A DNA stretch of 32,000 bases. Source: Clostridia bacterium. Lineage in GTDB: Bacteria; Bacillota; Clostridia; TANB77; RGIG9151. Where the stretch lies: the NCBI GenBank assembly GCA_017934955.1, contig JAGBIO010000003.1, positions 1-32,000 on the forward strand. Direction: 5' to 3'. The translations under genes were made by a program, and so were the position numbers. The notes below the pieces were generated by a model. The model worked only from the letters and a program-made list of their open reading frames with translations, was not told where the DNA came from and did not search any database. Of the stretch, positions 1-32,000 are shown piece after piece (positions within the stretch are counted from its first letter, which is position 1; every line of letters starts with the position of its first letter).

Positions 1-17
1 ACAAAATAAGATAATTT

Positions 18-136
18 TTCCGGTGACGATAATGAAGAGGATACACCCGTTCCCATCCCGAACACGGCAGTTAAGCTCTTCGATGCTGAAAATACTTAGC
101 GGGTGACTGCTTGGGAAGATAGGAAGTTGCCGGGAT
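18..136 (+). rRNA. rrf: 5S ribosomal RNA (ends +/-3 nt)
   Basis: Sequence ccggtgacgat...cccgttcccatcccgaacacggcagttaagctcttc...gttgccggg matches the conserved Firmicutes 5S core. The terminal helix ccggtgac/gttgccgg closes the molecule. A tRNA follows, as at rRNA operon 3' ends. Confidence 0.9.
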
Positions 137-145
137 TATTTATAT

Positions 146-221
146 TCCTTGTTAGCTCAGTCGGTAGAGCATTCGGCTGTTAACCGAAGGGTCGTTGGTT
201 CGAGTCCAACACAAGGAGCCA
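146..221 (+). tRNA. tRNA-Asn (anticodon GTT), CCA encoded
   Basis: Hand-folded cloverleaf: acceptor tccttgt/acaagga, D arm gctc-agtcggta-gagc, anticodon arm ttcgg-ctGTTaa-ccgaa, T arm gttgg-ttcgagt-ccaac, discriminator g, then cca. Confidence 0.92.
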
Positions 222-222
222 A

Positions 223-260
223 AGTAGTAAGTGCAGAAATGTACTTACTACTTTTTTCTT
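223..260 (+). terminator. Rho-independent terminator after tRNA-Asn
   Basis: Stem agtagtaagtgc / gtacttactact with a 6-nt loop, followed by a T5 run. Confidence 0.8.
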
Positions 261-346
261 ATTTCTAAATTCTACGAATCTTTCTCAGGATAACAGGAAT
301 GCAATTCTACCTTTTTTACAAATACATTTCATTCAGCCTATTCTGT

Positions 347-370
347 GGACACCATGAATGGTGTCCCTAC
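347..370. repeat. Solo REP-like hairpin, stem variant ACACCA (ggacaccatgaatggtgtcc + ctac)
   Basis: 8-bp stem, 4-nt loop and a CTAC tail. Same architecture as the ACAGCA family elsewhere in the window. Confidence 0.75.
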
Positions 371-422
371 AAGTTTCTGCTTTTATTTCGTTAGAGTTTA
401 ATCGTTCATCTCTTGACTTAAT

Positions 423-546
423 GACATTGAGTCAGACTTAGATTTATAAAAATAGCACAAACACTGTAGGAGCACCATGAATTGTGTTCCTACAGTGTTT
501 GTGCCGATATTTTTTGAAAGCTACAAGGTTATAGTCTGAATTGTAA
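423..546. repeat. Collapsed single-hairpin copy of the MITE-like element
   Basis: Arms tcagacttagatttataaaaatagcacaaacactgtagg and cctacagtgtttgtgc...atagtctgaattgtaac align to the arms of the full copies at 6703 and 19257. Only one degenerate hairpin (466-492) lies between them. Confidence 0.65.
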
Positions 547-553
547 CGTGTTT

Positions 554-1330
554 TTAATGAATATGATAGTGTAAATTTTGTGAGCTTTTTTGTTTGATTA
601 AGGCTTTGTAATATTTCATATCGTTACTGTTGTAGTGCATATATTCCAAATCTTTGATTAAACCGCTTGCGGTAAAGTAGTCTTTTTGCAGTATGGATAA
701 GTCAAGATTTAGTTTTTTTGAGTAGAGGTAGACATCCGGCAGTTCGAGGGCTGCGGAGATATAGGTAAGGAGTTTAGCTAAACCGGAGTTTACTTCTAAG
801 GAAAGTAGCGTATTATTGGAGGATAGCACTTTACATATATCTTTTAATGCTGCCGATAAATTATTCCTATAGATGTTTTTTAGAATACTCGGATAATTTA
901 AGATAATTTCGACGCTGTTTAAGTCGGATAAATAGATATTGTGGTGCATTACATCCATTAAGTAAGAATAGGATTCCGTATCTCTTTCGCAAATTAAGTA
1001 GGCGTCAAGCATTTTTTCAAATATCGAGGAATAAAAGTTGTTGACGCTGATTTTGGAAAAAGTTTTGGCTTTAATGTTTTTGGAAATGTAGCTTAGAATT
1101 TCTTGGGTAACCGGAGATATTTGAATTTTGTGCAAGAGAGAAATTCGTTGTCCCAAGCTAAGCGGAGTCGATGTAATTTCGTCGATATAGTCTGTCAGAA
1201 GCGCATACGCATTCTTATAAGCGGTATATTTATCTTTTAAAGATATACCGGAAGTATTTGCCGCTATTGTCATTTGATGAATGATTTCTAATTTTTTTTC
1301 ATAATCAAACAGTTTCATTTGTATCTCCAT
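554..1330 (-). CDS. Hypothetical protein, predicted all-helical, no family recognised
   Basis: 258-codon ORF with SD-like aaaggaaag upstream. A second in-frame ATG at 1318 is an alternative start. No motif recognised. Confidence 0.6.
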   Translation of the reverse strand: MEIQMKLFDYEKKLEIIHQMTIAANTSGISLKDKYTAYKNAYALLTDYIDEITSTPLSLGQRISLLHKIQISPVTQEILSYISKNIKAKTFSKISVNNFYSSIFEKMLDAYLICERDTESYSYLMDVMHHNIYLSDLNSVEIILNYPSILKNIYRNNLSAALKDICKVLSSNNTLLSLEVNSGLAKLLTYISAALELPDVYLYSKKLNLDLSILQKDYFTASGLIKDLEYMHYNSNDMKYYKALIKQKSSQNLHYHIH

Positions 1331-1421
1331 TTCTTTCCTTTGTTAGAAAAAGTCTTTTCAATAATATTATACTAATTTAAATGTTAAAGTAAAGGCTTGA
1401 CAATGCAAAAAAAATATAATT

Positions 1422-1590
1422 AGTTACAGGTCACAATATATCGGGACGTCGAGGACGCCGTCCCCTACAATGACGGTGCAATCATCGTAGGGACAGCATT
1501 CATGCTGTCCACAGAAAAGGCAGAAAAGAAGGACAGCATAAATGCTGTCCCTACAAGGATTATGTCATTATTATAGAAAGATATACCTTG
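1422..1590. mobile_element. MITE-like element with REPIN core plus extra GC-rich hairpin module
   Basis: Left end is gttacagg. The extra hairpin cgggacgtcgaggacgccgtcccctac lies at 1442-1468. The core is GTAGGGACAGCATTCATGCTGTCC - acagaaaaggcagaaaagaa - GGACAGCATAAATGCTGTCCCTAC (1487-1554). The right arm is degenerate and runs into the ytxC-like stop codon. Confidence 0.8.
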
Positions 1591-1595
1591 ATTCT

Positions 1596-2426
1596 TTAGC
1601 GTACTAATTCTAAAAGCGGTACAGAGGAAACAAAAACCTTGTTTTCAAAAATTTGTTCAATGGTGTGAACAATCTTTTTGTTAAAGTTTTCTGTTTCGAA
1701 GTGTAAAAATACTTTTTTCGGTGCCAATGTGATAAGGGAGCTGATTAAGACATCTTCGTTGTTTAGGTTGTTTTGTTCTTTTGTTTCGGAAAATTCCGAA
1801 AAACATTTTTCTGTGATGTCTTTGTTATTTTCATCGAATAAGGTATATTCACCGTTTTTTTCAAAAATAATATGAATTTTATTGGATCTGTTTTTTTGTG
1901 TTTCTACAAAGAATTTTAACATATTGATAAATTCTTTGTATTCTTGCTGAATCTTAAAGTCTTCCACCACTTTTTGGATTAATTCGGATAACATTTTTTT
2001 ATATCCGGAGAGTCGAAATGCAACGAATCCGGTAACGTCTAAGCGTGTGTTTTCGTTTAAGTATTCTAATATGTTTTGTTTGATTAGAAATCTTCTTTTT
2101 AGCAAGATTAACGTTTTAATGAAATCACTTTCATTTTCGTTGATGAGTTTGCATGCGGCAGTTAGAATGTTAAGTTTTTCTGTTTTATGCAAAAGTAAAT
2201 AATCGTGCATAAGAAGCATTTTTAAAATGTTTTTTTCTTCATACCGGATAATGTATTCGGTTAATATTTCCGCAATTTTTAAGTTTAGAATGGCAGAATC
2301 ATCCGCGGTAAAATGGAGTTCATGATCATTTTTTTGTTTTACTTTTATGGTATCCGAAATATTATTTTGGATAATTTCCTGTAATATTTCGGCATTTTTA
2401 TCAATGCTGATGGTTATTGTTTGCAT
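1596..2426 (-). CDS. ytxC: YtxC-like putative sporulation protein
   Basis: 276 aa. The segment LDVTGFVAFRLSGYKK...EYKEFINMLKFFVETQ resembles the YtxC family signature as I recall it. SD ggaggcgaaaaa lies upstream of the ATG. Confidence 0.65.
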   Translation of the reverse strand: MQTITISIDKNAEILQEIIQNNISDTIKVKQKNDHELHFTADDSAILNLKIAEILTEYIIRYEEKNILKMLLMHDYLLLHKTEKLNILTAACKLINENESDFIKTLILLKRRFLIKQNILEYLNENTRLDVTGFVAFRLSGYKKMLSELIQKVVEDFKIQQEYKEFINMLKFFVETQKNRSNKIHIIFEKNGEYTLFDENNKDITEKCFSEFSETKEQNNLNNEDVLISSLITLAPKKVFLHFETENFNKKIVHTIEQIFENKVFVSSVPLLELVR

Positions 2427-2765
2427 TTTTTCGCCTCCGAAGGTTTATTTGAGGTTATAGGTTCTCTTGAAGTATATTAATAGCGCATATATTATAATAT
2501 GTTGCGATTTATAGTATTGCCAATGTTGCGGCAAAATATATTTCAAATCTCAGAATAGTTATCGGCATATGTTGTGAAACCTTAACTGAAATTTGACGAC
2601 AAAAAAATCTTTTTTTTTTGTTTTAATTATCTTTTATATTTACAAATTCGTTTATTTTTATTACAATAAAAAAGAATTATCGTTTAGGCAAATATTGCAT
2701 TTGTTCAATATTTATACTTTTAGAAAAAATGTTTAAAAATACAGTTAGAAGAGGGGAGCAATAAA

Positions 2766-4100
2766 ATGAGAATTTTAATGTTATCATGGGAATATCCGCC
2801 GAGAATTGTCGGAGGAATTTCACGAGTGGTGTATGACTTGGCTCAAAAATTAGGAGAAAAAGGAAATGAAGTACATGTTGTAACATGTATGGATAAAAAT
2901 ACGAAAGAGTTTGAGAAGGACAAGAACGTTTATGTTCATAGAGTATATACAGTTGGTCCTGATACAAAGGGCGACTTTTTGAAACAAACTTTGCATATGA
3001 ACTTTGCCTTAACGGAAAAAGCAGTGGAGGTAATGGATCATATCGGTAAATTTGATATTATTCACGCGCATGATTGGTTAGTTGCTTTTGCGGCTAAGAC
3101 ACTAAAACATGCTTATAAGATTCCGATGGTTGCGACGATTCATGCTACGGAACATGGCAGAAATAACGGAATTCATACCGATATGCAAAAATATATTCAT
3201 GATAGTGAATGGTGGTTGACTTATGAGGCTTGGAAAGTAATTTGCAACAGCCAATATATGCAAAATGAAATTACAAATATCTGGGGATTACCGAGAGCGA
3301 AGTCGCAAATTATTTTCAATGGTGTGGACATTCATAAATTCGATGGCATTCAGCGAGATATGGAATTTAGAAGAAAGTATGCGATGGATCATGAGAAAAT
3401 CGTATTCTTTGTGGGAAGAATGGTGCGCGAAAAAGGTGTACATGTTTTAATTGATGCGATTCCAAAGATTTGTCAACATTATAACGATGTTAAGTTTGTG
3501 TTTGCCGGAAAAGGTCCTGAATTGGATAGTTTGAAGGCGAGAGCTTGGGCGACAGGATATGCGCATAAGACATTATTTACGGGTTATATCAGCGACGAAG
3601 ATCTGTTGAAACTTTATAAATGTGTGGATATTGCGGTATTCCCGAGCTTATATGAACCATTTGGTATTGTAGCTTTAGAGGGAATGATTGCGGATGTTCC
3701 GACGGTTGTTTCGCAAGCGGGTGGTCTTGGTGAAATTATTAATCATGGTTATGACGGTATGAAAGCATATACAGGAAATTCCAATTCATTGGCGGATTGT
3801 GTGTTGGAATTATTGTTTAACAGCAACGAGAAGAATGCGGAGATTAGAAGTCATGCAATGCAGAAAGTTCATGATTTGTATAATTGGGACAAGATTGCAG
3901 AGCAAACCTATAATGTCTATAAAGAAGTTGTAGAGGAAGCAAAATTGATTAATTGGGAAAATACGGAATTGAAAAACGGTGTAAAAGAACTAAATGATAA
4001 GAAGGTAATTCACACGGTTGTGGAGAATACTACGGAGTCTAATAAAAAATCTGCGAAGAAGTCTTCTGCTAAGACAGAGAAGTTACAGAAAATAGGTTAG
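2766..4100 (+). CDS. GT-B fold retaining glycosyltransferase (GT4-like, group 1)
   Basis: N-terminus MRILMLSWEYPPRIVGG and HAHDW motif. E-x7-E-type motif SLYEPFGIVALEGM. SD aggggag lies 8 nt upstream of the ATG. Confidence 0.85.
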   Translation: MRILMLSWEYPPRIVGGISRVVYDLAQKLGEKGNEVHVVTCMDKNTKEFEKDKNVYVHRVYTVGPDTKGDFLKQTLHMNFALTEKAVEVMDHIGKFDIIHAHDWLVAFAAKTLKHAYKIPMVATIHATEHGRNNGIHTDMQKYIHDSEWWLTYEAWKVICNSQYMQNEITNIWGLPRAKSQIIFNGVDIHKFDGIQRDMEFRRKYAMDHEKIVFFVGRMVREKGVHVLIDAIPKICQHYNDVKFVFAGKGPELDSLKARAWATGYAHKTLFTGYISDEDLLKLYKCVDIAVFPSLYEPFGIVALEGMIADVPTVVSQAGGLGEIINHGYDGMKAYTGNSNSLADCVLELLFNSNEKNAEIRSHAMQKVHDLYNWDKIAEQTYNVYKEVVEEAKLINWENTELKNGVKELNDKKVIHTVVENTTESNKKSAKKSSAKTEKLQKIG

Positions 4101-4220
4101 TTAAAATTATTAGGCGAGGGTGATTACCCCCGCCTAATTCAATTGTTGCTATAAACTTCGATGTAAATTTGTCGATTTATATATGGAAAGCATTCAACAT
4201 TTTAACAAGGAGGTAGTCTA

Positions 4221-6659
4221 ATGAAAGCAATTATTATGGCAGGAGGCGCAGGTTCTCGATTGAGACCTCTTACGTGTGGGAGACCTAAGCCTATAGTACC
4301 GATTATGAACAAGCCTGTAATGGGAAGAATTATTGAATTATTGAAGAAAAACGGGATTACAGATATTGGTGTAACGCTTCAGTTTCTACCGGAAAAAATT
4401 GAAAATTTGTTTGGCGACGGAAGTGAATGGGGAGTAAATATTCAATATTTTATTGAAGATTCTCCTTTGGGTACTGCAGGAAGCGTTAAAAACGCTGAAG
4501 AATTTTTGGATGATACGTTTGTGGTAATCAGCGGTGATGCTTTGACGGATATCGATTTGTCGAAAGCGATTGCGTTCCATAAGGCGAATAATACCATTTG
4601 TACCTTAGTTTTGAAGGAAGTTGCGGTTCCGTTGGAATATGGTGTTGTTATGACGGACGATAACGGTAAAATTGTTCGTTTCTTGGAAAAGCCGAGTTGG
4701 GGGGAAGTATTCAGTAATCTTGCGAATACCGGTATGTACATATTGGAACCGAAGGCTTTGTCTTATTTTGAGAAGAATAAGAAATTTGACTTTAGTCAAG
4801 ATTTATTCCCGCTTTTAATGAATGAAGGAAATGACTTGTACGGCTATGTAACAACCGATTATTGGTGCGATGTGGGAGATATCGGTTCTTATATTCAATC
4901 GCATATTGATATTCTTGAGAAGAAAGTAAATATTGATTTGTCTTCGGAATTTACCAACAAAAACGGTGTATTTATCGGAAAGAATGTAGAAATTGATCCG
5001 ACGGCTGTGATTACGGCGCCGGCGGTTATCGGAGATAATTGTAAAATCGGTAAGAATGTTCAGATTCAAGAATATACCGTATTAGGTGAAAATGTAACGG
5101 TAGACGAGAATGTAACGATTAAAAGAGGAATTGTTTGGCAGAATACACACATAGGTTCCAATACTCGCATGAGTGCCGGTATTTTGTGTTATGGAAATAA
5201 TGTGAAGTCGAATGTGGCGATTTTAGAGGAAGCAGTCATCGGGGATGAATGTCAAATCAAGGATCGTGCGGTAATCAAATCCGGGGTTAAGATTTGGCCG
5301 AACAAGATTATTCAAACCGCTACCGAAGTGAATGAGAGTATTATTTGGGGAACGAAAGTAAGCAGAACGTTGTTTGGAAAGACCGGAATTACCGGTGAGA
5401 TGAATGTAGAGATTACGCCGGAATATGTGGTAAAACTTGGTTTGGCGTATGCTTCAATTTTGAAGCCAAATAGTAAATTGGCAGTTTCTGCGGATAGTTC
5501 TGCAGCGGCTTCTTTATTGAAAACTTCTGTTTTATCGGGCGTTGCGTCTGCCGGTGTGGAAGTGTTTGATTTGGGACATACCATGCTTCCGATTGTACGA
5601 AATGTGATTAATTTCTTTGGTTTTGATGGTGGAATTCATATCTCTTTTGAAAAACAGAATGAGGATCGTATTCGAATTAATTTCTTGGATAATAAAGGAA
5701 TTAATATTACAAGAGGAATTGAACGAAAAATTGAAAATATGTTTGTGACCGGAGAATTCAGACGTGTAAATGTGGATAAGATTAAGGAAACAAACATGTT
5801 GGAAAATTACAATTATTTCTATTTACAGAATTTGATGAATACACTTGATTTGGAGGCAATCAGAAGAAATAATGTGAAAGTAGTTGTTGGAAAGTGTGAT
5901 AGTTTTGTATATGAAATGATGGAGAAAATCTTGCGCGATTTGAATTGTACCGTTATTAACGAGAGACGGGACAGTGGCGAAGATAACTTAAATATTTTGA
6001 GCCAAAAAGTAGTGAACAGCGGAGCTGCGTTAGGTATTCAGCTTGCGGCGGATGGCGAGAGAATGACCTTGATTGATGATAAGGGTCAAGTGATTAAGGG
6101 CGATTTATATACGGCATTGTTATCCATTATCTCCGTAAAGTTGAAAGAAGCGAACCAAATTGTGGTTCCGTTTACGACAACAGAAGTAATGGAACAAATT
6201 GCGACGAAGTTTAATACGGGAATTATTCGTACCAAAACCAGTCAGCAAGAACATATGAGCAAGTTGATGGAAAATTCCAATACCGATGTGAAGAAAAACT
6301 TTATTTTGAATTATGACGTTTTTGCGGCTACAGCGAAAATTATTAATTATATTTCTAAGGAAAATACAACCCTTTCAGCGCTTGTGAAATCGATTCCGGA
6401 ATTCCATACGACGAAGAAGAATATCGATTGTCCTTGGGATGCAAAGGGCAAAGTAATGAGAGCGTTAACACAAGAAAAGGTAGACAATACCATGGAATTG
6501 TTTGAAGGAGTAAAAATTCACCTTGATAAAGGCTGGGTATTGGTGTTGCCGGATGCGGATGAGCCGGTTTGTACGGTTTACAGCGAAGGGGTTTCGGCAG
6601 AAGTTGCGGAGTCGCTTTCGGAAATGTATGTGGATAAGATTAAACATATTATTCAATAA
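4221..6659 (+). CDS. Sugar-1-phosphate nucleotidyltransferase fused to a left-handed beta-helix and a degenerate PGM/PMM-like domain
   Basis: N-terminus [18 protein letters not shown]...PKP is the NTP-transferase signature. Hexapeptide-like repeats occupy residues about 250-360. The C-terminal half has phosphohexomutase-like layout but altered catalytic motifs (see findings). SD aaggagg present. Confidence 0.85.
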
Positions 6660-6702
6660 GAGAAAACCGGACGTCATTTTTAACAAAGAAGATGCTAAAT
6701 TT

Positions 6703-6856
6703 GTTACTATTCAAACTTAAAATTATAAAAATGGCACAAATACTGTAGGGACAGCATTTATGCTGTCCACGGAAAAGGTAGAAAGTAGGACAGCATGAAT
6801 GCTGTCCCTACAATGGTTGTACCATTATTGTAGGCGATATAGTTTGATTAGTAACC
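6703..6856. mobile_element. Complete 154-bp MITE-like element with REPIN core, inserted in a terminator loop
   Basis: Ends gttactattcaaact / agtttgattagtaacc. Core hairpins at 6745-6768 and 6788-6811. Flanking direct repeats taaattt (6696-6702) and taatttt (6857-6863). Confidence 0.85.
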
Positions 6857-6877
6857 TAATTTTGAGCATCTTTTTTG

Positions 6878-6907
6878 TTGAAAAAAGTAGAAGGTTGTTG
6901 CTATAAT
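6878..6907 (+). promoter_or_regulatory. Candidate sigma-A promoter of the thioesterase gene
   Basis: TTGAAA (6878-6883), 18-nt spacer, TATAAT (6902-6907), about 37 nt upstream of the ATG. Confidence 0.5.
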
Positions 6908-6943
6908 AGAAAGGAAGTCAAATAAATTTCGGAGATGGGATGA

Positions 6944-7372
6944 ATGGAAATAAAGGCTTATGAACATAAAGTACAATATTATGAGACGGATCAAATGGGT
7001 GTAGTGCATCATTCGAATTATATTCGTTGGTTTGAAGAGGCGAGAGTGGATTTTTTAGATCAGATTGGACTTAGTTATGAGAAGATGGAGAAAGAGGGGT
7101 ATATTAGCCCTGTGATTTCGATTTCTTGTGAATATAAAACGATGTGTCATTTTGGGGAAAATGTTCGGATTTTTATAAAATTGAAAAGTTTTTCGGGGGT
7201 TCGCTTTGTTTTTTCCTATGAAGTGCGAGATGCAGTAAGTGGGAAATTAAGGGTGATGGGAGAGAGTAGTCATTGCTTTATTGATGAAGCAGGAAAGGTT
7301 TTTTCTTTAAAGAAAGTGAGTCCGGAATATTTTGAGATTTTCAATTCTTATGTAGGACAAGAGACGGTTTAA
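6944..7372 (+). CDS. Hotdog-fold acyl-CoA thioesterase (4HBT/YbgC-like)
   Basis: 142 aa. N-terminal motif YYETDQMGVVHHSNYIRWFEEAR is typical of 4HBT thioesterases. Confidence 0.85.
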   Translation: MEIKAYEHKVQYYETDQMGVVHHSNYIRWFEEARVDFLDQIGLSYEKMEKEGYISPVISISCEYKTMCHFGENVRIFIKLKSFSGVRFVFSYEVRDAVSGKLRVMGESSHCFIDEAGKVFSLKKVSPEYFEIFNSYVGQETV

Positions 7373-7419
7373 TCTTATAGTTCAAGCTCAATTTCTTTAC
7401 AATGATGAAAATTAATGAA

Positions 7420-7547
7420 GGGGCGACTATTAGTCGCCCGATGTAGAATGTGTATTGGGCGATTAATAATCGCCCCTACGTCTTTGTTGTCGCACGAGAA
7501 AAAAATTATATAGTAACAATTATACCTTATTGAGTCTGAATTGTAAC
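7420..7547. repeat. REP-like doublet with GCGA stem variant, plus an element end fragment
   Basis: Hairpins ggggcgactattagtcgccc (7420-7439) and gggcgattaataatcgcccctac (7457-7479). The terminal motif gagtctgaattgtaac lies at 7532-7547. Confidence 0.6.
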
Positions 7548-7578
7548 GGTAGAGTAAATTCTTTGGAAGAGGAGTTCG

Positions 7579-8685
7579 ATGCTATTGAGTACAAATGTAT
7601 TGGAGCGGGAAAATGAAAAAGTGCAAGTCCCTTTAAAAAAAGAAGGAACAGAGAAAAAAAGCGGACGAATTGATTGGGTGGATGCGTTAAAGTTTATCGG
7701 AATTTTCTTTATTTATGTGGCTCATTTTGTGGAAAATTCCGGAAAACTTTGTTTATATGCCTATGCGTTTCATGTGCCGTTATTTTTCTTTATTGCCGGA
7801 TTTTTTGCGTTGAAGCATAAGGAGGATTCTTTTTGGAAGTACGGTTGGCATAAAGTGAAAACGTTATTATTACCGTATTTCTTTTTTGGATTTTTGACGA
7901 TTGCGGTACTTACCTTACAGGCGAATTATCTTCCGATTTCTTTTAAGGAAGTTTTTTCGGACCTTTTGTTGGGAATGCGAAATCGGATGTTTGCGAGTCC
8001 GTTGTGGTTTTTCCCTTGTTTGTTTTTGGTGGAAGTTTTCTTTGAAGGAATGCTAAAAATATTTCGGAATAAGTATTTTGTTTTGACGGCTTGTGTCATT
8101 TTGTTCTTGGCGGCGGAACAATTTTTCTATCAAGACTATGTGGTTTTGCCACGTCTTTGGTTTAGTGCGGATACGGCTTTGTATTATTTACTGTATTATG
8201 CGATTGGGGCTGTTTCTTTTGAAAAGATATCGAAGGCTTCTTTTTCTAAGGAAAAGCCTTGGAAAAAAGTTCTTTTTTCAGGTTTATTTTTGGCGACTGC
8301 CTTGATTGCGTGTATGGTCTTTTTTGAGAAGGAAGCTGTTTTGAAAAATATCTTTTTGGCTTTTCCTTTGGGAGATGCGTTGTATGAGGTTTTTGTTGCG
8401 TTAAGCCTTATTTTATTCCATATTGTGATTGCAAAACAGCTGACGAAATTTCCGTTGGTTTGTGAAATCGGAAGGAATACCTTGTGGCTTTGCGGAAATG
8501 AGTTAGTAATGAAGACGGTACTTCCGGTATTGCTTTCTGTATTTGGCTTGCACCTTTCTTTGCAGACACCGCTACATACGGTTTTGTATTCTTTTATTTT
8601 GCTGGTAATTGCAGTTAAAACTGTTATTCCGGTAGAGAGGAAGTTAATAGGAAATTTGTTTGATTCGAGAATTAAGCACAAATAG
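7579..8685 (+). CDS. Acyltransferase family 3 integral membrane protein
   Basis: 368 aa and polytopic. N-terminal RIDWVDALKFIGIFFIYVAHF is typical of the acyltransferase_3 family. SD ggaagaggag present. Confidence 0.75.
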   Translation: MLLSTNVLERENEKVQVPLKKEGTEKKSGRIDWVDALKFIGIFFIYVAHFVENSGKLCLYAYAFHVPLFFFIAGFFALKHKEDSFWKYGWHKVKTLLLPYFFFGFLTIAVLTLQANYLPISFKEVFSDLLLGMRNRMFASPLWFFPCLFLVEVFFEGMLKIFRNKYFVLTACVILFLAAEQFFYQDYVVLPRLWFSADTALYYLLYYAIGAVSFEKISKASFSKEKPWKKVLFSGLFLATALIACMVFFEKEAVLKNIFLAFPLGDALYEVFVALSLILFHIVIAKQLTKFPLVCEIGRNTLWLCGNELVMKTVLPVLLSVFGLHLSLQTPLHTVLYSFILLVIAVKTVIPVERKLIGNLFDSRIKHK

Positions 8686-8741
8686 ACGTTTTCATTTTCT
8701 GTAGAGAATGGAAACGCTCCCGATAGAAAATTAACTTAAAT

Positions 8742-8785
8742 AAATGAATAGAGACAGGCGTGGGATCGCTTGTCTCTATTCATTT
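8742..8785. terminator. Bidirectional hairpin between convergent genes
   Basis: 15-bp stem aaatgaatagagaca / tgtctctattcattt extended by 3 more pairs. It overlaps the stop of the minus-strand gene. The T-runs are weak. Confidence 0.5.
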
Positions 8786-9960
8786 ATAAAGTGAAAGTTA
8801 GAGATATCGAAAACGTGAGTATTGTAAAGAACCATAACCAGATCGAAGTGATGTCCTTTTGCGTATTCGTAAGGGTTCGGAGCGCCGGGGTAGCGTAAGT
8901 CGATCATATGGAGTTCTTCGACGGCGGTTGATAGAAAGGCGGCTACCGGCAATGAGAAGGAGTCTTTTATCATAAGAATTTTTAGGTGGTTGTCGGCAAG
9001 TTTATTTTTTACTACTAAATTTCCGTATTCATATTCGAAGTAACTTGCGTATTTATTGTCTTTTATGTTGGTGGAGGACAGCAAATTTTCTTTTGCAATT
9101 GCTGTCATGAAGTCGCCACTGAATGCCGGTTCGGTGGTAGGGTCGGGTGAAAAATAAATTTCGTAGTTTGTTTCAAATTTCGGATAAAAGAAAGTGTAAT
9201 CGTCTATGCCGACCGCGTATTTTCCGATTCTTCTTCCGAGGGAGCCTAAGAAGGAGTGAGGATAAGTAACTGAGGCATAGTTTTGGCGGTTGGTATATTT
9301 TTCGGATAAGGGCAGATGAAAGGTTTGGTTTAACGTTTCGGCAATTTTCGTATAACCGTAAAAGGCTGTTTCTGTTGTCCAGTGATGATCGGTTTTATAG
9401 AATAGATCGGATTTGTCTAATTGGCCCTGTTCAATCGATTTCCGTAAGTCAAGATAGGGAACGTTATTTTGCTGAAGTTGTTCTAAAAATTGGTCGGCAT
9501 CTTCGTTGGAATAGTTGTGTCCGCCAACGGGATAAACAGTATAATTTTTCAATTTTTTGTTGGGGGCTTGAATATATAGAAACGGGGTTCCCAATTCTTT
9601 TAAATTTTCGTAGAGTCGGATAGTTTTTTCTGCGCAGGGCTTTGTATCTACAACATAGTAGGGAAAGTGAAGGCTATCGTGATTATCTCTTATAATAAAA
9701 CCGTATTCGATATCATCGTATAGGCTTGTATTCAGTGCTTTTTGCGTGAGGGAATACAGATTCAAGAGATTGTCGAAATTTGTTAGCTTCGTATTGAAAA
9801 TGTTATCAATTGCGGCAATTTTATCTTGGACCGTTAGCAATTTTTCCGATAAAACCGATTGAATTTCCGAATGATTGGAGAAAATAGTGGTAGCGGAGAA
9901 GTAAAAAAGCAGTAGGAGAAATAGAATCGTTACGGTTGTTTCTTTGAAATTTTTTTTCAT
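8776..9960 (-). CDS. DHHW-motif protein (AlgJ/AlgX/DltD-like SGNH-type O-acyltransferase partner), N-terminal membrane anchor
   Basis: Motif FYKTDHHWTTETAFYGY. N-terminal TM segment TILFLLLLFYF. SD ggaggaaaact present. The start lies 13 nt after the MBOAT stop. Confidence 0.8.
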   Translation of the reverse strand: MKKNFKETTVTILFLLLLFYFSATTIFSNHSEIQSVLSEKLLTVQDKIAAIDNIFNTKLTNFDNLLNLYSLTQKALNTSLYDDIEYGFIIRDNHDSLHFPYYVVDTKPCAEKTIRLYENLKELGTPFLYIQAPNKKLKNYTVYPVGGHNYSNEDADQFLEQLQQNNVPYLDLRKSIEQGQLDKSDLFYKTDHHWTTETAFYGYTKIAETLNQTFHLPLSEKYTNRQNYASVTYPHSFLGSLGRRIGKYAVGIDDYTFFYPKFETNYEIYFSPDPTTEPAFSGDFMTAIAKENLLSSTNIKDNKYASYFEYEYGNLVVKNKLADNHLKILMIKDSFSLPVAAFLSTAVEELHMIDLRYPGAPNPYEYAKGHHFDLVMVLYNTHVFDISNFHFINE

Positions 9961-9972
9961 AGTTTTCCTCCA

Positions 9973-11409
9973 TTAAAAATTAAAGTAAATAAATGGATTA
10001 TAAGTTCCTTTGATTAAATAGGAGACGGAAACAAAGAAGAGCAGCAGGTAAATGACGGTGCTTGAAATATCTGTAATGACTGTTAGCAGTTTGTTATTTT
10101 TTTGTTTTACGTAACTCGTAATTTTTTGGCAGACTGGTGTAGAGAAGAGGAGTGCGGCGAGTAGGAAAATCTTTTTTTGTTGTATGTATTGTAGAAAGGT
10201 GTTGTCTGTTAAGTTGGCGGCAAAAAACATATTTTTTAAGTAAGTTATGGCAGAAGTGAGTGTTTCGGCTCGGAAAAGAACCCAACCGAATAAAACAACC
10301 GCCACAGAGTAAATTCTTCCTAATGTGTTTGAGAGAATTGTTTTTAAGGCAGAGTCTTTGAAGCGTTTAATAAAGAACAGTTTCTCAATAACTAAGAATA
10401 GGAAGAAGTACAGTCCCCATACAATAAAGTTCCAAGAAGCTCCGTGCCATATTCCGGTGAGCAGCCATACAACAAAGAGGTTTAGGACAAGTCGCGGTTT
10501 GGAGGTTCTTGAGCCGCCTAACGGTATGTAAACGTAATCGCGGAACCATGTAGAAAGTGAGATATGCCATCTTCGCCAAAATTCGGTGATGTTTTTTGAA
10601 ATGTAGGGATAATTGAAGTTTTCGTCAAATTGGAATCCAAACATTTTGCCAAGACCGATTGCCATGTCGGAATAACCGGAGAAGTCGTAATAAATTTGGA
10701 ACATATAAGCGATTGCTCCGAGCCAAGCAAAGGCGACAGATAACGGTGAGAGTTGGTTAAATGCTGCATCCGCGATTAGTGCCATTTGATTGGAGATTAA
10801 TACTTTTTTGGTGAGTCCGGCAATAAAGCGCAAAACGCCTTGCGAAAAGTTTTCAAAGGTTTCGCTGCGATGTTGGATTTGTTCGGAAATGGTTTCGTAT
10901 CGAACGATTGGCCCGGCTACCAATTGCGGAAAGAATGCGATATAAAGTCCAACATTCAGAATATTTTTTTGTACGTCGCCGTGTTTTCTGTAAATGTCAA
11001 TTACATAGGATATCGCCTGAAAGGTAAAGAAAGAGATTCCGATCGGAAGATGAATCGACGGAAGCGTGAAGTTTGTACCGAAGGCGGCATTTATGTTTGT
11101 TAAAAAGAAAATCAAGTATTTAAAAAGAAAAATAATAGCTAAATTAAACAGTACGGTTAGGATAAGAATGCATTTTGAGGCGATAGCAGATTCCCGATAG
11201 CGATGGATGAGGAGCCCGAAAATATAGTTGACGGTAATGGATAAAAGCATAACGAATACGAATTTTGGTTCGCCCCATGCGTAAAATACAAGACTGGCAA
11301 GAAATAGGAACAAATTCTTGAGAGTGATGTATTTTTTAGGGATGATGTAATTGATAAGTAGGACTGCCGGTAAAAAGCCGAACAGAAATGTTAAACTTGA
11401 AAAAAGCAT
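9973..11409 (-). CDS. MBOAT family O-acyltransferase (AlgI/DltB/PatA-like)
   Basis: 478 aa and polytopic. Motifs FWRRWHISLSTWFRDYVYIPLGGSR and TGIWHGASWNF contain the conserved MBOAT histidines. Confidence 0.9.
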   Translation of the reverse strand: MLFSSLTFLFGFLPAVLLINYIIPKKYITLKNLFLFLASLVFYAWGEPKFVFVMLLSITVNYIFGLLIHRYRESAIASKCILILTVLFNLAIIFLFKYLIFFLTNINAAFGTNFTLPSIHLPIGISFFTFQAISYVIDIYRKHGDVQKNILNVGLYIAFFPQLVAGPIVRYETISEQIQHRSETFENFSQGVLRFIAGLTKKVLISNQMALIADAAFNQLSPLSVAFAWLGAIAYMFQIYYDFSGYSDMAIGLGKMFGFQFDENFNYPYISKNITEFWRRWHISLSTWFRDYVYIPLGGSRTSKPRLVLNLFVVWLLTGIWHGASWNFIVWGLYFFLFLVIEKLFFIKRFKDSALKTILSNTLGRIYSVAVVLFGWVLFRAETLTSAITYLKNMFFAANLTDNTFLQYIQQKKIFLLAALLFSTPVCQKITSYVKQKNNKLLTVITDISSTVIYLLLFFVSVSYLIKGTYNPFIYFNF

Positions 11410-11439
11410 AATTTCCTCCCGTTAGTTTATTTTGTCATT

Positions 11440-11571
11440 TTATTCTTGGATAGAGCTTTGGTCTTTTTCGATAGGCGATGTTTGCGTCTTGGGGGAAGTG
11501 AGCAGCAGGTAGGTGAGGATTAACAGGATGATGGTGCAGATAATATTGATTTTTACAATATTGTTTTTCAT
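11440..11571 (-). CDS. Unlisted 43-codon ORF encoding a single-TM peptide (MKNNIVKINIICTIILLILTYLLLTSPKTQTSPIEKDQSSIQE)
   Basis: Hand translation. Strong SD aaaggaga lies 6 nt upstream of the ATG. The stop is 30 nt upstream of the MBOAT start, on the same strand. The ORF is below the track length cutoff. Confidence 0.55.
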   Translation of the reverse strand: MKNNIVKINIICTIILLILTYLLLTSPKTQTSPIEKDQSSIQE

Positions 11572-11602
11572 AAGGTTTCTCCTTTGTTTTTCAATCTACT
11601 AA

Positions 11603-11631
11603 ATTCTACTAAATTTTCGGGGTTTTATCAA
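11603..11631 (-). promoter_or_regulatory. Candidate sigma-A promoter of the small-ORF/MBOAT/DHHW operon
   Basis: On the minus strand: TTGATA, 17-nt spacer, TAGAAT, about 30 nt upstream of the small-ORF ATG. Confidence 0.5.
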
Positions 11632-11642
11632 TATTGAAACTA

Positions 11643-11671
11643 TTGATTTTTATTGGATAATTTTGTATACT
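11643..11671 (+). promoter_or_regulatory. Candidate sigma-A promoter of the GH15 gene (divergent, back to back with the previous one)
   Basis: TTGATT (11643-11648), 17-nt spacer, TATACT (11666-11671). Confidence 0.45.
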
Positions 11672-11712
11672 ATAGTATATATGTGATTACAAATGATACG
11701 GAGGAAAAAAGG

Positions 11713-13617
11713 ATGGGCAAAACGTATTTTAACGATGGAATTACGGGGAATGGAAAATTGCTTGTTTCTTTTACGGATAAAGGGGAAGCGAATCGTGTTT
11801 TTTGGCCGGTGCAAGATTATGCACAGCAGATGAATCATATTTGGATGGGTTTTAAATTTGACGATTCTGTGACGAAGTTTTTGCATGAGAATTTATGGTA
11901 TGTGGAACAGTTTTATGATGGAAAAAGTAATGTATTGGTGACGAGTTACGAGAATTCGGATTTTGGCTTGAAGATTCTGCAGAAGGATTTTGCATTAAAT
12001 GATAAGGATGTATGGGTTCGTCATTATGAGGTGACCAATATTTGCGATCGTGATCTGTATTTGAGGGCGTTTTTGCATACGGATTTTATAACGGCGGACC
12101 ATAATGTTCGCAGTGGAATGATGGATTTTTCTTCGAATTGTGCGGTAATTTATAATAAGGAGCATACGGTTGCAATCGGTTCGGGCGAGAAACTTGCCGG
12201 ATTTCAGTTTGGAAATGCGATGAATGCTGCGGTTAATGATTGTTTGTATGGAAAAGATGAGATTTCCATGACGTCGGATATGGCGTTAAAGTGGGAATTT
12301 GGTGTTTTGGCTCCGAAGAAAAAAGTAGAATTCAGTGTATTTTTCTGTTTCTCTTATGATTGCTCAGATGCAATTGCTTTATTCAATGAAACAAAAAACG
12401 AGAAGGGAAACTTTTTAATAGAGTGTGAGAAGAAGTATTGGGAAGAGGAGTTTCGGAAGTATAATAAATTTGTTACGGGAAATGAAAAGGTTGATGATGT
12501 GTATTTTAAGTCGATTTTGACTTTTAAACTTTTAACAAATGCGGATACCGGGGCGATTTTGGCGGCGGTGGAAGTGGATGAGAATTTTACGCGGTGCGGT
12601 CGCTATGGGTATTGCTGGCCACGTGACGGTGTGTTTATTACAAAAGCATTTGATTTGTGTGGAATGACAGAAGAGGCGGAGCGTTTTTATACGGTCTGGG
12701 CGAAAAAGGCACAGCTTGCAAATGGGGCATGGCAGCAGCGGTATTACTTGGATGGAAAGTTGGCTCCTTCATGGGGAATTCAAATTGATGAAATTGCGGC
12801 GATTATTTATGGGGCCTGGAGTCATTTTGAGCACACGAGAAAATTGAGCTTTTTGGAGGAAATTTGGAGTTCGATAAAGCCGGCAGCGTTGTATCTGATG
12901 AATCATATAGATGGAGAGACGGGGCTTCCGATGGCGTCTTATGATTTGTGGGAAGAGCGTTTTGGGGAGCATACTTATTCGGCGGCTTCTGTGGTGGCGG
13001 CGCTACGGTGTGCGGCGTTTATGGCGGAGGAGCTTAAAGTGGATATTCCGCTTGCAAATTTGTGGAAAAAGGAAGCGGATAAGATAAAGGAAAGCATTCT
13101 TCGTAATTTATGGAATGAGGATGAAAAGAAGTTTTTAAGAGGAATCAGAACGAGATTGAATTGGTGGAATTGTGAGACGGTTTCTCTTCCAACGAATGAA
13201 ATGGGCTATCGGATGGATGTTGCGGCTGTGGATAACATTGTGGATATTAGTTTATTGGGGCTGACCATTCCGTTTGATGTGTTTGCTGTGAAGGATGAGA
13301 AGATAAAGAGAACGGTTCGGGCGATTGAAGATCGATTAGATGGTTTCCCTGCCGGCGGATTCGGGAGATATGAGTATGATTCGTATATCGGTGGAAATCC
13401 TTGGGTTATTTCGACGCTGTGGTTGGGATTATATTATGCAGAAATCGGAGAAGTTGAGAAGTGTAAGGAGAAGCTGATGTGGGCGGTAAAAAATGCGACG
13501 AAGCTTGGATTTTTACCGGAGCAGGTGGACAAGTTTAATGGCGGACCTGCTTGGATTATGCAGCTTGCTTGGTCAAGCGCGATGTTTATTATTACGTTAT
13601 ATGCGTTAAAGAAATAA
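11713..13617 (+). CDS. Glycoside hydrolase family 15 (glucoamylase/glucodextranase/trehalase-like), cytoplasmic
   Basis: Motifs YGYCWPRDGVF and SYDLWEERFGEHTYS are typical of the GH15 (alpha/alpha)6 domain. I prefer the ATG at 11713 (GGAGG 8 nt upstream) over the track TTG at 11653. No signal peptide. Confidence 0.85.
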   Translation: MGKTYFNDGITGNGKLLVSFTDKGEANRVFWPVQDYAQQMNHIWMGFKFDDSVTKFLHENLWYVEQFYDGKSNVLVTSYENSDFGLKILQKDFALNDKDVWVRHYEVTNICDRDLYLRAFLHTDFITADHNVRSGMMDFSSNCAVIYNKEHTVAIGSGEKLAGFQFGNAMNAAVNDCLYGKDEISMTSDMALKWEFGVLAPKKKVEFSVFFCFSYDCSDAIALFNETKNEKGNFLIECEKKYWEEEFRKYNKFVTGNEKVDDVYFKSILTFKLLTNADTGAILAAVEVDENFTRCGRYGYCWPRDGVFITKAFDLCGMTEEAERFYTVWAKKAQLANGAWQQRYYLDGKLAPSWGIQIDEIAAIIYGAWSHFEHTRKLSFLEEIWSSIKPAALYLMNHIDGETGLPMASYDLWEERFGEHTYSAASVVAALRCAAFMAEELKVDIPLANLWKKEADKIKESILRNLWNEDEKKFLRGIRTRLNWWNCETVSLPTNEMGYRMDVAAVDNIVDISLLGLTIPFDVFAVKDEKIKRTVRAIEDRLDGFPAGGFGRYEYDSYIGGNPWVISTLWLGLYYAEIGEVEKCKEKLMWAVKNATKLGFLPEQVDKFNGGPAWIMQLAWSSAMFIITLYALKK

Positions 13618-13820
13618 GGGACAGCATGAATGCTGTCCGTACAGGAAGGAAGAAATGCGTTTGTAGGGACAGCATTTATGCTGTCCACAGAAAAGGCGGA
13701 AAAGCGGGACAGCATGAATGCTGTCCGTACAGGAAGGAAGAAATGCGTTTGTAGGGACAGCATTTATGCTGTCCACAGAAAAGGCGGAAAAGCAGGACAG
13801 CATGAAAGCTGTCCCTACAG
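13618..13820. repeat. Tandem array (about 2.3 x 88 bp) of REP hairpins filling the GH15-radA gap
   Basis: gggacagcatgaatgctgtccgtac recurs at 13618 and 13706 (and, with two substitutions, at 13794). gtagggacagcatttatgctgtcc recurs at 13662 and 13750. Five hairpins in total. Confidence 0.9.
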
Positions 13821-13856
13821 GAAGGAAGACTGTAAAATAAAACGAAGGAGGTTCTT

Positions 13857-15224
13857 ATGGCGGTAAAGGTTAGCAGTATGTTTTTTTGTAACAATTGTGG
13901 TTATGAATCTCCGAAATGGCTTGGGAAATGTCCGGCGTGTAATGAGTGGAATACCTTTGTGGAAGAGAAAGTGACAAAGGATAAAAAGACGGGTTTGGTG
14001 CGAGAGCAAAGTGACGCGAAAATTGTGAAATTAAAGGATATCCAAATTGAGTTGGGACAGCGTTTTGAGACCGGGTTTTCTGAGTTGAATCGTGTTTTGG
14101 GCGGTGGTTTGACGAAGGGGTCATTGACTTTGGTTGGTGGTGATCCCGGAATTGGAAAGTCTACTTTGATTTTGCAAATGTGTGATAAAATTCAATGTGA
14201 CGGAACGGTTTTATATATTTCCGGAGAAGAGTCTGGAAGCCAGATTAAGATGAGGGCGGAACGTCTTGACATCAATAATGAAAAGATTTTGTTTTTGGGA
14301 GAAACGGATATAAATTTGATCGCGGAGAAGTTAAAGGAGAATAAACCGGAGTTATTGATTATTGATTCGATTCAGACGATGTACGATCCGACGATGGAGT
14401 CAACGGCGGGGAGCGTTGGTCAGGTAAGAGCGGTTACCGGTCGGTTTATGGAAATTGCGAAAAAACAGGGTATTACGACGATGATTATCGGGCATGTAAC
14501 GAAGGAAGGGGCAATCGCGGGTCCTCGTGTTTTGGAGCATATGGTGGATACGGTGCTGTATTTGGAGGGAGAACGGTATTTCTCTTATCGTATCTTACGT
14601 GCGGTAAAGAATCGGTTTGGTTCGACGAATGAAATCGGAATTTTTGAGATGAAGGAGTCGGGTTTGGCGGAGGTTACCGATCCGACGCAGATTATGATTT
14701 CTGAGAATAAAAATGCGGCAGGTTCGGCGGTTATCTGTACGTTAGAGGGAACACGACCGATGTTGGTGGAGTTGCAAGCGTTGGTTTCTACGACGCCGTT
14801 TGGAATGCCGAGACGTATGGCGACGGGAGTGGATTATAACCGTGTGACGCTGTTAACAGCGGTTTTGGAGAAGAAGACAGGGCTTAATTTGTATAATCAA
14901 GATATTTACTTGAATGTCGTTGGCGGAATTCGCTTGAATGAGCCGGCAGTGGATTTGGGTGTTGCGGCGTCTGTCATTTCGGGATTTCGAAATCGACCGA
15001 TTAAACCGGGTGGCGTGATGATTGGTGAGGTTGGTTTGACGGGAGAAGTCAGAGGTGTCAGCATGATTGAGAAGCGGATTTATGAGGCGGAAAAAACCGG
15101 ATTTCGGTATTGTGTGATTCCCAAAAGTAACTATAAAAATTTGGAGAATAAATTTCAAATTGAGATAATTGATGTGGAGAATTTACATGATTTGATGGAA
15201 AAAGTATTCTGCGATGAGCGATAG
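13857..15224 (+). CDS. radA: DNA repair protein RadA/Sms
   Basis: Zinc finger CNNCGYESPKWLGKCPACNEWNTF, Walker A GDPGIGKST, KNRFG motif (AVKNRFGSTNE) and a Lon-like C-terminal domain. SD gaaggagg present. Confidence 0.95.
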   Translation: MAVKVSSMFFCNNCGYESPKWLGKCPACNEWNTFVEEKVTKDKKTGLVREQSDAKIVKLKDIQIELGQRFETGFSELNRVLGGGLTKGSLTLVGGDPGIGKSTLILQMCDKIQCDGTVLYISGEESGSQIKMRAERLDINNEKILFLGETDINLIAEKLKENKPELLIIDSIQTMYDPTMESTAGSVGQVRAVTGRFMEIAKKQGITTMIIGHVTKEGAIAGPRVLEHMVDTVLYLEGERYFSYRILRAVKNRFGSTNEIGIFEMKESGLAEVTDPTQIMISENKNAAGSAVICTLEGTRPMLVELQALVSTTPFGMPRRMATGVDYNRVTLLTAVLEKKTGLNLYNQDIYLNVVGGIRLNEPAVDLGVAASVISGFRNRPIKPGGVMIGEVGLTGEVRGVSMIEKRIYEAEKTGFRYCVIPKSNYKNLENKFQIEIIDVENLHDLMEKVFCDER

Positions 15225-15225
15225 A

Positions 15226-15249
15226 GGACAGCATGAATGCTGTCCGTAC
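15226..15249. repeat. Solo REP hairpin 1 nt after the radA stop
   Basis: ggacagcatgaatgctgtcc + gtac. Confidence 0.8.
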
Positions 15250-15359
15250 GGGTTTGAAAAATAAAAAACAAATGGATAAAATTGCAGGATGCGTAAGAGG
15301 GAAGATTGATAAAATTGCACTGTGTGGCACTTATGGTGTCCATGAAAGGGATGATTTGG

Positions 15360-16421
15360 ATGAAGGACAAAGAAGTAATTGATATTTTACGTACGATTGC
15401 ACCGGGGACGGAGTTTCGTGAAGGATTGGAGAATGTATTAAAGGCGAAAACCGGTGGATTGATTGTGGTTGGAGATTCAAAAGAAGTTTTGGATTTAGTA
15501 GATGGCGGGTTTCAATTGGATCATGAGTATAGTCCTTCCTTGTTGTATGAACTGGCGAAAATGGATGGTGCGATTATTATCAGTCAAGATTTTAAGAAAA
15601 TTCTTTTTGCGAATGCCCAACTTTCTCCGGATCATTCGATTCCGACATCGGGAACCGGTACTCGTCATCGTACGGCAGAACAGTTTGCGAAGCAGACCGG
15701 CTGTTTGGTAATCAGTATTTCGCAGAGAAGAAATATTATTACGTTGTTTAAGGGAAATTTGAGCTATGTATTGCCGGATACTTCTGTTGTTTTGACGCGT
15801 GCCAATCAGGCGATGCAGACGCTTGAAAAGTATAAAACGTCGTTAGATGGCGTGATGAATAATTTGAATGCGTTAGAGTTTGAGGATATGGTGACGTTGG
15901 AAAATGTGTGTACGGCGATTTTGCGTACGGCGACAGTTCTTAAGATTTCAGAGGAAGTGGAACGCTATATCTATGAACTCGGAGATGAAAGTCGCTTGGT
16001 GGAAATGCAGCTTGCTGAGCTTTTGGGTACGACGAAAGAGGATTTGGATTTGTTGATTAAGGATTATATGGAAACGTCAAAGAGAAGTAGTGCAGATGCG
16101 ATTAGCAATAAGATAAAGAATTTGAATTATGGGGAACTTACCGACGCATCGGACGTTGCGAAGTTGCTTGGCTTTAATGCGTCAGCGCAGATTGATATGC
16201 TTTTGCCAAGTAAGGGATACCGGATTTTGTCGATGATTCCGCGTTTACCGAGCAATATTATTGAAAATTTAATTGAGAAATTTAAGAATTTGAGCGGTGT
16301 GATTGATGCAAGTATCGAGGAACTGGATGAAGTTGAGGGAATCGGAGAGGTGAGAGCGAGATATATCAGTAACGGGTTGAAGCGAATGAGAGAGCAGACG
16401 TTGTTTGATATAAGATTTTAA
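15360..16421 (+). CDS. disA: DNA integrity scanning protein DisA (diadenylate cyclase)
   Basis: DAC-domain motifs MDGAIIIS (DGA) and GTGTRHRTAEQ (RHR). C-terminal helix-hairpin-helix EGIGEVRARYI. I prefer the ATG at 15360 (MKDKEVIDIL...). The track start at 15306 adds 18 residues not typical of the family. Confidence 0.9.
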   Translation: MKDKEVIDILRTIAPGTEFREGLENVLKAKTGGLIVVGDSKEVLDLVDGGFQLDHEYSPSLLYELAKMDGAIIISQDFKKILFANAQLSPDHSIPTSGTGTRHRTAEQFAKQTGCLVISISQRRNIITLFKGNLSYVLPDTSVVLTRANQAMQTLEKYKTSLDGVMNNLNALEFEDMVTLENVCTAILRTATVLKISEEVERYIYELGDESRLVEMQLAELLGTTKEDLDLLIKDYMETSKRSSADAISNKIKNLNYGELTDASDVAKLLGFNASAQIDMLLPSKGYRILSMIPRLPSNIIENLIEKFKNLSGVIDASIEELDEVEGIGEVRARYISNGLKRMREQTLFDIRF

Positions 16422-16463
16422 TCCGGAAGGAATCGTTGACCATAAAATTTTTTTAAAAAAGGC

Positions 16464-16492
16464 TTTAAATAAAGGTAATTTTATGGTATAAT
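16464..16492 (+). promoter_or_regulatory. Candidate extended -10 promoter of the carD-like gene
   Basis: TTTAAA, 17-nt spacer, then TGgTATAAT (16484-16492). Confidence 0.5.
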
Positions 16493-16573
16493 GTTAAATG
16501 TTGATGATAGTGAGAATATTAGGATATTTCTTTAATATTCCGACTGTTGTTTTCAGATAGGGAGGTTTTTGTT

Positions 16574-17065
16574 ATGTTTAATATTGGCGACAGAGTAGTA
16601 TATCCGATGCATGGTGCAGGAGTGATTGAATCAATCGAGGAAAGAGAGATTTTAGGTCAAAAACAAAAATATTACATAATGAAGATGCCTGTTGGTGATA
16701 TTCAAGTTATGGTACCTACAAATAATGCTCAAGAAGTAGGAATGAGAGAAGTTATTCAATGCAAAGATGCGGACCGTGTATTGAATGTTTTATCCGGCGA
16801 ACGCACAGAGATGAATGCTAATTGGAATAAGCGTTACAGAGAAAATATGGATAAGATTAAGAGCGGAAATATATTTGAGGTTGCAGAAGTTGTAAAAAAT
16901 TTGGCTTATAAGAATAATGAGAAGGGCTTATCTGCCGGAGAGAAAAAGTTATACAACAGTGCAAAGCAGATTTTAATTAGTGAATTGGTTTTGGCTAATC
17001 AAGCGTCAAAAGATGAAATAGAGAGCTTGGTAGAGGAAAAATTGAGTTTACATGAAGCAAACTAA
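16574..17065 (+). CDS. carD: CarD/CdnL family RNA-polymerase-binding regulator
   Basis: N-terminus MFNIGDRVVYPMHGAGVIESIEE is the CarD_CdnL_TRCF signature. GGAGG lies 8 nt upstream of the ATG at 16574. The track start at 16547 is probably an over-extension. Confidence 0.85.
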   Translation: MFNIGDRVVYPMHGAGVIESIEEREILGQKQKYYIMKMPVGDIQVMVPTNNAQEVGMREVIQCKDADRVLNVLSGERTEMNANWNKRYRENMDKIKSGNIFEVAEVVKNLAYKNNEKGLSAGEKKLYNSAKQILISELVLANQASKDEIESLVEEKLSLHEAN

Positions 17066-17081
17066 GTGAATGGAAGCAATG

Positions 17082-17110
17082 GTAGGGACAGCATTTATGC
17101 TGTCCTTTTG
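17082..17110 (+). terminator. REP hairpin followed by a T-run, probable carD terminator
   Basis: gtagggacagcatttatgctgtcc followed by ttttg, 17 nt after the carD stop. Confidence 0.55.
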
Positions 17111-17146
17111 CGTATACAATAGAAAATATTGATTCAAGCCTTCTTT

Positions 17147-17173
17147 CGGGACGTCGAGGACGCCGTCCCCTAC
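17147..17173. repeat. Solo GC-rich REP variant (cgggacgtcgaggacgccgtcccctac)
   Basis: Identical to the module at 1442-1468 and near-identical to 31378-31404. Confidence 0.8.
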
Positions 17174-17254
17174 GTTTAGAGGAATATTGAAAAAAATGAA
17201 ACTTTTTATGAGTTGACTCGTCTAATAAATAGATAATTATGGGAGGGATGGAAG

Positions 17255-19183
17255 ATGGTGAAGGAAATTACACAGCTTCTTGTGACATTTGGGATTATCG
17301 GAGGAATTGCGTTAGCGCCTACGACATTGACTTCGGAAAAATCGAAAGAGCCGGATTTGGAATTGCCGGCTGTGGGTACATATGAAAATTTGAAGAAGTT
17401 GGTGGAAGAGAGCGAAGATAATGAGTATAAGTTCTATCGCGGAGGCTTGGTTTTCAATGCAGTGGCTGATGTGCAAATGGCGTCGGATTCTGTGGTAAAA
17501 GAAGAGAGTGCAGTAAGTCAAGGGGCAGTTACAGAGTACTCTACCACGAATGTGCAGGTACAAGGGGTAGACGAAGGAGATATTATTAAAAATGATGGAA
17601 AATATTTGTATCATTTGACGAATAATTCTCTTGTGATTAGTGAGATTTCGCCGGCTTCTGAGATGAAGGTTCTTAGTAAAACAGCGTTTGATGAGTTGAA
17701 TGCGCAGGAATTGTATTTGACGAAGAATCAAGTGATTGTTTTAGGAACTTATTATAAAAAGACAAATGCGGATTATTACGGAGAAAGTTATACAAAGGCT
17801 TTGATTTACGATCTTTCCGATCGGATAAATTTGAAATTGCTAAAGGAAGTTGAAGTAAGCGGAGAGTACAATTCTTCTCGGTTGATTGATGATTGTTTGT
17901 ATTTTGTGGCGAATAAGAATGTTTATGCATATATGTTTGAAAGAGACTATGAAATTATGCCGTTATATCGGGATAGCGTTGCGATTCCGGAGTTGAAAGA
18001 GGTTTCTTGTGAGGAAATCCGGTATTTCCCGGAGAATAAATGTAATAATTACATGATGACGGTGGGAATTAACTTAAAGGAATTGGATAAAGCGGCGGAT
18101 ATTTCGACCTATTTGGGGCGTAGTGACAGTATTTATTCTTCGAAAGAGAATATGTATATTACCTTTGAAAAGTACGAAAAAAATGATAAGGAAGATGTGG
18201 CATTAAAACGTGCTTTTCCGATTAGCGGAAATCGTAAGACAATGATTTACCGGTTTTGCTTGGAGGATGGAAAGATGAATTGCAAGGCAAGCGGTGAAGT
18301 TGACGGTTCGATTTTGAATCAATTTTCGATGGATGAGAAAGACGGATATTTTCGCATTGCGACGACGAGCGGAAGTGTGACAGGTTCCGGAGAAGAACAA
18401 TCGAAGAATCATTTGTTCGTGTTGAATTCGGAATTGGAGACGGTTGGAAAGATTGAGGATATTGCACCGGGTGAAAAGATTTATTCGGTTCGTTATATGG
18501 GAGATAGAGCGTATATGGTGACTTTCCGCAAGGTAGATCCTTTGTTTGTGATGGATTTGTCGAATCCGGAGGAGCCGAAAATTTTGGGAAAATTAAAGAT
18601 TCCGGGATATAGTGATTATTTGCATCCGTATGATGAAAATCATATTATCGGGTTTGGTAAGGATGCGGCAGTCGTAAGTAATGAAGATGGCAGCTGGGGA
18701 TGGGCTGATGAAGATAATTTGGCAGCGTATTATCAAGGAATGAAGATTGCGATGTTTGATGTGACAGATCCGGAGAATCCGGTTGAGATGTGGAAGGAAG
18801 AAATCGGCGATCGGGGAACGGAATCGGAATTGTTGCAGAATCATAAGGCGTTGCTGTTTTCGAAGGAAAAGAACCTGTTGGCATTTCCTGTGAGGGTGGC
18901 GACGGTTGAAGACAAAAACACGAAAGCATGGACTTATGGAGATACGACTTTTGTAGGAGCGTATGTGTATGAAATTACTTTAGAGAATGGATTTGTATTG
19001 AAGGCTAAATTGAGTAATTTGAGCGAAAGTGATTGGCGGAAGATGGGAAGTTATTATTATGGAAATAAAGATATTGACCGATTGATTTATATCGGTGATG
19101 TGCTCTATACCATTTCGGATTCCGGTTATTCTGCTTATGATATGACGAAGGATTACGAAAAGTTAGGAAAGTTAGAAATATAA
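17255..19183 (+). CDS. Secreted/anchored beta-propeller domain protein (COG4880-like)
   Basis: N-terminal hydrophobic anchor. Motif TNVQVQGVDEGDIIKNDGKYLY is typical of the bacterial Beta_propel family as I recall it. SD gggaggg present. Confidence 0.75.
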   Translation: MVKEITQLLVTFGIIGGIALAPTTLTSEKSKEPDLELPAVGTYENLKKLVEESEDNEYKFYRGGLVFNAVADVQMASDSVVKEESAVSQGAVTEYSTTNVQVQGVDEGDIIKNDGKYLYHLTNNSLVISEISPASEMKVLSKTAFDELNAQELYLTKNQVIVLGTYYKKTNADYYGESYTKALIYDLSDRINLKLLKEVEVSGEYNSSRLIDDCLYFVANKNVYAYMFERDYEIMPLYRDSVAIPELKEVSCEEIRYFPENKCNNYMMTVGINLKELDKAADISTYLGRSDSIYSSKENMYITFEKYEKNDKEDVALKRAFPISGNRKTMIYRFCLEDGKMNCKASGEVDGSILNQFSMDEKDGYFRIATTSGSVTGSGEEQSKNHLFVLNSELETVGKIEDIAPGEKIYSVRYMGDRAYMVTFRKVDPLFVMDLSNPEEPKILGKLKIPGYSDYLHPYDENHIIGFGKDAAVVSNEDGSWGWADEDNLAAYYQGMKIAMFDVTDPENPVEMWKEEIGDRGTESELLQNHKALLFSKEKNLLAFPVRVATVEDKNTKAWTYGDTTFVGAYVYEITLENGFVLKAKLSNLSESDWRKMGSYYYGNKDIDRLIYIGDVLYTISDSGYSAYDMTKDYEKLGKLEI

Positions 19184-19197
19184 AGAGAAAAGGGGCT

Positions 19198-19229
19198 AAA
19201 AAAAGAGGTTGTTTACAACCTCTTTTTTT
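19198..19229. terminator. Bidirectional Rho-independent terminator
   Basis: Stem agaggttg / caacctct with loop ttta, flanked by an A-run and a T-run. Confidence 0.8.
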
Positions 19230-19256
19230 AAATAACAATGACGCAAGTCTTTATTA

Positions 19257-19410
19257 GTTACTATTTAGACTATATCTCTTAAAATAATGGTACAATCTTT
19301 GTAGGGACAGCATTTATGCTGTCCGCAGAAAAGGCGAAAAGCAGGACAGCATAAATGCTGTCCCTACAGTGTTTGTGCTATTTTTATAATTTTAAGTCTG
19401 AATGGTAACC
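19257..19410. mobile_element. Complete 154-bp MITE-like element with REPIN core
   Basis: Ends gttactatttagact / agtctgaatggtaacc. Core 19301-19366. Flanking direct repeats tttatta (19250-19256) and tttattt (19411-19417). Confidence 0.85.
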
Positions 19411-19428
19411 TTTATTTTGTAATGTTTT

Positions 19429-20415
19429 TTACACGCCTTCACCGGGCATGAAGAGTTCTTGAAATTTACGGATGGCGTAATGGTCAGTCATCCCGGCGAT
19501 GTAGTCGCAGATGACACGATGTTGCCCGCAACGTAACAGCATGTTTTTGAATTCTTCCGGTAATTCTAATGTGTTTTCTAAAAAGTAGTAATAAAGCCAT
19601 TTTATGACAGACCCGGCTTTCACTTCTTCTGTTTTGGCACGGGAGGCAAGATAGACTTTGTCAAACATAAATTCTCTTAAATCCCACATGGCTTTATAGA
19701 TTTCATCTGACATTGAGATGATATTTTTATCTTTAGAATGTTCAATAATATCGAGGACCATGGAGTTGATGCGTTCGCTTGACGTCGCCCCTAAAAGTTT
19801 AACGCAATGTTCCGGTAAATCGCTATCATGAATAAGTCCTGCTCGTTTTGCATCGTCAATGTCGTGATTGACATAGGCGATTCGGTCGGCAAACTTGACG
19901 ATTTGTCCTTCTAAAGTTTTCGCCATATTTGCTCCGCTGTGGTTGATAATCCCGTCTCTGGTTTCCCAAGTTAAATTTAGGTTTTCCAAGACGTCTACGA
20001 CTCTTAGACTTTGTTCGTTATGCTTAAAGCCTTCGTCGTAAAGTTCGTCAAGGATTTTTTCTCCGATGTGTCCGAAAGGCGTGTGTCCTAAGTCATGCCC
20101 AAGTGAAATTGCTTCGGTTAAATCTTCGTTTAGGTGTAGCGCACGAGCGACGGTTCTTGCGATTTGAGATACTTCAAGTGTGTGCGTGAGTCGTGTACGA
20201 TAGTGATCTCCCTCCGGTGCGATGAACACCTGCGTTTTATGTTTTAAACGTCGAAAGGCTTTTGAGTAAATGATTCTGTCCTTATCTCGCTGAAATTCCG
20301 TGCGGATATCACATTTTTCTTCGGGGAGCAATCTGCCTTTTGTTTCGGCACTTTTTGCAGCAAATGGAGAAAGAGTCTGTTTTTCAAATTCTTCTTGTTC
20401 TTCGCGTAATGTCAA
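19429..20415 (-). CDS. dGTPase-like HD-domain triphosphohydrolase
   Basis: HD motifs [17 protein letters not shown] and [14 protein letters not shown] start with SD aaggaggg 7 nt upstream. Confidence 0.85.
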
Positions 20416-20444
20416 GTGAAATCCCTCCTTTGTTATAGATGTTT

Positions 20445-20603
20445 GTTACAGTTCAGATTGAAATTTTGTATCTAAAAATATTGTCGGAATGTGGCTTGTA
20501 GGGACACAATTCATTGTGTCCTAATTCCAATGTCAGGTTATTTTGTGGACACAATAAATTGTGTCCCTACAGGGTTTGTGCTGACTCTATAAATTGAATC
20601 TAA
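20445..20603. repeat. MITE-like element, ACACAA stem subfamily, right end degenerate
   Basis: Left end gttacagttcagattg. Hairpins gtagggacacaattcattgtgtcc (20498-20521) and ggacacaataaattgtgtccctac (20547-20570) are separated by a 25-nt spacer. Confidence 0.75.
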
Positions 20604-20638
20604 TCTATAAGATATTTTATCATATCTATATTAAAAAC

Positions 20639-20669
20639 GCAAAAAAAAACTGTCGCGTGAGCGACAGTT
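20639..20669 (-). terminator. Rho-independent terminator of the small Cys-rich gene
   Basis: On the minus strand: aactgtcgc tcac gcgacagtt followed by T9. Confidence 0.85.
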
Positions 20670-20676
20670 GAGTGAG

Positions 20677-20904
20677 TTACCTCAGCCGAGGTTTGATTCG
20701 AGAAGGAAACAGGAGCGTGCCGCATTTGCCGCAGGAGGGGTGTTCTTCGTGTTCCCCTTTGACATACACGATTTTGTTCCCGCTGGCTTCGTCGCAGCAG
20801 AGCTGCGGCTTGCCGTTGATTTCTTTCATGTAGATGCCCGGGTGGGTACACTTAGGAGTTACGTAGGTGGTGCCGGATTCGCCGGTAATGTTCCAAGTTT
20901 CCAT
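20677..20904 (-). CDS. Small (75 aa) cysteine-rich protein, possible zinc-ribbon, family not recognised
   Basis: METWNITGESG...PKCTHPG...LCCDE...PSCGKCGT. SD aaaggagagg lies 5 nt upstream of the ATG at 20904. The gene has its own promoter and terminator and is markedly more GC-rich than its surroundings. The track TTG at 20946 is probably an over-extension. Confidence 0.7.
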   Translation of the reverse strand: METWNITGESGTTYVTPKCTHPGIYMKEINGKPQLCCDEASGNKIVYVKGEHEEHPSCGKCGTLLFPSRIKPRLR

Positions 20905-21001
20905 ATGTTCCTCTCCTTTTTCACGTCTTTTATGATTTGGGAGCAATTTGCTCCGAGCGACCGGAGGATTATCCTCCTATGCAAATTCTTGCATTATAAT
21001 C

Positions 21002-21030
21002 ATTATACCATTGTTTACATAAACTTTCAA
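21002..21030 (-). promoter_or_regulatory. Near-consensus extended -10 sigma-A promoter driving the Cys-rich gene
   Basis: On the minus strand: TTGAAA (21030-21025), 17-nt spacer, then TGgTATAAT (-10 at 21007-21002). Confidence 0.65.
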
Positions 21031-21133
21031 GAAAATTTTTTTATCTTTTTGTGTTTACGTAAAAGGAAATATGTAGATTATGTAGAATAATAAGAAAGGG
21101 AAGTTTTTTCTTAAATTTAGAAATGAGGTTTTT

Positions 21134-22933
21134 ATGGCATTTATAGATGAGAATTTATTGGATGAGATAAAGAGTTCAAATGATATTGTGGATATTGTTT
21201 CGGAATATGTGACATTAAAGAGGACCGGAACGTCTTATAAAGGGCTTTGTCCCTTTCATAAGGAAAAAACACCTTCTTTTTCGGTGTCTTCCGATAAGCA
21301 AATTTTTCACTGTTTTGGTTGCGGTGTTGGCGGTGATGTGATTCGTTTTGTGCAACAAGTGGAGAATATTGATTTTATGGAAGCGGTTGAGATGTTGGCG
21401 GAGCGGGCGAAGATTACTTTGCCGGAAAAAAGCGATAATATGGATTTGGAGCGGGTTCATTTTAAGGAATGCTTGTTTCAAATCAATTTGGAGACGGCGA
21501 AGTATTTTCGCAGCAATTTGGCATCGGAGAACGCGAAAGCGGCGAGAGAGTATATGCAGAAGCGAAAATTGGACACGAATACGGTAAATCGCTTCGGTTT
21601 GGGATTTGCGTTTGGAAATAATAACGATTTGTTTCAGCATTTAAAGTCGTTAGGGTTTACACCGAGTGATATGGTGGCGGCAGGTGTTGTGATTCAGAAT
21701 GAAAATTCTTATGTGGATCGTTTTCGCCAGAGATTGATGTTTCCGATTTTTGATGTGAAGGATCGGGTGATTGCTTTTGGCGGGCGTGTTTTGGATGATT
21801 CTTTGCCGAAATACATGAATTCGCCGGAGACGCCGATTTACAGCAAGAGTAAAACAGTTTATGCTTTGAATTTTGCGAGAAAAGCGAAAGTGAATCAGTT
21901 GTTGATGGTGGAAGGTTATATGGACGTGATTTCGCTTCATAAAGCGGGAATCCCGCAGGCTGTTGCTTCGTTAGGAACGGCTCTTACGGAATCGCAGGGG
22001 CGATTGATGAGGAAGTATGCGCCGGAAATTATTTTAGGGTATGATGCGGATGGCGCCGGACAAGCTGCTATTTTGCGTGGCTTGGATATTTTGGCGGCAA
22101 TCGGTTGTAACGTTAAAGTGATGAAAATCAGCGGTGCGAAGGATCCGGATGAGTTTGTGAATAAGTATGGACCGGATAAGTTATTGCATTGCATGGAACA
22201 TGCGATGACGTTAGTGGAGTTTAAGTTGGAGAATTTGAAGAAGACAGCGAATTTGACGACGACGGATGGAAAAATTTCTTTTTTGAATTCTTCTGCGGCA
22301 ATTTTAGCGAAAATTGATAATTCGATTGAGAGGGAGTTATATTCGAATAAAATTGCATCAGATGTAGGAATCGGAGTGGAGGCGATTTATTCCGAAATAA
22401 ATAAACGAATTTTTGGAAATAGTAATATTAAGGTTGCCAAAAATGTGCGAGAAAAGATTACTAAAGCGGAAAAGGAAGCGGAAAGCAGGGAAGTTCCGGA
22501 ACATGTCTATCATGCGGAAAAGTTGTTAATCTTTTTACTTTGCCAAAATGAGAAAAAAAATTATGAGATGATAAAAAAATATATAAGCACAGAGAATTTT
22601 AGAGTTAACTTATATAGAAAATATGCCGAAAAACTATATGAGCATTTTGAGCAAAATCAGAAACAAAATGTGATTGATTTATTTACAGAAAGTGAAGATA
22701 TTAATGTAATTACAGGGATTATGCAAGAAGATTTTAATTTTGGAAATAATAACGAGAAGGCATTATCAGATGCGGTGAATGTTATTCGTAAGTTTGATTT
22801 GGAAAGTGAAAAAGCAGAAATATTGAAAGAAATAAAAAATGCAGCAAATAATGAAGAAATAGAAGGCTTAGAAAGAAGGCTCAGTGAGGTAATTTTGAAG
22901 TTGCATTCATTGACTGCCGAGAGGAGGAAATAA
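21134..22933 (+). CDS. dnaG: DNA primase DnaG
   Basis: Zinc finger [36 protein letters not shown] motifs [11 protein letters not shown] and GYDADGAGQ. Confidence 0.95.
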
Positions 22934-22935
22934 TT

Positions 22936-24027
22936 TTGGAAGAGAAAGATATTAATAAAAAAGAGTGCATACAACGTTTAATAGATTTAGGGAAGAGCAA
23001 AGGTTCTTTGACGTATGAGCAGATTATGGATGAGTTGGAAGGAATTGATTTGGATCCTGAGCAAATTGATAAAATCTACGAAACTTTTGAGACGAACGGA
23101 ATTGAAATTGTAGATGATTTCGAAGACAGTTTTGATGAAGATTTCAGTGAAGAGGCTTTGGAGGATACCGAGTCGGATATTGTATTACCGGACGGTTCGA
23201 GTGTGGATGATCCGGTTCGGATGTACTTGAAGGAAATCGGAAAAGTGCAGCTTTTGACGATGGAGGAAGAGAGTGAGCTTGCGGAGAGAATGGCAAATGG
23301 CGATGAGTCAGCGCGAAAGAGATTGGCGGAAGCAAATTTGCGTTTGGTAGTAAGTATTGCGAAGAAATATGTCGGACGTGGCATGTTATTTTTAGACCTA
23401 ATTCAAGAGGGAAATATGGGCTTGATTAAAGCCGTTGAAAAGTTTGATTATACGAAGGGCTTTAAGTTTAGTACTTATGCGACATGGTGGATTCGTCAGG
23501 CGATTACGCGTGCAATTGCGGATCAGGCGAGAACGATTCGTGTTCCGGTTCATATGGTAGAGACGATTAATAAGCTGATTCGTGTGAAGAGACAACTTCT
23601 TCAGCAGTTAGGGCGTGAAGCGACGCCGGAGGAGCTGTCAAGAGAGATGGAGCTTCCAATTGAGAGAATTTCCGAGATTGAAAAAATTGCACAGGAACCG
23701 ATTTCAATTGATACACCGATTGGGGAAGAGGAAGATAGTCATTTGGGAGATTTTATTCCGGATGATGATGCACCGGCTCCGGCAGAGTCAGCGGCATATA
23801 CTTTATTAAGAGAACAATTGGTGGATGTATTACAGACATTAACTCCGAGAGAGGAAAAAGTCTTAAAACTTCGTTTCGGATTAGATGACGGAAAAGCGAG
23901 AACTTTGGAAGAAGTAGGCAGAGAATTTAATGTAACAAGAGAAAGAATTCGTCAAATTGAGGCGAAGGCACTTAGAAAATTACGTCATCCGAGCAGAAGT
24001 AAGAAGTTGAAGGATTATTTGGATTAA
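22936..24027 (+). CDS. rpoD: Primary sigma factor RpoD/SigA
   Basis: Region 2 [27 protein letters not shown]. Region 4.2 [33 protein letters not shown] start 8 nt after AGGAGG and 2 nt after the dnaG stop. Confidence 0.95.
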
Positions 24028-24043
24028 TTTTGGAGTGAGATTT

Positions 24044-24268
24044 ATGAAAGTTTTTCTGATTGTTGTGATGGGATTGTCCTTTCTTGCAACTTGTTTTATG
24101 CAAAATAAAACAATTCCGGGTGTAATCGGATTGATTGCCGTGGTAATCTTTATTAAGACATTGCTAAATGAAATTGCGGATTTACGTGAGGAAGAAGAGC
24201 GTTCCATTGAGAAAATTGATGAAGAATTGTATGAAAAGAATGATAAAAAAGAGGAAATCAGTGAATGA
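24044..24268 (+). CDS. Small membrane protein with acidic C-terminal tail
   Basis: 74 aa from the ATG at 24044 (the track GTG at 24035 is an alternative). Two hydrophobic segments are followed by a Glu/Lys-rich tail. The terminator overlaps the stop. Confidence 0.55.
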   Translation: MKVFLIVVMGLSFLATCFMQNKTIPGVIGLIAVVIFIKTLLNEIADLREEEERSIEKIDEELYEKNDKKEEISE

Positions 24269-24283
24269 TTTCCTCTTTTTTTC
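24245..24283. terminator. Bidirectional Rho-independent terminator
   Basis: 11-bp stem agaggaaatca / tgatttcctct with loop gtgaa, an A-run upstream and T6 downstream. It lies between convergent genes. Confidence 0.85.
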
Positions 24284-24288
24284 TCAGA

Positions 24289-25287
24289 TTATTTGCCTTT
24301 ATAGCTATTATGTTCCTCTAAGGTTTGGCTGAAATAGTGTTCTCCGTTTCCTACGGCTTTGGCACGATAATAAAGATAAGGCGTTTCCTCCGGTTCTAAT
24401 GCAGCTTCGATACAGGCTTTTCCGGGTGAGGCGATAGGGGTCGGCGGAAGTCCTTTGTATTTATAAGTGTTGTACGGGGAGTCGACCTCTAAGTCTTTAT
24501 AGAGAAGTCGTTCTTTTTGTTCCGGTAGGAGATATTGAATGGTGGCATCAATTTGGAGCAACATGCCTATTTTAAGACGATTATGGATGACACTGGATAT
24601 TGTTTTCCTTTCCGAATCAATTTTTGCTTCACGCTCGATTAATGACGCAATAGTGACAATTTCCTTTACACTGAATCCAAGAGCGTCTGCTTTTTTTTGA
24701 TAGTCTTCTGTCCAAACTTTATCAAATTGATTTAACATAGTTTGTATGATTTCTTTTTCTGTCCAAGTAAGCGGAATCGAATAGGTTTCCGGGAACAAAA
24801 AACCTTCCAATTGGCGATAATCGTTGCCCTTTTCCATATAGTCGTAAGGTAGTTCCATAGAGCCGGCATATTCGAGGAATTTTGTCTCATCGACAAGTCC
24901 TTTTTGAGAAAGCATTGCAGCAATTTGTTTTACGGTGTAGCCTTCGGGTATCGTTACCAAGATTGCTTCTGCTTGATTCCCCTTTAGAAGGGTTTCGAGA
25001 ATGTTGTCAAAATCGACTTTTCCCGGTCCGAATTTATAATTGCCGGGTTTTAGAGAAGCAGTTGCGTCTTTTTGTTTGATAAAGAAAACAAAGGCGGAAG
25101 TATTTTTAATAATTCCGTTATTTTTTAAGTTTTTTGCAATGCTTTTCGTTCCGGCACCTTCCTGAATCGTGATTTTAATTTCCTCTTTTAAGGTAACTTC
25201 GTCAATGTGAATTACGTAAAAAATGCCAAGTAGCAAGAAAACAGCAATAAAGATAATTCCGATTTTTAAGATTAAATTTTTTTTCAT
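24289..25287 (-). CDS. mltG: Endolytic murein transglycosylase MltG (YceG-like)
   Basis: N-terminal TM. Motifs IASLIEREA and YNTYKYKGLPPTPIASPG. The ATG overlaps the upstream TGA (ATGA). Confidence 0.9.
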   Translation of the reverse strand: MKKNLILKIGIIFIAVFLLLGIFYVIHIDEVTLKEEIKITIQEGAGTKSIAKNLKNNGIIKNTSAFVFFIKQKDATASLKPGNYKFGPGKVDFDNILETLLKGNQAEAILVTIPEGYTVKQIAAMLSQKGLVDETKFLEYAGSMELPYDYMEKGNDYRQLEGFLFPETYSIPLTWTEKEIIQTMLNQFDKVWTEDYQKKADALGFSVKEIVTIASLIEREAKIDSERKTISSVIHNRLKIGMLLQIDATIQYLLPEQKERLLYKDLEVDSPYNTYKYKGLPPTPIASPGKACIEAALEPEETPYLYYRAKAVGNGEHYFSQTLEEHNSYKGK

Positions 25288-26816
25288 TTTAGTTTCTCCT
25301 TTTCCGATGATTTTGATGACGTCAAGGCGAGTGCCGCCATAATCTGTAATACGAAAGAGACAATAAAGGTGTAACGGGATTGAACTTCCATTAACATAAG
25401 CGCACCTTCAAATCCGAGGAGCAGTAGTCCCATCAGGCAAGTGATGTCATTTTTTCTGTATCGGATACTGTAAATAAATACACCAATAAGAAGAGTACAG
25501 GAATAGATACTTGAAAGTATATAAAGCGTGGTAAGGGAGTTCGGATATTGGTCTAAAATAGATTTAGACCAATAAATTCCGGCAAAATCATTTTGCGCCC
25601 AAATTGCGTGTGTTTTTGTAACAAAGAGCAGTAAGATTTTTTCTGGATTTTGTGTTAAACGTTCAATAAGACGTGTTTTAATTTCTTTTTTTATTTCTTC
25701 TAAATTTCCGTTTTTCTCAAAATAAATATTCTGATCTTCCGCTGAGAAAGTTCCATTCGTTTCAAAGTTGAAACCAACCAAGCAATAAATGGTATAAGGA
25801 ACGGCGCTTTTGTCTAAATAATATTTGGTTACACCGGTTTGGTAAAGGGTAACGCTGACGCTTTGAAAAATAAGGATATAGGTAACCAATAGCGTAAAAA
25901 GTGCCGATAACTTTCGTTTCTTTGTTGTATAGGAAAAATCGAAGATTTTGCCTATACAACAAAAAACGCTCCGCGAGGATGCACACTCACGCGAAAGGAA
26001 TGTTGCTGCGCAACCCGCGTTCGGCGCAGGTGTTTTGCCTTCGCAAAACACTTTTGTTCCAAATATTGTCAAAATGCCTATTCCGTATGCGGCGAGGTAC
26101 ATCGGTGCGACGCCTCGATAGAGGGAACCGACAGTAAGAAAAATTCCGGAAAGAAAAACGTAGCTTAGCATTTTCTTATGCGGTTCCGTATTTTGATATG
26201 CTTTTATTAAGAAATAGAGAGAAAGCATAAAAAACGGCATGGCGAAGTTTTCTGTAATTAAAACCGAAGAATAGGCGATTGAAGCAGGAAAAATACTATA
26301 TAAGAAGGCAGCAGCAAGCCCTGTTTTTCGGCTTTTTATCGTTTTCCCAATTCCGTAGAGAATCGGAATACAAGCGATTTGTAATAGTAAATTGATGATT
26401 TTAATTGGCAACAGCGAGCTTCCGAAGCACTTTATAATTTGTGCAAGGGTAAAAACATAAACCGTAAGGTGCGGGAAACGATGAAAATAGGATCCTTCTT
26501 GAAATGGAGAATTCCCGGTTGCCAAATCAATTGCGGAACGATACATCACTTCGTAATCACTTACCGGTACCGTAGGAACGTTTGTAATCCATATCGCACG
26601 TAGTACAACTCCTAAAAGCAGGAGAACGGTAAGTAAAATAATTGTCTGTCTTTTTGAGGGTTCTTTTATTTGAAAGAAAAGTAACCCGAGAAAAATGACG
26701 GTAGCGACGGAGGAAACAGCGATGATTATTCCGTAATTTTTAATGGCGGTATTTATGGAAAAATATAAGATCACTGCGACAAATGCAATTAAGACATAAT
26801 TAAAAAAATACTTCAT
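25284..26816 (-). CDS. GT-C fold polytopic glycosyltransferase (PMT_2/ArnT-like, GT39/83-like) carrying a 48-codon atypical insert
   Basis: Many TM helices throughout. The start is uncertain: the ATG at 26816 is preferred, and 26849 and the track start 26876 are alternatives. The stop overlaps the mltG start. Confidence 0.75.
   Translation of the reverse strand: MKYFFNYVLIAFVAVILYFSINTAIKNYGIIIAVSSVATVIFLGLLFFQIKEPSKRQTIILLTVLLLLGVVLRAIWITNVPTVPVSDYEVMYRSAIDLATGNSPFQEGSYFHRFPHLTVYVFTLAQIIKCFGSSLLPIKIINLLLQIACIPILYGIGKTIKSRKTGLAAAFLYSIFPASIAYSSVLITENFAMPFFMLSLYFLIKAYQNTEPHKKMLSYVFLSGIFLTVGSLYRGVAPMYLAAYGIGILTIFGTKVFCEGKTPAPNAGCAATFLSRECASSRSVFCCIGKIFDFSYTTKKRKLSALFTLLVTYILIFQSVSVTLYQTGVTKYYLDKSAVPYTIYCLVGFNFETNGTFSAEDQNIYFEKNGNLEEIKKEIKTRLIERLTQNPEKILLLFVTKTHAIWAQNDFAGIYWSKSILDQYPNSLTTLYILSSIYSCTLLIGVFIYSIRYRKNDITCLMGLLLLGFEGALMLMEVQSRYTFIVSFVLQIMAALALTSSKSSEKEKLK
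25917..26060. repeat. GC-rich multi-hairpin segment lying in frame inside the GT-C gene (second repeat family)
   Basis: Four hairpins: ttgttgtatagg-N17-cctatacaacaa (25921-25961), cgcg..cgcg, ctgcgc..gcgcag and gtgttttgc-cttc-gcaaaacac. The 29 nt at 25933-25961 recur at 28079-28107 with 2 mismatches. Confidence 0.6.
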
Positions 26817-26838
26817 TTTTCTGAAAATCACCTCAACT

Positions 26839-27822
26839 CTAAGTTTCATACTTTTTTTTCTTTCGTGTAAACACAAAAAATTTAGTTAATAAAAAGGTAA
26901 TCGGAATTCCGATAATCGCCGCTAACGTGTAAGCAATCAGTTTGTCCCAATGTAGGATGTTGTAGATGATAACGACGCAGAGGTTTTGGATCATAAAGTT
27001 CGGTATGTAAGCAATCGCAAATTTGATAAATTTCATAAAAGATAATGTTTTATCCTGAAAGGTAATCCGACTGTTGAGTAGGTAGGAAATACATAAGCTA
27101 AGCAGATATCCTAACACAAAAGCTGTATTTGGGTCAGCGAAAGCATTAAACAGCATGGAAAAGAGAATTCCGTTAAAGGTATTGATACAACCTACAAAAA
27201 GAAAGAGAAGAAATTGTTTTGAGAAGAAATTCTCTAAGAAAAGTTCTGTTTTGCTTTTTTGGTAACTGTCCCATGCAATCATTTTTTCTTTTTTGACGAT
27301 AAAGGCATTTTGCGCCAATTCTTTTAACGGAGTATCGGAGAAAGAATCTGAGTAAAAGGTATCGATTTTTCCTTCCGTTTCTTTTGCTAAAAATTCCGTC
27401 ACTTTTTGCATTCCGTAACAATTTTCTCCGGTTATTGTTCCGGTCGTTTTATTCATATTTGTGGCAATCAGATTCGGTTGGTTGATTTCTTTTAAAACCG
27501 GCTGAAGGAGGAAGGTAGGGGAGGCGGAGATGATATAGTCGGAGGAAGAAATTCTTTCTGTTAATTCTTTCCGAAGGTGCTTCGATTCCTTTTTCCAAAA
27601 CGCATCTAAGTAAGAATCGATATCTTTGATTCCCTTTAAAAAAGAGAAAAAATTTTCCTTCCATTCTTTTTTCGGAATGAACCCCAAAATATATTTTGTA
27701 AGCGAAAGACATTGCTTTGGCAGATATCTTAACAAAAGTGGATTTTTGCGAAGAGAAAACAAGTAAAAATTCACTGTAGAATCGCCCTGATACAATGTTT
27801 TATCAAAATCGTAAACGTTCAT
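26839..27822 (-). CDS. HAD-superfamily phosphatase fused to a GtrA-like membrane domain
   Basis: HAD motif I YDFDKTL at the N-terminus and FYSDSFSDTPL (motif IV-like). The C-terminal 130 aa has four TM helices typical of GtrA. I prefer the ATG at 27822 (aaggag 5 nt upstream). The track start at 27894 reads through the repeat element. Confidence 0.8.
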   Translation of the reverse strand: MNVYDFDKTLYQGDSTVNFYLFSLRKNPLLLRYLPKQCLSLTKYILGFIPKKEWKENFFSFLKGIKDIDSYLDAFWKKESKHLRKELTERISSSDYIISASPTFLLQPVLKEINQPNLIATNMNKTTGTITGENCYGMQKVTEFLAKETEGKIDTFYSDSFSDTPLKELAQNAFIVKKEKMIAWDSYQKSKTELFLENFFSKQFLLFLFVGCINTFNGILFSMLFNAFADPNTAFVLGYLLSLCISYLLNSRITFQDKTLSFMKFIKFAIAYIPNFMIQNLCVVIIYNILHWDKLIAYTLAAIIGIPITFLLTKFFVFTRKKKKYET

Positions 27823-27835
27823 AAAAACTCCTTTT

Positions 27836-28107
27836 TTATTGTATAGGTCAGAATTAAATTTATAGAAATAGCATAAATAGTGTAGGAACAGCATTTATGC
27901 CGTCCACAGAAAAGGCAGAAAGCAGGACAGCATTGCGGACGTAACACCGTGAGTGTAACGAACGGCTTGTACGTCCTATACAAAGAAACTCCAAGAACGT
28001 AGTGATTGGGAAGTTTCGACTGTTAATGCTGTCCCTACAATGGTTGTACCATTATTGTAGGAGATATAGAACAGTAACAAAAACTGAAGATTTTGCCTAT
28101 ACAACAA
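27836..28107. repeat. Composite: family-2 hairpin interrupted by a MITE/REPIN copy that itself carries a 90-bp nested insert
   Basis: ttattgtatagg (27836-27847) | MITE 27848-28078 | aaaaactgaagattttgcctatacaacaa (28079-28107). The second REP hairpin is split at 27933/28024. Confidence 0.8.
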
Positions 28108-28131
28108 CGAAAATACAATAGTTTGTTCTAC

Positions 28132-28995
28132 TTAATTCCAATAAGGAAGAATGTAAATCAGTGTAAAAATAGTCGCACCGTATAATAAAACAAGTAAAAA
28201 TAAGAAACGATCGTGAAGTAGAGTGGAAACCGGATCGCCGTCGGAAATTCCTTCGACGGTTAAACTATATTTCATGCAGATAATCATTACAAGCGGGACT
28301 GTCCACATGATATGCGGTATCAATTCCACCGTATCGATGCACCACATTGCATAAAAGACAATCGTGAGTGCGACACAAACATACATATTTTTATCTAAAA
28401 AGTTTTTGTTGTATTTTGAAAGCACTTTTCTTGTACCGGTTTCGTTCTTCAAAACTTCATTTCGTCTTTTTCCAAGTCCGAGGTAGAAGGACATTGCCAT
28501 TACCGTAAGATACAGCCAGTCGGAGACAGCAACATTAATTAATGCAGCCCCAAAGAAAACACGGAGAATAAATCCGACGGATAAAACCGCAATATCAATA
28601 ATCGGCACGTTTTTTAAGTAGAAGGAATAGAGGAGGTTTAGAATTAAGTAAGTAAGGATAAGCGGATGCGGTAGAAAGGAGGAGAAGCAAATATAATTTA
28701 GACTTATTATCAAAATAGTTAATACTAATATAAATATTACGGCTTGTGTTTTGCTGACTCTTCCCGAGGCAATCGGGCGATTCTTTTTGGTCGAATGGTT
28801 TCTGTCTTTTTCGGCGTCGAAGATATCGTTTAAGATATAGACAATTGAGCAGGCAAGCGAAAATAAAATAAAGCCAAAGAATGTTTTTTTCAATAATTCC
28901 GGTTGCAGTAAGTTACGGCTGAAGAGGAGTGGCAGGAAAATCAAGCCGTTTTTGATATAATGTTTGATTCTCATTAATTTTATATAGTCTTTCAA
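28132..28995 (-). CDS. UbiA-family prenyltransferase resembling decaprenyl-phosphate phosphoribosyltransferase (DPPR synthase)
   Basis: Motif NDIFDAEKDRNHSTKKNRPIASG follows the ND..D...DR.H.TK..RPIA.G pattern that I associate with the Rv3806c-type subfamily. N-terminus MRIKHYIKNGLIF. TTG start with a weak SD. Confidence 0.75.
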   Translation of the reverse strand: MKDYIKLMRIKHYIKNGLIFLPLLFSRNLLQPELLKKTFFGFILFSLACSIVYILNDIFDAEKDRNHSTKKNRPIASGRVSKTQAVIFILVLTILIISLNYICFSSFLPHPLILTYLILNLLYSFYLKNVPIIDIAVLSVGFILRVFFGAALINVAVSDWLYLTVMAMSFYLGLGKRRNEVLKNETGTRKVLSKYNKNFLDKNMYVCVALTIVFYAMWCIDTVELIPHIMWTVPLVMIICMKYSLTVEGISDGDPVSTLLHDRFLFLLVLLYGATIFTLIYILPYWN

Positions 28996-29022
28996 TTTAT
29001 TTCAATCCTTTCTGATGCTTTT

Positions 29023-29078
29023 GGACAGCATAAATGCTGTCCCTACGAAGTTCTATACAGACAGCATTTATGCTGTCC
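29023..29078. repeat. REP hairpin pair in the LtaS-like/UbiA intergenic gap
   Basis: ggacagcataaatgctgtccctac (29023-29046) and gacagcatttatgctgtc (29060-29077). The pair ends 4 nt from the upstream gene stop. Confidence 0.85.
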
Positions 29079-29082
29079 GATT

Positions 29083-30906
29083 CTACGATAATGTTGCATC
29101 AATCAATTTTTTCCCATGCAAATAATCGTACTGGGTATATTTGTACTGTTTTAACAGCGGATTATTTAAGAAATCCGGTTTTCCTATGTAGTCGCCGTTT
29201 TCATCGCAGGCAAAGTACGGATGAATAACGGTGTAATTAGCGTAAATTTTATTAAATAATTTCGAATACCAAGGAATATTGGTAAGGTTCGCAGTCATGA
29301 GTGTTTTTAATCCTAAGTTTGCAGGGCTGATTCGTTTCGGATAAATGGTTTTATCTAACGGGAAATTTGCCCAAACAATATACGGTGTTTCAAACATTGC
29401 CGGATTTTCCGAAAGTTCGCCGGAAAAGAAGCCGGTATGAATATAGGTACTGCTGTCAATTCCCAAGAATGGCAGATGATCGCCGTATATAGTAATTAAA
29501 GTCGGTTCACCGACGTTTTTGAAATATTCCGTTAAGGTATAAAAGGATTGGTCGATGTCGTAGATTCCTTGTACGGCATCTTTTAATCCGGCTAATTCTT
29601 CGTCGGTGACTGCGTCGGATGTGACATCGATATCGTAACTGTCATAGCGTTTTTCTAAATAATTTCCGTGATTTTGCATGGAAATGGCATAAATAAAAAT
29701 CGGTTCTTCCTCTTTTTCTTCGAAGGTCTTAATGATTTGCCGTGTTAATTCCATGTCGGAAATGTAGATTCCTTTTTTCTCGGGATTTTCAAAGTCCTTA
29801 TCTCCGTAAAATTCCTCGAATCCCATTAGATCATAGGCGGTATCTCGATTATAAAATTTCTTATCATAGGTATGTAAAGCTGTCGTGGAATAGCCTTCCG
29901 ATTGACAGATAGAAGCAAGCGAAATCGTCGGTTTTAGGATGTATTGACTGTACGGATAACTTCCAACCGGAAGAAAGGCAGAGGAAAATCCTGTCAGAAA
30001 CTCAAATTCCGGAATACAAGTATTACAACCGTAAGATGGAGAAACAACTTGTCCTGCCGGAAAGGTTTTCCCTAAACGATGAATATTCGCAAGAGGATCG
30101 GCAGATAGCGTAATGTTTGGCATTAAAGTCGGGTCCCAAAGACTTTCGCTCTGAATAGCGATAATATTGATTTTTTCTGTTTCTTCTTCCACCGGATAAT
30201 ACTCTTCGATGTCGTTATTGGCAAAAAGAATATTCGACATAGTTTCTTGGTTATAGTTTTGATAAGGTGCGACTCTTAAATCTCCGATTCTTGTGAAAAA
30301 GGTTAAGATCAGTCCGTTTTTGTTGTAGTCGTTGATAATATAAAAGTTCGACAAAGGAACTCCCAATTTCGGCAAAAGTTCATGCCGAAAGGAATAATTA
30401 AAGCAAAAACAATACAAAACCGTAACGCATAGCACAAAACTGCCAAGCGTCTTTGGAACAGAAAAACGCAGGCGGTCGCTCTTTTTATAAAGGTAAGTGT
30501 AAACAATCAGGTGTGCAACAAGAATAATCGCGGAAATCACCATATAGCGATCTACCGGAACTTTTATAAAACTTACGATATCTTCTAATTTTCCCGCCAA
30601 TAATAAATTCGCCGGTAACAACGGATCCGAGGTAATTCGTATTTTAATCCGACAAACAATTGCCATGATAAAGAAAAACAAATTAATCGTATAAAAGCTG
30701 ATAATTTGTTTCTTAAACAGGTTTCCAAGAAAAATTTGCAAAGCAGAAATAAACAAGAAGGATAAGGCAGTGTTCATCAGAAGTTGTAGCGGTGTATTAA
30801 AAGAAAGCGGTGAATTTCCGCCAAACCGAAGGATATCTAAAAGAAAAACGGTAATAAGCGGAGAGATATAATAATAAATTCTTTCCAAAGAAATTTTTTT
30901 CGTCAT
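29083..30906 (-). CDS. LTA-synthase/sulfatase family membrane protein (LtaS-like)
   Basis: An N-terminal polytopic region is followed by an extracytoplasmic sulfatase-type domain with GCNTCIPEFEFLTG (Thr nucleophile motif G..T...EFE.LTG). I prefer the ATG at 30906 (ggag 7 nt upstream) over the track start at 30969. Confidence 0.8.
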   Translation of the reverse strand: MTKKISLERIYYYISPLITVFLLDILRFGGNSPLSFNTPLQLLMNTALSFLFISALQIFLGNLFKKQIISFYTINLFFFIMAIVCRIKIRITSDPLLPANLLLAGKLEDIVSFIKVPVDRYMVISAIILVAHLIVYTYLYKKSDRLRFSVPKTLGSFVLCVTVLYCFCFNYSFRHELLPKLGVPLSNFYIINDYNKNGLILTFFTRIGDLRVAPYQNYNQETMSNILFANNDIEEYYPVEEETEKINIIAIQSESLWDPTLMPNITLSADPLANIHRLGKTFPAGQVVSPSYGCNTCIPEFEFLTGFSSAFLPVGSYPYSQYILKPTISLASICQSEGYSTTALHTYDKKFYNRDTAYDLMGFEEFYGDKDFENPEKKGIYISDMELTRQIIKTFEEKEEEPIFIYAISMQNHGNYLEKRYDSYDIDVTSDAVTDEELAGLKDAVQGIYDIDQSFYTLTEYFKNVGEPTLITIYGDHLPFLGIDSSTYIHTGFFSGELSENPAMFETPYIVWANFPLDKTIYPKRISPANLGLKTLMTANLTNIPWYSKLFNKIYANYTVIHPYFACDENGDYIGKPDFLNNPLLKQYKYTQYDYLHGKKLIDATLS

Positions 30907-30998
30907 TTGTACGCTCCAATCCTCGACAAAATATATAAATATTGTAATATATTTGGCGAGAAATTGCAATTCGAATGTTGTGTAAATGAGTATAGAAA

Positions 30999-31116
30999 GT
31001 TACAATTCAGAATCTAATTTATAGAGGAAGCACAAACGCTGTAGGGACACAATTCATTGTGTCCCCAAAATAGGCAGATGCTTAGAATTAGGACACAATG
31101 AATTGTGTCCCTACAA
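30999..31116. repeat. MITE-like element, ACACAA stem subfamily, right arm truncated
   Basis: Left end gttacaattcagaatc. Hairpins at 31041-31064 and 31091-31114. The spacer is the diverged reverse complement of the one at 20522-20546. Confidence 0.75.
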
Positions 31117-31140
31117 TAGATTGAGAAACATTTAATGTAC

Positions 31141-31179
31141 ATAAAAAAGAGAATTGCAAGATTTTGCAATTCTCTTTTT
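31141..31179 (-). terminator. Terminator downstream of tRNA-Ser (bidirectional shape)
   Basis: 13-bp stem aagagaattgcaa / ttgcaattctctt with loop gatt, flanked by A/T runs. Confidence 0.8.
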
Positions 31180-31270
31180 TGGCGGAAAGAGGGGGATTCG
31201 AACCCCCGGTACCTGTTACAGTACGCACGCTTTCCAAGCGTGTGCCTTAAGCCAACTCAACCATCTTTCC
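31180..31270 (-). tRNA. tRNA-Ser (anticodon GGA), long variable arm, CCA encoded
   Basis: The reverse complement reads GGAAAGA-TG-GTTGAGTTGGCTTAAGGCAC-ACGC..TTGGAAA..GCGT-long variable arm-GGGGG-TTCGAAT-CCCCC-TCTTTCC-G-CCA. The anticodon loop is ttGGAaa. Confidence 0.9.
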
Positions 31271-31342
31271 GTGCTAGCTTTTTTATGATACTACAAGTTA
31301 AGATTTTTTTCAAGAGATAAATTGAAATTTGTGTTGGAAAAT

Positions 31343-31536
31343 GTTACAGGTTAGACTCAAAATTGTCTCAAATATATCGGAACGTTGGGGACGCCGTCCC
31401 CTACAATGTTTGTACAGGTATTGTAGGGACAGCATTTATGCTGTCCTGCTTTTCTGCCTTTTCTGTGGACAGCATGAATGCTGTCCCTACAATGATTGTG
31501 CCATCATTGCAGAAAAATGTAGTATGAATAGTAACC
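31343..31536. mobile_element. Complete 194-bp MITE-like element with extra GC-rich hairpin module and inverted core
   Basis: Ends gttacaggttagact / tatgaatagtaacc. Extra module at 31378-31404. Core at 31421-31490 with spacer tgcttttctgccttttctgt. Flanked by a perfect direct repeat ggaaaat (31336-31342 and 31537-31543). Confidence 0.85.
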
Positions 31537-31553
31537 GGAAAATGTTACACACA

Positions 31554-32000
31554 TTATTCGCTTTTTAATCGAATGACGGTAATCTCGGGATTGTTGAAAA
31601 TGCGTAGATTGACTGTGCCGTTGCCGAGTCCGCGATTGACGATTAATGCGGAATCTTCTTTTTGGTATTTTCCGCCGGAGTATTTGGGAAAGAACGTTCT
31701 TTCGGGGGATAATAGTCCGCCGATAAACGGAAATCTTATGATGCCGCCGTGAATGTGTCCGGCAAAAGTCAAGTCAGCACCCCAAGAGGAATAAGTATCA
31801 AAATACAGTGGATTATGGGAGAGGAGGATTTGAAAAATCTCCTTTTGCGGGGTGCCGATGAATTGCGTTAAAATTTCCGGAGTGAGTTCTTTCTGTACTT
31901 GGTCTTTTAATTGATTTGTGTAGTAAGGGAGGGGAAGAGTGAAACCGGTTAACTCGATTCGGTCAGCGTCTTTGAAAATCGATACAGATTGATTGTTTAA
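31554..32000 (-). CDS. Calcineurin-like metallophosphoesterase (YkuE-like), 5' end outside the window
   Basis: C-terminal motif LTFAGHIHGG. I checked that the frame stays open from 31772 to the window edge, so the track TTG start at 31772 is internal. Confidence 0.75.
   Translation of the reverse strand, partial: LNNQSVSIFKDADRIELTGFTLPLPYYTNQLKDQVQKELTPEILTQFIGTPQKEIFQILLSHNPLYFDTYSSWGADLTFAGHIHGGIIRFPFIGGLLSPERTFFPKYSGGKYQKEDSALIVNRGLGNGTVNLRIFNNPEITVIRLKSE

Follow-up and report, generated by a model that had tools for sequence, protein, structure and literature searches.

Among the closest described relatives of the repeats analysed here are the GTAG REPs, hairpin modules listed for Proteobacteria, Cyanobacteria, Chloroflexi and the PVC group but not for Firmicutes (Di Nocera et al. 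2013, PMC3733652). The GTAG and the hairpin are both required for binding and cleavage by TnpA-REP of E. coli (PMC3333891), and insertion of a REP within the gene is given as the hallmark of RAYT subclass 2.4 (Quentin et al. 2018, PMC6006769). In P. putida and P. fluorescens, TIR repeats have furthermore been described in which degenerate GTAG-1 units are joined to unrelated stem-loops (Di Nocera et al. 2013, PMC3733652). The window studied here, a stretch of 32,000 nucleotides, belongs to the chromosome of an uncultured Clostridia bacterium of low G+C content and carries small non-coding mobile repeats, which represent a variant of bacterial repeat families already known rather than a system of a new type. 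The initial annotation had read them as REP/BIME/REPIN elements, a type characterised mostly in proteobacteria. The latter statement is supported by the surveys, whereas the former holds for the hairpin module (GTAG head, stem, dimers, cluster and covariation) but not for the best-preserved copies, which are not bare REPINs but units of 153–193 bp flanked by target duplications (TSDs).

The sequence GTAGGG was found 27 times on the two strands of the window, compared to 5.73 ± 2.23 times in shuffled sequences (maximum 13), and 22 of these 27 sites head a hairpin with at most one mismatch, nearly all hairpin copies being perfectly paired. At 28033 the hairpin is interrupted by an insertion, and four sites (9137, 9658, 10603 and 27515) belong to ordinary coding sequence; three further hairpin copies have the head variant GTAC. 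The repeats form 14 loci, all intergenic, and our recount of about 1.8–1.9 kb, or about 6% of the window, agrees with the number of loci, the 1.8 kb and the 6% given in the initial annotation, of which all coordinates for the stem versions were also verified. Its assertion that almost every intergenic gap longer than 100 bp is occupied was too strong, with repeats present in 10 of 15 such gaps and in two shorter ones. Contigs assembled from short reads of the source sample terminate within repeats, at both ends in one case (L001) and at one end in another (L105, as judged from gene coordinates), an observation that would fit a high copy number in the genome.

In each module, GTAG directly precedes, on the 5' side, a stem of 9 bp (GG-AC-NNN-AT) that encloses a TY loop (TT or TC), a parse that retains the GTAGGG-headed hairpin proposed earlier but replaces its 4-nt loop by one of 2 nt. 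The stems comprise type A (ACAGCAT/ATGCTGT; 6745–6811 and others), type B (ACACAAT/ATTGTGT; 20498–20570 and 31041–31114), type B' (ACACCAT; 347–370), type C (GGGACGGCG..CGACGTCCC; 1443–1468, 17148–17173 and 31379–31404) and type D (GCGAyTA; 7420–7479), with types A, B' and B of the window being single base-pair swaps apart. When 14 distinct hairpins from the window and from other genomes were compared, 98.4% of cells were paired and both sides had changed at seven of the nine pairs, a level of covariation reached in 0 of 500 shuffles, although the set had been chosen by a hairpin finder and is thus biased toward paired sequences. The compensatory stem changes noted earlier were thereby borne out; their attribution to selection on structure is compatible with the data, but equally so are self-copying subfamilies. 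Modules placed head to head (HH) are separated by spacers of 19–26 nt, while tail-to-tail (TT) junctions have linkers of 18 nt. The doublets lie at the centre of one long hairpin, and full units fold far better than their shuffles (z = −12.4 as DNA and −13.8 as RNA).

Most doublets lie within a near-palindrome of 153–193 bp, having conserved arms of about 42 nt that extend to GTTAC...GTAAC. Hence the inverted doublet of the initial annotation is present, but the repeated unit is larger. The termini are GTTACnnTTCAGAnT and its complement, similarity between copies stops at the terminal G, and these long units have terminal inverted repeats and no coding capacity. Two full elements are 153 bp long, one at 6703–6855 (GTTAC arm, type A doublet at 6745–6768 and 6788–6811 with a 19-nt spacer, arm, GTAAC) and one at 19257–19409 (type A doublet at 19301–19324 and 19344–19367), the spacer of the latter being flipped relative to the arms in comparison with the former. 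A full mosaic of 193 bp occupies 31343–31535, with GTTAC arm, type C hairpin (31379–31404), 18-nt linker, type A doublet (31423–31446 and 31467–31490), arm and GTAAC. In a comparison of two full copies, the hairpins were 24/24 and 23/24 identical and the arms 82–90% identical in the best orientation.

Direct repeats of 8 bp abut the termini in all three copies that have both termini intact, namely CTAAATTT (6695–6702) and CTAATTTT (6856–6863), CTTTATTA (19249–19256) and CTTTATTT (19410–19417), and TGGAAAAT (31335–31342) and CGGAAAAT (31536–31543), each pair matching at seven of eight positions. The null probability of at least 7/8 matches between flanking 8-mers is 0.0014 per pair, giving a joint chance of about 3e-9, on a sample that is small because only three copies keep both termini. 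A fourth copy, at 20445–20610, has flanks (GATGTTT and GATATTT) that match at 6/7 positions, only after a shift of 1 nt. The 8-bp target duplication can thus be read directly from the sequence, and therefore the long form probably spread as a TIR-MITE, with a transposase acting in trans that made a staggered cut. To our knowledge, HUH/Y1 transposition (IS200/IS605, TnpA-REP) leaves no target duplication. As read from sequence, the duplications are the TIR-MITE footprint of staggered-cut, DDE-type transposition and not of the HUH/Y1 type.

Several other loci carry arms. A type D doublet with arms (7376–7547) has hairpins at 7420–7439 (GGGGCGACTATTAGTCGCCC) and 7457–7479 (GGGCGATTAATAATCGCCCCTAC) and its right terminus GTAAC at 7543–7547; the orthologous site of a relative (L100) contains a decayed arm. 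The element at 20445–20610 is a type B doublet with arms (20498–20521 and 20547–20570, 25-nt spacer) and a degenerate right terminus, and a second type B doublet at 30999–31140 (31041–31064 and 31091–31114, 26-nt spacer) has an intact left GTTAC and a degenerate right arm. At 27842–28078, a type A doublet with arms has its left hairpin at 27882–27905 and its right hairpin at 27925–28038, with about 87 nt of foreign sequence (27934–28022) inserted in the loop of the latter; the left part of this locus overlaps a spurious N-terminal extension of the open reading frame 26839–27894. The mosaic at 1423–1590 consists, from left to right, of a GTTAC terminus, type C hairpin (1443–1468), 18-nt tail-to-tail linker, type A doublet (1487–1510 and 1531–1554) and degenerate right arm. 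A 'double-foot' element at 425–547, with right terminus GTAAC at 543–547, has one hairpin (466–493, GTAGGAGCACCATGAATTGTGTTCCTAC) with GTAG on both sides, between two arms.

The remaining loci are shorter or clustered. Immediately past the stop codon of the GH15 gene begins a BIME-like tandem cluster (13618–13829; 88-bp unit, 2.4 copies, 97% identical), in which five type A hairpins alternate in orientation, with two linker types and two heads reading GTAC. A solitary type A hairpin headed by GTAC (15226–15249, minus strand) lies 1 nt past the radA stop codon, a type A hairpin (17082–17105) lies 16 nt past that of carD and is followed by a type C hairpin (17148–17173) within the locus 17082–17173, and a tail-to-tail type A pair without arms, with one head degenerated (29023–29078), lies 4 nt past that of a sulfatase-family (LtaS-like) gene. 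Finally, a single type B' REP hairpin (GTAGGGACACCATTCATGGTGTCC; 347–370, minus strand) has a degenerate arm downstream. Some copies only, and in one orientation, resemble terminators in having a G+C-rich hairpin and a U tract, e.g. 1552–1529 on the minus strand and 31426–31447 on the plus strand, and the orientation of the spacers is inconsistent with gene direction.

Comparison with relatives, as had been proposed in the initial annotation, revealed that the copies do vary at syntenic sites, being decayed in L100, a relative whose RadA is 93% identical, and absent in relatives at 73–83%. The GH15–radA spacer is 239 bp in the window; in L100 it measures 93 bp and contains two decayed REPs, and in L101, L226 and L102 it is 3, 23 and 20 bp, respectively. 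The hairpin after radA was not present at the same site in relatives, and the carD-side gap (17082–17173) had no REP hairpin in L100 and L226.

Taken together, we favour, with moderate confidence, the view that these repeats are REP-bearing TIR-MITEs, that is non-autonomous mosaics having hairpins of RAYT origin, the long form of which was moved by another transposase. A simpler proposal, in line with the initial annotation, is that a RAYT present as one copy elsewhere in the genome copied all the repeats as REP doublets. The arms would then belong to an unusually long REPIN, and the 8-mers would be no true TSDs. The GTAG head, the hairpin and the arrangement in doublets are all present, arm-less copies exist, and the tandem array agrees with the amplification model for TnpA-REP (PMC3333891). 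The link to RAYTs that the favoured view includes is supported by metagenome contigs carrying such genes: in L085 and L053 these genes are flanked by REPs with GTAG and a stem of 8–9 bp, and in L221 (36% G+C), which has REP doublets, by GTAG REPs. In L225, an unrelated contig that speaks for both views, GTAGGGACACGGCATGCCGTGTCC occurs just upstream of a RAYT gene (74 bits on NF047646, matching PDB 4ER8) and in frame within it, such that the window repeats share head and foot (GTAGGGACAC...GTGTCC) with the REP beside and within that gene. However, we found no transposase in the window using Pfam on 20 open reading frames and a custom RAYT HMM on all six-frame reading frames, in agreement with the initial annotation, nor any RAYT or other transposase in 18 other loci (about 110 kb) carrying the same hairpin. 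As direct repeats that HUH/Y1 transposition is not known to produce are located exactly at the termini of all three intact copies, we regard copying by a RAYT alone as unlikely.

We also considered whether the elements could be ordinary IS-derived TIR-MITEs, having REP-like palindromes by chance and no involvement of a tyrosine transposase at any time. They are small and non-coding, with TIR-like termini, 8-bp TSDs and A+T-rich targets, other long palindromic MITEs occur in the relatives, and MITEs with REP-like truncated copies have been described (review PMC10969869). Against this, identical copies of the 24-nt hairpin, and sister stems sharing its head, loop and foot, were found arm-less in genomes of several phyla, the same hairpin type lies next to and within RAYT genes, and the hairpins are conserved far better than the termini, which is the opposite of what would be expected if only the TIRs were maintained. 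A search of plasmids and phages for a parent IS ending in GTTAC gave no match, and among viral contigs the hairpin had no match while terminus matches were at chance level and did not extend. Such an origin is thus in our judgement quite unlikely. That the hairpins would be immobile host regulatory elements conserved for function (terminators, mRNA 3' stabilisers or protein-binding sites) is highly improbable, since, although four arm-less loci lie 0–16 nt past stop codons, five repeat sites pass a terminator-like scan in one orientation each and pairing is perfect in nearly all copies, the non-hairpin flanks are also conserved with defined termini and TSDs, presence differs among relatives at syntenic sites, and most copies lack the U tract and are inconsistently oriented with regard to transcription.

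The favoured model, with REP modules packaged in a MITE and two enzymes acting, is more complex than either simple model involving only REPINs and RAYTs or only MITEs, and the negative searches for a transposase (in the window and the other hairpin-bearing loci) and for a parent IS, as well as the small number of intact copies, count against it too. The GTAG hairpin would be the module bound and cleaved by REP-associated tyrosine transposases (RAYT/TnpA-REP), a lineage of which presumably gave rise to the hairpins and may continue to homogenise them, yielding arm-less copies and the tandem array. Two modules placed head to head, 19–26 nt apart, give a REPIN-like doublet able to fold into one long hairpin, and additional type C modules with tail-to-tail linkers produce BIME-like mosaics and the single tandem array. 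Mostly, the doublet is packaged in the 153–193 bp near-palindrome with termini 5'-GTTAC...GTAAC-3', which a putatively DDE-type transposase in trans would have inserted into A+T-rich intergenic DNA with duplication of 8 bp of target. The short copies 0–16 nt from stop codons could serve as 3' mRNA hairpins.

With regards to known systems, the unit has all the sequence features that mark the GTAG REP superfamily, including GTAG at the foot, a G+C-rich stem base, a short loop of 2–4 nt, complementary stem subfamilies, dimers of both kinds (HH and TT) and a tandem array with 2.4 copies of an 88-bp unit. It resembles E. coli REP-BIMEs and the 24 GTAG families of the 2013 survey (PMC3733652), where GTAG lies at the foot of a stem of 6–13 bp whose base is G+C-rich, loops are often TY, subfamilies with complementary stems form HH/TT dimers and tandem clusters, and the units are extragenic and frequently just 3' of genes. 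Relative to that survey, which includes no Firmicutes, it differs in its low-G+C Clostridia host and in that most copies are enclosed by arms of about 42 nt, which end in defined termini flanked by an 8-bp TSD; its stems are also perfect, while TnpA-REP of E. coli requires a stem mismatch (PMC3333891). As in REPINs (Bertels & Rainey 2011, PMC3116915), a pair of inverted REPs separated by a short spacer folds into a single long hairpin, the doublet putatively being the replicating unit. Unlike REPINs, the long form has TIRs and, instead of the insertion without target duplication of REPIN–RAYT systems, TSDs in all three intact long copies, and only decayed copies occur in the 93% relative, whereas REPINs are described as being inherited vertically together with their RAYT. 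The 'double-foot' variant (466–493) is of the REP type reported for RAYT subclass 2.4/group 4 (Quentin et al. 2018, PMC6006769), and in-gene insertion, the hallmark given for that subclass, is seen for the REP which shares GTAGGGACAC...GTGTCC with the window repeats and which flanks, and lies in frame inside, the L225 RAYT gene. Fusion of a GTAG unit into a longer, multi-copy inverted-repeat element is shared with the TIR repeats of P. putida and P. fluorescens and with TIRYT-associated TIRs, but those are proteobacterial, flank a tyrosine-transposase gene and have no TSD reported in the parts of the survey at hand (Di Nocera et al. 2013). The small non-coding units with TIRs and a fixed 8-bp TSD are those of TIR-MITEs, and in their 150–200 bp, TIRs, direct-repeat flanks, A+T-rich targets, very stable fold and REP-resembling partial copies without TIR and direct repeat (DR) they are like Chunjie of Geobacter uraniireducens (178–235 bp, 21-bp TIR, 9-bp DR) and QMITE2 of Coxiella. 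They differ from these in having other termini, a TSD of 8 bp and, at their core, a bona fide GTAG REP doublet, the conservation of which exceeds that of the TIRs.

We counted 27 GTAGGG sites in the window, with 5.7 ± 2.2 expected, so that the enrichment of these hairpins suggested by the initial annotation was evident; 22 of the sites stand at the head of a hairpin that has one mismatch or none, another stands at the head of one interrupted by an insertion, and four lie in ordinary coding sequence. The hairpin unit consists of GTAG, a 9-bp stem and a TT or TC loop, and its stem classes are type A (GGACAGCAT, 15 copies with no more than one substitution), type B (GGACACAAT, four copies), type B' (GGACACCAT, one copy), type C (GGGACGGCG/CGACGTCCC, with a 4-nt loop, three copies) and type D (GGGCGATT / GGGGCGAC, one doublet). 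From type A through B' to B, each step swaps one base pair on both strands. Analyzing 14 distinct hairpins from the window and other genomes, we found that 98.4 % of cells paired, a percentage that is partly due to ascertainment since a hairpin finder had picked them, and that seven of nine pairs changed on both sides, a combination reached in none of 500 shuffles. Judged by the sequence, the core hairpins thus keep their pairing through compensatory changes, as had been proposed, and every sequence test agreed with membership of the hairpin module in the GTAG REP/BIME superfamily. The 14 loci and roughly 6 % coverage of the window were likewise reproduced, but rather than almost every intergenic gap longer than 100 bp they occupy 10 of 15 such gaps, together with two shorter ones.

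Aligning the copies with their flanks, we found that similarity runs about 42 nt beyond the doublet (two head-to-head hairpins) on each side, forming arms, and breaks off precisely at a left 5'-GTTAC and a right GTAAC-3', the terminus sequence bounding this long form being GTTACnnTTCAGAnT. Complete units are located at 6703-6855 and 19257-19409 (153 bp each) and at 31343-31535 (193 bp, with an extra type C hairpin arranged tail-to-tail over an 18-nt linker), and a further unit of about 166 bp with a degenerate right end is found at 20445-20610. As single strands, the complete units fold into one long hairpin, at -42 kcal/mol as DNA (z = -12.4) and -75 kcal/mol as RNA (z = -13.8). Each of the three units in which both termini are intact lies between direct 8-mers (CTAAATTT/CTAATTTT, CTTTATTA/CTTTATTT and TGGAAAAT/CGGAAAAT), each pair matching at 7/8 positions, which randomly paired intergenic 8-mers of the window reach with p = 0.0014; the flanks of the unit at 20445-20610 match at 6/7 after a 1-nt shift. 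Judged by these matches the flanking 8-mers are target-site duplications, and the long form therefore behaves as a TIR-MITE. The REPIN reading of the initial annotation consequently holds for the structure of the doublet but not for the long form, which carries duplications where none were expected and has the properties of a TIR-MITE. Comparing the 153-bp copies, the hairpins are identical at 24/24 and 23/24 positions while the arms reach 82-90 % in their best orientation, and the hairpins are therefore the most constrained or homogenised part. The 19-nt spacer of these two copies matches only opposite to the arm orientation (13/19 versus 1/19); it has been flipped with respect to the arms, through either recombination between the inverted hairpins or independent insertion of the doublet.

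Other arrangements include a double-foot hairpin flanked by GTAG at both ends and set between two arms (466-493), arm-less tail-to-tail pairs (29023-29078), isolated hairpins (15226-15249 and 17082-17105) and a tandem array at 13618-13829 (2.4 copies of an 88-bp unit, 97 % identical), in which the hairpins alternate in orientation and the linkers are of two types, this being the layout of a BIME cluster. Arm-less copies stand directly behind the stop codons of GH15 (0 nt), radA (1 nt), a sulfatase-family gene (4 nt) and carD (16 nt), with a GTAC instead of a GTAG head behind GH15 and radA and a degenerated head behind the sulfatase-family gene. The GTAC copies directly behind stop codons may have lost their mobility and been retained as 3' hairpins. 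Intrinsic terminators were rejected as a general explanation of the repeats, spacer orientation being inconsistent with regard to transcription. A type A sub-family with the GTAC head was seen at 13619-13642, 13707-13730 and 15226-15249 of the window and at 4191-4215 of L100, the locus of a 93 % relative; the copy downstream of GH15 is common to both and decayed in L100.

A two-hairpin insert of about 87 nt (27934-28022) was also noted, which splits a type A hairpin precisely at its loop and reads GCGGACGTAACAC...TGTACGTCC-YATRCAAAG followed by a second variable stem-loop. Its homologue in another relative (L101, about 16865-16950) interrupts a different palindromic MITE, and the two share their conserved motifs and differ in both stems by compensatory changes. 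An Rfam E-value scan of 27850-28140, covering the insert, gave no match at E<=1. Possibly this insert is a very small mobile element with repeat hairpins as its targets.

The GH15-radA-disA-carD synteny is kept in five metagenomic or MAG relatives, and the closest named RadA relatives are entries labelled 'MAG: Clostridia bacterium' at no more than 73 % identity. The GH15-radA spacer measures 239 bp in the window, where it holds the REP array, 93 bp in L100 (RadA 93 %), with two decayed REPs (GGATAGCTTGAATGCTGTCCGTAC and a weaker one), 3 bp in L101 (RadA 82 %), 23 bp in L226 (RadA 83 %) and 20 bp in L102 (RadA 73 %). The hairpins behind radA and carD are absent in L100 and in the 82-83 % relatives, L100 and L226 instead having a hairpin and then a T-run behind carD, and no intact GTAGGG occurs in the 8.5 kb of L100. 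This pattern of presence and decay indicates that the family had arrived before the L100 lineage split off, then decayed in L100 and stayed sharp or expanded in the window. The sequence comparisons show a non-coding unit that has defined termini and is dispersed in copies flanked by 8-bp target duplications, these copies being polymorphic among relatives. An origin as an artefact or adapter was dismissed, the copies being diverged and at specific intergenic sites, with decayed orthologous copies in L100. The 82-83 % relatives are without the REP family of the window and have their own near-perfect palindromic MITEs of 130-220 bp, in L101 at 6140-6612, 13076-13330, 15275-15497 and 16774-17081 with a central CCTAC-AGC-GTAGG junction, and in L226 at 6088-6561, 14539-14798 and 20138-20372.

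The Logan sample SRR12529200 holds a 3.4-kb contig identical to the window, and Logan contigs of 1.3-3.4 kb matching window proteins end in the repeats, L001 at both ends and L105 at one (the latter deduced from gene coordinates), as is expected if copies are numerous genome-wide. The repeats break up short-read assemblies of this lineage.

The exact type A 24-mer (GTAGGGACAGCATTYATGCTGTCC) was found on at least 17 contigs of at least nine MAGs, spanning, among the matches listed (loci L002-L017), at least five phyla and 35-65 % G+C. Its hosts are RUG103 (labelled 'Clostridiales', 63 % G+C), three Anaerolineae MAGs and one Phototrophicaceae MAG, one Bacteroidales MAG, a Patescibacteria MAG (a single copy, L014 4125-4148, overlapping the recG stop codon), Clostridia RGIG9140, and RGIG8597 (labelled 'Spirochaetales', 35-37 % G+C), the only host with arms among those matches. 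The identical 24-mer is thereby present in genomes of both 63 % and 37 % G+C. RUG103, which is rich in REPs, also has sister stems (GGACGCCAT and GGACGGCAT) that keep head, loop and foot unchanged, and thus what the phyla share is a hairpin family, GTAGGGAC-NN-CAT-TY-ATG-NN-GTCC (beginning GTAG-GGAC). The identity across phyla reflects either horizontal spread of one REP/RAYT lineage or convergence. The 24-mer had no match in IMG/VR viral contigs, nor had the full element in plasmids and phages by BLAST; 115 single matches of the terminus 15-mer in viral contigs were put down to chance, as none extended. A literature search by repeat sequence string returned unrelated primer matches only.

The window is a chromosomal segment of 37 % G+C with strongly positive GC skew, carrying housekeeping genes: ytxC, a GT4 glycosyltransferase, a sugar nucleotidyltransferase/phosphomutase fusion, a thioesterase, an acyltransferase, AlgX-like, MBOAT, GH15, radA, disA, carD, a beta-propeller protein, an HD phosphohydrolase, dnaG, sigA, mltG (YceG), PMT_2, GtrA/HAD, UbiA and the sulfatase-family gene, together with 5S rRNA, tRNA-Asn and tRNA-Ser. 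The latter three were the only Rfam matches at gathering thresholds, with no family for the repeats. As first noted, it has no transposase gene, and integrase and Y1/HUH genes are likewise absent. With an HMM based on the published RAYT/TIRYT alignment, the complete set of six-frame ORFs from the window and from 18 loci carrying the hairpin gave nothing below E = 0.28, so that none of these loci encodes a RAYT, and neither a HUH plus YxxxNP regex nor tblastn with E. coli RayT found a RAYT. Two ORFs lacked Pfam matches at E<=0.01, namely a 258-aa ORF between two repeat loci (554-1330, minus strand) and a small cysteine-rich ORF of 75-89 aa (20677-20946, minus strand; C-x-n-CC...C-x2-C), which lies where G+C is locally high within the 718-bp gap upstream of dnaG and is followed by a strong terminator-like hairpin (20669-20648). 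The repeats also give rise to spurious ORF extensions. In the ORF at 26839-27894 (minus strand), the N-terminal 24 codons (27823-27894) consist of repeat sequence and probably do not belong to the gene, which likely starts at the ATG at 27822 (MNVYDFDKT...), preceded by AAAGGAG.

Scanning metagenomes for RAYT relatives revealed many REPtrons (RAYT genes with flanking REPs). The RAYTs of contigs L085 and L053 have a YIANNPV motif and are flanked by several REPs of GTAGGG and a 9-bp stem, with differing stems, and in L221 (36 % G+C) REP doublets of the form GTAG-c-GGAACCCT-TY-AGGGTTCC flank the RAYT. Contig L225 has GTAGGGACACGGCATGCCGTGTCC twice, once 12 nt upstream of the start codon of a RAYT gene and once within that gene, in frame; the encoded protein matches TnpA-REP (PDB 4ER8) and reaches 74 bits with NCBIfam REP_Tyr_transpos against a cut-off of 80, the match being split by the insert. 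The first 10 and last 6 nucleotides of this REP are those of type B in the window. According to Quentin et al., subclass 2.4, Bertels' group 4, has as its traits 'double-foot' REPs and the insertion of REPs into the RAYT gene (PMC6006769); this subclass is scattered over many phyla (PMC6006769, PMC5581495). Because of the L225 match to type B and these traits, a RAYT origin of the hairpin module is plausible by analogy. Context look-up in the related REPtrons (L221, L225) found no type A hairpins beside RAYTs, and protein searches seeded with RAYTs of similar REPtrons led outside this lineage, to clades of Smithella, Thermodesulfobacteriota, Elusimicrobia and Armatimonadetes.

The long form was probably moved by a trans-acting transposase making an 8-bp staggered cut. 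Such a target cut is DDE-type chemistry, and no duplication is known from HUH/Y1 enzymes of the IS200/IS605-RAYT type. The GTAG hairpins would derive from a RAYT, which may maintain them, multiply them in tandem or deposit arm-less copies; TnpA-REP of E. coli needs GTAG and a hairpin, cleaves at C|T sites and has been proposed to amplify BIMEs (PMC3333891). We regard as rather improbable the fuller scenario in which a RAYT-type REP doublet was captured as a TIR-MITE core, gaining a second, DDE-like route, or a RAYT-family enzyme of this lineage itself makes the 8-bp duplications, with the same REP lineage having crossed phyla in gut and rumen communities.

That the GTAG hairpins are packaged in a unit whose termini and target duplications are clear offers a tangible way into the question of how such hairpins can spread. 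As far as we know, movement and insertion of REP/REPIN elements are still not understood, and work on these elements and their domesticated RAYTs has been confined almost entirely to Proteobacteria and Cyanobacteria. With a dense, well-preserved GTAG-REP family in a Clostridia chromosome, the host range becomes wider: a 2013 survey did not have Firmicutes among its listed GTAG-REP hosts (PMC3733652), and a 2018 RAYT survey placed REP-associated subclasses mainly in Proteobacteria, Cyanobacteria and Bacteroidetes (PMC6006769). The long form also blurs the boundary between REPs and MITEs. Earlier examples of REP-related MITEs are Chunjie and Coxiella QMITE2 (PMC10969869) and the Pseudomonas TIRs built from GTAG units (PMC3733652).

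Follow-up and report, generated by a model that had tools for sequence, protein, structure and literature searches.

The elements analysed here are most likely fossil apical-spacer inversions in a composite of an IS66-type MITE and a GTAG-REP doublet, carried by a Clostridia host. Their anatomy, the target duplications beside them, the match of their termini to an insertion sequence (IS) and the two polarities of their spacer were all observed directly. As the cause of the flips we favor, at a probability of roughly 55%, inversion between the perfect inverted REP arms, either by template switch or by intramolecular recombination. The preliminary description of this DNA had overlooked what the parts are, namely a GTAG-REP doublet core within a shell that is an IS66-type MITE flanked by 8-bp target duplications.

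The window, a 32-kb stretch of DNA, comes from the MAG of an uncultured Clostridia bacterium (locus tags J6M02_), a gut genome, in which it is part of a contig of 56.6 kb. Its genes include a 5S rRNA, two tRNAs, ytxC, radA, disA, carD, dnaG, rpoD, mltG and cell-envelope genes, and searches of the 32 kb with Pfam and NCBIfam found no transposase or recombinase gene. We analysed a further 39.8 kb from another contig of the same genome (loci L130, L133, L134 and L137), giving a total sample of 72 kb from one genome. The plus strand of both stretches is strongly G-rich, with a skew of +0.1 to +0.4; on the basis of this skew and of the 5S rRNA gene on the plus strand of the window, we took the plus strand as the leading strand.

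The core of the elements is built from a REP unit, a 20-nt palindrome (GGACAGCAT-NN-ATGCTGTCC), one end of which carries an unpaired tag, GTAG or GTAC. In doublets with the tags outside, two inverted REPs enclose a conserved, non-palindromic spacer that in its S+ form (ACAGAAAAGGCAGAAAAGCA) is 84-90% purine. The 11 complete S-type doublets have spacers of 13-20 nt (19-20 nt in the core of the composite elements), and the spacer of a sub-family with the stem GGACACAAT, S', is 25-27 nt long and homologous to S. The shell arms around the core are about 45 nt long and fall into two diverged types, A (..TTATAAAAATGGCACAAATACT) and B (..TATATCG-CCTACAAT..ATT, which includes a palindromic tag-to-tag linker). 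Arm B* is arm B plus a 20-nt GC hairpin, a module that is REP-like in its own right and bears a CTAC tag; B arms (E3, E6 and E4) and B* arms (E2, E8 and L130:7440-7615) differ only by the precise presence or absence of this hairpin between TATATCG and CCTAC. The features are listed below in window coordinates, with a strand where one applies, followed by those on the second contig.

428-547: E1, a shell with one degenerate central hairpin (a REP-like palindrome between GTAGG and CCTAC) and without a spacer.
1423-1598: E2, B* (GC) arm, REP (loop TC), S+, REP (loop AA) and B' arm, with the core probably flipped within its shell; the parts are outer terminus 1423-1443, GC hairpin 1444-1463, palindromic linker 1464-1486, REP 1487-1510, spacer 1511-1530, inverted REP 1531-1554 and right arm 1555-1598, a degenerate terminus that overlaps the ytxC stop codon.
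6703-6855: E3, majority arrangement; arm A 6703-6744, REP 6745-6768, S+ 6769-6787, inverted REP 6788-6811 and arm B 6812-6855, flanked by the repeats CTAAATTT (6695-6702) and CTAATTTT (6856-6863).
7520-7547, minus strand: a solo MITE-terminus fragment (GTTACAATTCAGACTC...).
13611-13850, plus strand: a shell-less tandem array between a GH15 gene and radA, with an 88-nt period and 97% identity; its unit is inverted REP, linker, REP and S+, and it holds two S+ spacers (13687-13706 and 13775-13794).
15226-15249, minus strand: a solo REP with a GTAC tag, immediately 3' of the radA stop codon.
17082-17173, plus strand: two solo hairpins, a REP at 17082-17105 and, at 17146-17173, a CTAC-tagged GC hairpin that is identical to 1441-1468 at 28/28 positions.
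19257-19409: E4, arm B 19257-19300, REP 19301-19324, S+ 19325-19343, inverted REP 19344-19367 and arm A 19368-19409; the shell is reversed and the spacer is nonetheless S+ on the plus strand; the element lies between the repeats CTTTATTA and CTTTATTT.
20445-20612: E5, of the REP' sub-family (stem GGACACAAT, 25-nt spacer S'); its plus-strand order of B-like arm, S'- and A (reverse complement) is the majority arrangement after reverse-complementing.
27846-28078: E6, majority arrangement A, S+ (27906-27924) and B, with a truncated left terminus and a 91-nt insertion (27934-28024) in the loop of the second REP.
29023-29079: a doublet with tags inward and without a shell, inverted REP, CTACGAAGTTCTATAC and REP.
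30999-31120: E7, of the REP' sub-family, A, S'+ and a truncated right arm.
31343-31535: E8, B* (GC) arm, REP (TT), S-, REP (GA) and B' arm; GC hairpin 31380-31399, REPs 31423-31446 and 31467-31490 and spacer 31447-31466, flanked by the 8-bp repeats TGGAAAAT (31335-31342) and CGGAAAAT (31536-31543).
L134:12086-12178: a coreless shell.
L134:1640-1720: a half shell.
L137:17997-18057 and L137:20871-20938: shell-less cores.
L133:2820-2960: a tandem array with a 51-nt period.

The shell carries terminal inverted repeats (GTTACnnnTCAGAC; consensus termini GTTAC(A/T)(A/G)(T/G)TCAGAC). E3, E4 and E8, the three elements that keep both termini intact, each lie between 8-bp direct repeats that agree at 7/8 positions, for which the null expectation is about 0.001 each; no 8-bp target duplication was seen at truncated or composite copies of the shell. 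The same genome holds a complete IS of 1,700 bp (L130:1-1700) with a single 501-aa DDE_Tnp_IS66 open reading frame, and the shell termini agree at 9-12 of 13 nt with its inverted ends (L130:1-13 and 1688-1700, GTTACAGGTCAGA). IS66 and ISBst12 elements are known to produce 8-bp repeats, and the terminal repeats of ISDge4, of the ISBst12 group, are GTAACTGCTCAGCA and GTGACTACTCAGCA (PMC12898284, PMC3281130). Because of the 8-bp duplications and the terminus match to an IS66-family IS, we assign the shell, as far as sequence can tell, to the IS66-type (ISBst12-like) MITEs, the whole element then being a DDE-type MITE with an interior built of REP hairpins. Judging from the match of the termini, the 1.7-kb IS66-family element presumably mobilizes the shell in trans.

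The core is a GTAG-tagged REP doublet with its tags outward, similar to REPINs and BIMEs. GTAG-REPs are defined as short (20-40 bp) imperfect palindromes that have a 'TY' loop and, at one end, a conserved GTAG tag left unpaired (PMC3733652, PMC3333891), and repertoires of REPINs and BIMEs have been described (PMC3337134, PMC3333891); we base the assignment on the fit of the tag, the TY loop, the extragenic abundance and the occurrence of singlets, doublets and arrays to these published descriptions. In 54 of 55 REP copies the loop reads TT or TC from the tag side. The hairpin GGACAGCATNNATGCTGTCC has 19 matches in the window at up to two mismatches, compared with none in 100 shuffles, and the density of REPs amounts to 21 hairpins in the 32 kb of the window and 35 in the 39.8 kb of the second contig. 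All of these hairpins lie between long open reading frames, several immediately after stop codons, and they occur as singlets, as inverted doublets with the tags outside and a set spacing, as doublets with the tags inside, and as tandem arrays with periods of 88 and 51 nt. The alternation of REPs, the recurrent linkers and the tandem amplification are those of a BIME-like mosaic. In one of the relatives discussed below (L051), the spacer between GH15 and radA holds degenerate hairpins only. An Rfam search matched no family, returning only sub-threshold matches resembling miRNA precursors on the long hairpins. When folded as single strands, E3 (-39.7 kcal/mol, z = -10) and E2 (-34.2 kcal/mol, z = -7.9) both place the spacer in an apical loop, and the whole unit as single-stranded DNA is predicted to form one hairpin with a stem of about 65 bp and the spacer as its apical loop.

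The clearest case of a reversed core is the pair E3 and E4. When E4 is reverse-complemented, its right arm pairs with arm A of E3 at 38/42 positions (90%) and its left arm with arm B at 36/44 (82%), compared with 29-30/44 (66-68%) for the cross pairings. With the arms aligned in this way, the 19-nt spacers agree at only 1/19 positions, as opposed to 13/19 when both are read on the plus strand. Spacer replacement by its reverse complement between inverted repeats, the sequence signature of template switching, is what the comparison of E3 with the reverse complement of E4 displays, the process itself being presumed. The preliminary description had claimed that the arms of these two elements align while their spacers have opposite polarity, which our alignment bears out.

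Its parallel claim on E2 and E8 stands in its details, with a more cautious conclusion. Both elements do carry the GC-rich 20-nt hairpin in the left arm, in the same orientation relative to the arm (GGACGTCGAGGACGCCGTCC at 1444-1463 and GAACGTTGGGGACGCCGTCC at 31380-31399) and placed between ..ATATATCG and CCTACAATG.., and their cores are mutual reverse complements: 1491-1550 differs from the reverse complement of 31427-31486 at 1 of 60 positions (59/60 identity in opposite polarity, both loops included) and from 31427-31486 read directly at 20 of 60. The reverse-complementary match extends over 92 nt (1465-1556 against 31421-31512) with six mismatches. The limits given for E2 needed adjustment, with the start moved from 1422 to 1423 and the right arm extending beyond 1590 to about 1598, into the ytxC stop codon. 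The general claim that the core occurs in both orientations relative to its shell is unambiguous for E3 and E4 and probable for E2 and E8.

The reserve over E2 and E8 comes from a reading in which they are whole elements lying in opposite orientations and the GC hairpin came or went, through separate events, in one or the other of two equivalent B-type arms. All arms of this pair are indeed of type B, the difference between B and B* is precisely the 20-nt hairpin, and this hairpin also occurs solo at 17146-17173. Nor are the arms decisive once the hairpin is set aside: one gives 36/44 E2 bases (36/60 with the 16 extra indel bases of E8) against 30/45, and the other 27/41 against a poorly registered 28/44, while the inner left arm of E2 agrees with the inner right arm of E8 at 23/28 positions by eye and with the inner left arm at 20/28. 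Against this, the terminus GTTACAGGT and the succession of AATATATCG, GC hairpin and CCTACAATG are common to both left arms; the two right arms share a TTTCT variant where the hairpin is absent; and two independent events would be needed in place of one inversion. Independent insertion of the module into either arm, named in the preliminary description as what would undo its reading, is therefore less parsimonious for E2 and E8, and it fails for E3 and E4, whose distinct arms A and B (90% and 82% against 66-68%) leave the reversal of the spacer unexplained. We regard this reading as unlikely.

The tally of arm type against spacer polarity that the preliminary description had proposed for all genomic copies was carried out over the 72 kb, with each copy written so that the purine-rich strand of the spacer is on top. 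Among 12 orientable copies, nine have the majority arrangement and three are flipped. The arrangement A, S+ and B or B* is found in E3, E6, L130:7440-7615, L134:10733-10830, E7, E5 and L133:5968-6085, and also in E8 if B* marks the downstream side as it does in L130:7440-7615. The flipped copies are E4 (B, S+, A), E2 (B*, S+, B') and an S' unit at L134:10853-10940. Since they fall in different sub-families, the flips are independent events.

Inversion between the REP arms, our preferred reading, would need little beyond the structure of the element itself. A non-palindromic spacer between two REPs that form perfect inverted repeats of 20 bp or more could be replaced by its own reverse complement with the structure of the element unchanged and no dedicated enzyme required. 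The replacement could occur through a replication template switch across the hairpin, or through intramolecular recombination between the REP arms in a hairpin or cruciform, and would have happened independently in a minority of lineages, those of E4, of E2 and of a single member of the REP' sub-family. Where replication switches template at short inverted repeats, it leaves a signature of spacer inversion with homogenization of the arms (PMC8604942). The REP loops of E4, TT and AA, are perfectly complementary, and those of E3 are TT and GA; a single asymmetric template switch from a reversed majority copy would give E4 (TT, S+, AA) both its inverted spacer and a homogenized adjoining arm, where a symmetric exchange would require an extra point change. 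Recombination between inverted repeats, already suggested in the preliminary description, is the most economical cause of the two polarities. The reading also fits the other rearrangements of the family, in which the core was deleted between direct CCTACAATG repeats, the GC hairpin was lost or units were amplified in tandem. Random reversible inversion alone leaves two things unexplained, the strand bias of the spacer considered below and the location of both flipped S-family copies in reversed shells.

Mapping of the breakpoints, which had been proposed to lie inside the hairpin stems, was partly informative. Both REP loops co-invert with the spacer between E2 and E8, which confines the breakpoints of this pair to the tags, the inner arms or the outer half of each stem (1465-1499 and 1542-1556). 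For E3 and E4 the loop dinucleotides are worth only 1 bit each, too little to place the breakpoints. We discarded the loops as decisive breakpoint markers, TT/TC being a simple polymorphism locked to the GTAG tag, and likewise the loops of the inner-arm hairpins, which are too noisy as a map because the sequences are palindromic.

That the polarities were mis-assembled in a repeat-rich MAG is a concern worth weighing, given the short-read source of the genome and the breaking of k=31 Logan contigs at every element. The core with both REPs spans only 68 nt, however, well within 150-nt reads and k=141 k-mers, so that its polarity should be supported by reads; different assemblers agree at 100% identity over 10-14 kb of REP-rich overlap; and the flipped copies carry substitutions of their own in the spacer and arms. 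We consider such an artefact very improbable.

Just as hard to credit is a programmed or ongoing flip-flop, whether a site-specific invertase switch or an isomerization of hairpin termini of the parvovirus or poxvirus type. Two mirror-image isomers of an asymmetric center between inverted repeats do exist, which is what had led the preliminary description to liken the elements to the flip and flop states of hairpin termini. The likeness does not hold: the loci are internal to the chromosome, among radA, disA, dnaG, rpoD and other housekeeping genes and with 8-bp duplications, and are not ends of linear replicons. An active switch fares no better, with no recombinase gene in the window and one polarity per locus in every assembly compared. 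Five assemblies of the strain are 100% identical over overlaps of 2.7-14.4 kb and a second strain, RGIG8597, is 99.96% identical; at the assembly level, six assemblies have the same polarity at all three doublets they share. The flipped loci of the window are covered by the MAG contig only, the k=31 Logan contigs breaking at the repeats, and the other assemblies of the species all represent the same strain (100%) or are 99.96% identical. To our knowledge, invertible segments are far longer than 19-60 nt. The flips look like fixed, old inversions, part of a damage-and-repair history of hairpin DNA, as opposed to an ongoing switch.

The polarity of the spacer is also skewed with respect to the chromosome. 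S+ lies on the G-rich strand in 10 of the 11 complete S-type doublets (binomial p = 0.012), or in 9 of 10 with the array counted once (p = 0.021), while non-ORF DNA on that strand is only 53-58% purine. The shells point both ways, four forward and three reversed, and the flipped S-family cores, E2 and E4, both lie in reversed shells. In the seven shelled copies, polarity agrees with the replication strand in 6/7 and with the shell in 5/7, an association with strand that is not significant (Fisher p = 0.14). These counts hint at a spacer polarity tied more closely to the replication strand than to the shell. Transcription was rejected as the determinant, as E2 and E6 lie between minus-strand genes and yet have S+ on the plus strand.

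Such a skew would be expected if the doublet were a REPIN-like mobile module in its own right, cut and rejoined as a single strand at CC|TAC by a Y1 (RAYT/IS200-like) enzyme acting on the lagging-strand template, which would fix its polarity by strand. Shells would then be inserted either way by the DDE transposase, and a backwards shell would hold a seemingly flipped core. Besides the strand count, the even mix of shell orientations and the reversed shells of E2 and E4, this reading can draw on shell-less cores (13611-13850, L137:17997-18057 and L137:20871-20938), on the coreless shell at L134:12086-12178 and on the inverted-REP tag GTCC|CTAC, which fits the TnpA-REP cleavage consensus CC|TAC (PMC3333891). 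Coupling to the lagging strand is documented for this enzyme class (PMC3333891, PMC6006769), and Group 1 RAYTs are present in Clostridia (PMC5581495). We found no cognate Y1/HUH transposase (RAYT), however, either with Pfam and NCBIfam in the window or in a scan of all loci (72 kb of the genome) for open reading frames with HUH and Y-x2-NP motifs. E8 is an exception to the strand rule, the REP' sub-family divides 2:2 by strand and partial spacer relics 1:2; the seven shells give the non-significant p already mentioned; and the coreless shell is more simply a deletion between two 9-nt CCTACAATG direct repeats. Strand-specific insertion is thus a possibility that we hold only tentatively. More broadly, the core may be a strand-polar module whose purine-rich strand is kept leading by single-strand cut-and-paste, directional inversion or selection, regardless of the shell, which we think rather doubtful.

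The family seems to have expanded recently in this lineage, since relatives with RadA proteins 82-93% identical (L051-L057) have no family copy in 8-21 kb of syntenic DNA. Searches farther afield returned little. In public genomes, the pattern ATGCTGTCCN{19,20}GGACAGCAT was too loose: among the 47 matches listed, 46 were due to chance and only one (L023) was real. A pattern of the doublet with S+ had no matches in JGI metagenomes. The bare 22-nt REP was found there at 70 loci or contigs of 34-65% GC, nearly all of them single hairpins, and these 70 loci had no recurrent neighboring gene and no open reading frame with an HUH/Y1 motif. IMG/VR gave two matches, both irrelevant, and a literature search with the sequence string of the repeat retrieved only unrelated primers.

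REPs and REPINs are mostly known from Proteobacteria, and their movement and relation to other small mobile elements are debated. In this Clostridia family, the REP doublet is built into a MITE presumably mobilized by a transposase, and the non-palindromic spacer provides a built-in orientation marker, which symmetric REPINs lack. With such a marker, the rate of central inversions in hairpin-forming repeats becomes countable within one genome, as does polarity against replication strand, a tie predicted by single-strand transposition. Only the strand polarity of the spacer could lift the family beyond the ordinary: if the strand-polar module is real, a flip would mark two nested mobility systems, one an IS66-type MITE and the other of the Y1/REPIN type, with the inner one sensing the direction of replication. 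In practical terms, short-read assemblies are interrupted at almost all copies of the element.

The isomers of parvoviruses and poxviruses occur at the ends of linear replicons, are produced by hairpin transfer or terminal resolution at each replication, and coexist in both forms. Our elements resemble the flip/flop of parvovirus/AAV ITRs and poxvirus telomeres in that an asymmetric inner palindrome is inverted relative to an outer stem, but they occupy internal chromosomal loci with one form each. As for BIMEs, the orientation of their linkers relative to REP types has been described as fixed. The family shares with E. coli BIMEs (Ton-Hoang et al., PMC3333891) the mosaic of alternating REPs and inverted REPs with recurrent linker motifs, the tandem amplification (here with 88-nt and 51-nt periods) and CC|TAC at the inverted-REP tag; it differs in its REP sequence and linkers, and no REPtron was seen in the 72 kb. 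With IS66/ISBst12 elements and their MITEs it has in common terminal repeats of the form GTnACnnnTCAG, the 8-bp duplication and the presence of a full-length single-ORF IS in the genome, but only about 13-14 terminal nucleotides are shared with the IS, the interior consisting of REP hairpins and not being IS-derived.

The closest parallels to the core are REPINs and GTAG-REP dimers (PMC3116915, PMC3337134, PMC3733652), with which it shares the 20-nt palindrome, the GTAG tag, the TY loop, the inverted pairing with tags outside, a short conserved spacer, the potential to form one long hairpin, and an abundant extragenic distribution in which singlets, doublets and arrays occur side by side. Dimers with GTAG outside have been termed HH (Di Nocera et al., PMC3733652), and two configurations of doublet have already been described for the GI REPINs of P. 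fluorescens (Bertels & Rainey, PMC3116915, PMC3337134). Here, by contrast, the host is an uncultured Clostridia bacterium (the text of the 2013 REP survey includes no Firmicutes; PMC3733652), no RAYT was found in the 72 kb examined, and the doublet sits inside a DDE-type MITE shell with target duplications. Its non-palindromic, purine-rich spacer, present in both polarities relative to asymmetric flanks, is a feature absent from the REPIN papers (PMC3116915, PMC3337134, PMC3733652).

For the flips themselves, the nearest counterparts are template-switch spacer inversions (PMC8604942, PMC8794818), in which a spacer likewise becomes its reverse complement between inverted repeats, with homogenized arms as in E4 and with recurrent, independent events, and the hairpin-loop inversions of plastid genomes (PMC12371153), which are also small inversions between inverted repeats. 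Compared with both, the inversions described here lie inside a multicopy mobile element, and their polarity is skewed with respect to the replication strand.

We observed an exact 13-nt direct repeat, GGAAAATGTTACA, at positions 31336-31348 and 31537-31549 of the window, on either side of the composite element E8 (31343-31535), in which an IS66-type MITE shell surrounds a REP-spacer-REP core. The left copy takes in E8's left target duplication together with its terminus, and the right copy follows the right terminus of the element, leaving a second GTTACA in the flank. A shell that lacks the core altogether is present in further sequence of the same genome, and another composite element, E6 (27846-28078), carries additional DNA within its core:

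L134:12086-12178, coreless shell, reading terminus, GC hairpin, single palindromic linker, terminus
Window 27934-28024, unique 91-nt insertion, precisely within the second REP's loop in E6

The coreless shell has a right half almost identical to E8's right arm, and its structure fits a deletion that removed the core between two direct repeats, CCTACAATG. The insertion in E6 has its own hairpin (GGACGTA...TACGTCC), and no second copy of it was found in the 72 kb comprising the window and the additional sequence. E6 itself appears to be lodged within a further palindromic repeat, in its loop (TTGTATAGG ... CCTATACAA; window 27839-27847 and 28096-28104). This repeat is found intact, with a 17-nt loop, at L137:17742-17776 and once more at window 25925-25959.

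REPs, the 20-nt tagged palindromic hairpins that form the cores, also occur in tandem:

Window 13611-13850, REP array with an 88-nt period and 97% identical copies, immediately upstream of radA
L133:2820-2960, same-orientation REP cluster in the groEL/groES gap
L134:16095-16290, same-orientation REP cluster
L137:14600-15000, same-orientation REP cluster

The three clusters, with periods of 51-62 nt, are located within operons. On the G-rich strand, most inter-REP linkers in the window and contig 2, including the spacer strand S+ and others, are 65-90% purine, compared with 53-58% for non-ORF DNA overall. The tag-to-tag linker of the radA array, GTACAGGAAGGAAGAAATG, resembles a ribosome-binding site followed by ATG. 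Separately, one of the three clusters was called as a 164-aa ORF.

In a relative's contig (L051, RadA 93% identical), the only REP-like hairpins in the GH15-radA spacer (L051:4185-4260, vs window 13600-13860) are two degenerate ones. The elements of the window were not found elsewhere in this contig, the end of which carries a different hairpin variant, GGTCAGTATGAATGCTAACCGTAC. A 22-nt hairpin identical to that of the window, GTAG/GTAC-GGACAGCAT-NN-ATGCTGTCC, is present in 70 JGI metagenome contigs (L058-L127) from many environments, with GC contents of 34-65%, and is nearly always single per locus. Across these 70 contigs, the hairpin loci have no adjacent gene in common, and no motif of a Y1 transposase was found close by. 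A 5.5-kb contig (L131, the same as L023) assigned to 'Spirochaetales bacterium RGIG8597' (GCA_017624275.1) is probably mis-binned in that MAG, because it is 99.96% identical to a contig of the Clostridia MAG to which the window belongs.

The genome of the window also contains a complete insertion sequence:

L130:1-1700 (ENA ERZ28018929 k141_77502), 1.7 kb, its left end being the exact contig start

With a single transposase ORF of 501 aa and long terminal inverted repeats, within which lies an internal hairpin, this element belongs to the IS66 family and is ISBst12-like.

Follow-up and report, generated by a model that had tools for sequence, protein, structure and literature searches.

The window analysed here comprises 32,000 nucleotides of contig JAGBIO010000003.1 (assembly GCA_017934955.1) from a Clostridia bacterium. 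Between positions 24289 and 30906 its minus strand carries five co-oriented open reading frames, encoding a sulfatase-family enzyme, a UbiA-family enzyme, a HAD::GtrA fusion, a GT-C glycosyltransferase and MltG, and all five were found where the initial annotation had placed them. The region contains the following features:

24245..24281, minus strand: intrinsic terminator ending the transcription unit (16-bp stem and T run, just past the mltG stop)
24289..25287, minus strand: MltG (YceG) endolytic transglycosylase (Pfam YceG 1.3e-91; TIGR00247 268.9 bits, cutoff 103.4)
25284..26816, minus strand: PMT_2-type GT-C glycosyltransferase, a predicted extracytoplasmic pentofuranosyltransferase (510 aa on the scaffold; Pfam PMT_2 2e-10)
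25930..26055, minus strand: in-frame insertion within the GT-C gene, about 41 codons long (hairpin-forming, GC-richer DNA)
26839..27822, minus strand: HAD+GtrA fusion gene (Pfam HAD 1.1e-14, GtrA_DPMS_TM 4e-17)
26839..27207, minus strand: GtrA-family membrane domain, C-terminal half of the fusion, a predicted flippase or handler of lipid-linked sugar (GtrA_DPMS_TM 4e-17, residues 231-342 of the long ORF)
27208..27822, minus strand: HAD-IB phosphatase domain, N-terminal cytoplasmic half of the fusion, a predicted polyprenyl-P-ribose-5-phosphate phosphatase (PRP) (Pfam HAD 1.1e-14; TIGR01490 4e-19)
28132..28995, minus strand: UbiA-superfamily polyprenyl-phosphate 5-phosphoribosyltransferase, PPPRS/DPPR-synthase-like (287 aa, TTG start; Pfam UbiA 8.6e-21)
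29083..30906, minus strand: GacH-like phosphoglycerol-transferase-family enzyme (ATG start; 607 aa in the gene call of the source scaffold; Pfam Sulfatase 2.5e-35)
31180..31270, minus strand: tRNA-Ser(GGA), marking the upstream boundary of the variable region (ARAGORN and Rfam agree)

The five genes had been described as tightly spaced, which holds for the 22-nt gap between the HAD::GtrA and GT-C genes and for the -4-nt junction between the GT-C gene and mltG, where the reported ATGA start/stop overlap is present, but not for the 87 nt between the sulfatase and UbiA genes or the 309 nt between the UbiA and HAD::GtrA genes; this longest gap contains one degenerate REP-like palindrome copy and a separate 22-nt hairpin. 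MltG had been counted in the operon and is indeed its fifth gene, but it lies outside the module: it is a co-transcribed, conserved housekeeping neighbour, which is 80% identical and unchanged in position in relatives without the GT-C and the HAD domain, and which is missing from all four of the cassette loci described below. In two relatives (L001 and L008), tRNA-Ser(GGA) sits between the UbiA gene and a non-orthologous sulfatase gene. Neither the HAD domain nor the GT-C occurs in close relatives, which makes the decoration locus a variable one.

By sequence, the UbiA protein clearly resembles DPPR synthases. The NCBIfam DPPRS models match it at 2.2e-59 and 3.3e-53, whereas the 4HB, heme-o and chlorophyll prenyltransferase models reach 1e-10 or weaker, and it aligns over its full length with the Mycobacterium tuberculosis DPPRS structure 8J8J (E 4.8e-32). 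It thus groups with DPPR synthases rather than with the quinone and heme enzymes, although its better score of 201 bits is under the equivalog cutoff of 234, which counts against the model. The motif NDIFDAEKDRNHSTKKNRPIASG, on which the initial annotation had based this assignment, occurs in the protein and lines up with the M. tuberculosis catalytic loop, but it does not by itself mark a DPPR synthase: the whole UbiA superfamily shares NDxxDxxxD, so that the discrimination comes from the profile scores. Residues N56, D57, D60 and D64, together with K176, R177, R178, N179 and E180, are invariant among 26 relatives, and their counterparts in the homologous enzyme ORF15 are the residues of loops II and IV that were mutated there (PMC11127046).

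The HAD::GtrA gene starts at the ATG at 27822, behind AAAGGAG, and not at the longer-ORF start at 27894. Its HAD domain keeps all four HAD motifs (D5xD7xT9, S99-S101, K140 and D159/D163), and its GtrA domain shares 83% identity with the GtrA that stands alone in the closest relatives. The same HAD family is fused elsewhere to UbiA (protein P0242), GtrA, YfhO, PMT_2, DUF6080 and a GT2, and in locus L083 to a sulfatase. The HAD domain of P0242 is 45% identical to that of the window, and P0242 lines up colinearly with a HAD::UbiA fusion from a proteobacterium, in an alignment that takes in the DxDxT, SAS and NCxGxxK motifs. Compared directly by profile, the window and proteobacterial HAD domains match only weakly (hhalign E 0.016, probability 2.8%), and a search of solved PRP structures gave no match to the window HAD profile. 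The domain is accordingly predicted to be a PRP from its context, its fusions and this transitive alignment.

The glycosyltransferase has alternative starts at 26849 and 26876. Its AF2 model (pLDDT 74.7, pTM 0.80) has a GT-C fold: the best 19 matches in a Foldseek search of the PDB were all GT-C enzymes (STT3, AglB, PglB and ALG3, with ArnT and Pmt1/2 lower), at probabilities of 0.89-1.0 and with TM scores of only 0.30-0.44, which are moderate. A sequence search of the PDB gave no match. The conserved motifs are SD(Y/F) past the early TM helices, RFPH, ENxAxP and QxRY. The insertion of about 41 codons is missing from all 15 aligned homologs, appears in the model as a disordered loop (residues 254-296, pLDDT about 32) and has a GC content of 48%, against 38% for the whole gene; one 22-nt arm of its hairpin is repeated at 28086-28107. 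This unusual 41-aa insertion might impair the enzyme.

The sulfatase-family protein combines a multi-TM N-terminal domain (about 5-6 segments) with an extracytoplasmic sulfatase/alkaline-phosphatase domain. It had been labelled LtaS-like, and LtaS is indeed matched (E 7e-5), but its nearest solved relative is GacH (5U9Z/6DGM, E 1e-20), followed by the LTA primase (2e-10); EptA and MCR-1 gave no match in the solved-structure search. The aligned protein keeps the GacH active-site motifs, namely the Glu in SESL, the Thr in GCNTC, MQNH and YGDHLP, whose functional roles we take to be those of their GacH/LtaS counterparts. The enzyme probably adds glycerol-phosphate.

The genetic linkage of these proteins was surveyed in 75 non-redundant Bacillota UbiA loci. 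A HAD gene adjoins UbiA in 42 of the 75, and 35 of 46 HAD genes neighbouring UbiA lie immediately downstream; the HAD::GtrA fusion is present in 20 loci, a GT-C of the window type adjoins UbiA in 19, and in 58 UbiA has as a neighbour a membrane protein with a length of 400 aa or more and at least 8 TM segments. All four sulfatase homologs examined sit within a Sulfatase-PMT_2-UbiA-HAD(::GtrA) cassette, which always includes the GT-C, whose proteins are 35-54% identical to those of the window, and whose flanking genes differ each time. In C. puniceum and Clostridium sp. C2-6-12 the same four genes occur in a changed order, and an EPS plasmid of Lactococcus cremoris carries an unfused module within a polysaccharide cluster. 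The gene set is thus syntenic across many Bacillota, as the check proposed with the initial annotation had asked, and the occurrence of all four homologs in the same cassette makes the GacH-like enzyme an integral member of the module, a role that had not been used in the earlier reading. Sulfatases linked to UbiA/HAD systems form at least two, possibly three, mutually distant groups: the window/cassette type, the L001/L083 type, which includes the HAD::sulfatase fusion, and, more weakly, the sequences of L014, L019 and L005.

These observations suggest that the sulfatase, UbiA, HAD::GtrA and GT-C proteins form a self-contained extracytoplasmic decoration module, which would modify a Gram-positive surface glycopolymer via lipid-linked ribose; we put the probability of this reading at about 0.62. 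The UbiA enzyme would convert PRPP and polyprenyl-P into polyprenyl-P-Ribf-5-P, and the GtrA-tethered HAD domain would strip the 5-phosphate to yield polyprenyl-P-ribofuranose at the membrane. The GtrA domain would then move this lipid to the outer leaflet, and the fusion may pass the dephosphorylated product straight to the flippase. Outside the cell, the PMT_2-type GT-C would place Ribf on an acceptor polymer, for which a wall polysaccharide, a teichoic acid or a lipoteichoic acid (LTA) is a candidate. The GacH-like enzyme would take a phospho-alcohol group from a phospholipid of the membrane, with sn-glycerol-1-phosphate from phosphatidylglycerol as the most likely one, and add it to the new side chain or to the same polymer, in parallel with GacI/J/K/L and GacH in Streptococcus pyogenes. 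The substrates, the sugar, the flipping, the acceptor and the sequence of the two extracellular steps are inferred. This simple model leaves unexplained the closest relatives (UbiA 71-80% identical), which have the sulfatase, UbiA and GtrA with no HAD or GT-C nearby.

The identity of the sugar depends on the presence of an epimerase. The earlier statement that the window has no DprE1/E2-like gene was borne out by a domain search, which found no FAD_binding_4/ALO (DprE1) or SDR (DprE2) gene in the window, and by tblastn with the DprE1/DprE2-like proteins of a Paracoccus arabinose-type locus, which returned nothing in the window or its scaffold. The cassettes and surveyed loci likewise contain no DprE1/E2-like gene, bar one weak match. 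Since the module has no linked epimerase, the lipid-linked sugar would most likely stay ribose, and the epimerase-free polyprenyl-phospho-ribofuranose route to a wall or teichoic polymer that the initial annotation had proposed is supported by the DPPRS profiles, the synteny and the HAD fusions as well. A donor other than ribose, in which an epimerase elsewhere in the genome would make an Araf or Xylf donor and the GT-C would add arabinofuranose or xylofuranose, has precedents in mycobacteria, Pseudomonas pilin glycosylation and Citrobacter O2. Such epimerases work after synthesis of the Ribf-lipid, and the GT-C can be promiscuous (PMC11127046); a candidate epimerase, either an SDR or a GFO/MocA and TIM-barrel pair, lies near about 20% of the Bacillota UbiA loci, and the part of this genome inspected was the 32 kb window and about 5 kb of further scaffold. 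We nevertheless consider this donor improbable, because no epimerase is encoded in the window, within the 21.5 kb of its scaffold read (L092) or beside the four cassettes, which look self-sufficient in unrelated contexts, and because the characterised or predicted Araf and Xylf systems all keep their epimerase genes in the cluster (PMC11127046; the Paracoccus locus is an example).

The sulfatase-family enzyme could instead be an LtaS/LtaP-type polymerase or primase that makes poly(glycerol-phosphate), with UbiA, HAD::GtrA and GT-C ribosylating this LTA chain outside, as a counterpart, for pentose, of the CsbB/GtcA/YfhO system known from Bacillus and Listeria. Its length of 607 aa and LtaS-like architecture (about 5 N-terminal TM segments and an outside catalytic domain), the matches to the LTA primase and LtaS structures, the annotation of its homologs as "LTA synthase family protein" in their sources and the fusion of the HAD family to YfhO-type GT-Cs in other organisms agree with this view, as does the statement in PMC7389260 that LTA can be glycosylated only from lipid-linked donors. 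It is rather unlikely, however, given that GacH scores 77 bits against 43 for LtaP and 25 for LtaS, that the NCBIfam LtaS equivalog model, whose cutoff is 970 bits, is matched at only 40.8 bits, and that an essential housekeeping synthase is expected neither to travel in a four-gene cassette across contexts nor to be swapped for a 28%-identical paralog, as in close relatives. More doubtful still is the construction of a new ribose-and-phosphate polymer outside the cell, either by alternation of the sulfatase-family enzyme and the GT-C or by a sulfatase that uses the ribose lipid itself, for example as a poly(Ribf-GroP) chain or by ribose-1-phosphate transfer. The distant sulfatase groups tied to UbiA/HAD systems, the lack of further polymer-synthesis genes in the cassette and the retention of sulfatase, UbiA and GtrA in the GT-C-less close relatives would fit such a polymer, but use of a polyprenyl-phosphate sugar by LtaS/GacH-type enzymes is without precedent, the conserved active site is identical to that of phosphatidylglycerol-using GroP transferases, and the decoration model is simpler and accounts for the full cassette. 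That the genes are unrelated neighbours, with UbiA a quinone, heme or lipid prenyltransferase and HAD a general or PgpC-like phosphatase, is very improbable: the HAD domain does weakly match the PgpC and histidinol-phosphatase models, and all UbiA enzymes share NDxxDxxxD, but the DPPRS models beat the prenyltransferase models by about 50 orders of magnitude, and conserved cassettes and multiple gene fusions link the four proteins.

Known systems resemble the predicted decoration module to different degrees. The mycobacterial decaprenyl-phospho-arabinose pathway (Rv3806c, Rv3807c, DprE1/DprE2, Rv3789 and the Emb/Aft GT-Cs) shares a homologous first enzyme (8J8J, E 5e-32 full-length), a small GtrA-like membrane protein and extracytoplasmic GT-Cs that use polyprenyl-P-pentofuranose, whereas the window lacks DprE1/E2, has a HAD rather than a PAP2 phosphatase and just one small GT-C, which has no sequence relationship to Emb/Aft, and would serve decoration rather than arabinan polymerisation. 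In S. pyogenes, GacI/J/K/L and GacH (Scc equivalents in S. mutans) add GlcNAc side chains to rhamnan and then GroP (PMC9574508); a lipid-linked monosaccharide is likewise made inside, flipped and transferred outside by a GT-C, and the in-cluster GacH adds GroP extracellularly. The Gac donor, by contrast, is made from UDP-GlcNAc by a GT-A (GacI/J) instead of a PRPP-dependent UbiA enzyme and a phosphatase, its flippase is of the Wzx type instead of the GtrA type, and the TM domain of GacH is longer than that of the window sulfatase. The CsbB/GtcA/YfhO system also employs a GtrA-family flippase and a GT-C that acts on LTA/WTA outside; there a GT2 uses a UDP-sugar to make the hexose donor, a phosphatase step is unnecessary, and a UbiA enzyme does not take part (PMC7389260).

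The closest counterpart is the three-component polyprenyl-P-pentofuranose pathway that has been established biochemically for Citrobacter O antigens (Kelly et al., PNAS 2024; PMC11127046), in which ORF15 was demonstrated to use PRPP and polyprenyl-P. Both systems have the same first enzyme family, and the module would share with Citrobacter polyprenyl-P-Ribf-5-P as the product of that enzyme, the HAD phosphatase step, flipping and GT-C transfer of Ribf outside, the absence of an epimerase pointing to Ribf in each. The Citrobacter HAD is fused to UbiA, the transporter is of the MATE type and the acceptor is the O antigen, whereas in the window the HAD is fused to a GtrA-type transporter, the GT-C is of the PMT_2 type (GT39/GT83-like) and lacks a CBM, a fourth component, the GacH-like phosphotransferase, belongs integrally to the module, and the acceptor would be a Gram-positive polymer. 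The same study already names candidates from Gram-positive bacteria, split PRP domains and transporters of the SMR/GtrA type, notes a Bacillus candidate in its SI, and states that direct demonstration of flippase activity is absent for GtrA proteins (PMC11127046). The earlier suggestion that such a pathway is uncharacterised in Firmicutes thus still stands, but the idea itself is not new. The operon is most likely a Gram-positive variant of the Citrobacter pathway rather than a new kind of system, and what it adds is the HAD::GtrA fusion, the PMT_2-type GT-C and an obligate GacH-like partner.

The five minus-strand ORFs that the initial annotation placed at 24289-30906 were recovered there, in a window of low GC content (about 38%) that belongs to a 56-kb metagenomic scaffold (ENA ERZ28654748 scaffold_1331) of a Bacillota bacterium, and their products were assigned with Pfam and NCBIfam models as follows:

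29083-30906, minus strand: sulfatase-family membrane protein
28132-28995, minus strand: UbiA-family protein
26839-27822, minus strand: fusion of an HAD-IB and a GtrA domain (HAD::GtrA)
25284-26816, minus strand: PMT_2-type membrane protein (GT-C)
24289-25287, minus strand: MltG (TIGR00247, 268.9 against a cutoff of 103.4; Pfam YceG, 1.3e-91)

The GT-C gene and mltG do overlap at an ATGA, and a strong terminator lies directly downstream of mltG. The spacing is not as uniformly tight as had been described: 309 nt separate the UbiA gene from the HAD::GtrA gene, and in this gap lie a 22-nt hairpin and, distinct from it, one degenerate copy of a REP-like palindrome. An Rfam scan detected no riboswitch or leader in the operon, its matches elsewhere in the window being the 5S rRNA and two tRNAs, and a promoter scan was uninformative because its matches did not rise above the shuffle expectation. 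The palindrome, a perfect 20-nt GGACAGCATTTATGCTGTCC that GTAGG/CCTAC frequently borders, was located in some 20 separate intergenic positions of the window (for example, 1491-1550, 6749-6807, 13619-13814, 19305-19363, 29023-29078, and 31427-31486), including the sulfatase-UbiA interval and the region upstream of tRNA-Ser. The copies are usually paired about 40 nt apart, number 36 strand-matches at three or fewer mismatches against 0 expected, and constitute a REP-like element family. A conserved 531-aa protein encoded upstream was considered as a hidden GT-C and rejected, as it has two or three N-terminal TM segments and a large soluble domain and shows no similarity to UbiA neighbors. Elsewhere in the window, the region 8776-11409 (minus strand) and 7579-8685 encodes an MBOAT protein and an adjoining AlgX-like SGNH protein, which form a DltB/PatA-like O-acylation pair, with an Acyl_transf_3 protein nearby, and a GT4 gene accompanies an NTP-transferase::phosphomannomutase fusion (2766-6659). 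These genes, too, serve envelope modification, and the polymer considered here could be a substrate for one of their products.

A reverse test started from the sulfatase homologues. All four of the closest homologues with long contigs (42-47% identical) lie in a compact cassette of Sulfatase, PMT_2-type GT-C, UbiA, and HAD or HAD::GtrA genes; each cassette is flanked by different housekeeping genes, and every protein of the cassettes shares 35-54% identity with its window counterpart. We regard this result as decisive in placing the sulfatase within the module. The occurrence of these four genes, differently ordered, in Clostridium puniceum and Clostridium sp. C2-6-12 agrees with this, as does an HAD::sulfatase fusion at locus L083 (described below). 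Of the five genes that the initial annotation took as one set, mltG is a conserved neighbor. Contigs of the closest relatives (loci L001, 7779-12382, L008, L009, and L011) share the outer synteny, with identities to the window of 92% for sigA, 80% for MltG, 83% for the GtrA domain, and 74% for UbiA; they carry UbiA, a stand-alone GtrA, and MltG, with no HAD domain and no GT-C, and their non-orthologous sulfatase (28% identical) is situated on the opposite side of tRNA-Ser(GGA). Because these relatives share mltG and differ in the HAD, GT-C, and sulfatase genes, the locus is a variable surface-decoration site beside a conserved mltG, which stands outside the module.

The UbiA-family protein had been assigned to the DPPRS type (a UbiA-type phosphoribosyltransferase) on the basis of a motif, NDxxDxxxD...RPxxxG, that is common to the whole UbiA superfamily and hence not diagnostic; profile and structure scores were used instead, and these uphold the assignment itself. 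The protein matches the NCBIfam DPPRS models NF008977 (2.2e-59) and NF008978 (3.3e-53) and the HAD::UbiA fusion family model NF006088 (5.6e-49), and over its full length it can be aligned to the M. tuberculosis DPPR synthase (PDB 8J8J, E 4.8e-32). Scores against other prenyltransferases are far poorer (DGGGP synthase among the PDB structures, 6e-6; TIGR01474, 7e-10; cyoE, 2e-6; hydroxybenzoate, heme-o, chlorophyll, and archaeal-lipid models, all about 1e-10 or worse), and the protein does not cluster with the quinone or heme enzymes. Since it falls just below the curated equivalog cutoffs (201.3 against 234 bits for NF008977; 180.7 against 207 bits for NF008978), it is called DPPRS-like rather than an equivalog, and by these scores it represents a divergent Bacillota branch. 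Residues N56-D57-x-x-D60-x-x-x-D64 of loop II and R177/R178..E180 of loop IV are invariant in 26 relatives and align with the Mtb residues; the corresponding N-D-x-x-D-x-x-x-D and R..E residues matter for activity in Mtb DPPRS and in the Citrobacter protein ORF15 (PMC11127046). This UbiA type is widespread, with more than 6,000 matching protein clusters and an occurrence in 377 GTDB species representatives, almost all of which are Bacillota, and among the best 80 loci of these representatives the closest UbiA is at most 59% identical to that of the window. Carriage by phages was considered and rejected, the only match being distant and unannotated (33% identity).

The surroundings of this UbiA type were surveyed at 75 non-redundant loci, where neighbors within four genes were clustered without prior labels and then examined with HMM searches, an approach that replaced single-sequence BLASTP labels, which lacked the sensitivity needed to recognize GT-C and sulfatase genes. 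An HAD-IB phosphatase of the window's family is present at 42 loci (56%), an HAD::GtrA fusion at 20, and a stand-alone HAD at 21; 35 of the 46 HAD genes found beside UbiA by clustering lie immediately downstream. Membrane proteins of at least 400 aa with at least eight TM segments occur at 58 loci and belong to several families (PMT_2, DUF6080-like, DUF6020, and others without a Pfam match), a PMT_2-type GT-C like that of the window being present at 19. A TagGH-like ABC transporter is represented by its ATPase at 14 loci and by its permease at seven, and a Sulfatase occurs at six. On the Lactococcus cremoris plasmid pF27D (NZ_CP068515.2; locus L097, 7596-10715), an unfused module lies within a Wzx/Wzy/LCP polysaccharide cluster of a mobilizable dairy EPS plasmid and consists of genes for a 462-aa hypothetical protein, a "decaprenyl-phosphate phosphoribosyltransferase," an "HAD-IB family phosphatase," and a short "GtrA family protein."

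The HAD-IB domain of the window is intact, with all four motifs kept, and the domain fused to it matches Pfam GtrA_DPMS_TM at 4e-17. When the HAD domain alone was searched against 1.8 billion representative proteins, 1,474 matches were obtained in three length classes: stand-alone domains of about 190 aa, GtrA fusions of about 325 aa, and proteins of 500-1070 aa, which are fusions to YfhO, PMT_2, DUF6080, a GT2, or UbiA. One HAD::UbiA fusion from this search, P0242, combines an HAD domain 45% identical to that of the window with a DPPRS-like UbiA half, and is colinear with a proteobacterial (Paracoccus) HAD::UbiA protein through the DxDxT, SAS, and NCxGxxK motifs. The direct profile match between the window HAD and the proteobacterial HAD is weak (E 0.016), and the HAD profile retrieved no phosphoribose phosphatase (PRP) from the solved structures, its only match being the uncharacterized HAD-IB protein 3FVV (E 6e-4). 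The fusions and the colinear alignment of P0242 suggest that this HAD family is a dedicated part of lipid-linked extracytoplasmic glycosylation, presumably homologous to the PRP of ORF15-type proteins. In an uncultured "Tenericutes"/Bacilli MAG (locus L083, 12667-15003), a 778-aa protein joins an HAD-IB domain, of the family associated with UbiA, to an LtaS/GacH-like sulfatase with multiple TM segments, two genes away from UbiA and a DUF6080-like membrane protein.

The GT-C protein matches Pfam PMT_2 (2e-10), and its non-self homologues are rare and at most 40% identical. Its sequence had no match in the PDB, which made structure prediction necessary; when the AlphaFold (AF2) model (pLDDT 74.7, pTM 0.80) was used in a PDB fold search, the top 19 matches were all GT-C enzymes (STT3, AglB, PglB, ALG3), with ArnT and Pmt1/2 lower, at probabilities of 0.89-1.0 and TM-scores of 0.30-0.44. 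The conserved motifs are SD(Y/F) following the early helices, RFPH, ENxAxP, and QxRY. The PMT_2 match and the NCBI name "glycosyltransferase family 39" of the homologues suggest a family other than CAZy GT136 (ORF12-like), and no similarity was found to three ~500-aa hypothetical proteins, possible GT-Cs, of a Paracoccus locus. An in-frame insertion of about 41 codons (25930-26055, minus strand; VFCEGKTPAPNAGCAATFLSRECASSRSVFCCIGKIFDFSY) is absent from all 15 aligned homologues and forms a disordered loop in the model. Its DNA is GC-richer and contains two or three strong hairpins, and of this element only one 22-nt arm recurs in the window, at 28086-28107 in the UbiA-HAD gap, distinct from the abundant REP-like palindrome. 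The insertion resembles a small palindromic mobile element that entered the gene without disturbing its reading frame.

Kelly et al. (PNAS 2024, PMC11127046) showed biochemically that the O antigen of Citrobacter youngae receives alpha-ribofuranose (Ribf) side chains through three components: a PRP(HAD)::PPPRS(UbiA) fusion that converts PRPP to undecaprenyl-P-Ribf, a MATE flippase, and a GT-C that is the founding member of GT136. Optional epimerases lead to xylofuranose (Xylf) or arabinofuranose (Araf) in such pentofuranose systems, and the candidate systems in the supplement include a separate PRP, SMR/GtrA-type transporters, and one Bacillus (PMC11127046). The window resembles this system in its GtrA domain, which corresponds to the dedicated small transporter (the SMR type being an accepted variant in the supplement; PMC11127046), and in its PMT_2 protein, which corresponds to the transferase of GT-C fold. 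The chemistry is established in Citrobacter and, earlier, in mycobacteria, and the window locus opens no new category. The initial annotation was not aware of a characterized pathway of this kind in Firmicutes; our literature search found no later Firmicute study, but the concept itself had already been established by the Citrobacter biochemistry, though in no Firmicute. Its reasoning toward a lipid-linked ribose pathway was sound, as the UbiA profile scores, the cassette synteny, and the absence of DprE1/E2 agree.

The best supported model, to which we assign a probability of about 0.6, comprises five steps: UbiA would combine PRPP and polyprenyl-P into polyprenyl-P-Ribf-5-P, the HAD domain would dephosphorylate this product, the GtrA domain would translocate the resulting polyprenyl-P-Ribf, the GT-C would transfer Ribf onto a surface polymer, and the sulfatase-family enzyme, as a GacH-like protein, would transfer glycerol-phosphate (GroP). 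This model does not account for the reduced version of the close relatives, in which UbiA, GtrA, and sulfatase occur without phosphatase and GT-C.

The main rival keeps the ribose pathway and takes the sulfatase to be a lipoteichoic acid (LTA) synthase or primase whose product becomes ribosylated. Matches to the LTA primase (2e-10) and LtaS (7e-5 to 2e-3) are consistent with this reading; the closest solved relative, however, is GacH (E 1e-20), and the score against the LtaS equivalog NF053595 is 40.8 bits against a cutoff of 970; the enzyme is nearer to GacH than to LtaS, contrary to the initial "LtaS-like" label. The EptA/MCR-1 structures gave no match in the solved-structure search, and GroP is favored over PEtN as the predicted substituent only because the GacH, LtaP, and LtaS structures match and those of EptA/MCR-1 do not. 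The enzyme keeps the residues aligned to the GacH active-site motifs SESL (Glu), G-x-N-T (Thr), MQNH, and YGDHLP, which we take to have the metal-binding and catalytic roles of GacH and LtaS, with the Thr as nucleophile. In S. pyogenes, GacH modifies the group A carbohydrate by adding GroP to its GlcNAc side chains, and gacHIJKL offers a close analogy to the five-step model in that the side-chain sugar is delivered via a lipid donor and a GT-C before GacH adds GroP (PMC9574508). A minor rival gives the sulfatase a more radical role, in which it builds a ribose-phosphate polymer. We also consider it very unlikely that the four-gene cassette is a self-sufficient builder of a glycopolymer of Ribf and phosphate, made outside the membrane from polyprenyl-P-Ribf and phosphatidylglycerol, such as a poly(Ribf-glycerol-phosphate) LTA-like chain, or that the sulfatase takes the ribose lipid itself as its donor of a phospho-sugar. 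If either were true, it would provide a route to the "glycosyl-glycerol-phosphate" LTA types, for whose synthesis we know of no explanation.

Another minor rival invokes an unlinked epimerase, by which the sugar would become Araf or Xylf. Candidate epimerases do occur at 15 of the 75 UbiA loci. The window contains no Pfam domains of DprE1/DprE2 (FAD oxidase/SDR reductase) and no other epimerase types, and tblastn with Paracoccus DprE1-/DprE2-like probes gave no match to the window, to the scaffold that contains it, or to any of the four cassettes, and a single weak one (L068) among the remaining Bacillota loci, which bears out the initial statement that the window has no DprE1/E2-like gene. 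As no epimerase was found at the window, scaffold, or cassettes, ribofuranose is the most likely sugar. The window differs from the mycobacterial DPA pathway in the DprE1/DprE2 pair and also in the phosphatase, since it has no PAP2 domain of the DPPR phosphatase (Rv3807c) type and contains the HAD-IB domain instead. The probes came from a complete arabinose-type locus on plasmid pAK3 of Paracoccus sp. AK26 (L098, 6836-15335), in which HAD::UbiA is followed by GtrA, an FAD-binding oxidoreductase (DprE1-like), an SDR (DprE2-like), and the three hypothetical proteins compared with the GT-C; homologues of this locus occur on many Rhizobium plasmids. In several Oscillospirales-type genomes (L054, L055, L058, L062, and L064; e.g., L054, 10001-12940), a ~457-aa membrane protein precedes UbiA, which is followed, without an HAD, by a 276-aa TIM-barrel protein resembling xylose isomerase (AP_endonuc_2) and a 384-aa GFO/IDH/MocA oxidoreductase. 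Together, these two proteins may serve as an alternative oxidoreductase/epimerase for the lipid-linked pentose.

If the five-step model is correct, many gut and environmental Bacillota would carry ribofuranose on wall or lipoteichoic polymers, a spread suggested by the 377 species representatives and by the homologous protein clusters, which number more than 6,000. To our knowledge, there is little documentation of ribofuranose on the wall polymers of Gram-positive bacteria, and we know of no biosynthetic route to it there. The LTA of C. perfringens, a possible lead, reportedly carries alpha-Ribf together with phospho-substituents. The locus supplies concrete candidate genes for such a route and ties GacH-type phosphoglycerol transfer to pentofuranose side chains. 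The natural HAD::flippase fusion could help in studying how lipid-linked sugars are handed over to transporters of the GtrA type, for which there is as yet no direct demonstration of flippase activity (PMC11127046). Because close relatives differ in exactly the module genes, the locus probably drives surface differences between strains that matter for recognition by phages and hosts.

Follow-up and report, generated by a model that had tools for sequence, protein, structure and literature searches.

A palindromic element of 135 bp was found in frame inside a polytopic GT-C glycosyltransferase gene in the window analysed here, a 32,000-nucleotide stretch of the genome of a Clostridia bacterium. 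The insert, which lies within the codon for Ala-253, is very probably a non-autonomous miniature of an insertion sequence (IS) of the IS91 family (Y2 HUH, rolling-circle). It may also be, though I propose this only tentatively, the first recognised member of an abundant, undescribed "mini rolling-circle" class. In such a class, standardised transposase-less derivatives (126-158 nt) of a divergent IS91-family branch would have spread through dozens of uncultured gut Clostridia species and faecal virome contigs, homing to terminator T-runs and occasionally becoming exonised, as a prokaryotic counterpart of non-autonomous Helitrons. In-frame insertions of repeats are already known, whereas an IS91-derived miniature family seems to be undescribed. 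The original prediction, an in-frame palindromic insertion comparable to the Rickettsia palindromic elements (RPEs), proved essentially right, as homologues lack the segment, the repeat belongs to a dispersed family, and the insert is placed in a loop.

An in-frame insertion in a glycosyltransferase gene

The host gene, the insert and the insertion site are as follows (slashes mark junctions here and below).

25284-26816, minus strand: GT-C glycosyltransferase gene, PMT_2 / GT39-like, polytopic, 510 aa, ORF intact; the insert corresponds to residues 253-298
25925-26059, minus strand: inserted element, 135 nt (45 codons), with borders taken from the ends of autonomous ISs at different sites
25921-25924, plus strand: target flank TTTG, which together with CAAA at 26060-26063 gives the reconstructed empty site TTTG/CAAA

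Excision of positions 25925-26059 leaves an open ORF of 465 aa that reads ...GILTIF-A-KKRKLSALF, which is the consensus of the homologues. Ala is the commonest residue at the excision point in the closest homologues; for example, P0003 reads TVFAKKRKL. In an alignment of 84 sequences, 62 of the 83 homologues have one residue where the host protein has 46, as expected from the original prediction. A clean gap of 45 aa was found against all 10 of the closest homologues, the nearest of which is ~44% identical, and the comparison is not one with a same-species empty site. Nearly all of the best 150 HMMER matches among 1.84 billion representatives align in two stretches, ~1-253 and ~299-499. On the minus strand, the junctions read ttg/GAAC...ACAA/caaag with unduplicated flanks, and there is no target-site duplication. 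The insertion point falls within the codon for Ala-253 (G/CA). According to the predicted translation, Ala-253 is replaced by Gly and 45 further residues (TKVFCEG...FSYTT), a net gain of 45. The segment had been described as a multiple of three without a stop codon, which holds, and as 144 nt encoding 48 aa, which does not; the true values are 135 nt and 45 residues. Its assignment to codons 273-320 had to be corrected, since that numbering belongs to a longer TTG-start ORF beginning at 26876. The insert has no features of an intein or an intron. An assembly chimera was also rejected: the same allele, encoding the identical protein (P0001), recurs on two contigs (56.4 and 56.6 kb), and three samples contain the contig.

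The assignment of the host protein to the polytopic GT-C glycosyltransferases was confirmed, and the peptide quoted for the insert is present. The protein matches Pfam PMT_2 (PF13231, E 1.8e-10), and its AlphaFold2 model (pLDDT 90.5, pTM 0.91) retrieves STT3, AglB, PglB, Pmt4 and ArnT in Foldseek, as a GT-C fold should. D87, the conserved Asp of the first outer loop of GT-C enzymes, is invariant in the 84 sequences. In the same model the insert forms a low-confidence loop flanked by two transmembrane (TM) helices, in line with the predicted placement: residues 252-283 are coil (pLDDT 47-54), and residues 284-298 prolong the following helix. From the sequence and the model, an inter-TM turn of ~5 residues has become a loop of ~50 residues, which is predicted to be mostly disordered and probably lies on the cytoplasmic side. 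A minority of homologues have loops of other lengths at this point, spanning 4 to 27 residues. The longest of these loops (27 residues, P0162) was considered as a relative of the insert and found to be unrelated; its gene has a GC content of 59%.

Is the interrupted gene still functional? It could have been hit recently and be non-functional, the open frame being mere luck in an incipient pseudogene. I consider this unlikely, although it is the likeliest of the alternatives. The host gene remains open because this copy is 3n long and carries no stop codon in the landing frame. Three of the six frames of the element are open, and thus about half of random insertions by this copy would keep a gene open; the open frame is therefore weak evidence for selection. 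The strong folding of the transcribed insert (see below) and a weak terminator-like site within the element on the sense strand (25991-25972) could also lower expression. Against a dead gene, the ORF is otherwise intact, all 12 invariant columns of the 84-homologue alignment are retained, the GT-C model is confident, the gene and the yceG-like gene downstream share an operon-like overlap of 4 nt, and the insert occupies a loop that tolerates length variation. I favour a real insertion in a living gene, as a tolerated and probably neutral passenger. The Cys/Ala richness of the loop is probably a by-product of translating GC-rich palindromes. A more speculative idea is that the loop, which holds six cysteines, has been recruited for a task such as the sensing of metals or of redox state by the enzyme.

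Structure and borders of the element

On the coding (minus) strand, which is the "transposase orientation", the element consists of GAAC-AAAAG, hairpins 1, 2 and 3, a T-run, and hairpin 4 ending in ...CCTATACAA. The four hairpins that had been predicted were all found.

25925-25959, minus strand: hairpin 4, oriIS-side subterminal palindrome, TTGTATAGG-CAAAATC-TTC-GATTTTT-CCTATACAA, the most conserved module of the family
25964-25987, minus strand: conserved interior core, reading AAACGCTCCGCGAGGATGCACACT on the plus strand and overlapping hairpin 3
25972-25993: hairpin 3, from folding
26006-26029, minus strand: hairpin 2, GC-rich interior part, CTGCGC ... GCGCAG, from folding
26030-26059, minus strand: terIS-side end, GAAC-AAAAG followed by hairpin 1 (GTGTTTTGC-GAAG-GCAAAACAC, 26030-26051)

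The segment folds far more stably than its shuffled versions, both as DNA (-37 kcal/mol, z -6.1) and as RNA (-59.8 kcal/mol, z -6.2), and none of 200 shuffles matches it. Its two ends are unlike (TTGTATAGG... versus ...TTTTGTTC), that is, there are no inverted repeats. The outer arm of many small elements, formed by pairing of GAACAAA with TTTGTTC, is without an internal partner in this copy. The insert is richer in GC than the rest of the gene, as had been noticed (47%, and 55% in its core, versus 37%). However, ~7% of the 135-nt windows in the 32 kb reach the same value, so that the GC content alone is unexceptional. With Rfam gathering thresholds, a 5S rRNA and two tRNAs were the only matches in the whole window, and the insert had none. 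Borders at 25922-26059 (138 nt) and at 25923-26057 or 25921-26055 (135 nt each) had been considered earlier and gave way to 25925-26059 on the basis of the IS ends described below.

A family of small elements in gut Clostridia

The 19-mer TTGTTGTATAGGMAAAATC of hairpin 4 was found at more than 104 loci among the matches listed, nearly all of them in genomes of uncultured gut Clostridia. Elements of 126-158 nt that lack a transposase and share this architecture were found at more than 100 loci in the genomes of gut Clostridia, covering dozens of species, with at least nine copies in one genome. Both termini are common to 21 full small elements (129-158 nt), and those of other genomes end in ...CTnTTGTTC. 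Positions 25922-26061 are matched from end to end (55.1 bits, E 4e-11) by a covariance model from which the window had been left out. The flanks at the hairpin-4 end are T-rich and end in TTTG, CTTG or ATTG, the last three bases having been fixed by the search pattern. The family members sit almost exclusively in intergenic regions after terminators, and most have no or one open frame. Other copies inside a real gene were found in 0 of ~95 cases. Two intragenic candidates among 95 hairpin copies were discarded, L023 as an antisense artefact and L091 as a chance match.

The GC-rich interior is also present in four closer relatives (L132-L135) on human faecal virome contigs. In alignment A5, the interior core is invariant in these four except for one A/G position, while the hairpin-2 region is homologous but rich in indels. 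The core is partly present in L017 and L033 as well. The nearest relatives of this copy's interior are only ~72-77% identical, and their hosts are higher in GC. A search of JGI metagenomes with the GC-rich core GCGCAACCCGCGTTCGGCGC gave 17 matches, all of them due to chance, on contigs of 61-69% GC. A distant-mode blastn search of a plasmid collection yielded no match to the element. Among 5.8 billion proteins, the peptides of the insert in six frames retrieved the host protein only, in a search of low sensitivity for the 15-aa hairpin part.

Several family matches lie at contig ends. In small genomes of gut Clostridia, the intergenic regions are filled by the small elements and a co-resident REP-like family, which probably break assemblies there.

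Relationship to IS91-family insertion sequences

What is the parent of the small elements? In gut metagenome assemblies, I found autonomous relatives, which are IS91-family ISs of ~1.7 kb with a Y2 HUH transposase. The transposase of L042 (390 aa) matches Pfam Y2_Tnp (7.5e-34) and Zn_Tnp_IS91 (1e-20; N-terminal, zinc-binding). It has more than 4500 homologues; all of those listed carry Y2_Tnp, and most also Zn_Tnp_IS91. The hairpin-4 palindrome follows the transposase gene in L042, L092 and L123-L130, and GAAC or CAAG, AAAAG and a hairpin lie upstream of that gene. The ter end, composed of GAAC or CAAG, AAAAG and a hairpin with a 4-nt loop, is common to L042, L123-L126 and L129. Hairpin 4 of the insert differs from the downstream end of the L042 IS at one position only (34 of 35 nt identical), and GAACAAAAGTG agrees completely with the left end of the L125 IS (11 of 11 nt), both in matching orientation. 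The IS of P0023 occurs with at least two different left flanks and at least three right flanks, and the divergence starts exactly at the end motifs. The ends of the insert coincide with those of six or more divergent Y2-transposase IS copies in the correct polarity. When the 212 ORFs beside the hairpin-4 copies were clustered, the only transposase-like group was the IS91 type (L042 and L092), and the sequences read from other groups are housekeeping-like. No IS91-type transposase was found in 37 kb of this genome.

In the IS91 family, the ori end lies downstream and the ter end upstream of tnpA, and both ends carry subterminal palindromes (PMC13181058). The ter end carries a GTTC, CTTG or GTCC tetranucleotide, and no target duplication is formed (PMC13181058). 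The layout of the present element, with two unlike ends, ori/ter polarity, a ter tetranucleotide and no duplication, agrees with these rules. The tetranucleotide is GTTC in the window and most small elements, GTCC in L064, and CTTG/CAAG in the ISs of L042, L125, L126 and L129. On the ori side, the insert is flanked by CAAA and other copies by CAAA, TAAA or TTAA; for most copies, three of these four bases were dictated by the search pattern. The CAAA is non-canonical, being one mismatch away from CAAG and not GAAC. Minimal IS91 ends suffice when the transposase acts in trans, as in a mini-IS91 of 89 bp plus 82 bp (PMC13181058). Transposition in vivo has also been seen for miniature IS801 fragments (229-679 nt) that are bounded by the ori end and a tetranucleotide of the GAAC type (PMC3189936).

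The insert may instead be a deletion remnant, in which case an IS of ~1.7 kb entered the gene, lost its interior and left 135 bp in frame by chance, never having moved as a small element. This would explain why the insert has the ends of an autonomous IS, and an identical small copy was not found in the 37 kb of the same genome that were examined. Nevertheless, I regard it as very unlikely, because similarly built elements of 126-158 nt occupy many unrelated loci, and some of them share the interior core, which would not arise again by independent deletion. Moreover, a 1.7-kb insertion would have inactivated the gene in the meantime. A miniature that moved as such is preferred.

A second copy and the REP-like family of the window

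The original prediction had pointed to a recurrence of 29 nt with two mismatches at 28079-28107. The recurrence was verified (22 nt exact, E 3.6e-7 in the window), but the hairpin concerned, which was called the first one, is first only on the plus strand and last on the coding strand. It belongs to a degenerate second copy.

27839-28128, plus strand: degenerate second copy in the intergenic region of ubiA-HAD and gtrA, in the same orientation as the in-gene copy

The order of its parts is TTGTATAGG (27839-27847), a REP doublet (~27848-28078), AAAAACTGAAGATTTTGCCTATACAACAA (28079-28107), CGAAAATACAATAG, and TTTGTTC (28122-28128), and the copy ends 3 nt before the ubiA stop codon. The expected further genomic copies amount to one degenerate copy in 37 kb, and a second copy of the GC-rich interior was not found within the window. 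The REP-like family of the window, GTAGGGACAGCATTTATGCTGTCC, comprises at least 14 hairpins. Weak covariance-model matches (E 0.006-0.09) in the window and 4.8 kb beyond it turned out to be unrelated hairpins of this REP family.

Could the insert have been mobilised by another system, such as a REP/REPIN via a RAYT or an IS200/IS605 (Y1) palindrome-associated element? Such systems also have hairpin ends without inverted repeats or target duplication, and insertion beside T-runs and terminator hairpins is typical of single-strand transposons. Furthermore, a genuine REP-like family crowds the window, and one of its members is nested in the second hairpin-4 copy. Even so, this origin has only a slight chance of being correct: the insert lacks the GTAG-plus-palindrome signature (the GTAG motif is absent) and has no similarity to the REP-like family of the window, both of its ends are those of Y2 elements, and the sole transposase-like group among the neighbouring ORFs is of the IS91 type. 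That the 45 residues are no mobile DNA but a lineage-specific loop expansion, with a coincidental or secondary resemblance to the repeat, is extremely improbable in spite of the variable loop length, given the near identity of hairpin 4 to an IS end, the end-to-end covariance match, the consensus residue restored precisely by excision, the peptide found in no other of 5.8 billion proteins, and the unrelated loop of P0162.

A model of transposition and its implications

In the IS91-derived reading, the element has only the two functional IS ends, an oriIS-like one with two subterminal palindromes (hairpins 3 and 4) and a terIS-like one (GAAC, AAAAG, and hairpins 1 and 2). If IS91 is a guide, the ori end would be nicked by a transposase acting in trans, and one strand would be peeled off as far as the ter tetranucleotide. 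The resulting single-stranded circle might then be inserted beside a CAAG-like target, here CAAA, without target duplication. It is the family resemblance that suggests rolling-circle transposition of the small elements.

In most cases of repeats inserted in frame, such as RPEs and ERIC, neither the parent transposon nor the exact chemistry of insertion is known. In the present case, the borders are placed with single-base precision, the empty site is reconstructed and a parent IS family is named, which makes the case directly testable. IS91-type elements matter in the spread of resistance and virulence genes, and high-copy miniatures of them are not known. From a standardised family of ~135 bp, the minimal ori and ter signals could be derived for an entire IS91-family branch, and mechanistic work would gain a natural substrate. 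As for protein evolution, a polytopic membrane enzyme appears to tolerate an insert of 45 residues, predicted to be disordered, in a tight inter-helix turn. The small elements and the REP family are also relevant to the annotation of intergenic regions of gut Clostridia genomes.

Comparison with known systems

As in the case of RPEs, a palindromic repeat of ~100-150 bp lies in frame in a housekeeping or metabolic gene, adds a stretch of peptide in a fold-compatible manner and keeps the ORF open (PMC10969869). RPEs, however, often lie within genes, with 44 in-ORF copies in R. conorii, and the peptides they encode are conserved, whereas the present family is almost always intergenic. The present element is also set apart by its host, which is a low-GC Firmicute-like one, and by its relatives in gut Clostridia and the faecal virome. 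Moreover, the parent transposon of RPEs is unknown, while an IS91-type parent is identifiable here. The element is probably unrelated in sequence to the Rickettsia elements. Its family is rarely intragenic, and it is very probably a miniature of the IS91 family, not a generic palindromic repeat.

The present element resembles ERIC, BOX, Coxiella QMITE1 and the Anabaena MITEs in being non-autonomous, structured, dispersed and ~100-200 bp in length. Occasional in-frame fusions of MITEs with host ORFs are "not unusual" according to a review, in which IS91 or rolling-circle derivatives are unmentioned (PMC10969869). Unlike classical MITEs, the present element has neither terminal inverted repeats nor a target-site duplication. 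REP/REPIN and IS200/IS605-derived elements resemble it in that they are hairpin-based, lack inverted repeats and duplication, insert in a manner linked to single-stranded DNA or hairpins, and are abundant in intergenic regions. They differ in depending on Y1 rather than Y2 enzymes and in having GTAG plus a palindrome in place of TTGTATAGG...CCTATACAA and GAAC-AAAAG plus a hairpin. In REP/REPIN elements, the GTAG stands 5' of a short palindrome, and inverted doublets are common.

With IS91, IS801 and IS1294, the present elements share unlike ends, subterminal palindromes, a ter tetranucleotide of the GAAC/CAAG/GGAC type, and the absence of duplication. The transposases of the autonomous relatives, however, are at most 34% identical to annotated plasmid IS91-family transposases, and their small ORF (71-79 aa) lies downstream of tnpA, whereas orf121 of IS91 lies upstream. 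The ori-side target of the present family appears to be A/T-rich (CAAA/TAAA, terminator T-runs) and not CAAG/GAAC. Compared with the mini-derivatives of IS91 and IS801, the present elements are much smaller (126-158 nt), and they are standardised and multi-copy, not sporadic truncations.

Helitrons are eukaryotic, depend on RepHel, have 5' TC and 3' CTRR termini and a target between A and T, and are much larger on average, in all of which they differ from the present elements. Their non-autonomous forms are transposase-less derivatives of rolling-circle HUH elements with short unlike termini and a subterminal hairpin, which reach high copy numbers and can enter genes, and in these points the present elements are like them.

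Insertion in a GT-C Glycosyltransferase Gene

The minus-strand ORF at 25284-26816 (510 aa from ATG) encodes a PMT_2-type GT-C glycosyltransferase (Pfam E 1.8e-10). An alternative start upstream, TTG at 26876, gives a longer ORF, from which the original prediction counted its codons. The features of the locus (25284-30969, minus strand) are as follows:

29083-30969, minus: sulfatase/LtaS-like gene
28132-28995, minus: UbiA-family prenyltransferase gene
26839-27822, minus: HAD phosphatase fused to a GtrA-like TM domain
25284-26816, minus: GT-C glycosyltransferase gene, containing the insert at 25925-26059
after the GT-C gene, minus, overlapping it by 4 nt: YceG/MltG-like gene

The set of UbiA, phosphatase, GtrA, and GT-C is reminiscent of the mycobacterial decaprenyl-phosphate-arabinose pathway and suggests glycosylation of cell-envelope polymers via a polyprenyl-phosphate-linked sugar.

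The peptide quoted in the original prediction is present in the ORF translation. The proposed in-frame insert of 144 bp and 48 residues was right in being a multiple of three without a stop codon, but borders placed using the ends of IS91-type transposons give 135 nt (25925-26059) and 45 residues. A BLAST search of a protein database gave only ten homologues with E <1e-10 (35-40% identity), and every one of them is shorter by exactly 45 residues at the step from ...TIFG to KKRKL. HMMER, run exhaustively against 1.84 billion representatives, returned 2356 homologues; among the top 150, almost all alignments fall into two stretches, broken around residues 253 and 299. In an 84-sequence alignment, 62 of the 83 homologues place just one residue opposite the 46 of the host protein. 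The longest loop among the other aligned homologues is 27 residues, unrelated in sequence, in P0162, a distant GT-C homologue (gene and organism about 59% GC). This is an independent expansion of the same inter-helix turn, and its DNA (L131 1835-1948) is strongly structured, 68% GC, and has no similarity to the window element. This turn thus seems permissive.

In silico deletion of 25925-26059 leaves a 465-aa ORF without a stop codon, reading ...GILTIF-A-KKRKLSALF. Alanine is the commonest residue at this point in the closest homologues, and one of them, P0003, reads TVFAKKRKL. The insertion split a GCA codon; the reconstructed empty site is TTTG|CAAA on the plus strand, and the target was not duplicated. 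The insert is not an assembly artefact, since two contigs encode the identical protein and the contig was present in three samples.

AlphaFold2 with the 84-sequence alignment gave a model of high confidence (pLDDT 90.5, pTM 0.91), whose Foldseek matches are the GT-C enzymes STT3, AglB, PglB, Pmt4, and ArnT. All 12 columns invariant across the 84 homologues are retained. Residues 252-283 form a coil (pLDDT 47-54) ahead of a TM helix, in agreement with the predicted loop, while residues 284-298, encoded by the largest hairpin, lengthen that helix. The loop is probably cytoplasmic, because the helix count from the conserved outer-loop Asp-87 leads to the inner side and KKRK directly past the insert agrees with the positive-inside rule.

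The four consecutive hairpins were located at 26030-26051, 26006-26029, 25972-25993, and 25925-25959. The minus-strand DNA folds at -37 kcal/mol (z -6.1) and the sense RNA at -59.8 kcal/mol (z -6.2), with none of 200 dinucleotide shuffles of either molecule as stable. Within the insert, the sense strand also contains a weak terminator-like hairpin. The insert is indeed richer in GC (47%, core 55%) than the remaining gene (37%), but GC alone is not decisive because about 7% of 135-nt windows in the 32 kb equal or exceed it.

Hairpin Copies and IS91-Type Transposons

A 19-mer of the large hairpin (25925-25959) was searched against one genome per bacterial or archaeal species in GTDB and found at no fewer than 104 loci. 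Nearly all loci listed are in genomes of uncultured gut Clostridia (human, rabbit, chicken, and mouse), and a single genome accounts for as many as 9 of the listed copies. When the ORFs adjoining these copies were clustered, one group was transposase-like; its 390-aa protein matches Y2_Tnp (7.5e-34) and Zn_Tnp_IS91 (1e-20) in Pfam. It has more than 4500 homologues, mostly on contigs of 1.5-2 kb, which are typical of collapsed IS copies. Many hairpin matches are also no more than a few dozen bases away from the end of a contig (L004, L020, L029, L030, L039, L061, L095, and L101), which suggests that the repeats and the parent IS routinely break short-read assemblies of gut Clostridia genomes.

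The IS layout was read from eight transposase contexts. Oriented so that the transposase is on the top strand, the IS starts with CAAG or GAAC, AAAAG, a short hairpin with a 4-nt loop, and a second hairpin, continues with tnpA and then a small, 71-79-aa ORF, and ends with a TTGTATAG...CCTATACAA hairpin. Contigs carrying the IS that encodes P0023 differ in their flanks, of which there are two on the left and three on the right, and they diverge exactly at the end motifs. In the IS91 family, terIS lies upstream and oriIS downstream of tnpA; the ends carry subterminal palindromes without inverted repeats or target duplication; GTTC, CTTG, or GTCC stands at the ter end and the target tetranucleotide adjoins ori; and short ends suffice in trans (PMC13181058). 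In its ends and their order around tnpA, the layout in these contexts is that of the IS91 family. Most small elements have GTTC as the terminal tetranucleotide, L064 has GTCC, and the L042 IS has CTTG; each of these is canonical for the IS91 family.

The window element has the IS polarity on the minus strand. The L125 IS has the identical ter end, GAACAAAAGTG, and the ori hairpin of the window element matches that of the L042 IS at 34 of 35 nt. Thus, the four hairpins are two ter-side and two ori-side palindromes. CAAA adjoins the ori end of the insert and differs by one base from canonical CAAG. No transposase was found in 37 kb of the host genome.

The small ORF is conserved in the Clostridia IS91-like elements and has two CxxC pairs, zinc-ribbon-like, with no Pfam match. 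It lies just downstream of tnpA, whereas the accessory orf121 of IS91 lies upstream:

L042, 1033-1250: small CxxC ORF
L124, 1503-1718: small CxxC ORF
L126, 3194-3415: small CxxC ORF
L129, 1448-1687: small CxxC ORF

A 91-kb faecal virome contig (L136, MT835472.1; regions 1-30 and 1370-1425) starts with an IS91-like transposase 47.6% identical to P0012. Its ori-like end (...TTTCCTATAAAG) is directly followed by TAAAAAAGAATGTGCCTTGGCACATTC, which the GC-rich mini-elements L133 and L134 have as their ter-side hairpin. The arrangement may represent a partial copy in tandem or a junction of ori and ter.

A Family of Small Elements

Among the hairpin copies are many complete small elements, 129-158 nt long and built to one plan: TTGTATAGG...CCTATACAA as the first hairpin, next an A-run, then a middle hairpin that varies, and last a GC-rich hairpin ending in CTnTTGTTC. 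They lie directly 3′ of the T-run in gene terminators. A covariance model of ten small elements, from which the window copy was excluded, matched 25922-26061 from its first to its last position (55.1 bits, E 4e-11). The other matches in 37 kb of the host genome were noise from a different repeat family. From family membership, I infer rolling-circle mobilisation of the small elements.

The GC-rich interior of the window copy has relatives in ten unannotated human faecal "Bacteriophage sp." contigs. The four inspected are each 126-128 nt, share the core AAACGCTCCGCGAGGATGC(A/G)CACT and the hairpin order of the window copy, and lie within stretches of 44-50% GC. Such higher-GC relatives may explain the foreign look of the insert interior, given a host genome of 38% GC. 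The rest of the family is 28-38% GC, with 0-1 of the six frames open; the window copy, at 47% GC, has 3 open frames and a length divisible by three.

The big hairpin also occurs in a different composite family (L002, L005-L007, L009, L010, L016, L018, L022-L025, and many others), in the order GTGGC-TTCG-GCCAC, GTGCAnnTTGC-TTYG-CAAnnnGCAC, AGCCCAAGGAAACTTAACC, and TTGTTGTATAGG...CCTATACAATAA, with a hairpin loop expanded by 25-35 nt in some copies. Thus, it is a module common to several element families in many genomes.

Other Repeats in the Window

A second, unrelated, and very dense family consists of GTAG-type hairpins (TTGTAGGGACAGCATTTATGCTGTCC; variants GGACACAAT...ATTGTGTCC and GGGACGTCGAGGACGCCGTCCC), with at least 14 copies in 32 kb, often as inverted doublets of about 150 nt (REPIN-like). 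By its sequence, it looks like a REP/RAYT-type system. REP-like hairpins lie close to RNA genes at both window edges:

19-135: 5S rRNA gene
146-218: tRNA
31183-31270: second tRNA
332-372, 424-524, 1435-1585, 6703-6855: GTAG-type hairpins
13611-13846: GTAG-type hairpins, with a tandem array (88-nt period) at 13611-13786
15225-15272, 17079-17173, 19249-19412, 20495-20599: GTAG-type hairpins
27840-28069, 29008-29079, 30996-31116, 31371-31521: GTAG-type hairpins

The predicted recurrence of an insert hairpin at 28079-28107 holds (22 nt exact, 29 nt with 2 mismatches). The 37 kb of host genome covered has one further copy of the element, degenerate and REP-interrupted, at 27839-28128. This intergenic region is nested at three levels. 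Directly past TTGTATAGG, a short element (ori hairpin, 14 nt, TTTGTTC) is interrupted by the REP doublet of about 27848-28078; one hairpin loop of the doublet holds an insertion of about 95-105 nt (27920-28024), which carries another TTGTATAGG and then a GGACGT...ACGTCC hairpin.

Comparison with Known Systems

Miniature IS801 fragments of 229-679 nt transpose (PMC3189936), and engineered mini-IS91 elements function in trans (PMC13181058). The part of the literature covered yielded no account of standardised IS91 derivatives of about 130 nt that form a multi-copy family, in Clostridia or elsewhere. Small repeats are known to occur in frame inside genes, and a 2024 review, which does not mention IS91, termed such copies "not unusual" (PMC10969869). 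The original prediction likened the insert to Rickettsia palindromic elements. The likeness stands in that a member of a dispersed family is inserted in frame, but the ends are of the IS91 type and the family is rarely intragenic. Rickettsia palindromic elements are prone to incorporation into genes, whereas this family is not, since the other hairpin copies, about 95 in number, are all outside real ORFs and no translation of the window element was found in any other of 5.8 billion proteins. The copy in the GT-C gene looks like a rare survivor, tolerated because of chance frame compatibility and a permissive turn.

What the first reader, a model, noticed from the sequence alone, without database searches (positions are those of the whole stretch)
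27836..28107. Filled versus empty site inside one window: a MITE/REPIN copy sits exactly in the loop of a second hairpin repeat
At 25921-25961 a 12-bp-stem hairpin is intact: ttgttgtatagg-aaaaatcgaagattttg-cctatacaacaa. At 27836-28107 the same sequence is present as ttattgtatagg | 231 bp | aaaaactgaagattttg-cctatacaacaa. The right part shows 27/29 identity with the first copy. The 231 bp (27848-28078) is a MITE/REPIN copy lacking about 9 nt of its left end. Together with the terminator case at 6686-6877, this suggests that the element prefers loops of pre-existing hairpins as targets. It also gives an internal control for the insertion junctions.
Basis: seen in the sequence. Interest (0 to 1): 0.65.

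Follow-up and report, generated by a model that had tools for sequence, protein, structure and literature searches.

The report
MITE nested inside a palindromic repeat
A small non-coding mobile element sits inside a 41-base palindromic repeat between two genes and itself carries a third small element in one of its own hairpin loops; this is a real but old and ordinary example of bacterial repeats inserted into one another, and it does not show that the element targets hairpin loops.

Summary
The intact hairpin is at 25922-25962, one base off. The MITE copy lacks 8 nt of its end, not 9.

The 41-nt unit is a real repeat. A third, uninterrupted copy with the same 17-nt loop lies in an unrelated Clostridia MAG. 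The 231 bp at 27848-28078 belong to a family with terminal inverted repeats and 8-bp target duplications, which carries REP-type hairpins. The same filled structure is present in a second strain with about 95% nucleotide identity, so it is old and not an assembly artefact.

The site is more deeply nested than reported. About 90 nt with two hairpins sit in the apical loop of one REP hairpin of this MITE. A second copy of that element ends in a REP loop in the other strain.

The site is not a clean junction control. It has no target duplication, and both inverted-repeat ends are damaged. The "empty" copy is a paralogue, lying inside a 135-nt in-frame insertion in a GT39 glycosyltransferase gene.

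A preference for hairpin loops is not demonstrated: 2 of 5 scorable copies met the criterion, P≈0.09.

The finding is a new member of a known kind, of modest interest.

The parts
25922..25962 (-). Intact 41-nt palindromic unit. In gene orientation it reads TTGTTGTATAGG-C-AAAATC-TTC-GATTTT-T-CCTATACAACAA: a 12-bp outer stem, a 1x1 mismatch, a 6-bp inner stem and a 3-nt loop.
   Evidence: DNA fold -15 kcal/mol, z = -8.3.
25923..26057 (-). 135-nt (45-codon) in-frame insertion in the GT39/PMT_2 gene. It contains the intact hairpin at its gene-3' end. The other 94 nt are G+C-rich with three short hairpins, read by eye. The junctions ACAAAAG and ACAAAG form a short direct repeat.
   Evidence: Alignment with 8 homologues shows a 45-column gap in all of them. 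Coordinates. The peptide has no relatives among 1.8e9 representative proteins.
27836..27847 (+). Left arm (+ strand) of the split 41-nt unit, TTATTGTATAGG. Its complement CCTATACAATAA is identical to the corresponding arm of the L003 copy.
27848..28078 (-). MITE copy. It consists of fold-back arms, one intact REP hairpin (27886-27905) and one split REP hairpin. It starts at TCAGA, so 8 nt of the inverted repeat are missing. The other inverted repeat (…AACAGTAAC) has a 4-nt deletion. There is no target duplication.
   Evidence: Alignment A3. Flanking 8-mers TGTATAGG and AAAAACTG match 2/8.
27925..27933 (.). Left arm (GGACAGCAT) of the split REP hairpin.
   Evidence: This is the only split REP among 22 in the window.
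27934..28025 (-). 92 nt between the REP arms. 86 nt of it (27937-28022) form a two-hairpin element that is 84% identical to an intergenic sequence in relatives (L007 1650-1735, L008 2732-2817).
   Evidence: Blastn. Consensus fold with 5 compensatory pairs, from 2 sequences only. A second copy ends in a REP loop in strain 2, at L020 1-17.
28026..28034 (.). Right arm (ATGCTGTCC) of the split REP hairpin, followed by CTAC.
28079..28107 (+). Complete 17-nt loop (28079-28095) plus the right arm (28096-28107) of the split 41-nt unit.
   Evidence: 27/29 to the first copy. In a DNA fold the arms pair across the 231-nt insert.
6703..6855 (+). Reference full-length MITE (153 bp), with GTTACTATTCAAA…TTTGATTAGTAAC inverted repeats. 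The 8-bp duplication is CTAAATTT (6695-6702) and CTAATTTT (6856-6863). It sits in the loop of terminator hairpin 6682-6696 / 6865-6879.
   Evidence: The empty-site fold has a 15-bp stem. The element folds end to end, z = -10.8.
19257..19409 (-). Full-length MITE copy B, with 8-bp duplication CTTTATTA / CTTTATTT. It is not inside a hairpin.
31343..31535 (-). Full-length MITE copy F (193 bp, with an additional GGGACG…CGTCCC hairpin). Its 8-bp duplication is TGGAAAAT / CGGAAAAT. It lies in the loop of a weak 5-bp stem.
28132..28995 (-). UbiA-family prenyltransferase gene. Its stop codon lies 24 nt upstream of the split hairpin, in gene orientation.
26839..27822 (-). HAD-GtrA fusion gene. Its ribosome-binding site and ATG follow directly after the split hairpin.
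25284..26876 (-). GT39 (PMT_2) glycosyltransferase gene that carries the 135-nt insertion. The gene caller starts it at 26816, giving 510 aa.

Best explanation
The site is a fossil of successive insertions, one inside the other, in the spacer between two co-oriented genes (UbiA and HAD-GtrA).

1. A low-copy 41-nt palindromic unit was there first. The same unit occurs in another Clostridia genome.
2. A fold-back MITE of about 140-150 bp inserted at the junction of the palindrome's outer stem and its 17-nt inner part. This family has GTTACnnTTCAGA inverted repeats and makes 8-bp target duplications, so it was probably moved by a DDE-type transposase. It carries REP-type hairpins at its apex.
3. 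One REP hairpin of this copy carries a two-hairpin element of about 90 nt in its apical loop. That element got there either before or after the MITE arrived.
4. Later, 16 nt were lost at one junction: one copy of the duplication plus 8 nt of the inverted-repeat tip. This probably happened by slippage between CCTGTA (the end of the inverted repeat) and CCTATA (the palindrome arm). That left the arm directly abutting TCAGA and immobilised the copy.

Each inserted piece is itself a fold-back, so it brings the arms of its host hairpin together again. Apex insertions are therefore likely to be tolerated, and that alone can explain why they survive.

Shown: the repeat relationships, the boundaries, the duplications in other copies, the nesting, and the presence in two strains. 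Inferred: the order of events, the transposase class, the 16-nt deletion, and neutrality.
For: - The 41-nt unit occurs three times at 38-39/41 identity with the same 17-nt loop and unrelated flanks. The arm and loop are far beyond chance.
- MITE family: 8 copies align. Three complete copies have 8-bp flanking repeats matching 7/8, P about 6e-4 each. The element folds end to end, z = -10.8.
- REP hairpins: 21 intact copies, 18 with GTAG/CTAC at the foot, with compensatory stem variants. The site-2 REP is the only split one.
- The 86-nt insert is homologous to a free-standing intergenic element in relatives. It has a conserved two-hairpin fold. It recurs at a REP loop in strain 2, in a different MITE subtype.
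- In a DNA fold of the whole 292 nt, the palindrome arms pair across the MITE and the REP arms pair across the 92 nt.
- Both junctions are identical in a strain with about 95% nucleotide identity from another sequencing run.
- Literature: REPs are known insertion targets (PMC1525189). [quoted passage not shown]
Against: - No orthologous empty site was found, so the insertion is inferred from paralogues only.
- This copy has no target duplication and a truncated end, so a standard transposition event is assumed rather than seen.
- The 16-nt deletion model needs an inverted-repeat variant (GTTACAGG) that is seen in other copies but cannot be shown for this one.
- The 41-nt family has only three known copies, so 'pre-existing repeat' rests on few data.
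- The transposase and any autonomous parent element are unknown.
Confidence: 0.8

Rival explanations
1. The elements actively target hairpin apexes. The MITE transposase, and whatever moves the 90-nt element and the REPs, would preferentially integrate into the loops of extruded hairpins or cruciforms, or of hairpins in single-stranded DNA. The nesting would then reflect a mechanism rather than survivorship.
For: - MITE A lies in the 8-nt loop of a 15-20-bp terminator stem.
- The site-2 MITE lies at the stem/loop junction of the 41-nt palindrome.
- MITE F lies in the loop of a weak 5-bp stem.
- The 90-nt element is found at a REP apex in 2 of the 2 copies seen in REP-rich strains.
- The REPs themselves occupy the apex of the MITE fold-back.
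- REP palindromes are established specific targets of IS1397, ISKpn1 and IS621 (PMC1525189).
Against: - Only 2 of 5 scorable MITE copies met the criterion (stem of at least 6 bp), against about 10% of intergenic positions. P = 0.087.
- Copies B and G are not in hairpins.
- The duplicated 8-mers of copies A and B are A+T-rich (CTAAATTT, CTTTATTA). A plain A+T preference, together with tolerance of insertions in terminator loops, would give the same picture.
- The copy of the 90-nt element in relatives (L007) is not in a REP.
- The two REP-loop copies could share descent through recombination between MITEs.
Confidence: 0.3
2. The 41-nt hairpin is a functional RNA or DNA signal of the gene cluster, for example an mRNA stabiliser or processing site, or a protein-binding palindrome. 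The MITE would persist only because its own fold-back leaves that signal able to form.
For: - All three copies lie in the sense orientation of the upstream or enclosing gene.
- The loop sequence is conserved between two distant genomes (39/41) although the flanks are unrelated.
- The arms still pair across the insert in the fold.
- One copy is kept in frame inside a coding sequence.
Against: - No Rfam family matches.
- No T-tract follows the hairpin, so it is not an intrinsic terminator.
- Exact 19-mers of the unit found only this one extra copy in 185,579 species-representative genomes and none in the JGI metagenomes.
- In site 2 the inner 6-bp stem is broken (GA to AG), which suggests relaxed constraint.
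Confidence: 0.15
3. The two 12-nt arms are the terminal inverted repeats of a composite element whose interior is variable: 17 nt in one copy, 17 nt plus the MITE in the other. On this reading nothing was inserted into a hairpin.
For: Formally, the arms are perfect 12-bp inverted repeats flanking different contents. REP arms likewise flank either 2 nt or 92 nt.
Against: - The complete 17-nt loop is retained on one side of the MITE.
- The interior is a member of an independent family with its own inverted repeats and duplications elsewhere.
- The third copy has the same 17-nt interior.
Confidence: 0.04
4. The pattern is a chance resemblance or an assembly chimera created by collapsing repeats.
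For: Short-read contigs of this organism break inside these repeats (L001, L005, L019, L020 and L026 all end in them).
Against: - The matches are far beyond chance.
- The junctions are read through in the window. A second assembly record, scaffold L011, is 100% identical over its 16.7-kb overlap with the window. Contigs from two separate Logan runs cover the junctions too, one of them a strain with about 95% identity.
Confidence: 0.02

Closest known systems
REP/BIME palindromic units as specific insertion targets of IS1397, ISKpn1 (IS3 family) and IS621/ISPpu9 (IS110 family)
   Same: A mobile element is found inside a short repeated palindrome, splitting it into two arms. The host genome is rich in REP hairpins with a GTAG foot (PMC1525189, PMC3479197).
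   Different: Here the inserted pieces are non-coding (a 140-230-bp MITE and a 90-nt two-hairpin element), not transposase-bearing IS elements. The MITE's target is a different, low-copy 41-nt palindrome. Specificity is not demonstrated, and this copy shows no small target duplication at the junction.
[quoted passage not shown] 2011, PMC3049150)
   Same: It is also a Firmicute-type genome, with several families of small fold-back repeats nested in intergenic DNA near gene ends.
   Different: The sequence families are different. Here each nesting is at a hairpin apex, and it reaches three levels in one spot.
REPINs mobilised by RAYT (Bertels & Rainey 2011, PMC3116915; Ton-Hoang 2012, PMC3333891)
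   Same: Two inverted REP hairpins, each with a GTAG/CTAC foot, are separated by about 19 nt and form a long hairpin. Singlets, doublets and tandem arrays all occur.
   Different: The doublet is embedded in longer arms that end in 13-nt inverted repeats and are flanked by 8-bp duplications. From my own knowledge, that is the signature of DDE transposition, not of a Y1/HUH enzyme. No RAYT gene lies in the 37 kb available.
Rickettsia palindromic elements (RPE) inserted in frame in genes (reviewed in PMC10969869)
   Same: The 'intact' hairpin lies in a 135-nt palindrome-containing insertion that keeps the GT39 reading frame open.
   Different: Only the 41-nt part is repeated. The encoded 45-aa peptide has no relatives, so no family of in-frame elements is shown.

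Membership tests
MITE (non-autonomous inverted-repeat/target-duplication transposon) | Terminal inverted repeats | tested here: met
   GTTACnnTTCAGA … TCTGAAnnGTAAC at both ends of copies A, B and F. One end is present in C, D, G, H and site 2.
MITE (non-autonomous inverted-repeat/target-duplication transposon) | Target-site duplication flanking the element | tested here: met
   8-bp flanking direct repeats match 7/8 in each of A, B and F, P about 6e-4 each. The feature is not met for the site-2 copy itself (2/8).
MITE (non-autonomous inverted-repeat/target-duplication transposon) | Short, non-coding, multi-copy, folds back on itself | tested here: met
   153-231 bp, 8 copies aligned in 32 kb. 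Fold z = -10.8.
MITE (non-autonomous inverted-repeat/target-duplication transposon) | Autonomous IS with the same inverted repeats in the genome | not testable with these tools
   Only about 37 kb of the source genome is reachable. The species is not among the GTDB representatives searched.
REP / REPIN (RAYT-associated) | Short repeated imperfect palindrome with a conserved GTAG tetranucleotide at its 5' foot | tested here: met
   21 hairpins of the form GGACAGCAT-NN-ATGCTGTCC. 18 have GTAG or its complement CTAC. Definition from PMC3479197.
REP / REPIN (RAYT-associated) | Two REPs in inverted orientation forming a larger hairpin | tested here: met
   Inverted pairs with 19-20 nt between the arms at 1491/1531, 6749/6788, 19305/19344 and 31427/31467.
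REP / REPIN (RAYT-associated) | A RAYT (Y1 transposase) gene in the genome | tested here: inconclusive
   No Y1 transposase (RAYT) domain among the 23 window ORFs scanned against Pfam. Only a small part of the genome is available.
REP / REPIN (RAYT-associated) | Dissemination without inverted repeats or target duplication (single-strand HUH mechanism) | tested here: not met
   The REP doublets that form the element at the finding lie inside arms with inverted repeats and 8-bp duplications. The 231-bp unit is therefore filed as a MITE carrying REPs, not as a REPIN.
REP-targeting insertion sequences (IS1397, ISKpn1, IS621) | Encodes its own transposase | tested here: not met
   The 231 bp hold no ORF lying within them. 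The one listed ORF that overlaps them (26839-27894) is only the upstream extension of the HAD-GtrA reading frame. The 92-nt piece is too short to encode a transposase.
REP-targeting insertion sequences (IS1397, ISKpn1, IS621) | Reproducible insertion at one position of a palindromic unit | tested here: inconclusive
   The 90-nt element ends next to the loop bases of a REP in 2 of 2 copies in REP-rich strains. Only one junction of the second copy is visible, and the copy in relatives is not in a REP.
Intrinsic terminator (for the 41-nt hairpin) | G+C-rich stem followed by a T-tract | tested here: not met
   No terminator-like site in 27600-28300. The stem is A+T-rich and is followed by AAAAGGAG, AAAGAAAC or AAAAATC.
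RPE-like in-frame palindromic element (for the 135-nt insertion) | Insertion within a gene that preserves the reading frame | tested here: met
   45-codon gap in all 8 homologues, and the ORF stays open.
RPE-like in-frame palindromic element (for the 135-nt insertion) | Repeated family encoding a conserved peptide | tested here: not met
   The peptide has no relatives. Blastn finds only the 41-nt part elsewhere.

The most novel reading that the evidence does not exclude
In this lineage three unrelated non-coding elements (REP hairpins, the MITE with inverted repeats and target duplications, and the 90-nt two-hairpin element) would all be integrated preferentially at the apical loops of other hairpins. 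That would point to a shared pathway acting on extruded or single-stranded hairpin DNA, for example a RAYT/HUH-type or IS110-type enzyme whose target is a loop. Palindromic DNA would then grow by successive apex insertions.
Probability: 0.12. Interest if true: 0.65.

Novelty: new member of a known kind. Interest (0 to 1): 0.3.

Why it matters
The site gives a compact, well-resolved example of how small palindromic repeats accumulate inside one another in an uncultured Firmicute. It shows that REP-type hairpins can ride inside a classical MITE with inverted repeats and target duplications. If a whole-genome census showed real enrichment of insertions at hairpin apexes, target choice by such elements would become testable. 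As it stands, the site has no evident effect beyond lengthening an operon spacer from 14-61 nt in relatives to 309 nt. It is best used as an annotation aid: these repeats break short-read assemblies of this organism.

Tried and rejected
- Exact-pattern scans for the 41-nt unit:
  - genome representatives: 3 hits, of which only L003 is real;
  - JGI metagenomes: 5 hits, all chance matches in coding sequence;
  - viral contigs: none, neither for the hairpin nor for the REP.
- Rfam, at gathering and at E-value thresholds, on the window, L003 and L007: only 5S rRNA and tRNAs.
- Plasmid collection, blastn with the 135-nt insert and with the MITE: no match.
- Search for an orthologous empty site:
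  - UbiA relatives at 71-82% protein identity have UbiA-GtrA-YceG with a short spacer and no HAD-GtrA or GT39 genes;
  - the nearest HAD-GtrA homologues are at most 54% identical and lie at other loci;
  - the strain with about 95% identity has the filled site.
- Search for an orthologous empty site for the terminator MITE: relatives and strain 2 have different genes after the PGM-fusion gene.
- Homology beyond the 41 nt between the three hairpin loci: none above shuffled controls.
- The idea that the left arm is merely a mutated MITE tip: GTTACAGG and TGTATAGG share 5 of 8 positions, whereas the arm matches 11/12. Rejected, but the similarity of CCTGTA and CCTATA is kept as possible microhomology for the 16-nt loss.
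- Integron attC site, CRISPR repeat and intrinsic terminator readings of the 41-nt unit: rejected on anatomy. It is a perfect 12-bp stem, has no array, and has no T-tract.

Full report
**Observation**

Reading the sequence confirms the description. An intact hairpin TTGTTGTATAGG-AAAAATCGAAGATTTTG-CCTATACAACAA lies at 25922-25962, one base to the right of the coordinates given. At 27836-28107 the same unit is split: TTATTGTATAGG (27836-27847), then 231 bp (27848-28078), then AAAAACTGAAGATTTTG-CCTATACAACAA (28079-28107).

The 29-nt loop plus right arm occurs only at these two places with up to 3 mismatches, and none is expected in shuffles. The 12-nt arm with up to 1 mismatch occurs four times, all at these two sites, against 0.17 expected per window. 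A chance left arm within 300 nt of the right half therefore has a probability near 1e-3, before counting that it abuts the repeat boundary exactly.

**What the 41-nt unit is**

Read on the strand of the genes (minus), it is TTGTTGTATAGG-C-AAAATC-TTC-GATTTT-T-CCTATACAACAA. That is an almost perfect palindrome: a 12-bp outer stem, a 1x1 mismatch, a 6-bp inner stem and a 3-nt loop (DNA fold -15 kcal/mol, z = -8.3).

A scan of 185,579 species-representative genomes for a 19-mer of it gave three hits. Two are chance matches in coding sequence. The third, in an uncultured Clostridia MAG of 28% G+C (L003 5953-5993), is a complete uninterrupted copy: TTGTTGTATAGG-CAAAATCTACGATTTTT-CCTATACAATAA. By direct comparison it matches the intact window copy at 39/41 and the split copy at 38/41. 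It shares the arm variant CAATAA with the split copy. It lies between convergent genes, just before a terminator.

The flanks of the three copies share no similarity above shuffled controls, so the repeat unit is the 41 nt alone. A metagenome scan found only chance matches, and viral contigs gave none. The family is therefore real but low-copy, and its normal form has the 17-nt interior.

**What the 231 bp are**

The window is dense in repeats. Aligning eight copies defines a fold-back element of 153 bp (reference 6703-6855) with terminal inverted repeats GTTACnnTTCAGA…TCTGAAnnGTAAC.

The three copies with both ends (6703-6855, 19257-19409, 31343-31535) are each flanked by 8-bp direct repeats matching 7/8: CTAAATTT/CTAATTTT, CTTTATTA/CTTTATTT and TGGAAAAT/CGGAAAAT. 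The probability is about 6e-4 each. This is a MITE in the strict sense. From established knowledge of transposition, an 8-bp duplication points to a DDE-type transposase.

The apex of the element consists of one or two hairpins GGACAGCAT-NN-ATGCTGTCC. There are 21 intact hairpins of this kind in the window, and 18 have GTAG or its complement CTAC at the foot. Variants with compensatory stem changes also occur, such as GGACACAAT/ATTGTGTCC and GGACACCAT/ATGGTGTCC. A GTAG tetranucleotide 5' of the hairpin is the hallmark of REPs bound by RAYT (PMC3479197). These REPs also occur alone and in 88-bp tandem arrays, away from the MITE arms.

So 'MITE/REPIN' is right in spirit, but the mobile unit at the finding is a MITE with inverted repeats and target duplications that carries REPs. 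None of the other copies ends with the 29-nt segment.

**The copy at the finding is damaged and further nested**

It starts at TCAGA, so 8 nt (GTTACnnT) of one inverted repeat are missing. The other inverted repeat has a 4-nt deletion. There is no duplication: the flanking 8-mers TGTATAGG and AAAAACTG match 2/8.

Its second REP hairpin is split. The arms lie at 27925-27933 and 28026-28034 and enclose 92 nt instead of 2. Of these, 86 nt are 84% identical to an intergenic sequence upstream of a metallophosphatase gene in relatives (L007 1650-1735, L008 2732-2817). The two versions fold into the same two hairpins with five compensatory pairs, though this rests on only two sequences. Rfam has no match.

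In a second strain (Logan run SRR32406730, about 95% nucleotide identity), contig L020 begins with the last 17 nt of another copy of this element. That is followed by GA-ATTGTGTCC-CTA, which is a REP loop and arm of the other stem variant, and then by the arm of a single-REP MITE subtype. This lies at a position where the window has no such element. The 90-nt element thus sits at a REP apex in both copies seen in REP-rich strains.

Folding the whole 292 nt as DNA pairs the palindrome arms across the MITE and the REP arms across the 92 nt. The site is a three-level nest, each level at or beside a hairpin apex.

**Age and reality**

Scaffold L011, a second assembly record of this contig, is 100% identical to the window over 16.7 kb. 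A Logan contig of SRR12529200 reads from the UbiA gene through the right arm and loop into the MITE. In strain 2, L005 reads through the right junction into the 90-nt element, and L019 reads through the left junction (…AATTCTGA|CCTATACAATAA). Both are identical to the window. The structure, including the truncated junction, is therefore not an assembly artefact and predates the split of the two strains.

**No orthologous empty site**

Relatives whose UbiA protein is 71-82% identical have sulfatase-UbiA-GtrA-YceG, with 14 to 61 nt between UbiA and GtrA. They have no hairpin, MITE, HAD domain or GT39 gene there. The nearest HAD-GtrA homologues are at most 54% identical and lie at other loci. The HAD-GtrA/GT39 block therefore seems to be an acquisition of this lineage.

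For the terminator MITE, relatives and strain 2 carry different genes after the PGM-fusion gene.

The 'empty' site is thus only a paralogue, and an odd one. Alignment of the GT39 protein with eight homologues shows a 45-residue insertion absent from all of them. It corresponds to 25923-26057 and has the hairpin at its end. The reading frame stays open. The peptide has no relatives among 1.8 billion representative proteins. The other 94 nt are G+C-rich, carry short hairpins and match nothing else available.

**Mechanism**

The best-supported account is successive insertion followed by decay.

With the family's 8-bp duplication, the expected product on the gene strand would be …CTT-CAGTTTTT-[GTTAC…TCTGA-nnTGTAAC]-CAGTTTTT-CCTATACAATAA. 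The observed …TCTGA-CCTATACAATAA lacks exactly 16 nt: the inverted-repeat tip plus one duplication copy. If the tip was the variant CCTGTAAC, which is present at one end each of copies F and G, the deletion lies between the direct repeats CCTGTA and CCTATA. That is a plausible slippage event. This step is inference.

Two other copies are also truncated just after TCAGA/TCTGA on one side: D at 432, and the strain-2 copy in L020. Loss of an end therefore seems a common fate in this family.

**Do the elements prefer loops?**

Removing MITE A and one duplication restores AACAAAGAAGATGCT-AAATTTTG-AGCATCTTTTTTGTT, a 15-bp stem with the insertion in the 8-nt loop. Copy F lies in the loop of a weak 5-bp stem, and copies B and G are not in hairpins.

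I scored the criterion 'inside the loop of a stem of at least 6 bp'. About 10% of intergenic positions of the window qualify. I counted MITE A, which the script scored, and site 2, which I counted by eye because the script placed its junction at an internal mismatch. Two or more of five then has P = 0.087, which is suggestive only.

Tolerance is an equally good explanation. A fold-back inserted at an apex lets the host hairpin re-form, and terminator loops are A+T-rich like the 8-mers duplicated at copies A and B.

**Comparison with what is known**

- REPs are documented targets of IS1397, ISKpn1 and IS621 and of other IS families (PMC1525189).
- In-frame palindromic insertions are known from Rickettsia (PMC10969869).

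The present case adds new sequence families in an uncultured Firmicute. The window encodes YtxC, and RadA-, DisA- and CarD-type genes lie in a row. It also shows a neat three-level apex nest and REPs riding in a MITE with inverted repeats and target duplications. It does not add a new kind of system.

**Verdict**

The novelty class is a new member of a known kind, and I score interest at 0.3.

Noticed in passing
window 25923-26057 (within ORF 25284-26876, minus strand): A 135-nt, 45-codon in-frame insertion in a GT39/PMT_2 glycosyltransferase gene, absent from all 8 homologues aligned. It is G+C-rich, holds several hairpins and ends in the 41-nt palindrome. It is flanked by ACAAAAG / ACAAAG. 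It resembles Rickettsia palindromic elements in effect, but no family was found.
   Followed up: partly
window 27934-28025; L007 1650-1735; L008 2732-2817; L020 1-17: A two-hairpin element of about 90 nt with compensatory changes between copies. In relatives it stands free just upstream of a metallophosphatase gene. In the source lineage that same spacer (L011 2060-2170) holds three tandem REPs instead, and the element sits in REP loops elsewhere. It has no Rfam match. It could be a small mobile element or a displaced cis-regulatory RNA.
   Followed up: partly
window 13611-13830: A tandem array of REP hairpins with an 88-bp period (two units 97% identical), BIME-like, lying between a GH15 gene and radA. 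An ORF of 109 aa (13434-13763, minus strand) runs through it and is probably spurious.
   Followed up: no
window 1441-1468, 17146-17173, 31377-31404: A second, G+C-rich hairpin family, TCGGGACGTCGAGGACGCCGTCCCCTAC, also ending in CTAC. It is found alone and as an additional module inside MITE copies F and G.
   Followed up: no
window 432-547, 27848, L020 ~1-62: Three MITE copies are truncated on one side at the same point, directly after TCAGA/TCTGA, losing the GTTACnnT tip. This suggests a recurrent mode of end decay or a shorter-ended subfamily.
   Followed up: partly
window 7513-7547: A solitary MITE end (…ATTGAGTCTGAATTGTAAC), conserved in strain 2 (L020 ~660-694), lies upstream of an acyltransferase gene. 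Just before it are two G+C-rich hairpins (GGGGCGACTATTAGTCGCCC and GGGCGATTAATAATCGCCCC, the latter followed by CTAC).
   Followed up: no
window 25284-28131 versus L006, L007, L010: Relatives have UbiA-GtrA(139-145 aa)-YceG. The window has UbiA-[repeats]-HAD::GtrA-GT39-YceG. The nearest HAD-GtrA homologues are at most 54% identical (named ones include Clostridium butyricum), so the block looks horizontally acquired.
   Followed up: partly
window 554-1330 versus L021 12691-13455, L024 5280-6044: A minus-strand gene of 254 aa without any Pfam domain follows the PGM-fusion gene in relatives. A similar Pfam-less gene of 254-258 aa lies next to MITE G, beside the 5S rRNA and tRNA genes, in the window. 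If the two are the same gene, this is a local rearrangement with repeats at the boundaries. I did not compare the sequences.
   Followed up: no
window 1-32000: GC skew is strongly positive throughout (0.06-0.43) although the genes lie on both strands. A 5S rRNA gene (19-135) and a tRNA gene (146-218) lie at the start of the window.
   Followed up: no
L026 5165-5398: Strain 2 has an additional small membrane-protein gene directly after the PGM-fusion gene, where the window has the terminator with MITE A. The two strains therefore differ in gene content at this spot.
   Followed up: no

Follow-up and report, generated by a model that had tools for sequence, protein, structure and literature searches.

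The 32-kb stretch of DNA analysed here (the window) has a G+C content of 38% and derives from a Clostridia-like Firmicute. The ORFs examined all encode housekeeping functions (YtxC, glycosyltransferases, RadA, DisA, CarD, dGTPase, DnaG, RpoD, YceG, UbiA and a sulfatase), and the RNA genes are those of tRNA-Asn, tRNA-Ser and 5S rRNA. RadA is 73-93% identical to the nearest proteins of uncultured Clostridia MAGs, and an 812-aa sugar nucleotidyltransferase is ~47% identical to named Acetivibrio and Herbivorax proteins. Contigs of relatives, fetched via RadA, the 812-aa protein and the dGTPase, share 90-94% protein identity and ~80% DNA identity with the window. Scanned against Rfam 15 at the gathering score, the window returns only the 5S rRNA and the two tRNAs, and the intergenic repeat family that is the subject of this analysis has no match. 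No transposase gene is detected among the ORFs examined, in accord with the first-pass annotation, which had reported the window to be free of an autonomous partner for the repeats. A 254-aa ORF between two of the repeat copies (c4 and c5) was considered as a candidate transposase and rejected: it has no Pfam, NCBIfam or PDB match, its 80% ortholog in a relative (L145) lies in another context, adjoining the 812-aa gene, and a protein of the same length in a second relative (L143) is unrelated.

The family comprises nine copies (c1 to c9) of 125-239 nt that hold no ORF. Three of these (c1 to c3) had been placed by the first-pass annotation and are found where it put them. The c1 (6703..6855) and c2 (19257..19409) copies are full-length; they had been described as 154-bp elements that end in GTAACC, and while the feature is the same, the element is 153 nt and the final C is the first base of the right flanking repeat. 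In c1, arm A, a REP doublet and arm B follow one another between GTTAC and GTAAC, with the REPs at 6745-6768 (GTAG plus hairpin) and 6788-6811 (hairpin plus CTAC), and the whole forms a single long hairpin (DNA -39.3 kcal/mol, z = -10.8). The c2 copy is inverted relative to c1, with arm B on the left, arm A on the right and REPs at 19301-19324 and 19344-19367. The full-length element is asymmetric, as arm A (..TTAAAATTATAAAAATRGCACAAAYAC) and arm B (..TATATCKCYTAMAATAATGGTACAAYCWT) are alike over just the first ~15 nt and one short internal block. The c3 copy (31343..31535) is a long form of 193 nt in which the left arm, starting GTTACAGG, is followed by an extra REP of a second type (GGGGACGCCGTCCCCTAC, ~31387-31404), the REP pair (GTAG-REP at 31423-31446, REP-CTAC at 31467-31490) and arm B. 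The c5 copy (1423..1595) is a long form with the same left end, and its degenerate right end abuts the YtxC stop codon. The remaining copies are more divergent or incomplete: (i) c4 (423..547) is a shell with a single collapsed hairpin between GTAG and CTAC, (ii) c6 (20445..20609) belongs to a GGACACAAT hairpin subfamily and has a GTTAC left end and a degenerate right end with a boundary at 20605-20611, (iii) c7 (7374..7547) carries a third hairpin type, GGGCGA..TCGCCC, twice, between a left end of CTTATAG and a right end of GTTACAATTCAGACT (reverse complement), (iv) c8 (30999..31120) retains the left arm and a GGACACAAT REP doublet and is missing the right arm, and (v) c9 (27840..28078) has a degenerate left end, TGTAT, and a GTAAC right end. 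The c9 copy also holds a unique insertion of ~95 nt (27934-28028), positioned precisely within the loop of the right-hand REP hairpin, that forms a hairpin of its own (GGACGTA...TACGTCC) and has no second copy in the window or the collected loci. REPs outside any shell include a BIME-like cluster at 13611..13846, in which an 88-bp tandem repeat (two units, 13611-13786) is followed by further REP units, and those at 347, 15226, 17086, 17146 and 29023-29079.

The basic unit of the core is GTAG followed by GGACAGCAT(nnn)ATGCTGTCC, and 21 such hairpins occur in the 32 kb, most of them tagged by GTAG or CTAC. They are arranged as singlets, inverted doublets and the 88-bp tandem array of 13611-13846. 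GTAG thus lies 5' of an imperfect palindrome of 20-40 nt in many copies and two REPs stand in inverted orientation, as in REPs and REPINs; the regularly spaced REPs of alternating orientation that typify a BIME are seen at 13611-13846 only and not in the full-length copies. Variant hairpins (GGACACAAT/ATTGTGTCC, GGACACCAT/ATGGTGTCC and GGGCGA../..TCGCCC at 7420-7480) keep a GGAC...GTCC foot, and both sides of the stem change together. Doublets are present in c1, c2, c3, c5, c6, c8 and c9, always with hairpins of matched type, and nine doublets or derivatives are enclosed in a longer shell. The hairpin type differs by copy (GGACAGCAT in c1-c3, GGACACAAT in c6 and c8, GGGCGA in c7), the arm subtype co-varies with it, the position of the REPs inside the shell is constant, and the 32-kb window has no REP-free shell. 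Thus, the shell together with the REP pair has been copied, and not the REP alone, since the hairpins are type-matched, the arm subtype co-varies and no shell is REP-free. The shell-less REPs and the tandem array show that the hairpins are also subject to independent dynamics.

The ends of the shell are sharply defined. The terminal motif GTTACWATTCAGACT occurs 11 times in the window at up to three mismatches, compared to 1.4 expected. When 16 arms are aligned, 12 start exactly at GTTAC, and at all 12 the homology stops there and the DNA outside is unrelated. The two termini of a copy are identical at 14/15 positions in c1, 13/15 in c2 and 10/15 in c3. Thus, the terminal inverted repeats (TIRs) noted in the first-pass annotation are real.

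Direct repeats flank the three copies that had been described as bounded by 7-bp repeats. The repeats stand, and their length is corrected to 8 bp, directly abutting GTTAC...GTAAC with 7 of 8 positions matched in each copy: CTAAATTT (6695..6702) and CTAATTTT (6856-6863) for c1, CTTTATTA (19249..19256) and CTTTATTT (19410-19417) for c2, and TGGAAAAT (31335..31342) and CGGAAAAT (31536-31543) for c3. A match of at least 7/8 has a chance of 0.0013 per copy for random intergenic 8-mers of the window. The match is specific to k=8, and at k=6, 7, 9 and 10 the register is lost and with it the agreement; the match is also confined to a copy's own pair, as cross-pairings give 2-6, and in c2 it is direct and not inverted. 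Each of these putative target site duplications (TSDs) is imperfect and the informative copies of the window number four, c6 being the fourth; the degenerate copies score 4/8 (c4), 5/8 (c7) and 0/8 (c9). The c1 repeat is the weakest of the three, since it lies in the loop and stem of a terminator and is AT-palindromic. It is part of the terminator hairpin AAGAUGCU...AGCAUCUU, which precedes a U-run and is extended by the whole element, with the left repeat in the loop of the stem AAGATGCT..AGCATCTTTTTT; as the repeat also pairs within this stem, it may be a by-product of the terminator. The c3 repeat runs on into GTTACA, which accounts for the 13-nt extension that the first-pass annotation had flagged as blurring this boundary. 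Direct repeats of 12-13 nt occur in both c3 (31336-31348 / 31537-31549) and c6 (20433-20444 / 20606-20617), and each takes in the terminal hexamer of the copy itself (GTTACA in c3, CTTATA in c6).

For c6, an insertion is documented. The promoter/RBS region of the dGTPase gene is conserved in the relatives L152 and L150/L151 (two species, three contigs), and in the alignment a 173-nt block that contains c6 is absent from the orthologous upstream region of all three contigs. The target AAATATCTTATA is single in L152 and L150/L151 and present twice in the window, once on each side of the c6 block; L152 reads ...AAAATATCTTATACAAAGGAGGG once, and the corresponding sequences on the two sides of the element in the window are AAAATATCTTATAG and AAACATCTATAACAAAGGAGGG. 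The best in-register 8-mers of the plus strand, AGATGTTT (20437-20444) and AGATATTT (20610-20617), match at 7/8 with the right end set at 20609, and the duplication is 6-13 nt depending on the placement of the degenerate right end. Thus, c6 is an insertion with target duplication, as the block is missing in relatives and a single target is doubled in the window. The empty site in a related strain that had been named earlier as the means of confirming such an insertion is therefore available at this one locus. The hexamer CTTATA is also found once in the L152 empty site and was, hence, present in the target beforehand.

Other copies are less accessible to this comparison. For c1, c2 and c5, no empty site is recovered from the relatives, in which the genes are rearranged and the DNA between them, at ~80% nucleotide identity, cannot be aligned; the c3 site is covered by none of the relatives, and in Logan contigs of the same strain (L002, L093-L095, L153) the sites are occupied by these insertions and not empty. 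A remnant of a shell end lies upstream of an acyltransferase gene in L143, at the junction occupied by c7; therefore, other insertions predate the species split. The shell-less REP of the GH15-RadA junction is likewise old, as it is also found, degenerate, in L143. At this junction L143 (4190-4260) has one degenerate REP (GGATAGCTTGAATGCTGTCCGTAC) compared to the 88-bp tandem array of the window between GH15 and radA; thus, the array expanded in the lineage of the window. Element copies coincide with synteny breakpoints of the window (423-1595 and 19257-20609) relative to L145, L150 and L152. The dGTPase gene, which lies between c2 and c6, is inverted relative to L150/L151 and not relative to L152. 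Recombination between c2 and c6 was considered for this inversion and rejected, because c2 keeps its matched TSD and L152 has the orientation of the window without c6.

With its sharp ends, TIRs, 8-bp duplications, c6 insertion, REP core and co-varying hairpins and arms, the family is best read as a non-autonomous MITE-like TIR/TSD element that carries a RAYT-type REP pair and is mobilised in trans, probably by a DDE transposase, through 8-bp staggered cuts; we place the probability of this reading at roughly 0.65. The copies have the properties of a MITE, being less than 300 bp, non-coding, bounded by TIRs and flanked by a duplication of fixed length (8 bp, 7/8 in c1-c3 and c6, only at k=8). 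By contrast, an IS200/IS605-type (HUH Y1) element would lack TIRs and duplications and insert on the 3' side of a fixed short motif, whereas TIRs and 8-bp duplications are present here. The earlier expectation that HUH/RAYT mobilisation would not leave such flanks agrees with the documented absence of both TIRs and TSDs in IS200/IS605-type transposition (PMC2817692). The suggestion that the flanks reflect DDE mobilisation is supported in so far as the TIRs, the TSDs and the c6 insertion are concerned; the DDE class itself is kept as a probable attribution, since no partner transposase was found.

In the proposed mechanism, the shell TIRs of ~15 bp (GTTACWATTCAGACT) would be recognised in trans by a transposase that cuts AT-rich intergenic targets with an 8-bp stagger; this enzyme is most likely of the DDE type, and its gene would lie elsewhere in the genome. 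The cargo would be a GTAG-tagged REP pair, equivalent to a RAYT (HUH Y1) unit that lacks the gene and consists of the two hairpin ends, and the shell and the REP pair would be copied as one unit. The REP pair may have entered a master shell copy once per lineage, with RAYT-type insertion into the single-stranded tip of an extruded palindrome as a plausible route. The shell-less REPs and the 88-bp array would reflect separate RAYT- or recombination-driven dynamics of the same hairpins. Searches for the shell beyond the window returned no partner: it is absent from all 90 genome loci that carry the REP 22-mer among the matches listed, the 47 matches of a shell-plus-REP pattern in JGI metagenomes are all by chance, and a plasmid blastn search with c1 yielded nothing. 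This lack of a matching transposase counts against the reading, as do the small number of informative copies in the window, the imperfect TSDs and the possible terminator origin of the c1 repeat. A plain 8-bp staggered cut also does not predict a terminal hexamer inside the c3 and c6 repeats, an overlap that may reflect a preference for targets beside terminus-like sequence. In addition, the interior is base-conserved across phyla while the TIRs differ; the opposite pattern would be expected if the TIRs alone mattered.

The conserved interior is apparent from the distribution of the REP 22-mer GTAGGGACAGCATnnATGCTGTCC, for which a search of genome contigs gave 90 loci (L003-L092) among the matches listed. 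The exact 22-mer occurs, among those matches, in Chloroflexota/Anaerolineae, Bacteroidota and high-GC rumen Clostridiales MAGs, and the MAGs with the identical 22-nt REP range in G+C from 38% to 67%. A base-identical REP across phyla is unusual for REPs. The usual layout among the matches listed is hp1(GGACGCCAT..ATGGCGTCC)-CTAC, ~27 nt and GTAG-hp2, an arrangement to which the left part of both c3 and c5 conforms. A search for REP-flanked ORFs identified one of 172 aa in a Muribaculum MAG (L072; 2084-2602, plus strand) that lies exactly between hp1-CTAC repeats, which form an array of ~58-nt period, and GTAG-hp2. The ORF has an HUH motif (mpnHfHaiv), the segment WQsRYYDHaIRg...tYIrnN and a catalytic-Tyr motif; among PDB entries it is closest to E. 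coli TnpA-REP (4ER8, E=0.0076), its score against NCBIfam NF047646 'REP-associated tyrosine transposase' is 30.7 bits, where the curated cutoff is 80, and Pfam gives no match. These sub-threshold scores, weak but coherent, suggest a RAYT-like Y1 transposase. As this ORF sits between hp1-CTAC and GTAG-hp2, the REP core would represent the two ends of a RAYT-type unit. The first-pass description of a MITE shell with a REPIN-like core is upheld in this respect, the core being a GTAG-tagged REP doublet and the same REP flanking the RAYT-like gene. A strict Y..NP motif search for RAYTs in all collected loci returned nothing real.

Similarly to the window, other genomes carry the REP pair inside shells with defined ends. 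In the Chloroflexota MAG PMV_1.47, and in one copy of the Anaerolineae MAG C2.bin.11, the pair resides in a different shell of 135-158 nt (GGTRGTGGTAACGCTTTGACTGAT...ATCAGTCAATATGTCACCACTACC), which has a TIR of GGTAGTGGTAAC... and an 8-bp TSD in PMV_1.47. Ten complete copies give 59/80 matched positions between their flanking 8-mers, versus 28% for mismatched pairings, only at k=8 (permutation p<1e-5), as exemplified by TAATAAAT/TAATAAAT and CTGTTGCC/CTGTTGTC. In the Anaerolineae MAG SRP287051_co1_160, the pair is enclosed in a third shell of 132-138 nt (TGGACAAGGCAATTAG...TTAATTGATTTGTCCA, ending ...TTGTCCA) that is flanked by perfect TNA 3-bp repeats at 7/7 copies (L013, L016, L042, L046, L051, L058, L069). 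The TNA 3-bp repeat is the TSD type of IS5/Harbinger-like elements, and a partner resembling IS5/IS1031 would be expected for this shell. An apparent 1.2-kb pair of the TIRs of this shell in L042 lies inside a coding gene and was rejected as a chance match. A fourth shell, CAGTAAATCACAGATT...AATCGTGATTCACTG, surrounds the REP pair in the AMOR20 Anaerolineae MAG (L011, L012, L024, L086, L088). With one core in shells of differing TIRs and TSD lengths, the shells are probably moved by differing transposases of the ordinary TSD-making kind, and the duplications are probably not the work of an enzyme of the core itself.

This distribution invites a further reading, in which the REP pair is not a passive cargo but a portable module that repeatedly teams with unrelated TSD-making shells, a recurrent symbiosis of two transposon classes that spreads REPs within and between genomes. 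The proposal is tentative, and we hold it to be doubtful. It may take one of two forms: RAYT-type insertion may target the single-stranded tip of extruded MITE palindromes, or the hairpins may be needed in cis for movement of the shell.

An alternative is that the shells represent an older palindromic family, of MITEs or of targets, and that REP pairs inserted into each copy independently, such that the chimera is not a replicating unit. This corresponds to the 'target palindrome' view of Di Nocera et al. 2013 (PMC3733652), in which some REP dimers lie regularly inside a longer conserved palindrome that is never found without the REP, as for GTAG-15 of A. variabilis and CGTC-1 of H. neapolitanus. 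It would accommodate the three hairpin types carried by the shells of the window, and a hairpin loop is a plausible single-stranded DNA target. Independent colonisation is nonetheless unlikely: a REP-free shell is found neither in the 32-kb window nor in ~280 kb of Chloroflexota loci among the matches listed, the two hairpins of a copy are always of the same type with an arm subtype to match, and the REPs keep one position in the shell.

It is quite unlikely that the whole 153-nt unit is instead an extended REPIN moved by the RAYT of the genome, in the single-strand HUH Y1 manner, with GTTAC as its cleavage or target motif and the flanking repeats as a target preference or an undescribed RAYT feature. 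TTAC serves as a cleavage or target motif in IS608, and the core is a bona fide GTAG REP pair whose identical REP flanks the RAYT-like gene of L072. The hairpins rather than the TIRs are conserved across phyla, and the c3 and c6 targets already had the terminal hexamer (GTTACA; CTTATA in L152), which recalls a fixed target motif. However, the termini are ~42 nt from GTAG, beyond the cleavage offsets known for IS608. The occurrence of the same core in shells with 8-bp and 3-bp TNA duplications is not expected from one enzyme family. Moreover, Y1 transposition leaves no duplication (PMC2817692), yet unrelated 8-mers are duplicated at each copy.

Least of all do the data fit immobile terminator or regulatory hairpins that spread by recombination or template switching and are flanked by microhomology scars: c1 does extend a terminator stem with its U-run, copies do lie between genes and at synteny breakpoints, and the direct repeats do look variable in length (8 to 13 nt), but sharp, identical ends at 12 termini with unrelated flanks, a fixed 8-nt register in three window copies and ten Chloroflexota copies, the clean insertion of c6 relative to two species and the absence of an Rfam family match render this highly improbable.

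The MITE-like TIR/TSD element with a REP cargo, as favoured here, combines two known kinds, MITE and REPIN, and is not a new category. It shares with bacterial MITEs (Correia/NEMIS, RUP, bcr1 and Nezha; PMC3733652) a length of 125-240 nt, the lack of coding capacity, TIRs, short target duplications, an intergenic location often near terminators, the folding into one long hairpin and the presence of multiple diverged copies. Unlike in these MITEs, the interior is no random remnant of an IS but a GTAG REP pair base-identical to that of other phyla, its conservation contrasts with the lineage-specific TIRs, and no cognate IS is found in the window. It shares with REPINs and the REP-RAYT systems of the GTAG superfamily (PMC3116915, PMC2817692, PMC3733652) the GTAG 5' of an imperfect palindrome, the inverted pair separated by a short spacer, the co-occurrence of singlets and BIME-like arrays in one genome, compensatory changes in the stem and a REP that flanks a RAYT-like gene (L072). 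It differs from them in the TIRs ~42 nt outside the REPs, the 8-bp target duplications and the Clostridia-like Firmicute host; GTAG REPs were noted in Proteobacteria, Cyanobacteria, Chloroflexi and the PVC group, and not in Firmicutes, in a 2013 survey (PMC3733652), and Clostridia are known to possess Group 1 RAYTs (PMC5581495). The nearest precedent is the REP dimer within a longer palindrome, including the 'TIRtrons' (PMC3733652). The flanks were not analysed in that study, whereas defined ends, TSDs (8 bp or TNA) and a documented empty site are found here. Within the full-text library searched for REP/RAYT in combination with MITE or TSD, TSD-flanked REP-pair elements are not described. A further relation is to the miniature elements derived from IS200/IS605, which insert 3' of TTAC-like motifs as in the IS608 paradigm. 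Similarly to these, the family has subterminal hairpins, a TTAC-containing terminus and, in c3 and c6, a target with the terminal hexamer; by contrast, it has a target duplication, the motif stands at both ends, in inverted orientation, and the termini are far from the hairpins.

The association of a GTAG REP pair with a TIR/TSD element, a pair that occurs across three phyla in no fewer than three unrelated shells and with two types of TSD, bears on how REPs spread. If general, it would provide a testable route by which REP hairpins hitch-hike on cut-and-paste miniature transposons, and would account for the REP dimers embedded in long palindromes, hitherto puzzling. In the current view, a single-copy RAYT moves REPs and REPINs, very rarely and without target duplication, and their inheritance is vertical within a lineage; the portable-module reading, if true, would argue against the view of REPINs as strictly vertical and TSD-free. 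The finding also adds a Clostridia lineage to the range of GTAG REPs. Annotators should be aware that intergenic repeats rich in REPs may represent chimeric MITEs, whose defined ends are markers of insertion polymorphism and of breaks in synteny.

Related repeats are also noted in the relatives. Singlet REPs of a sister type, in which GGTCAGCATGAATGCTGACC is followed by GTAC and not CTAC, are found in L143 (4192, 8424), L145 (962, 6156, 6487) and L150 (2560, 8907), and at 6460 in L145 a sister-type REP is preceded by TTATTATTCAGACT, which resembles a shell terminus. A more distant relative, L144 (GCA_964316295.1), has an unrelated near-perfect palindrome of ~200 nt (15280-15480) with a CCTACAGCGTAGG centre, located downstream of a beta-propeller gene, and a similar GGAAAGC..CTAC..GTAGG motif after carD (13090-13200). 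Palindrome and motif represent another GTAG-containing repeat family.
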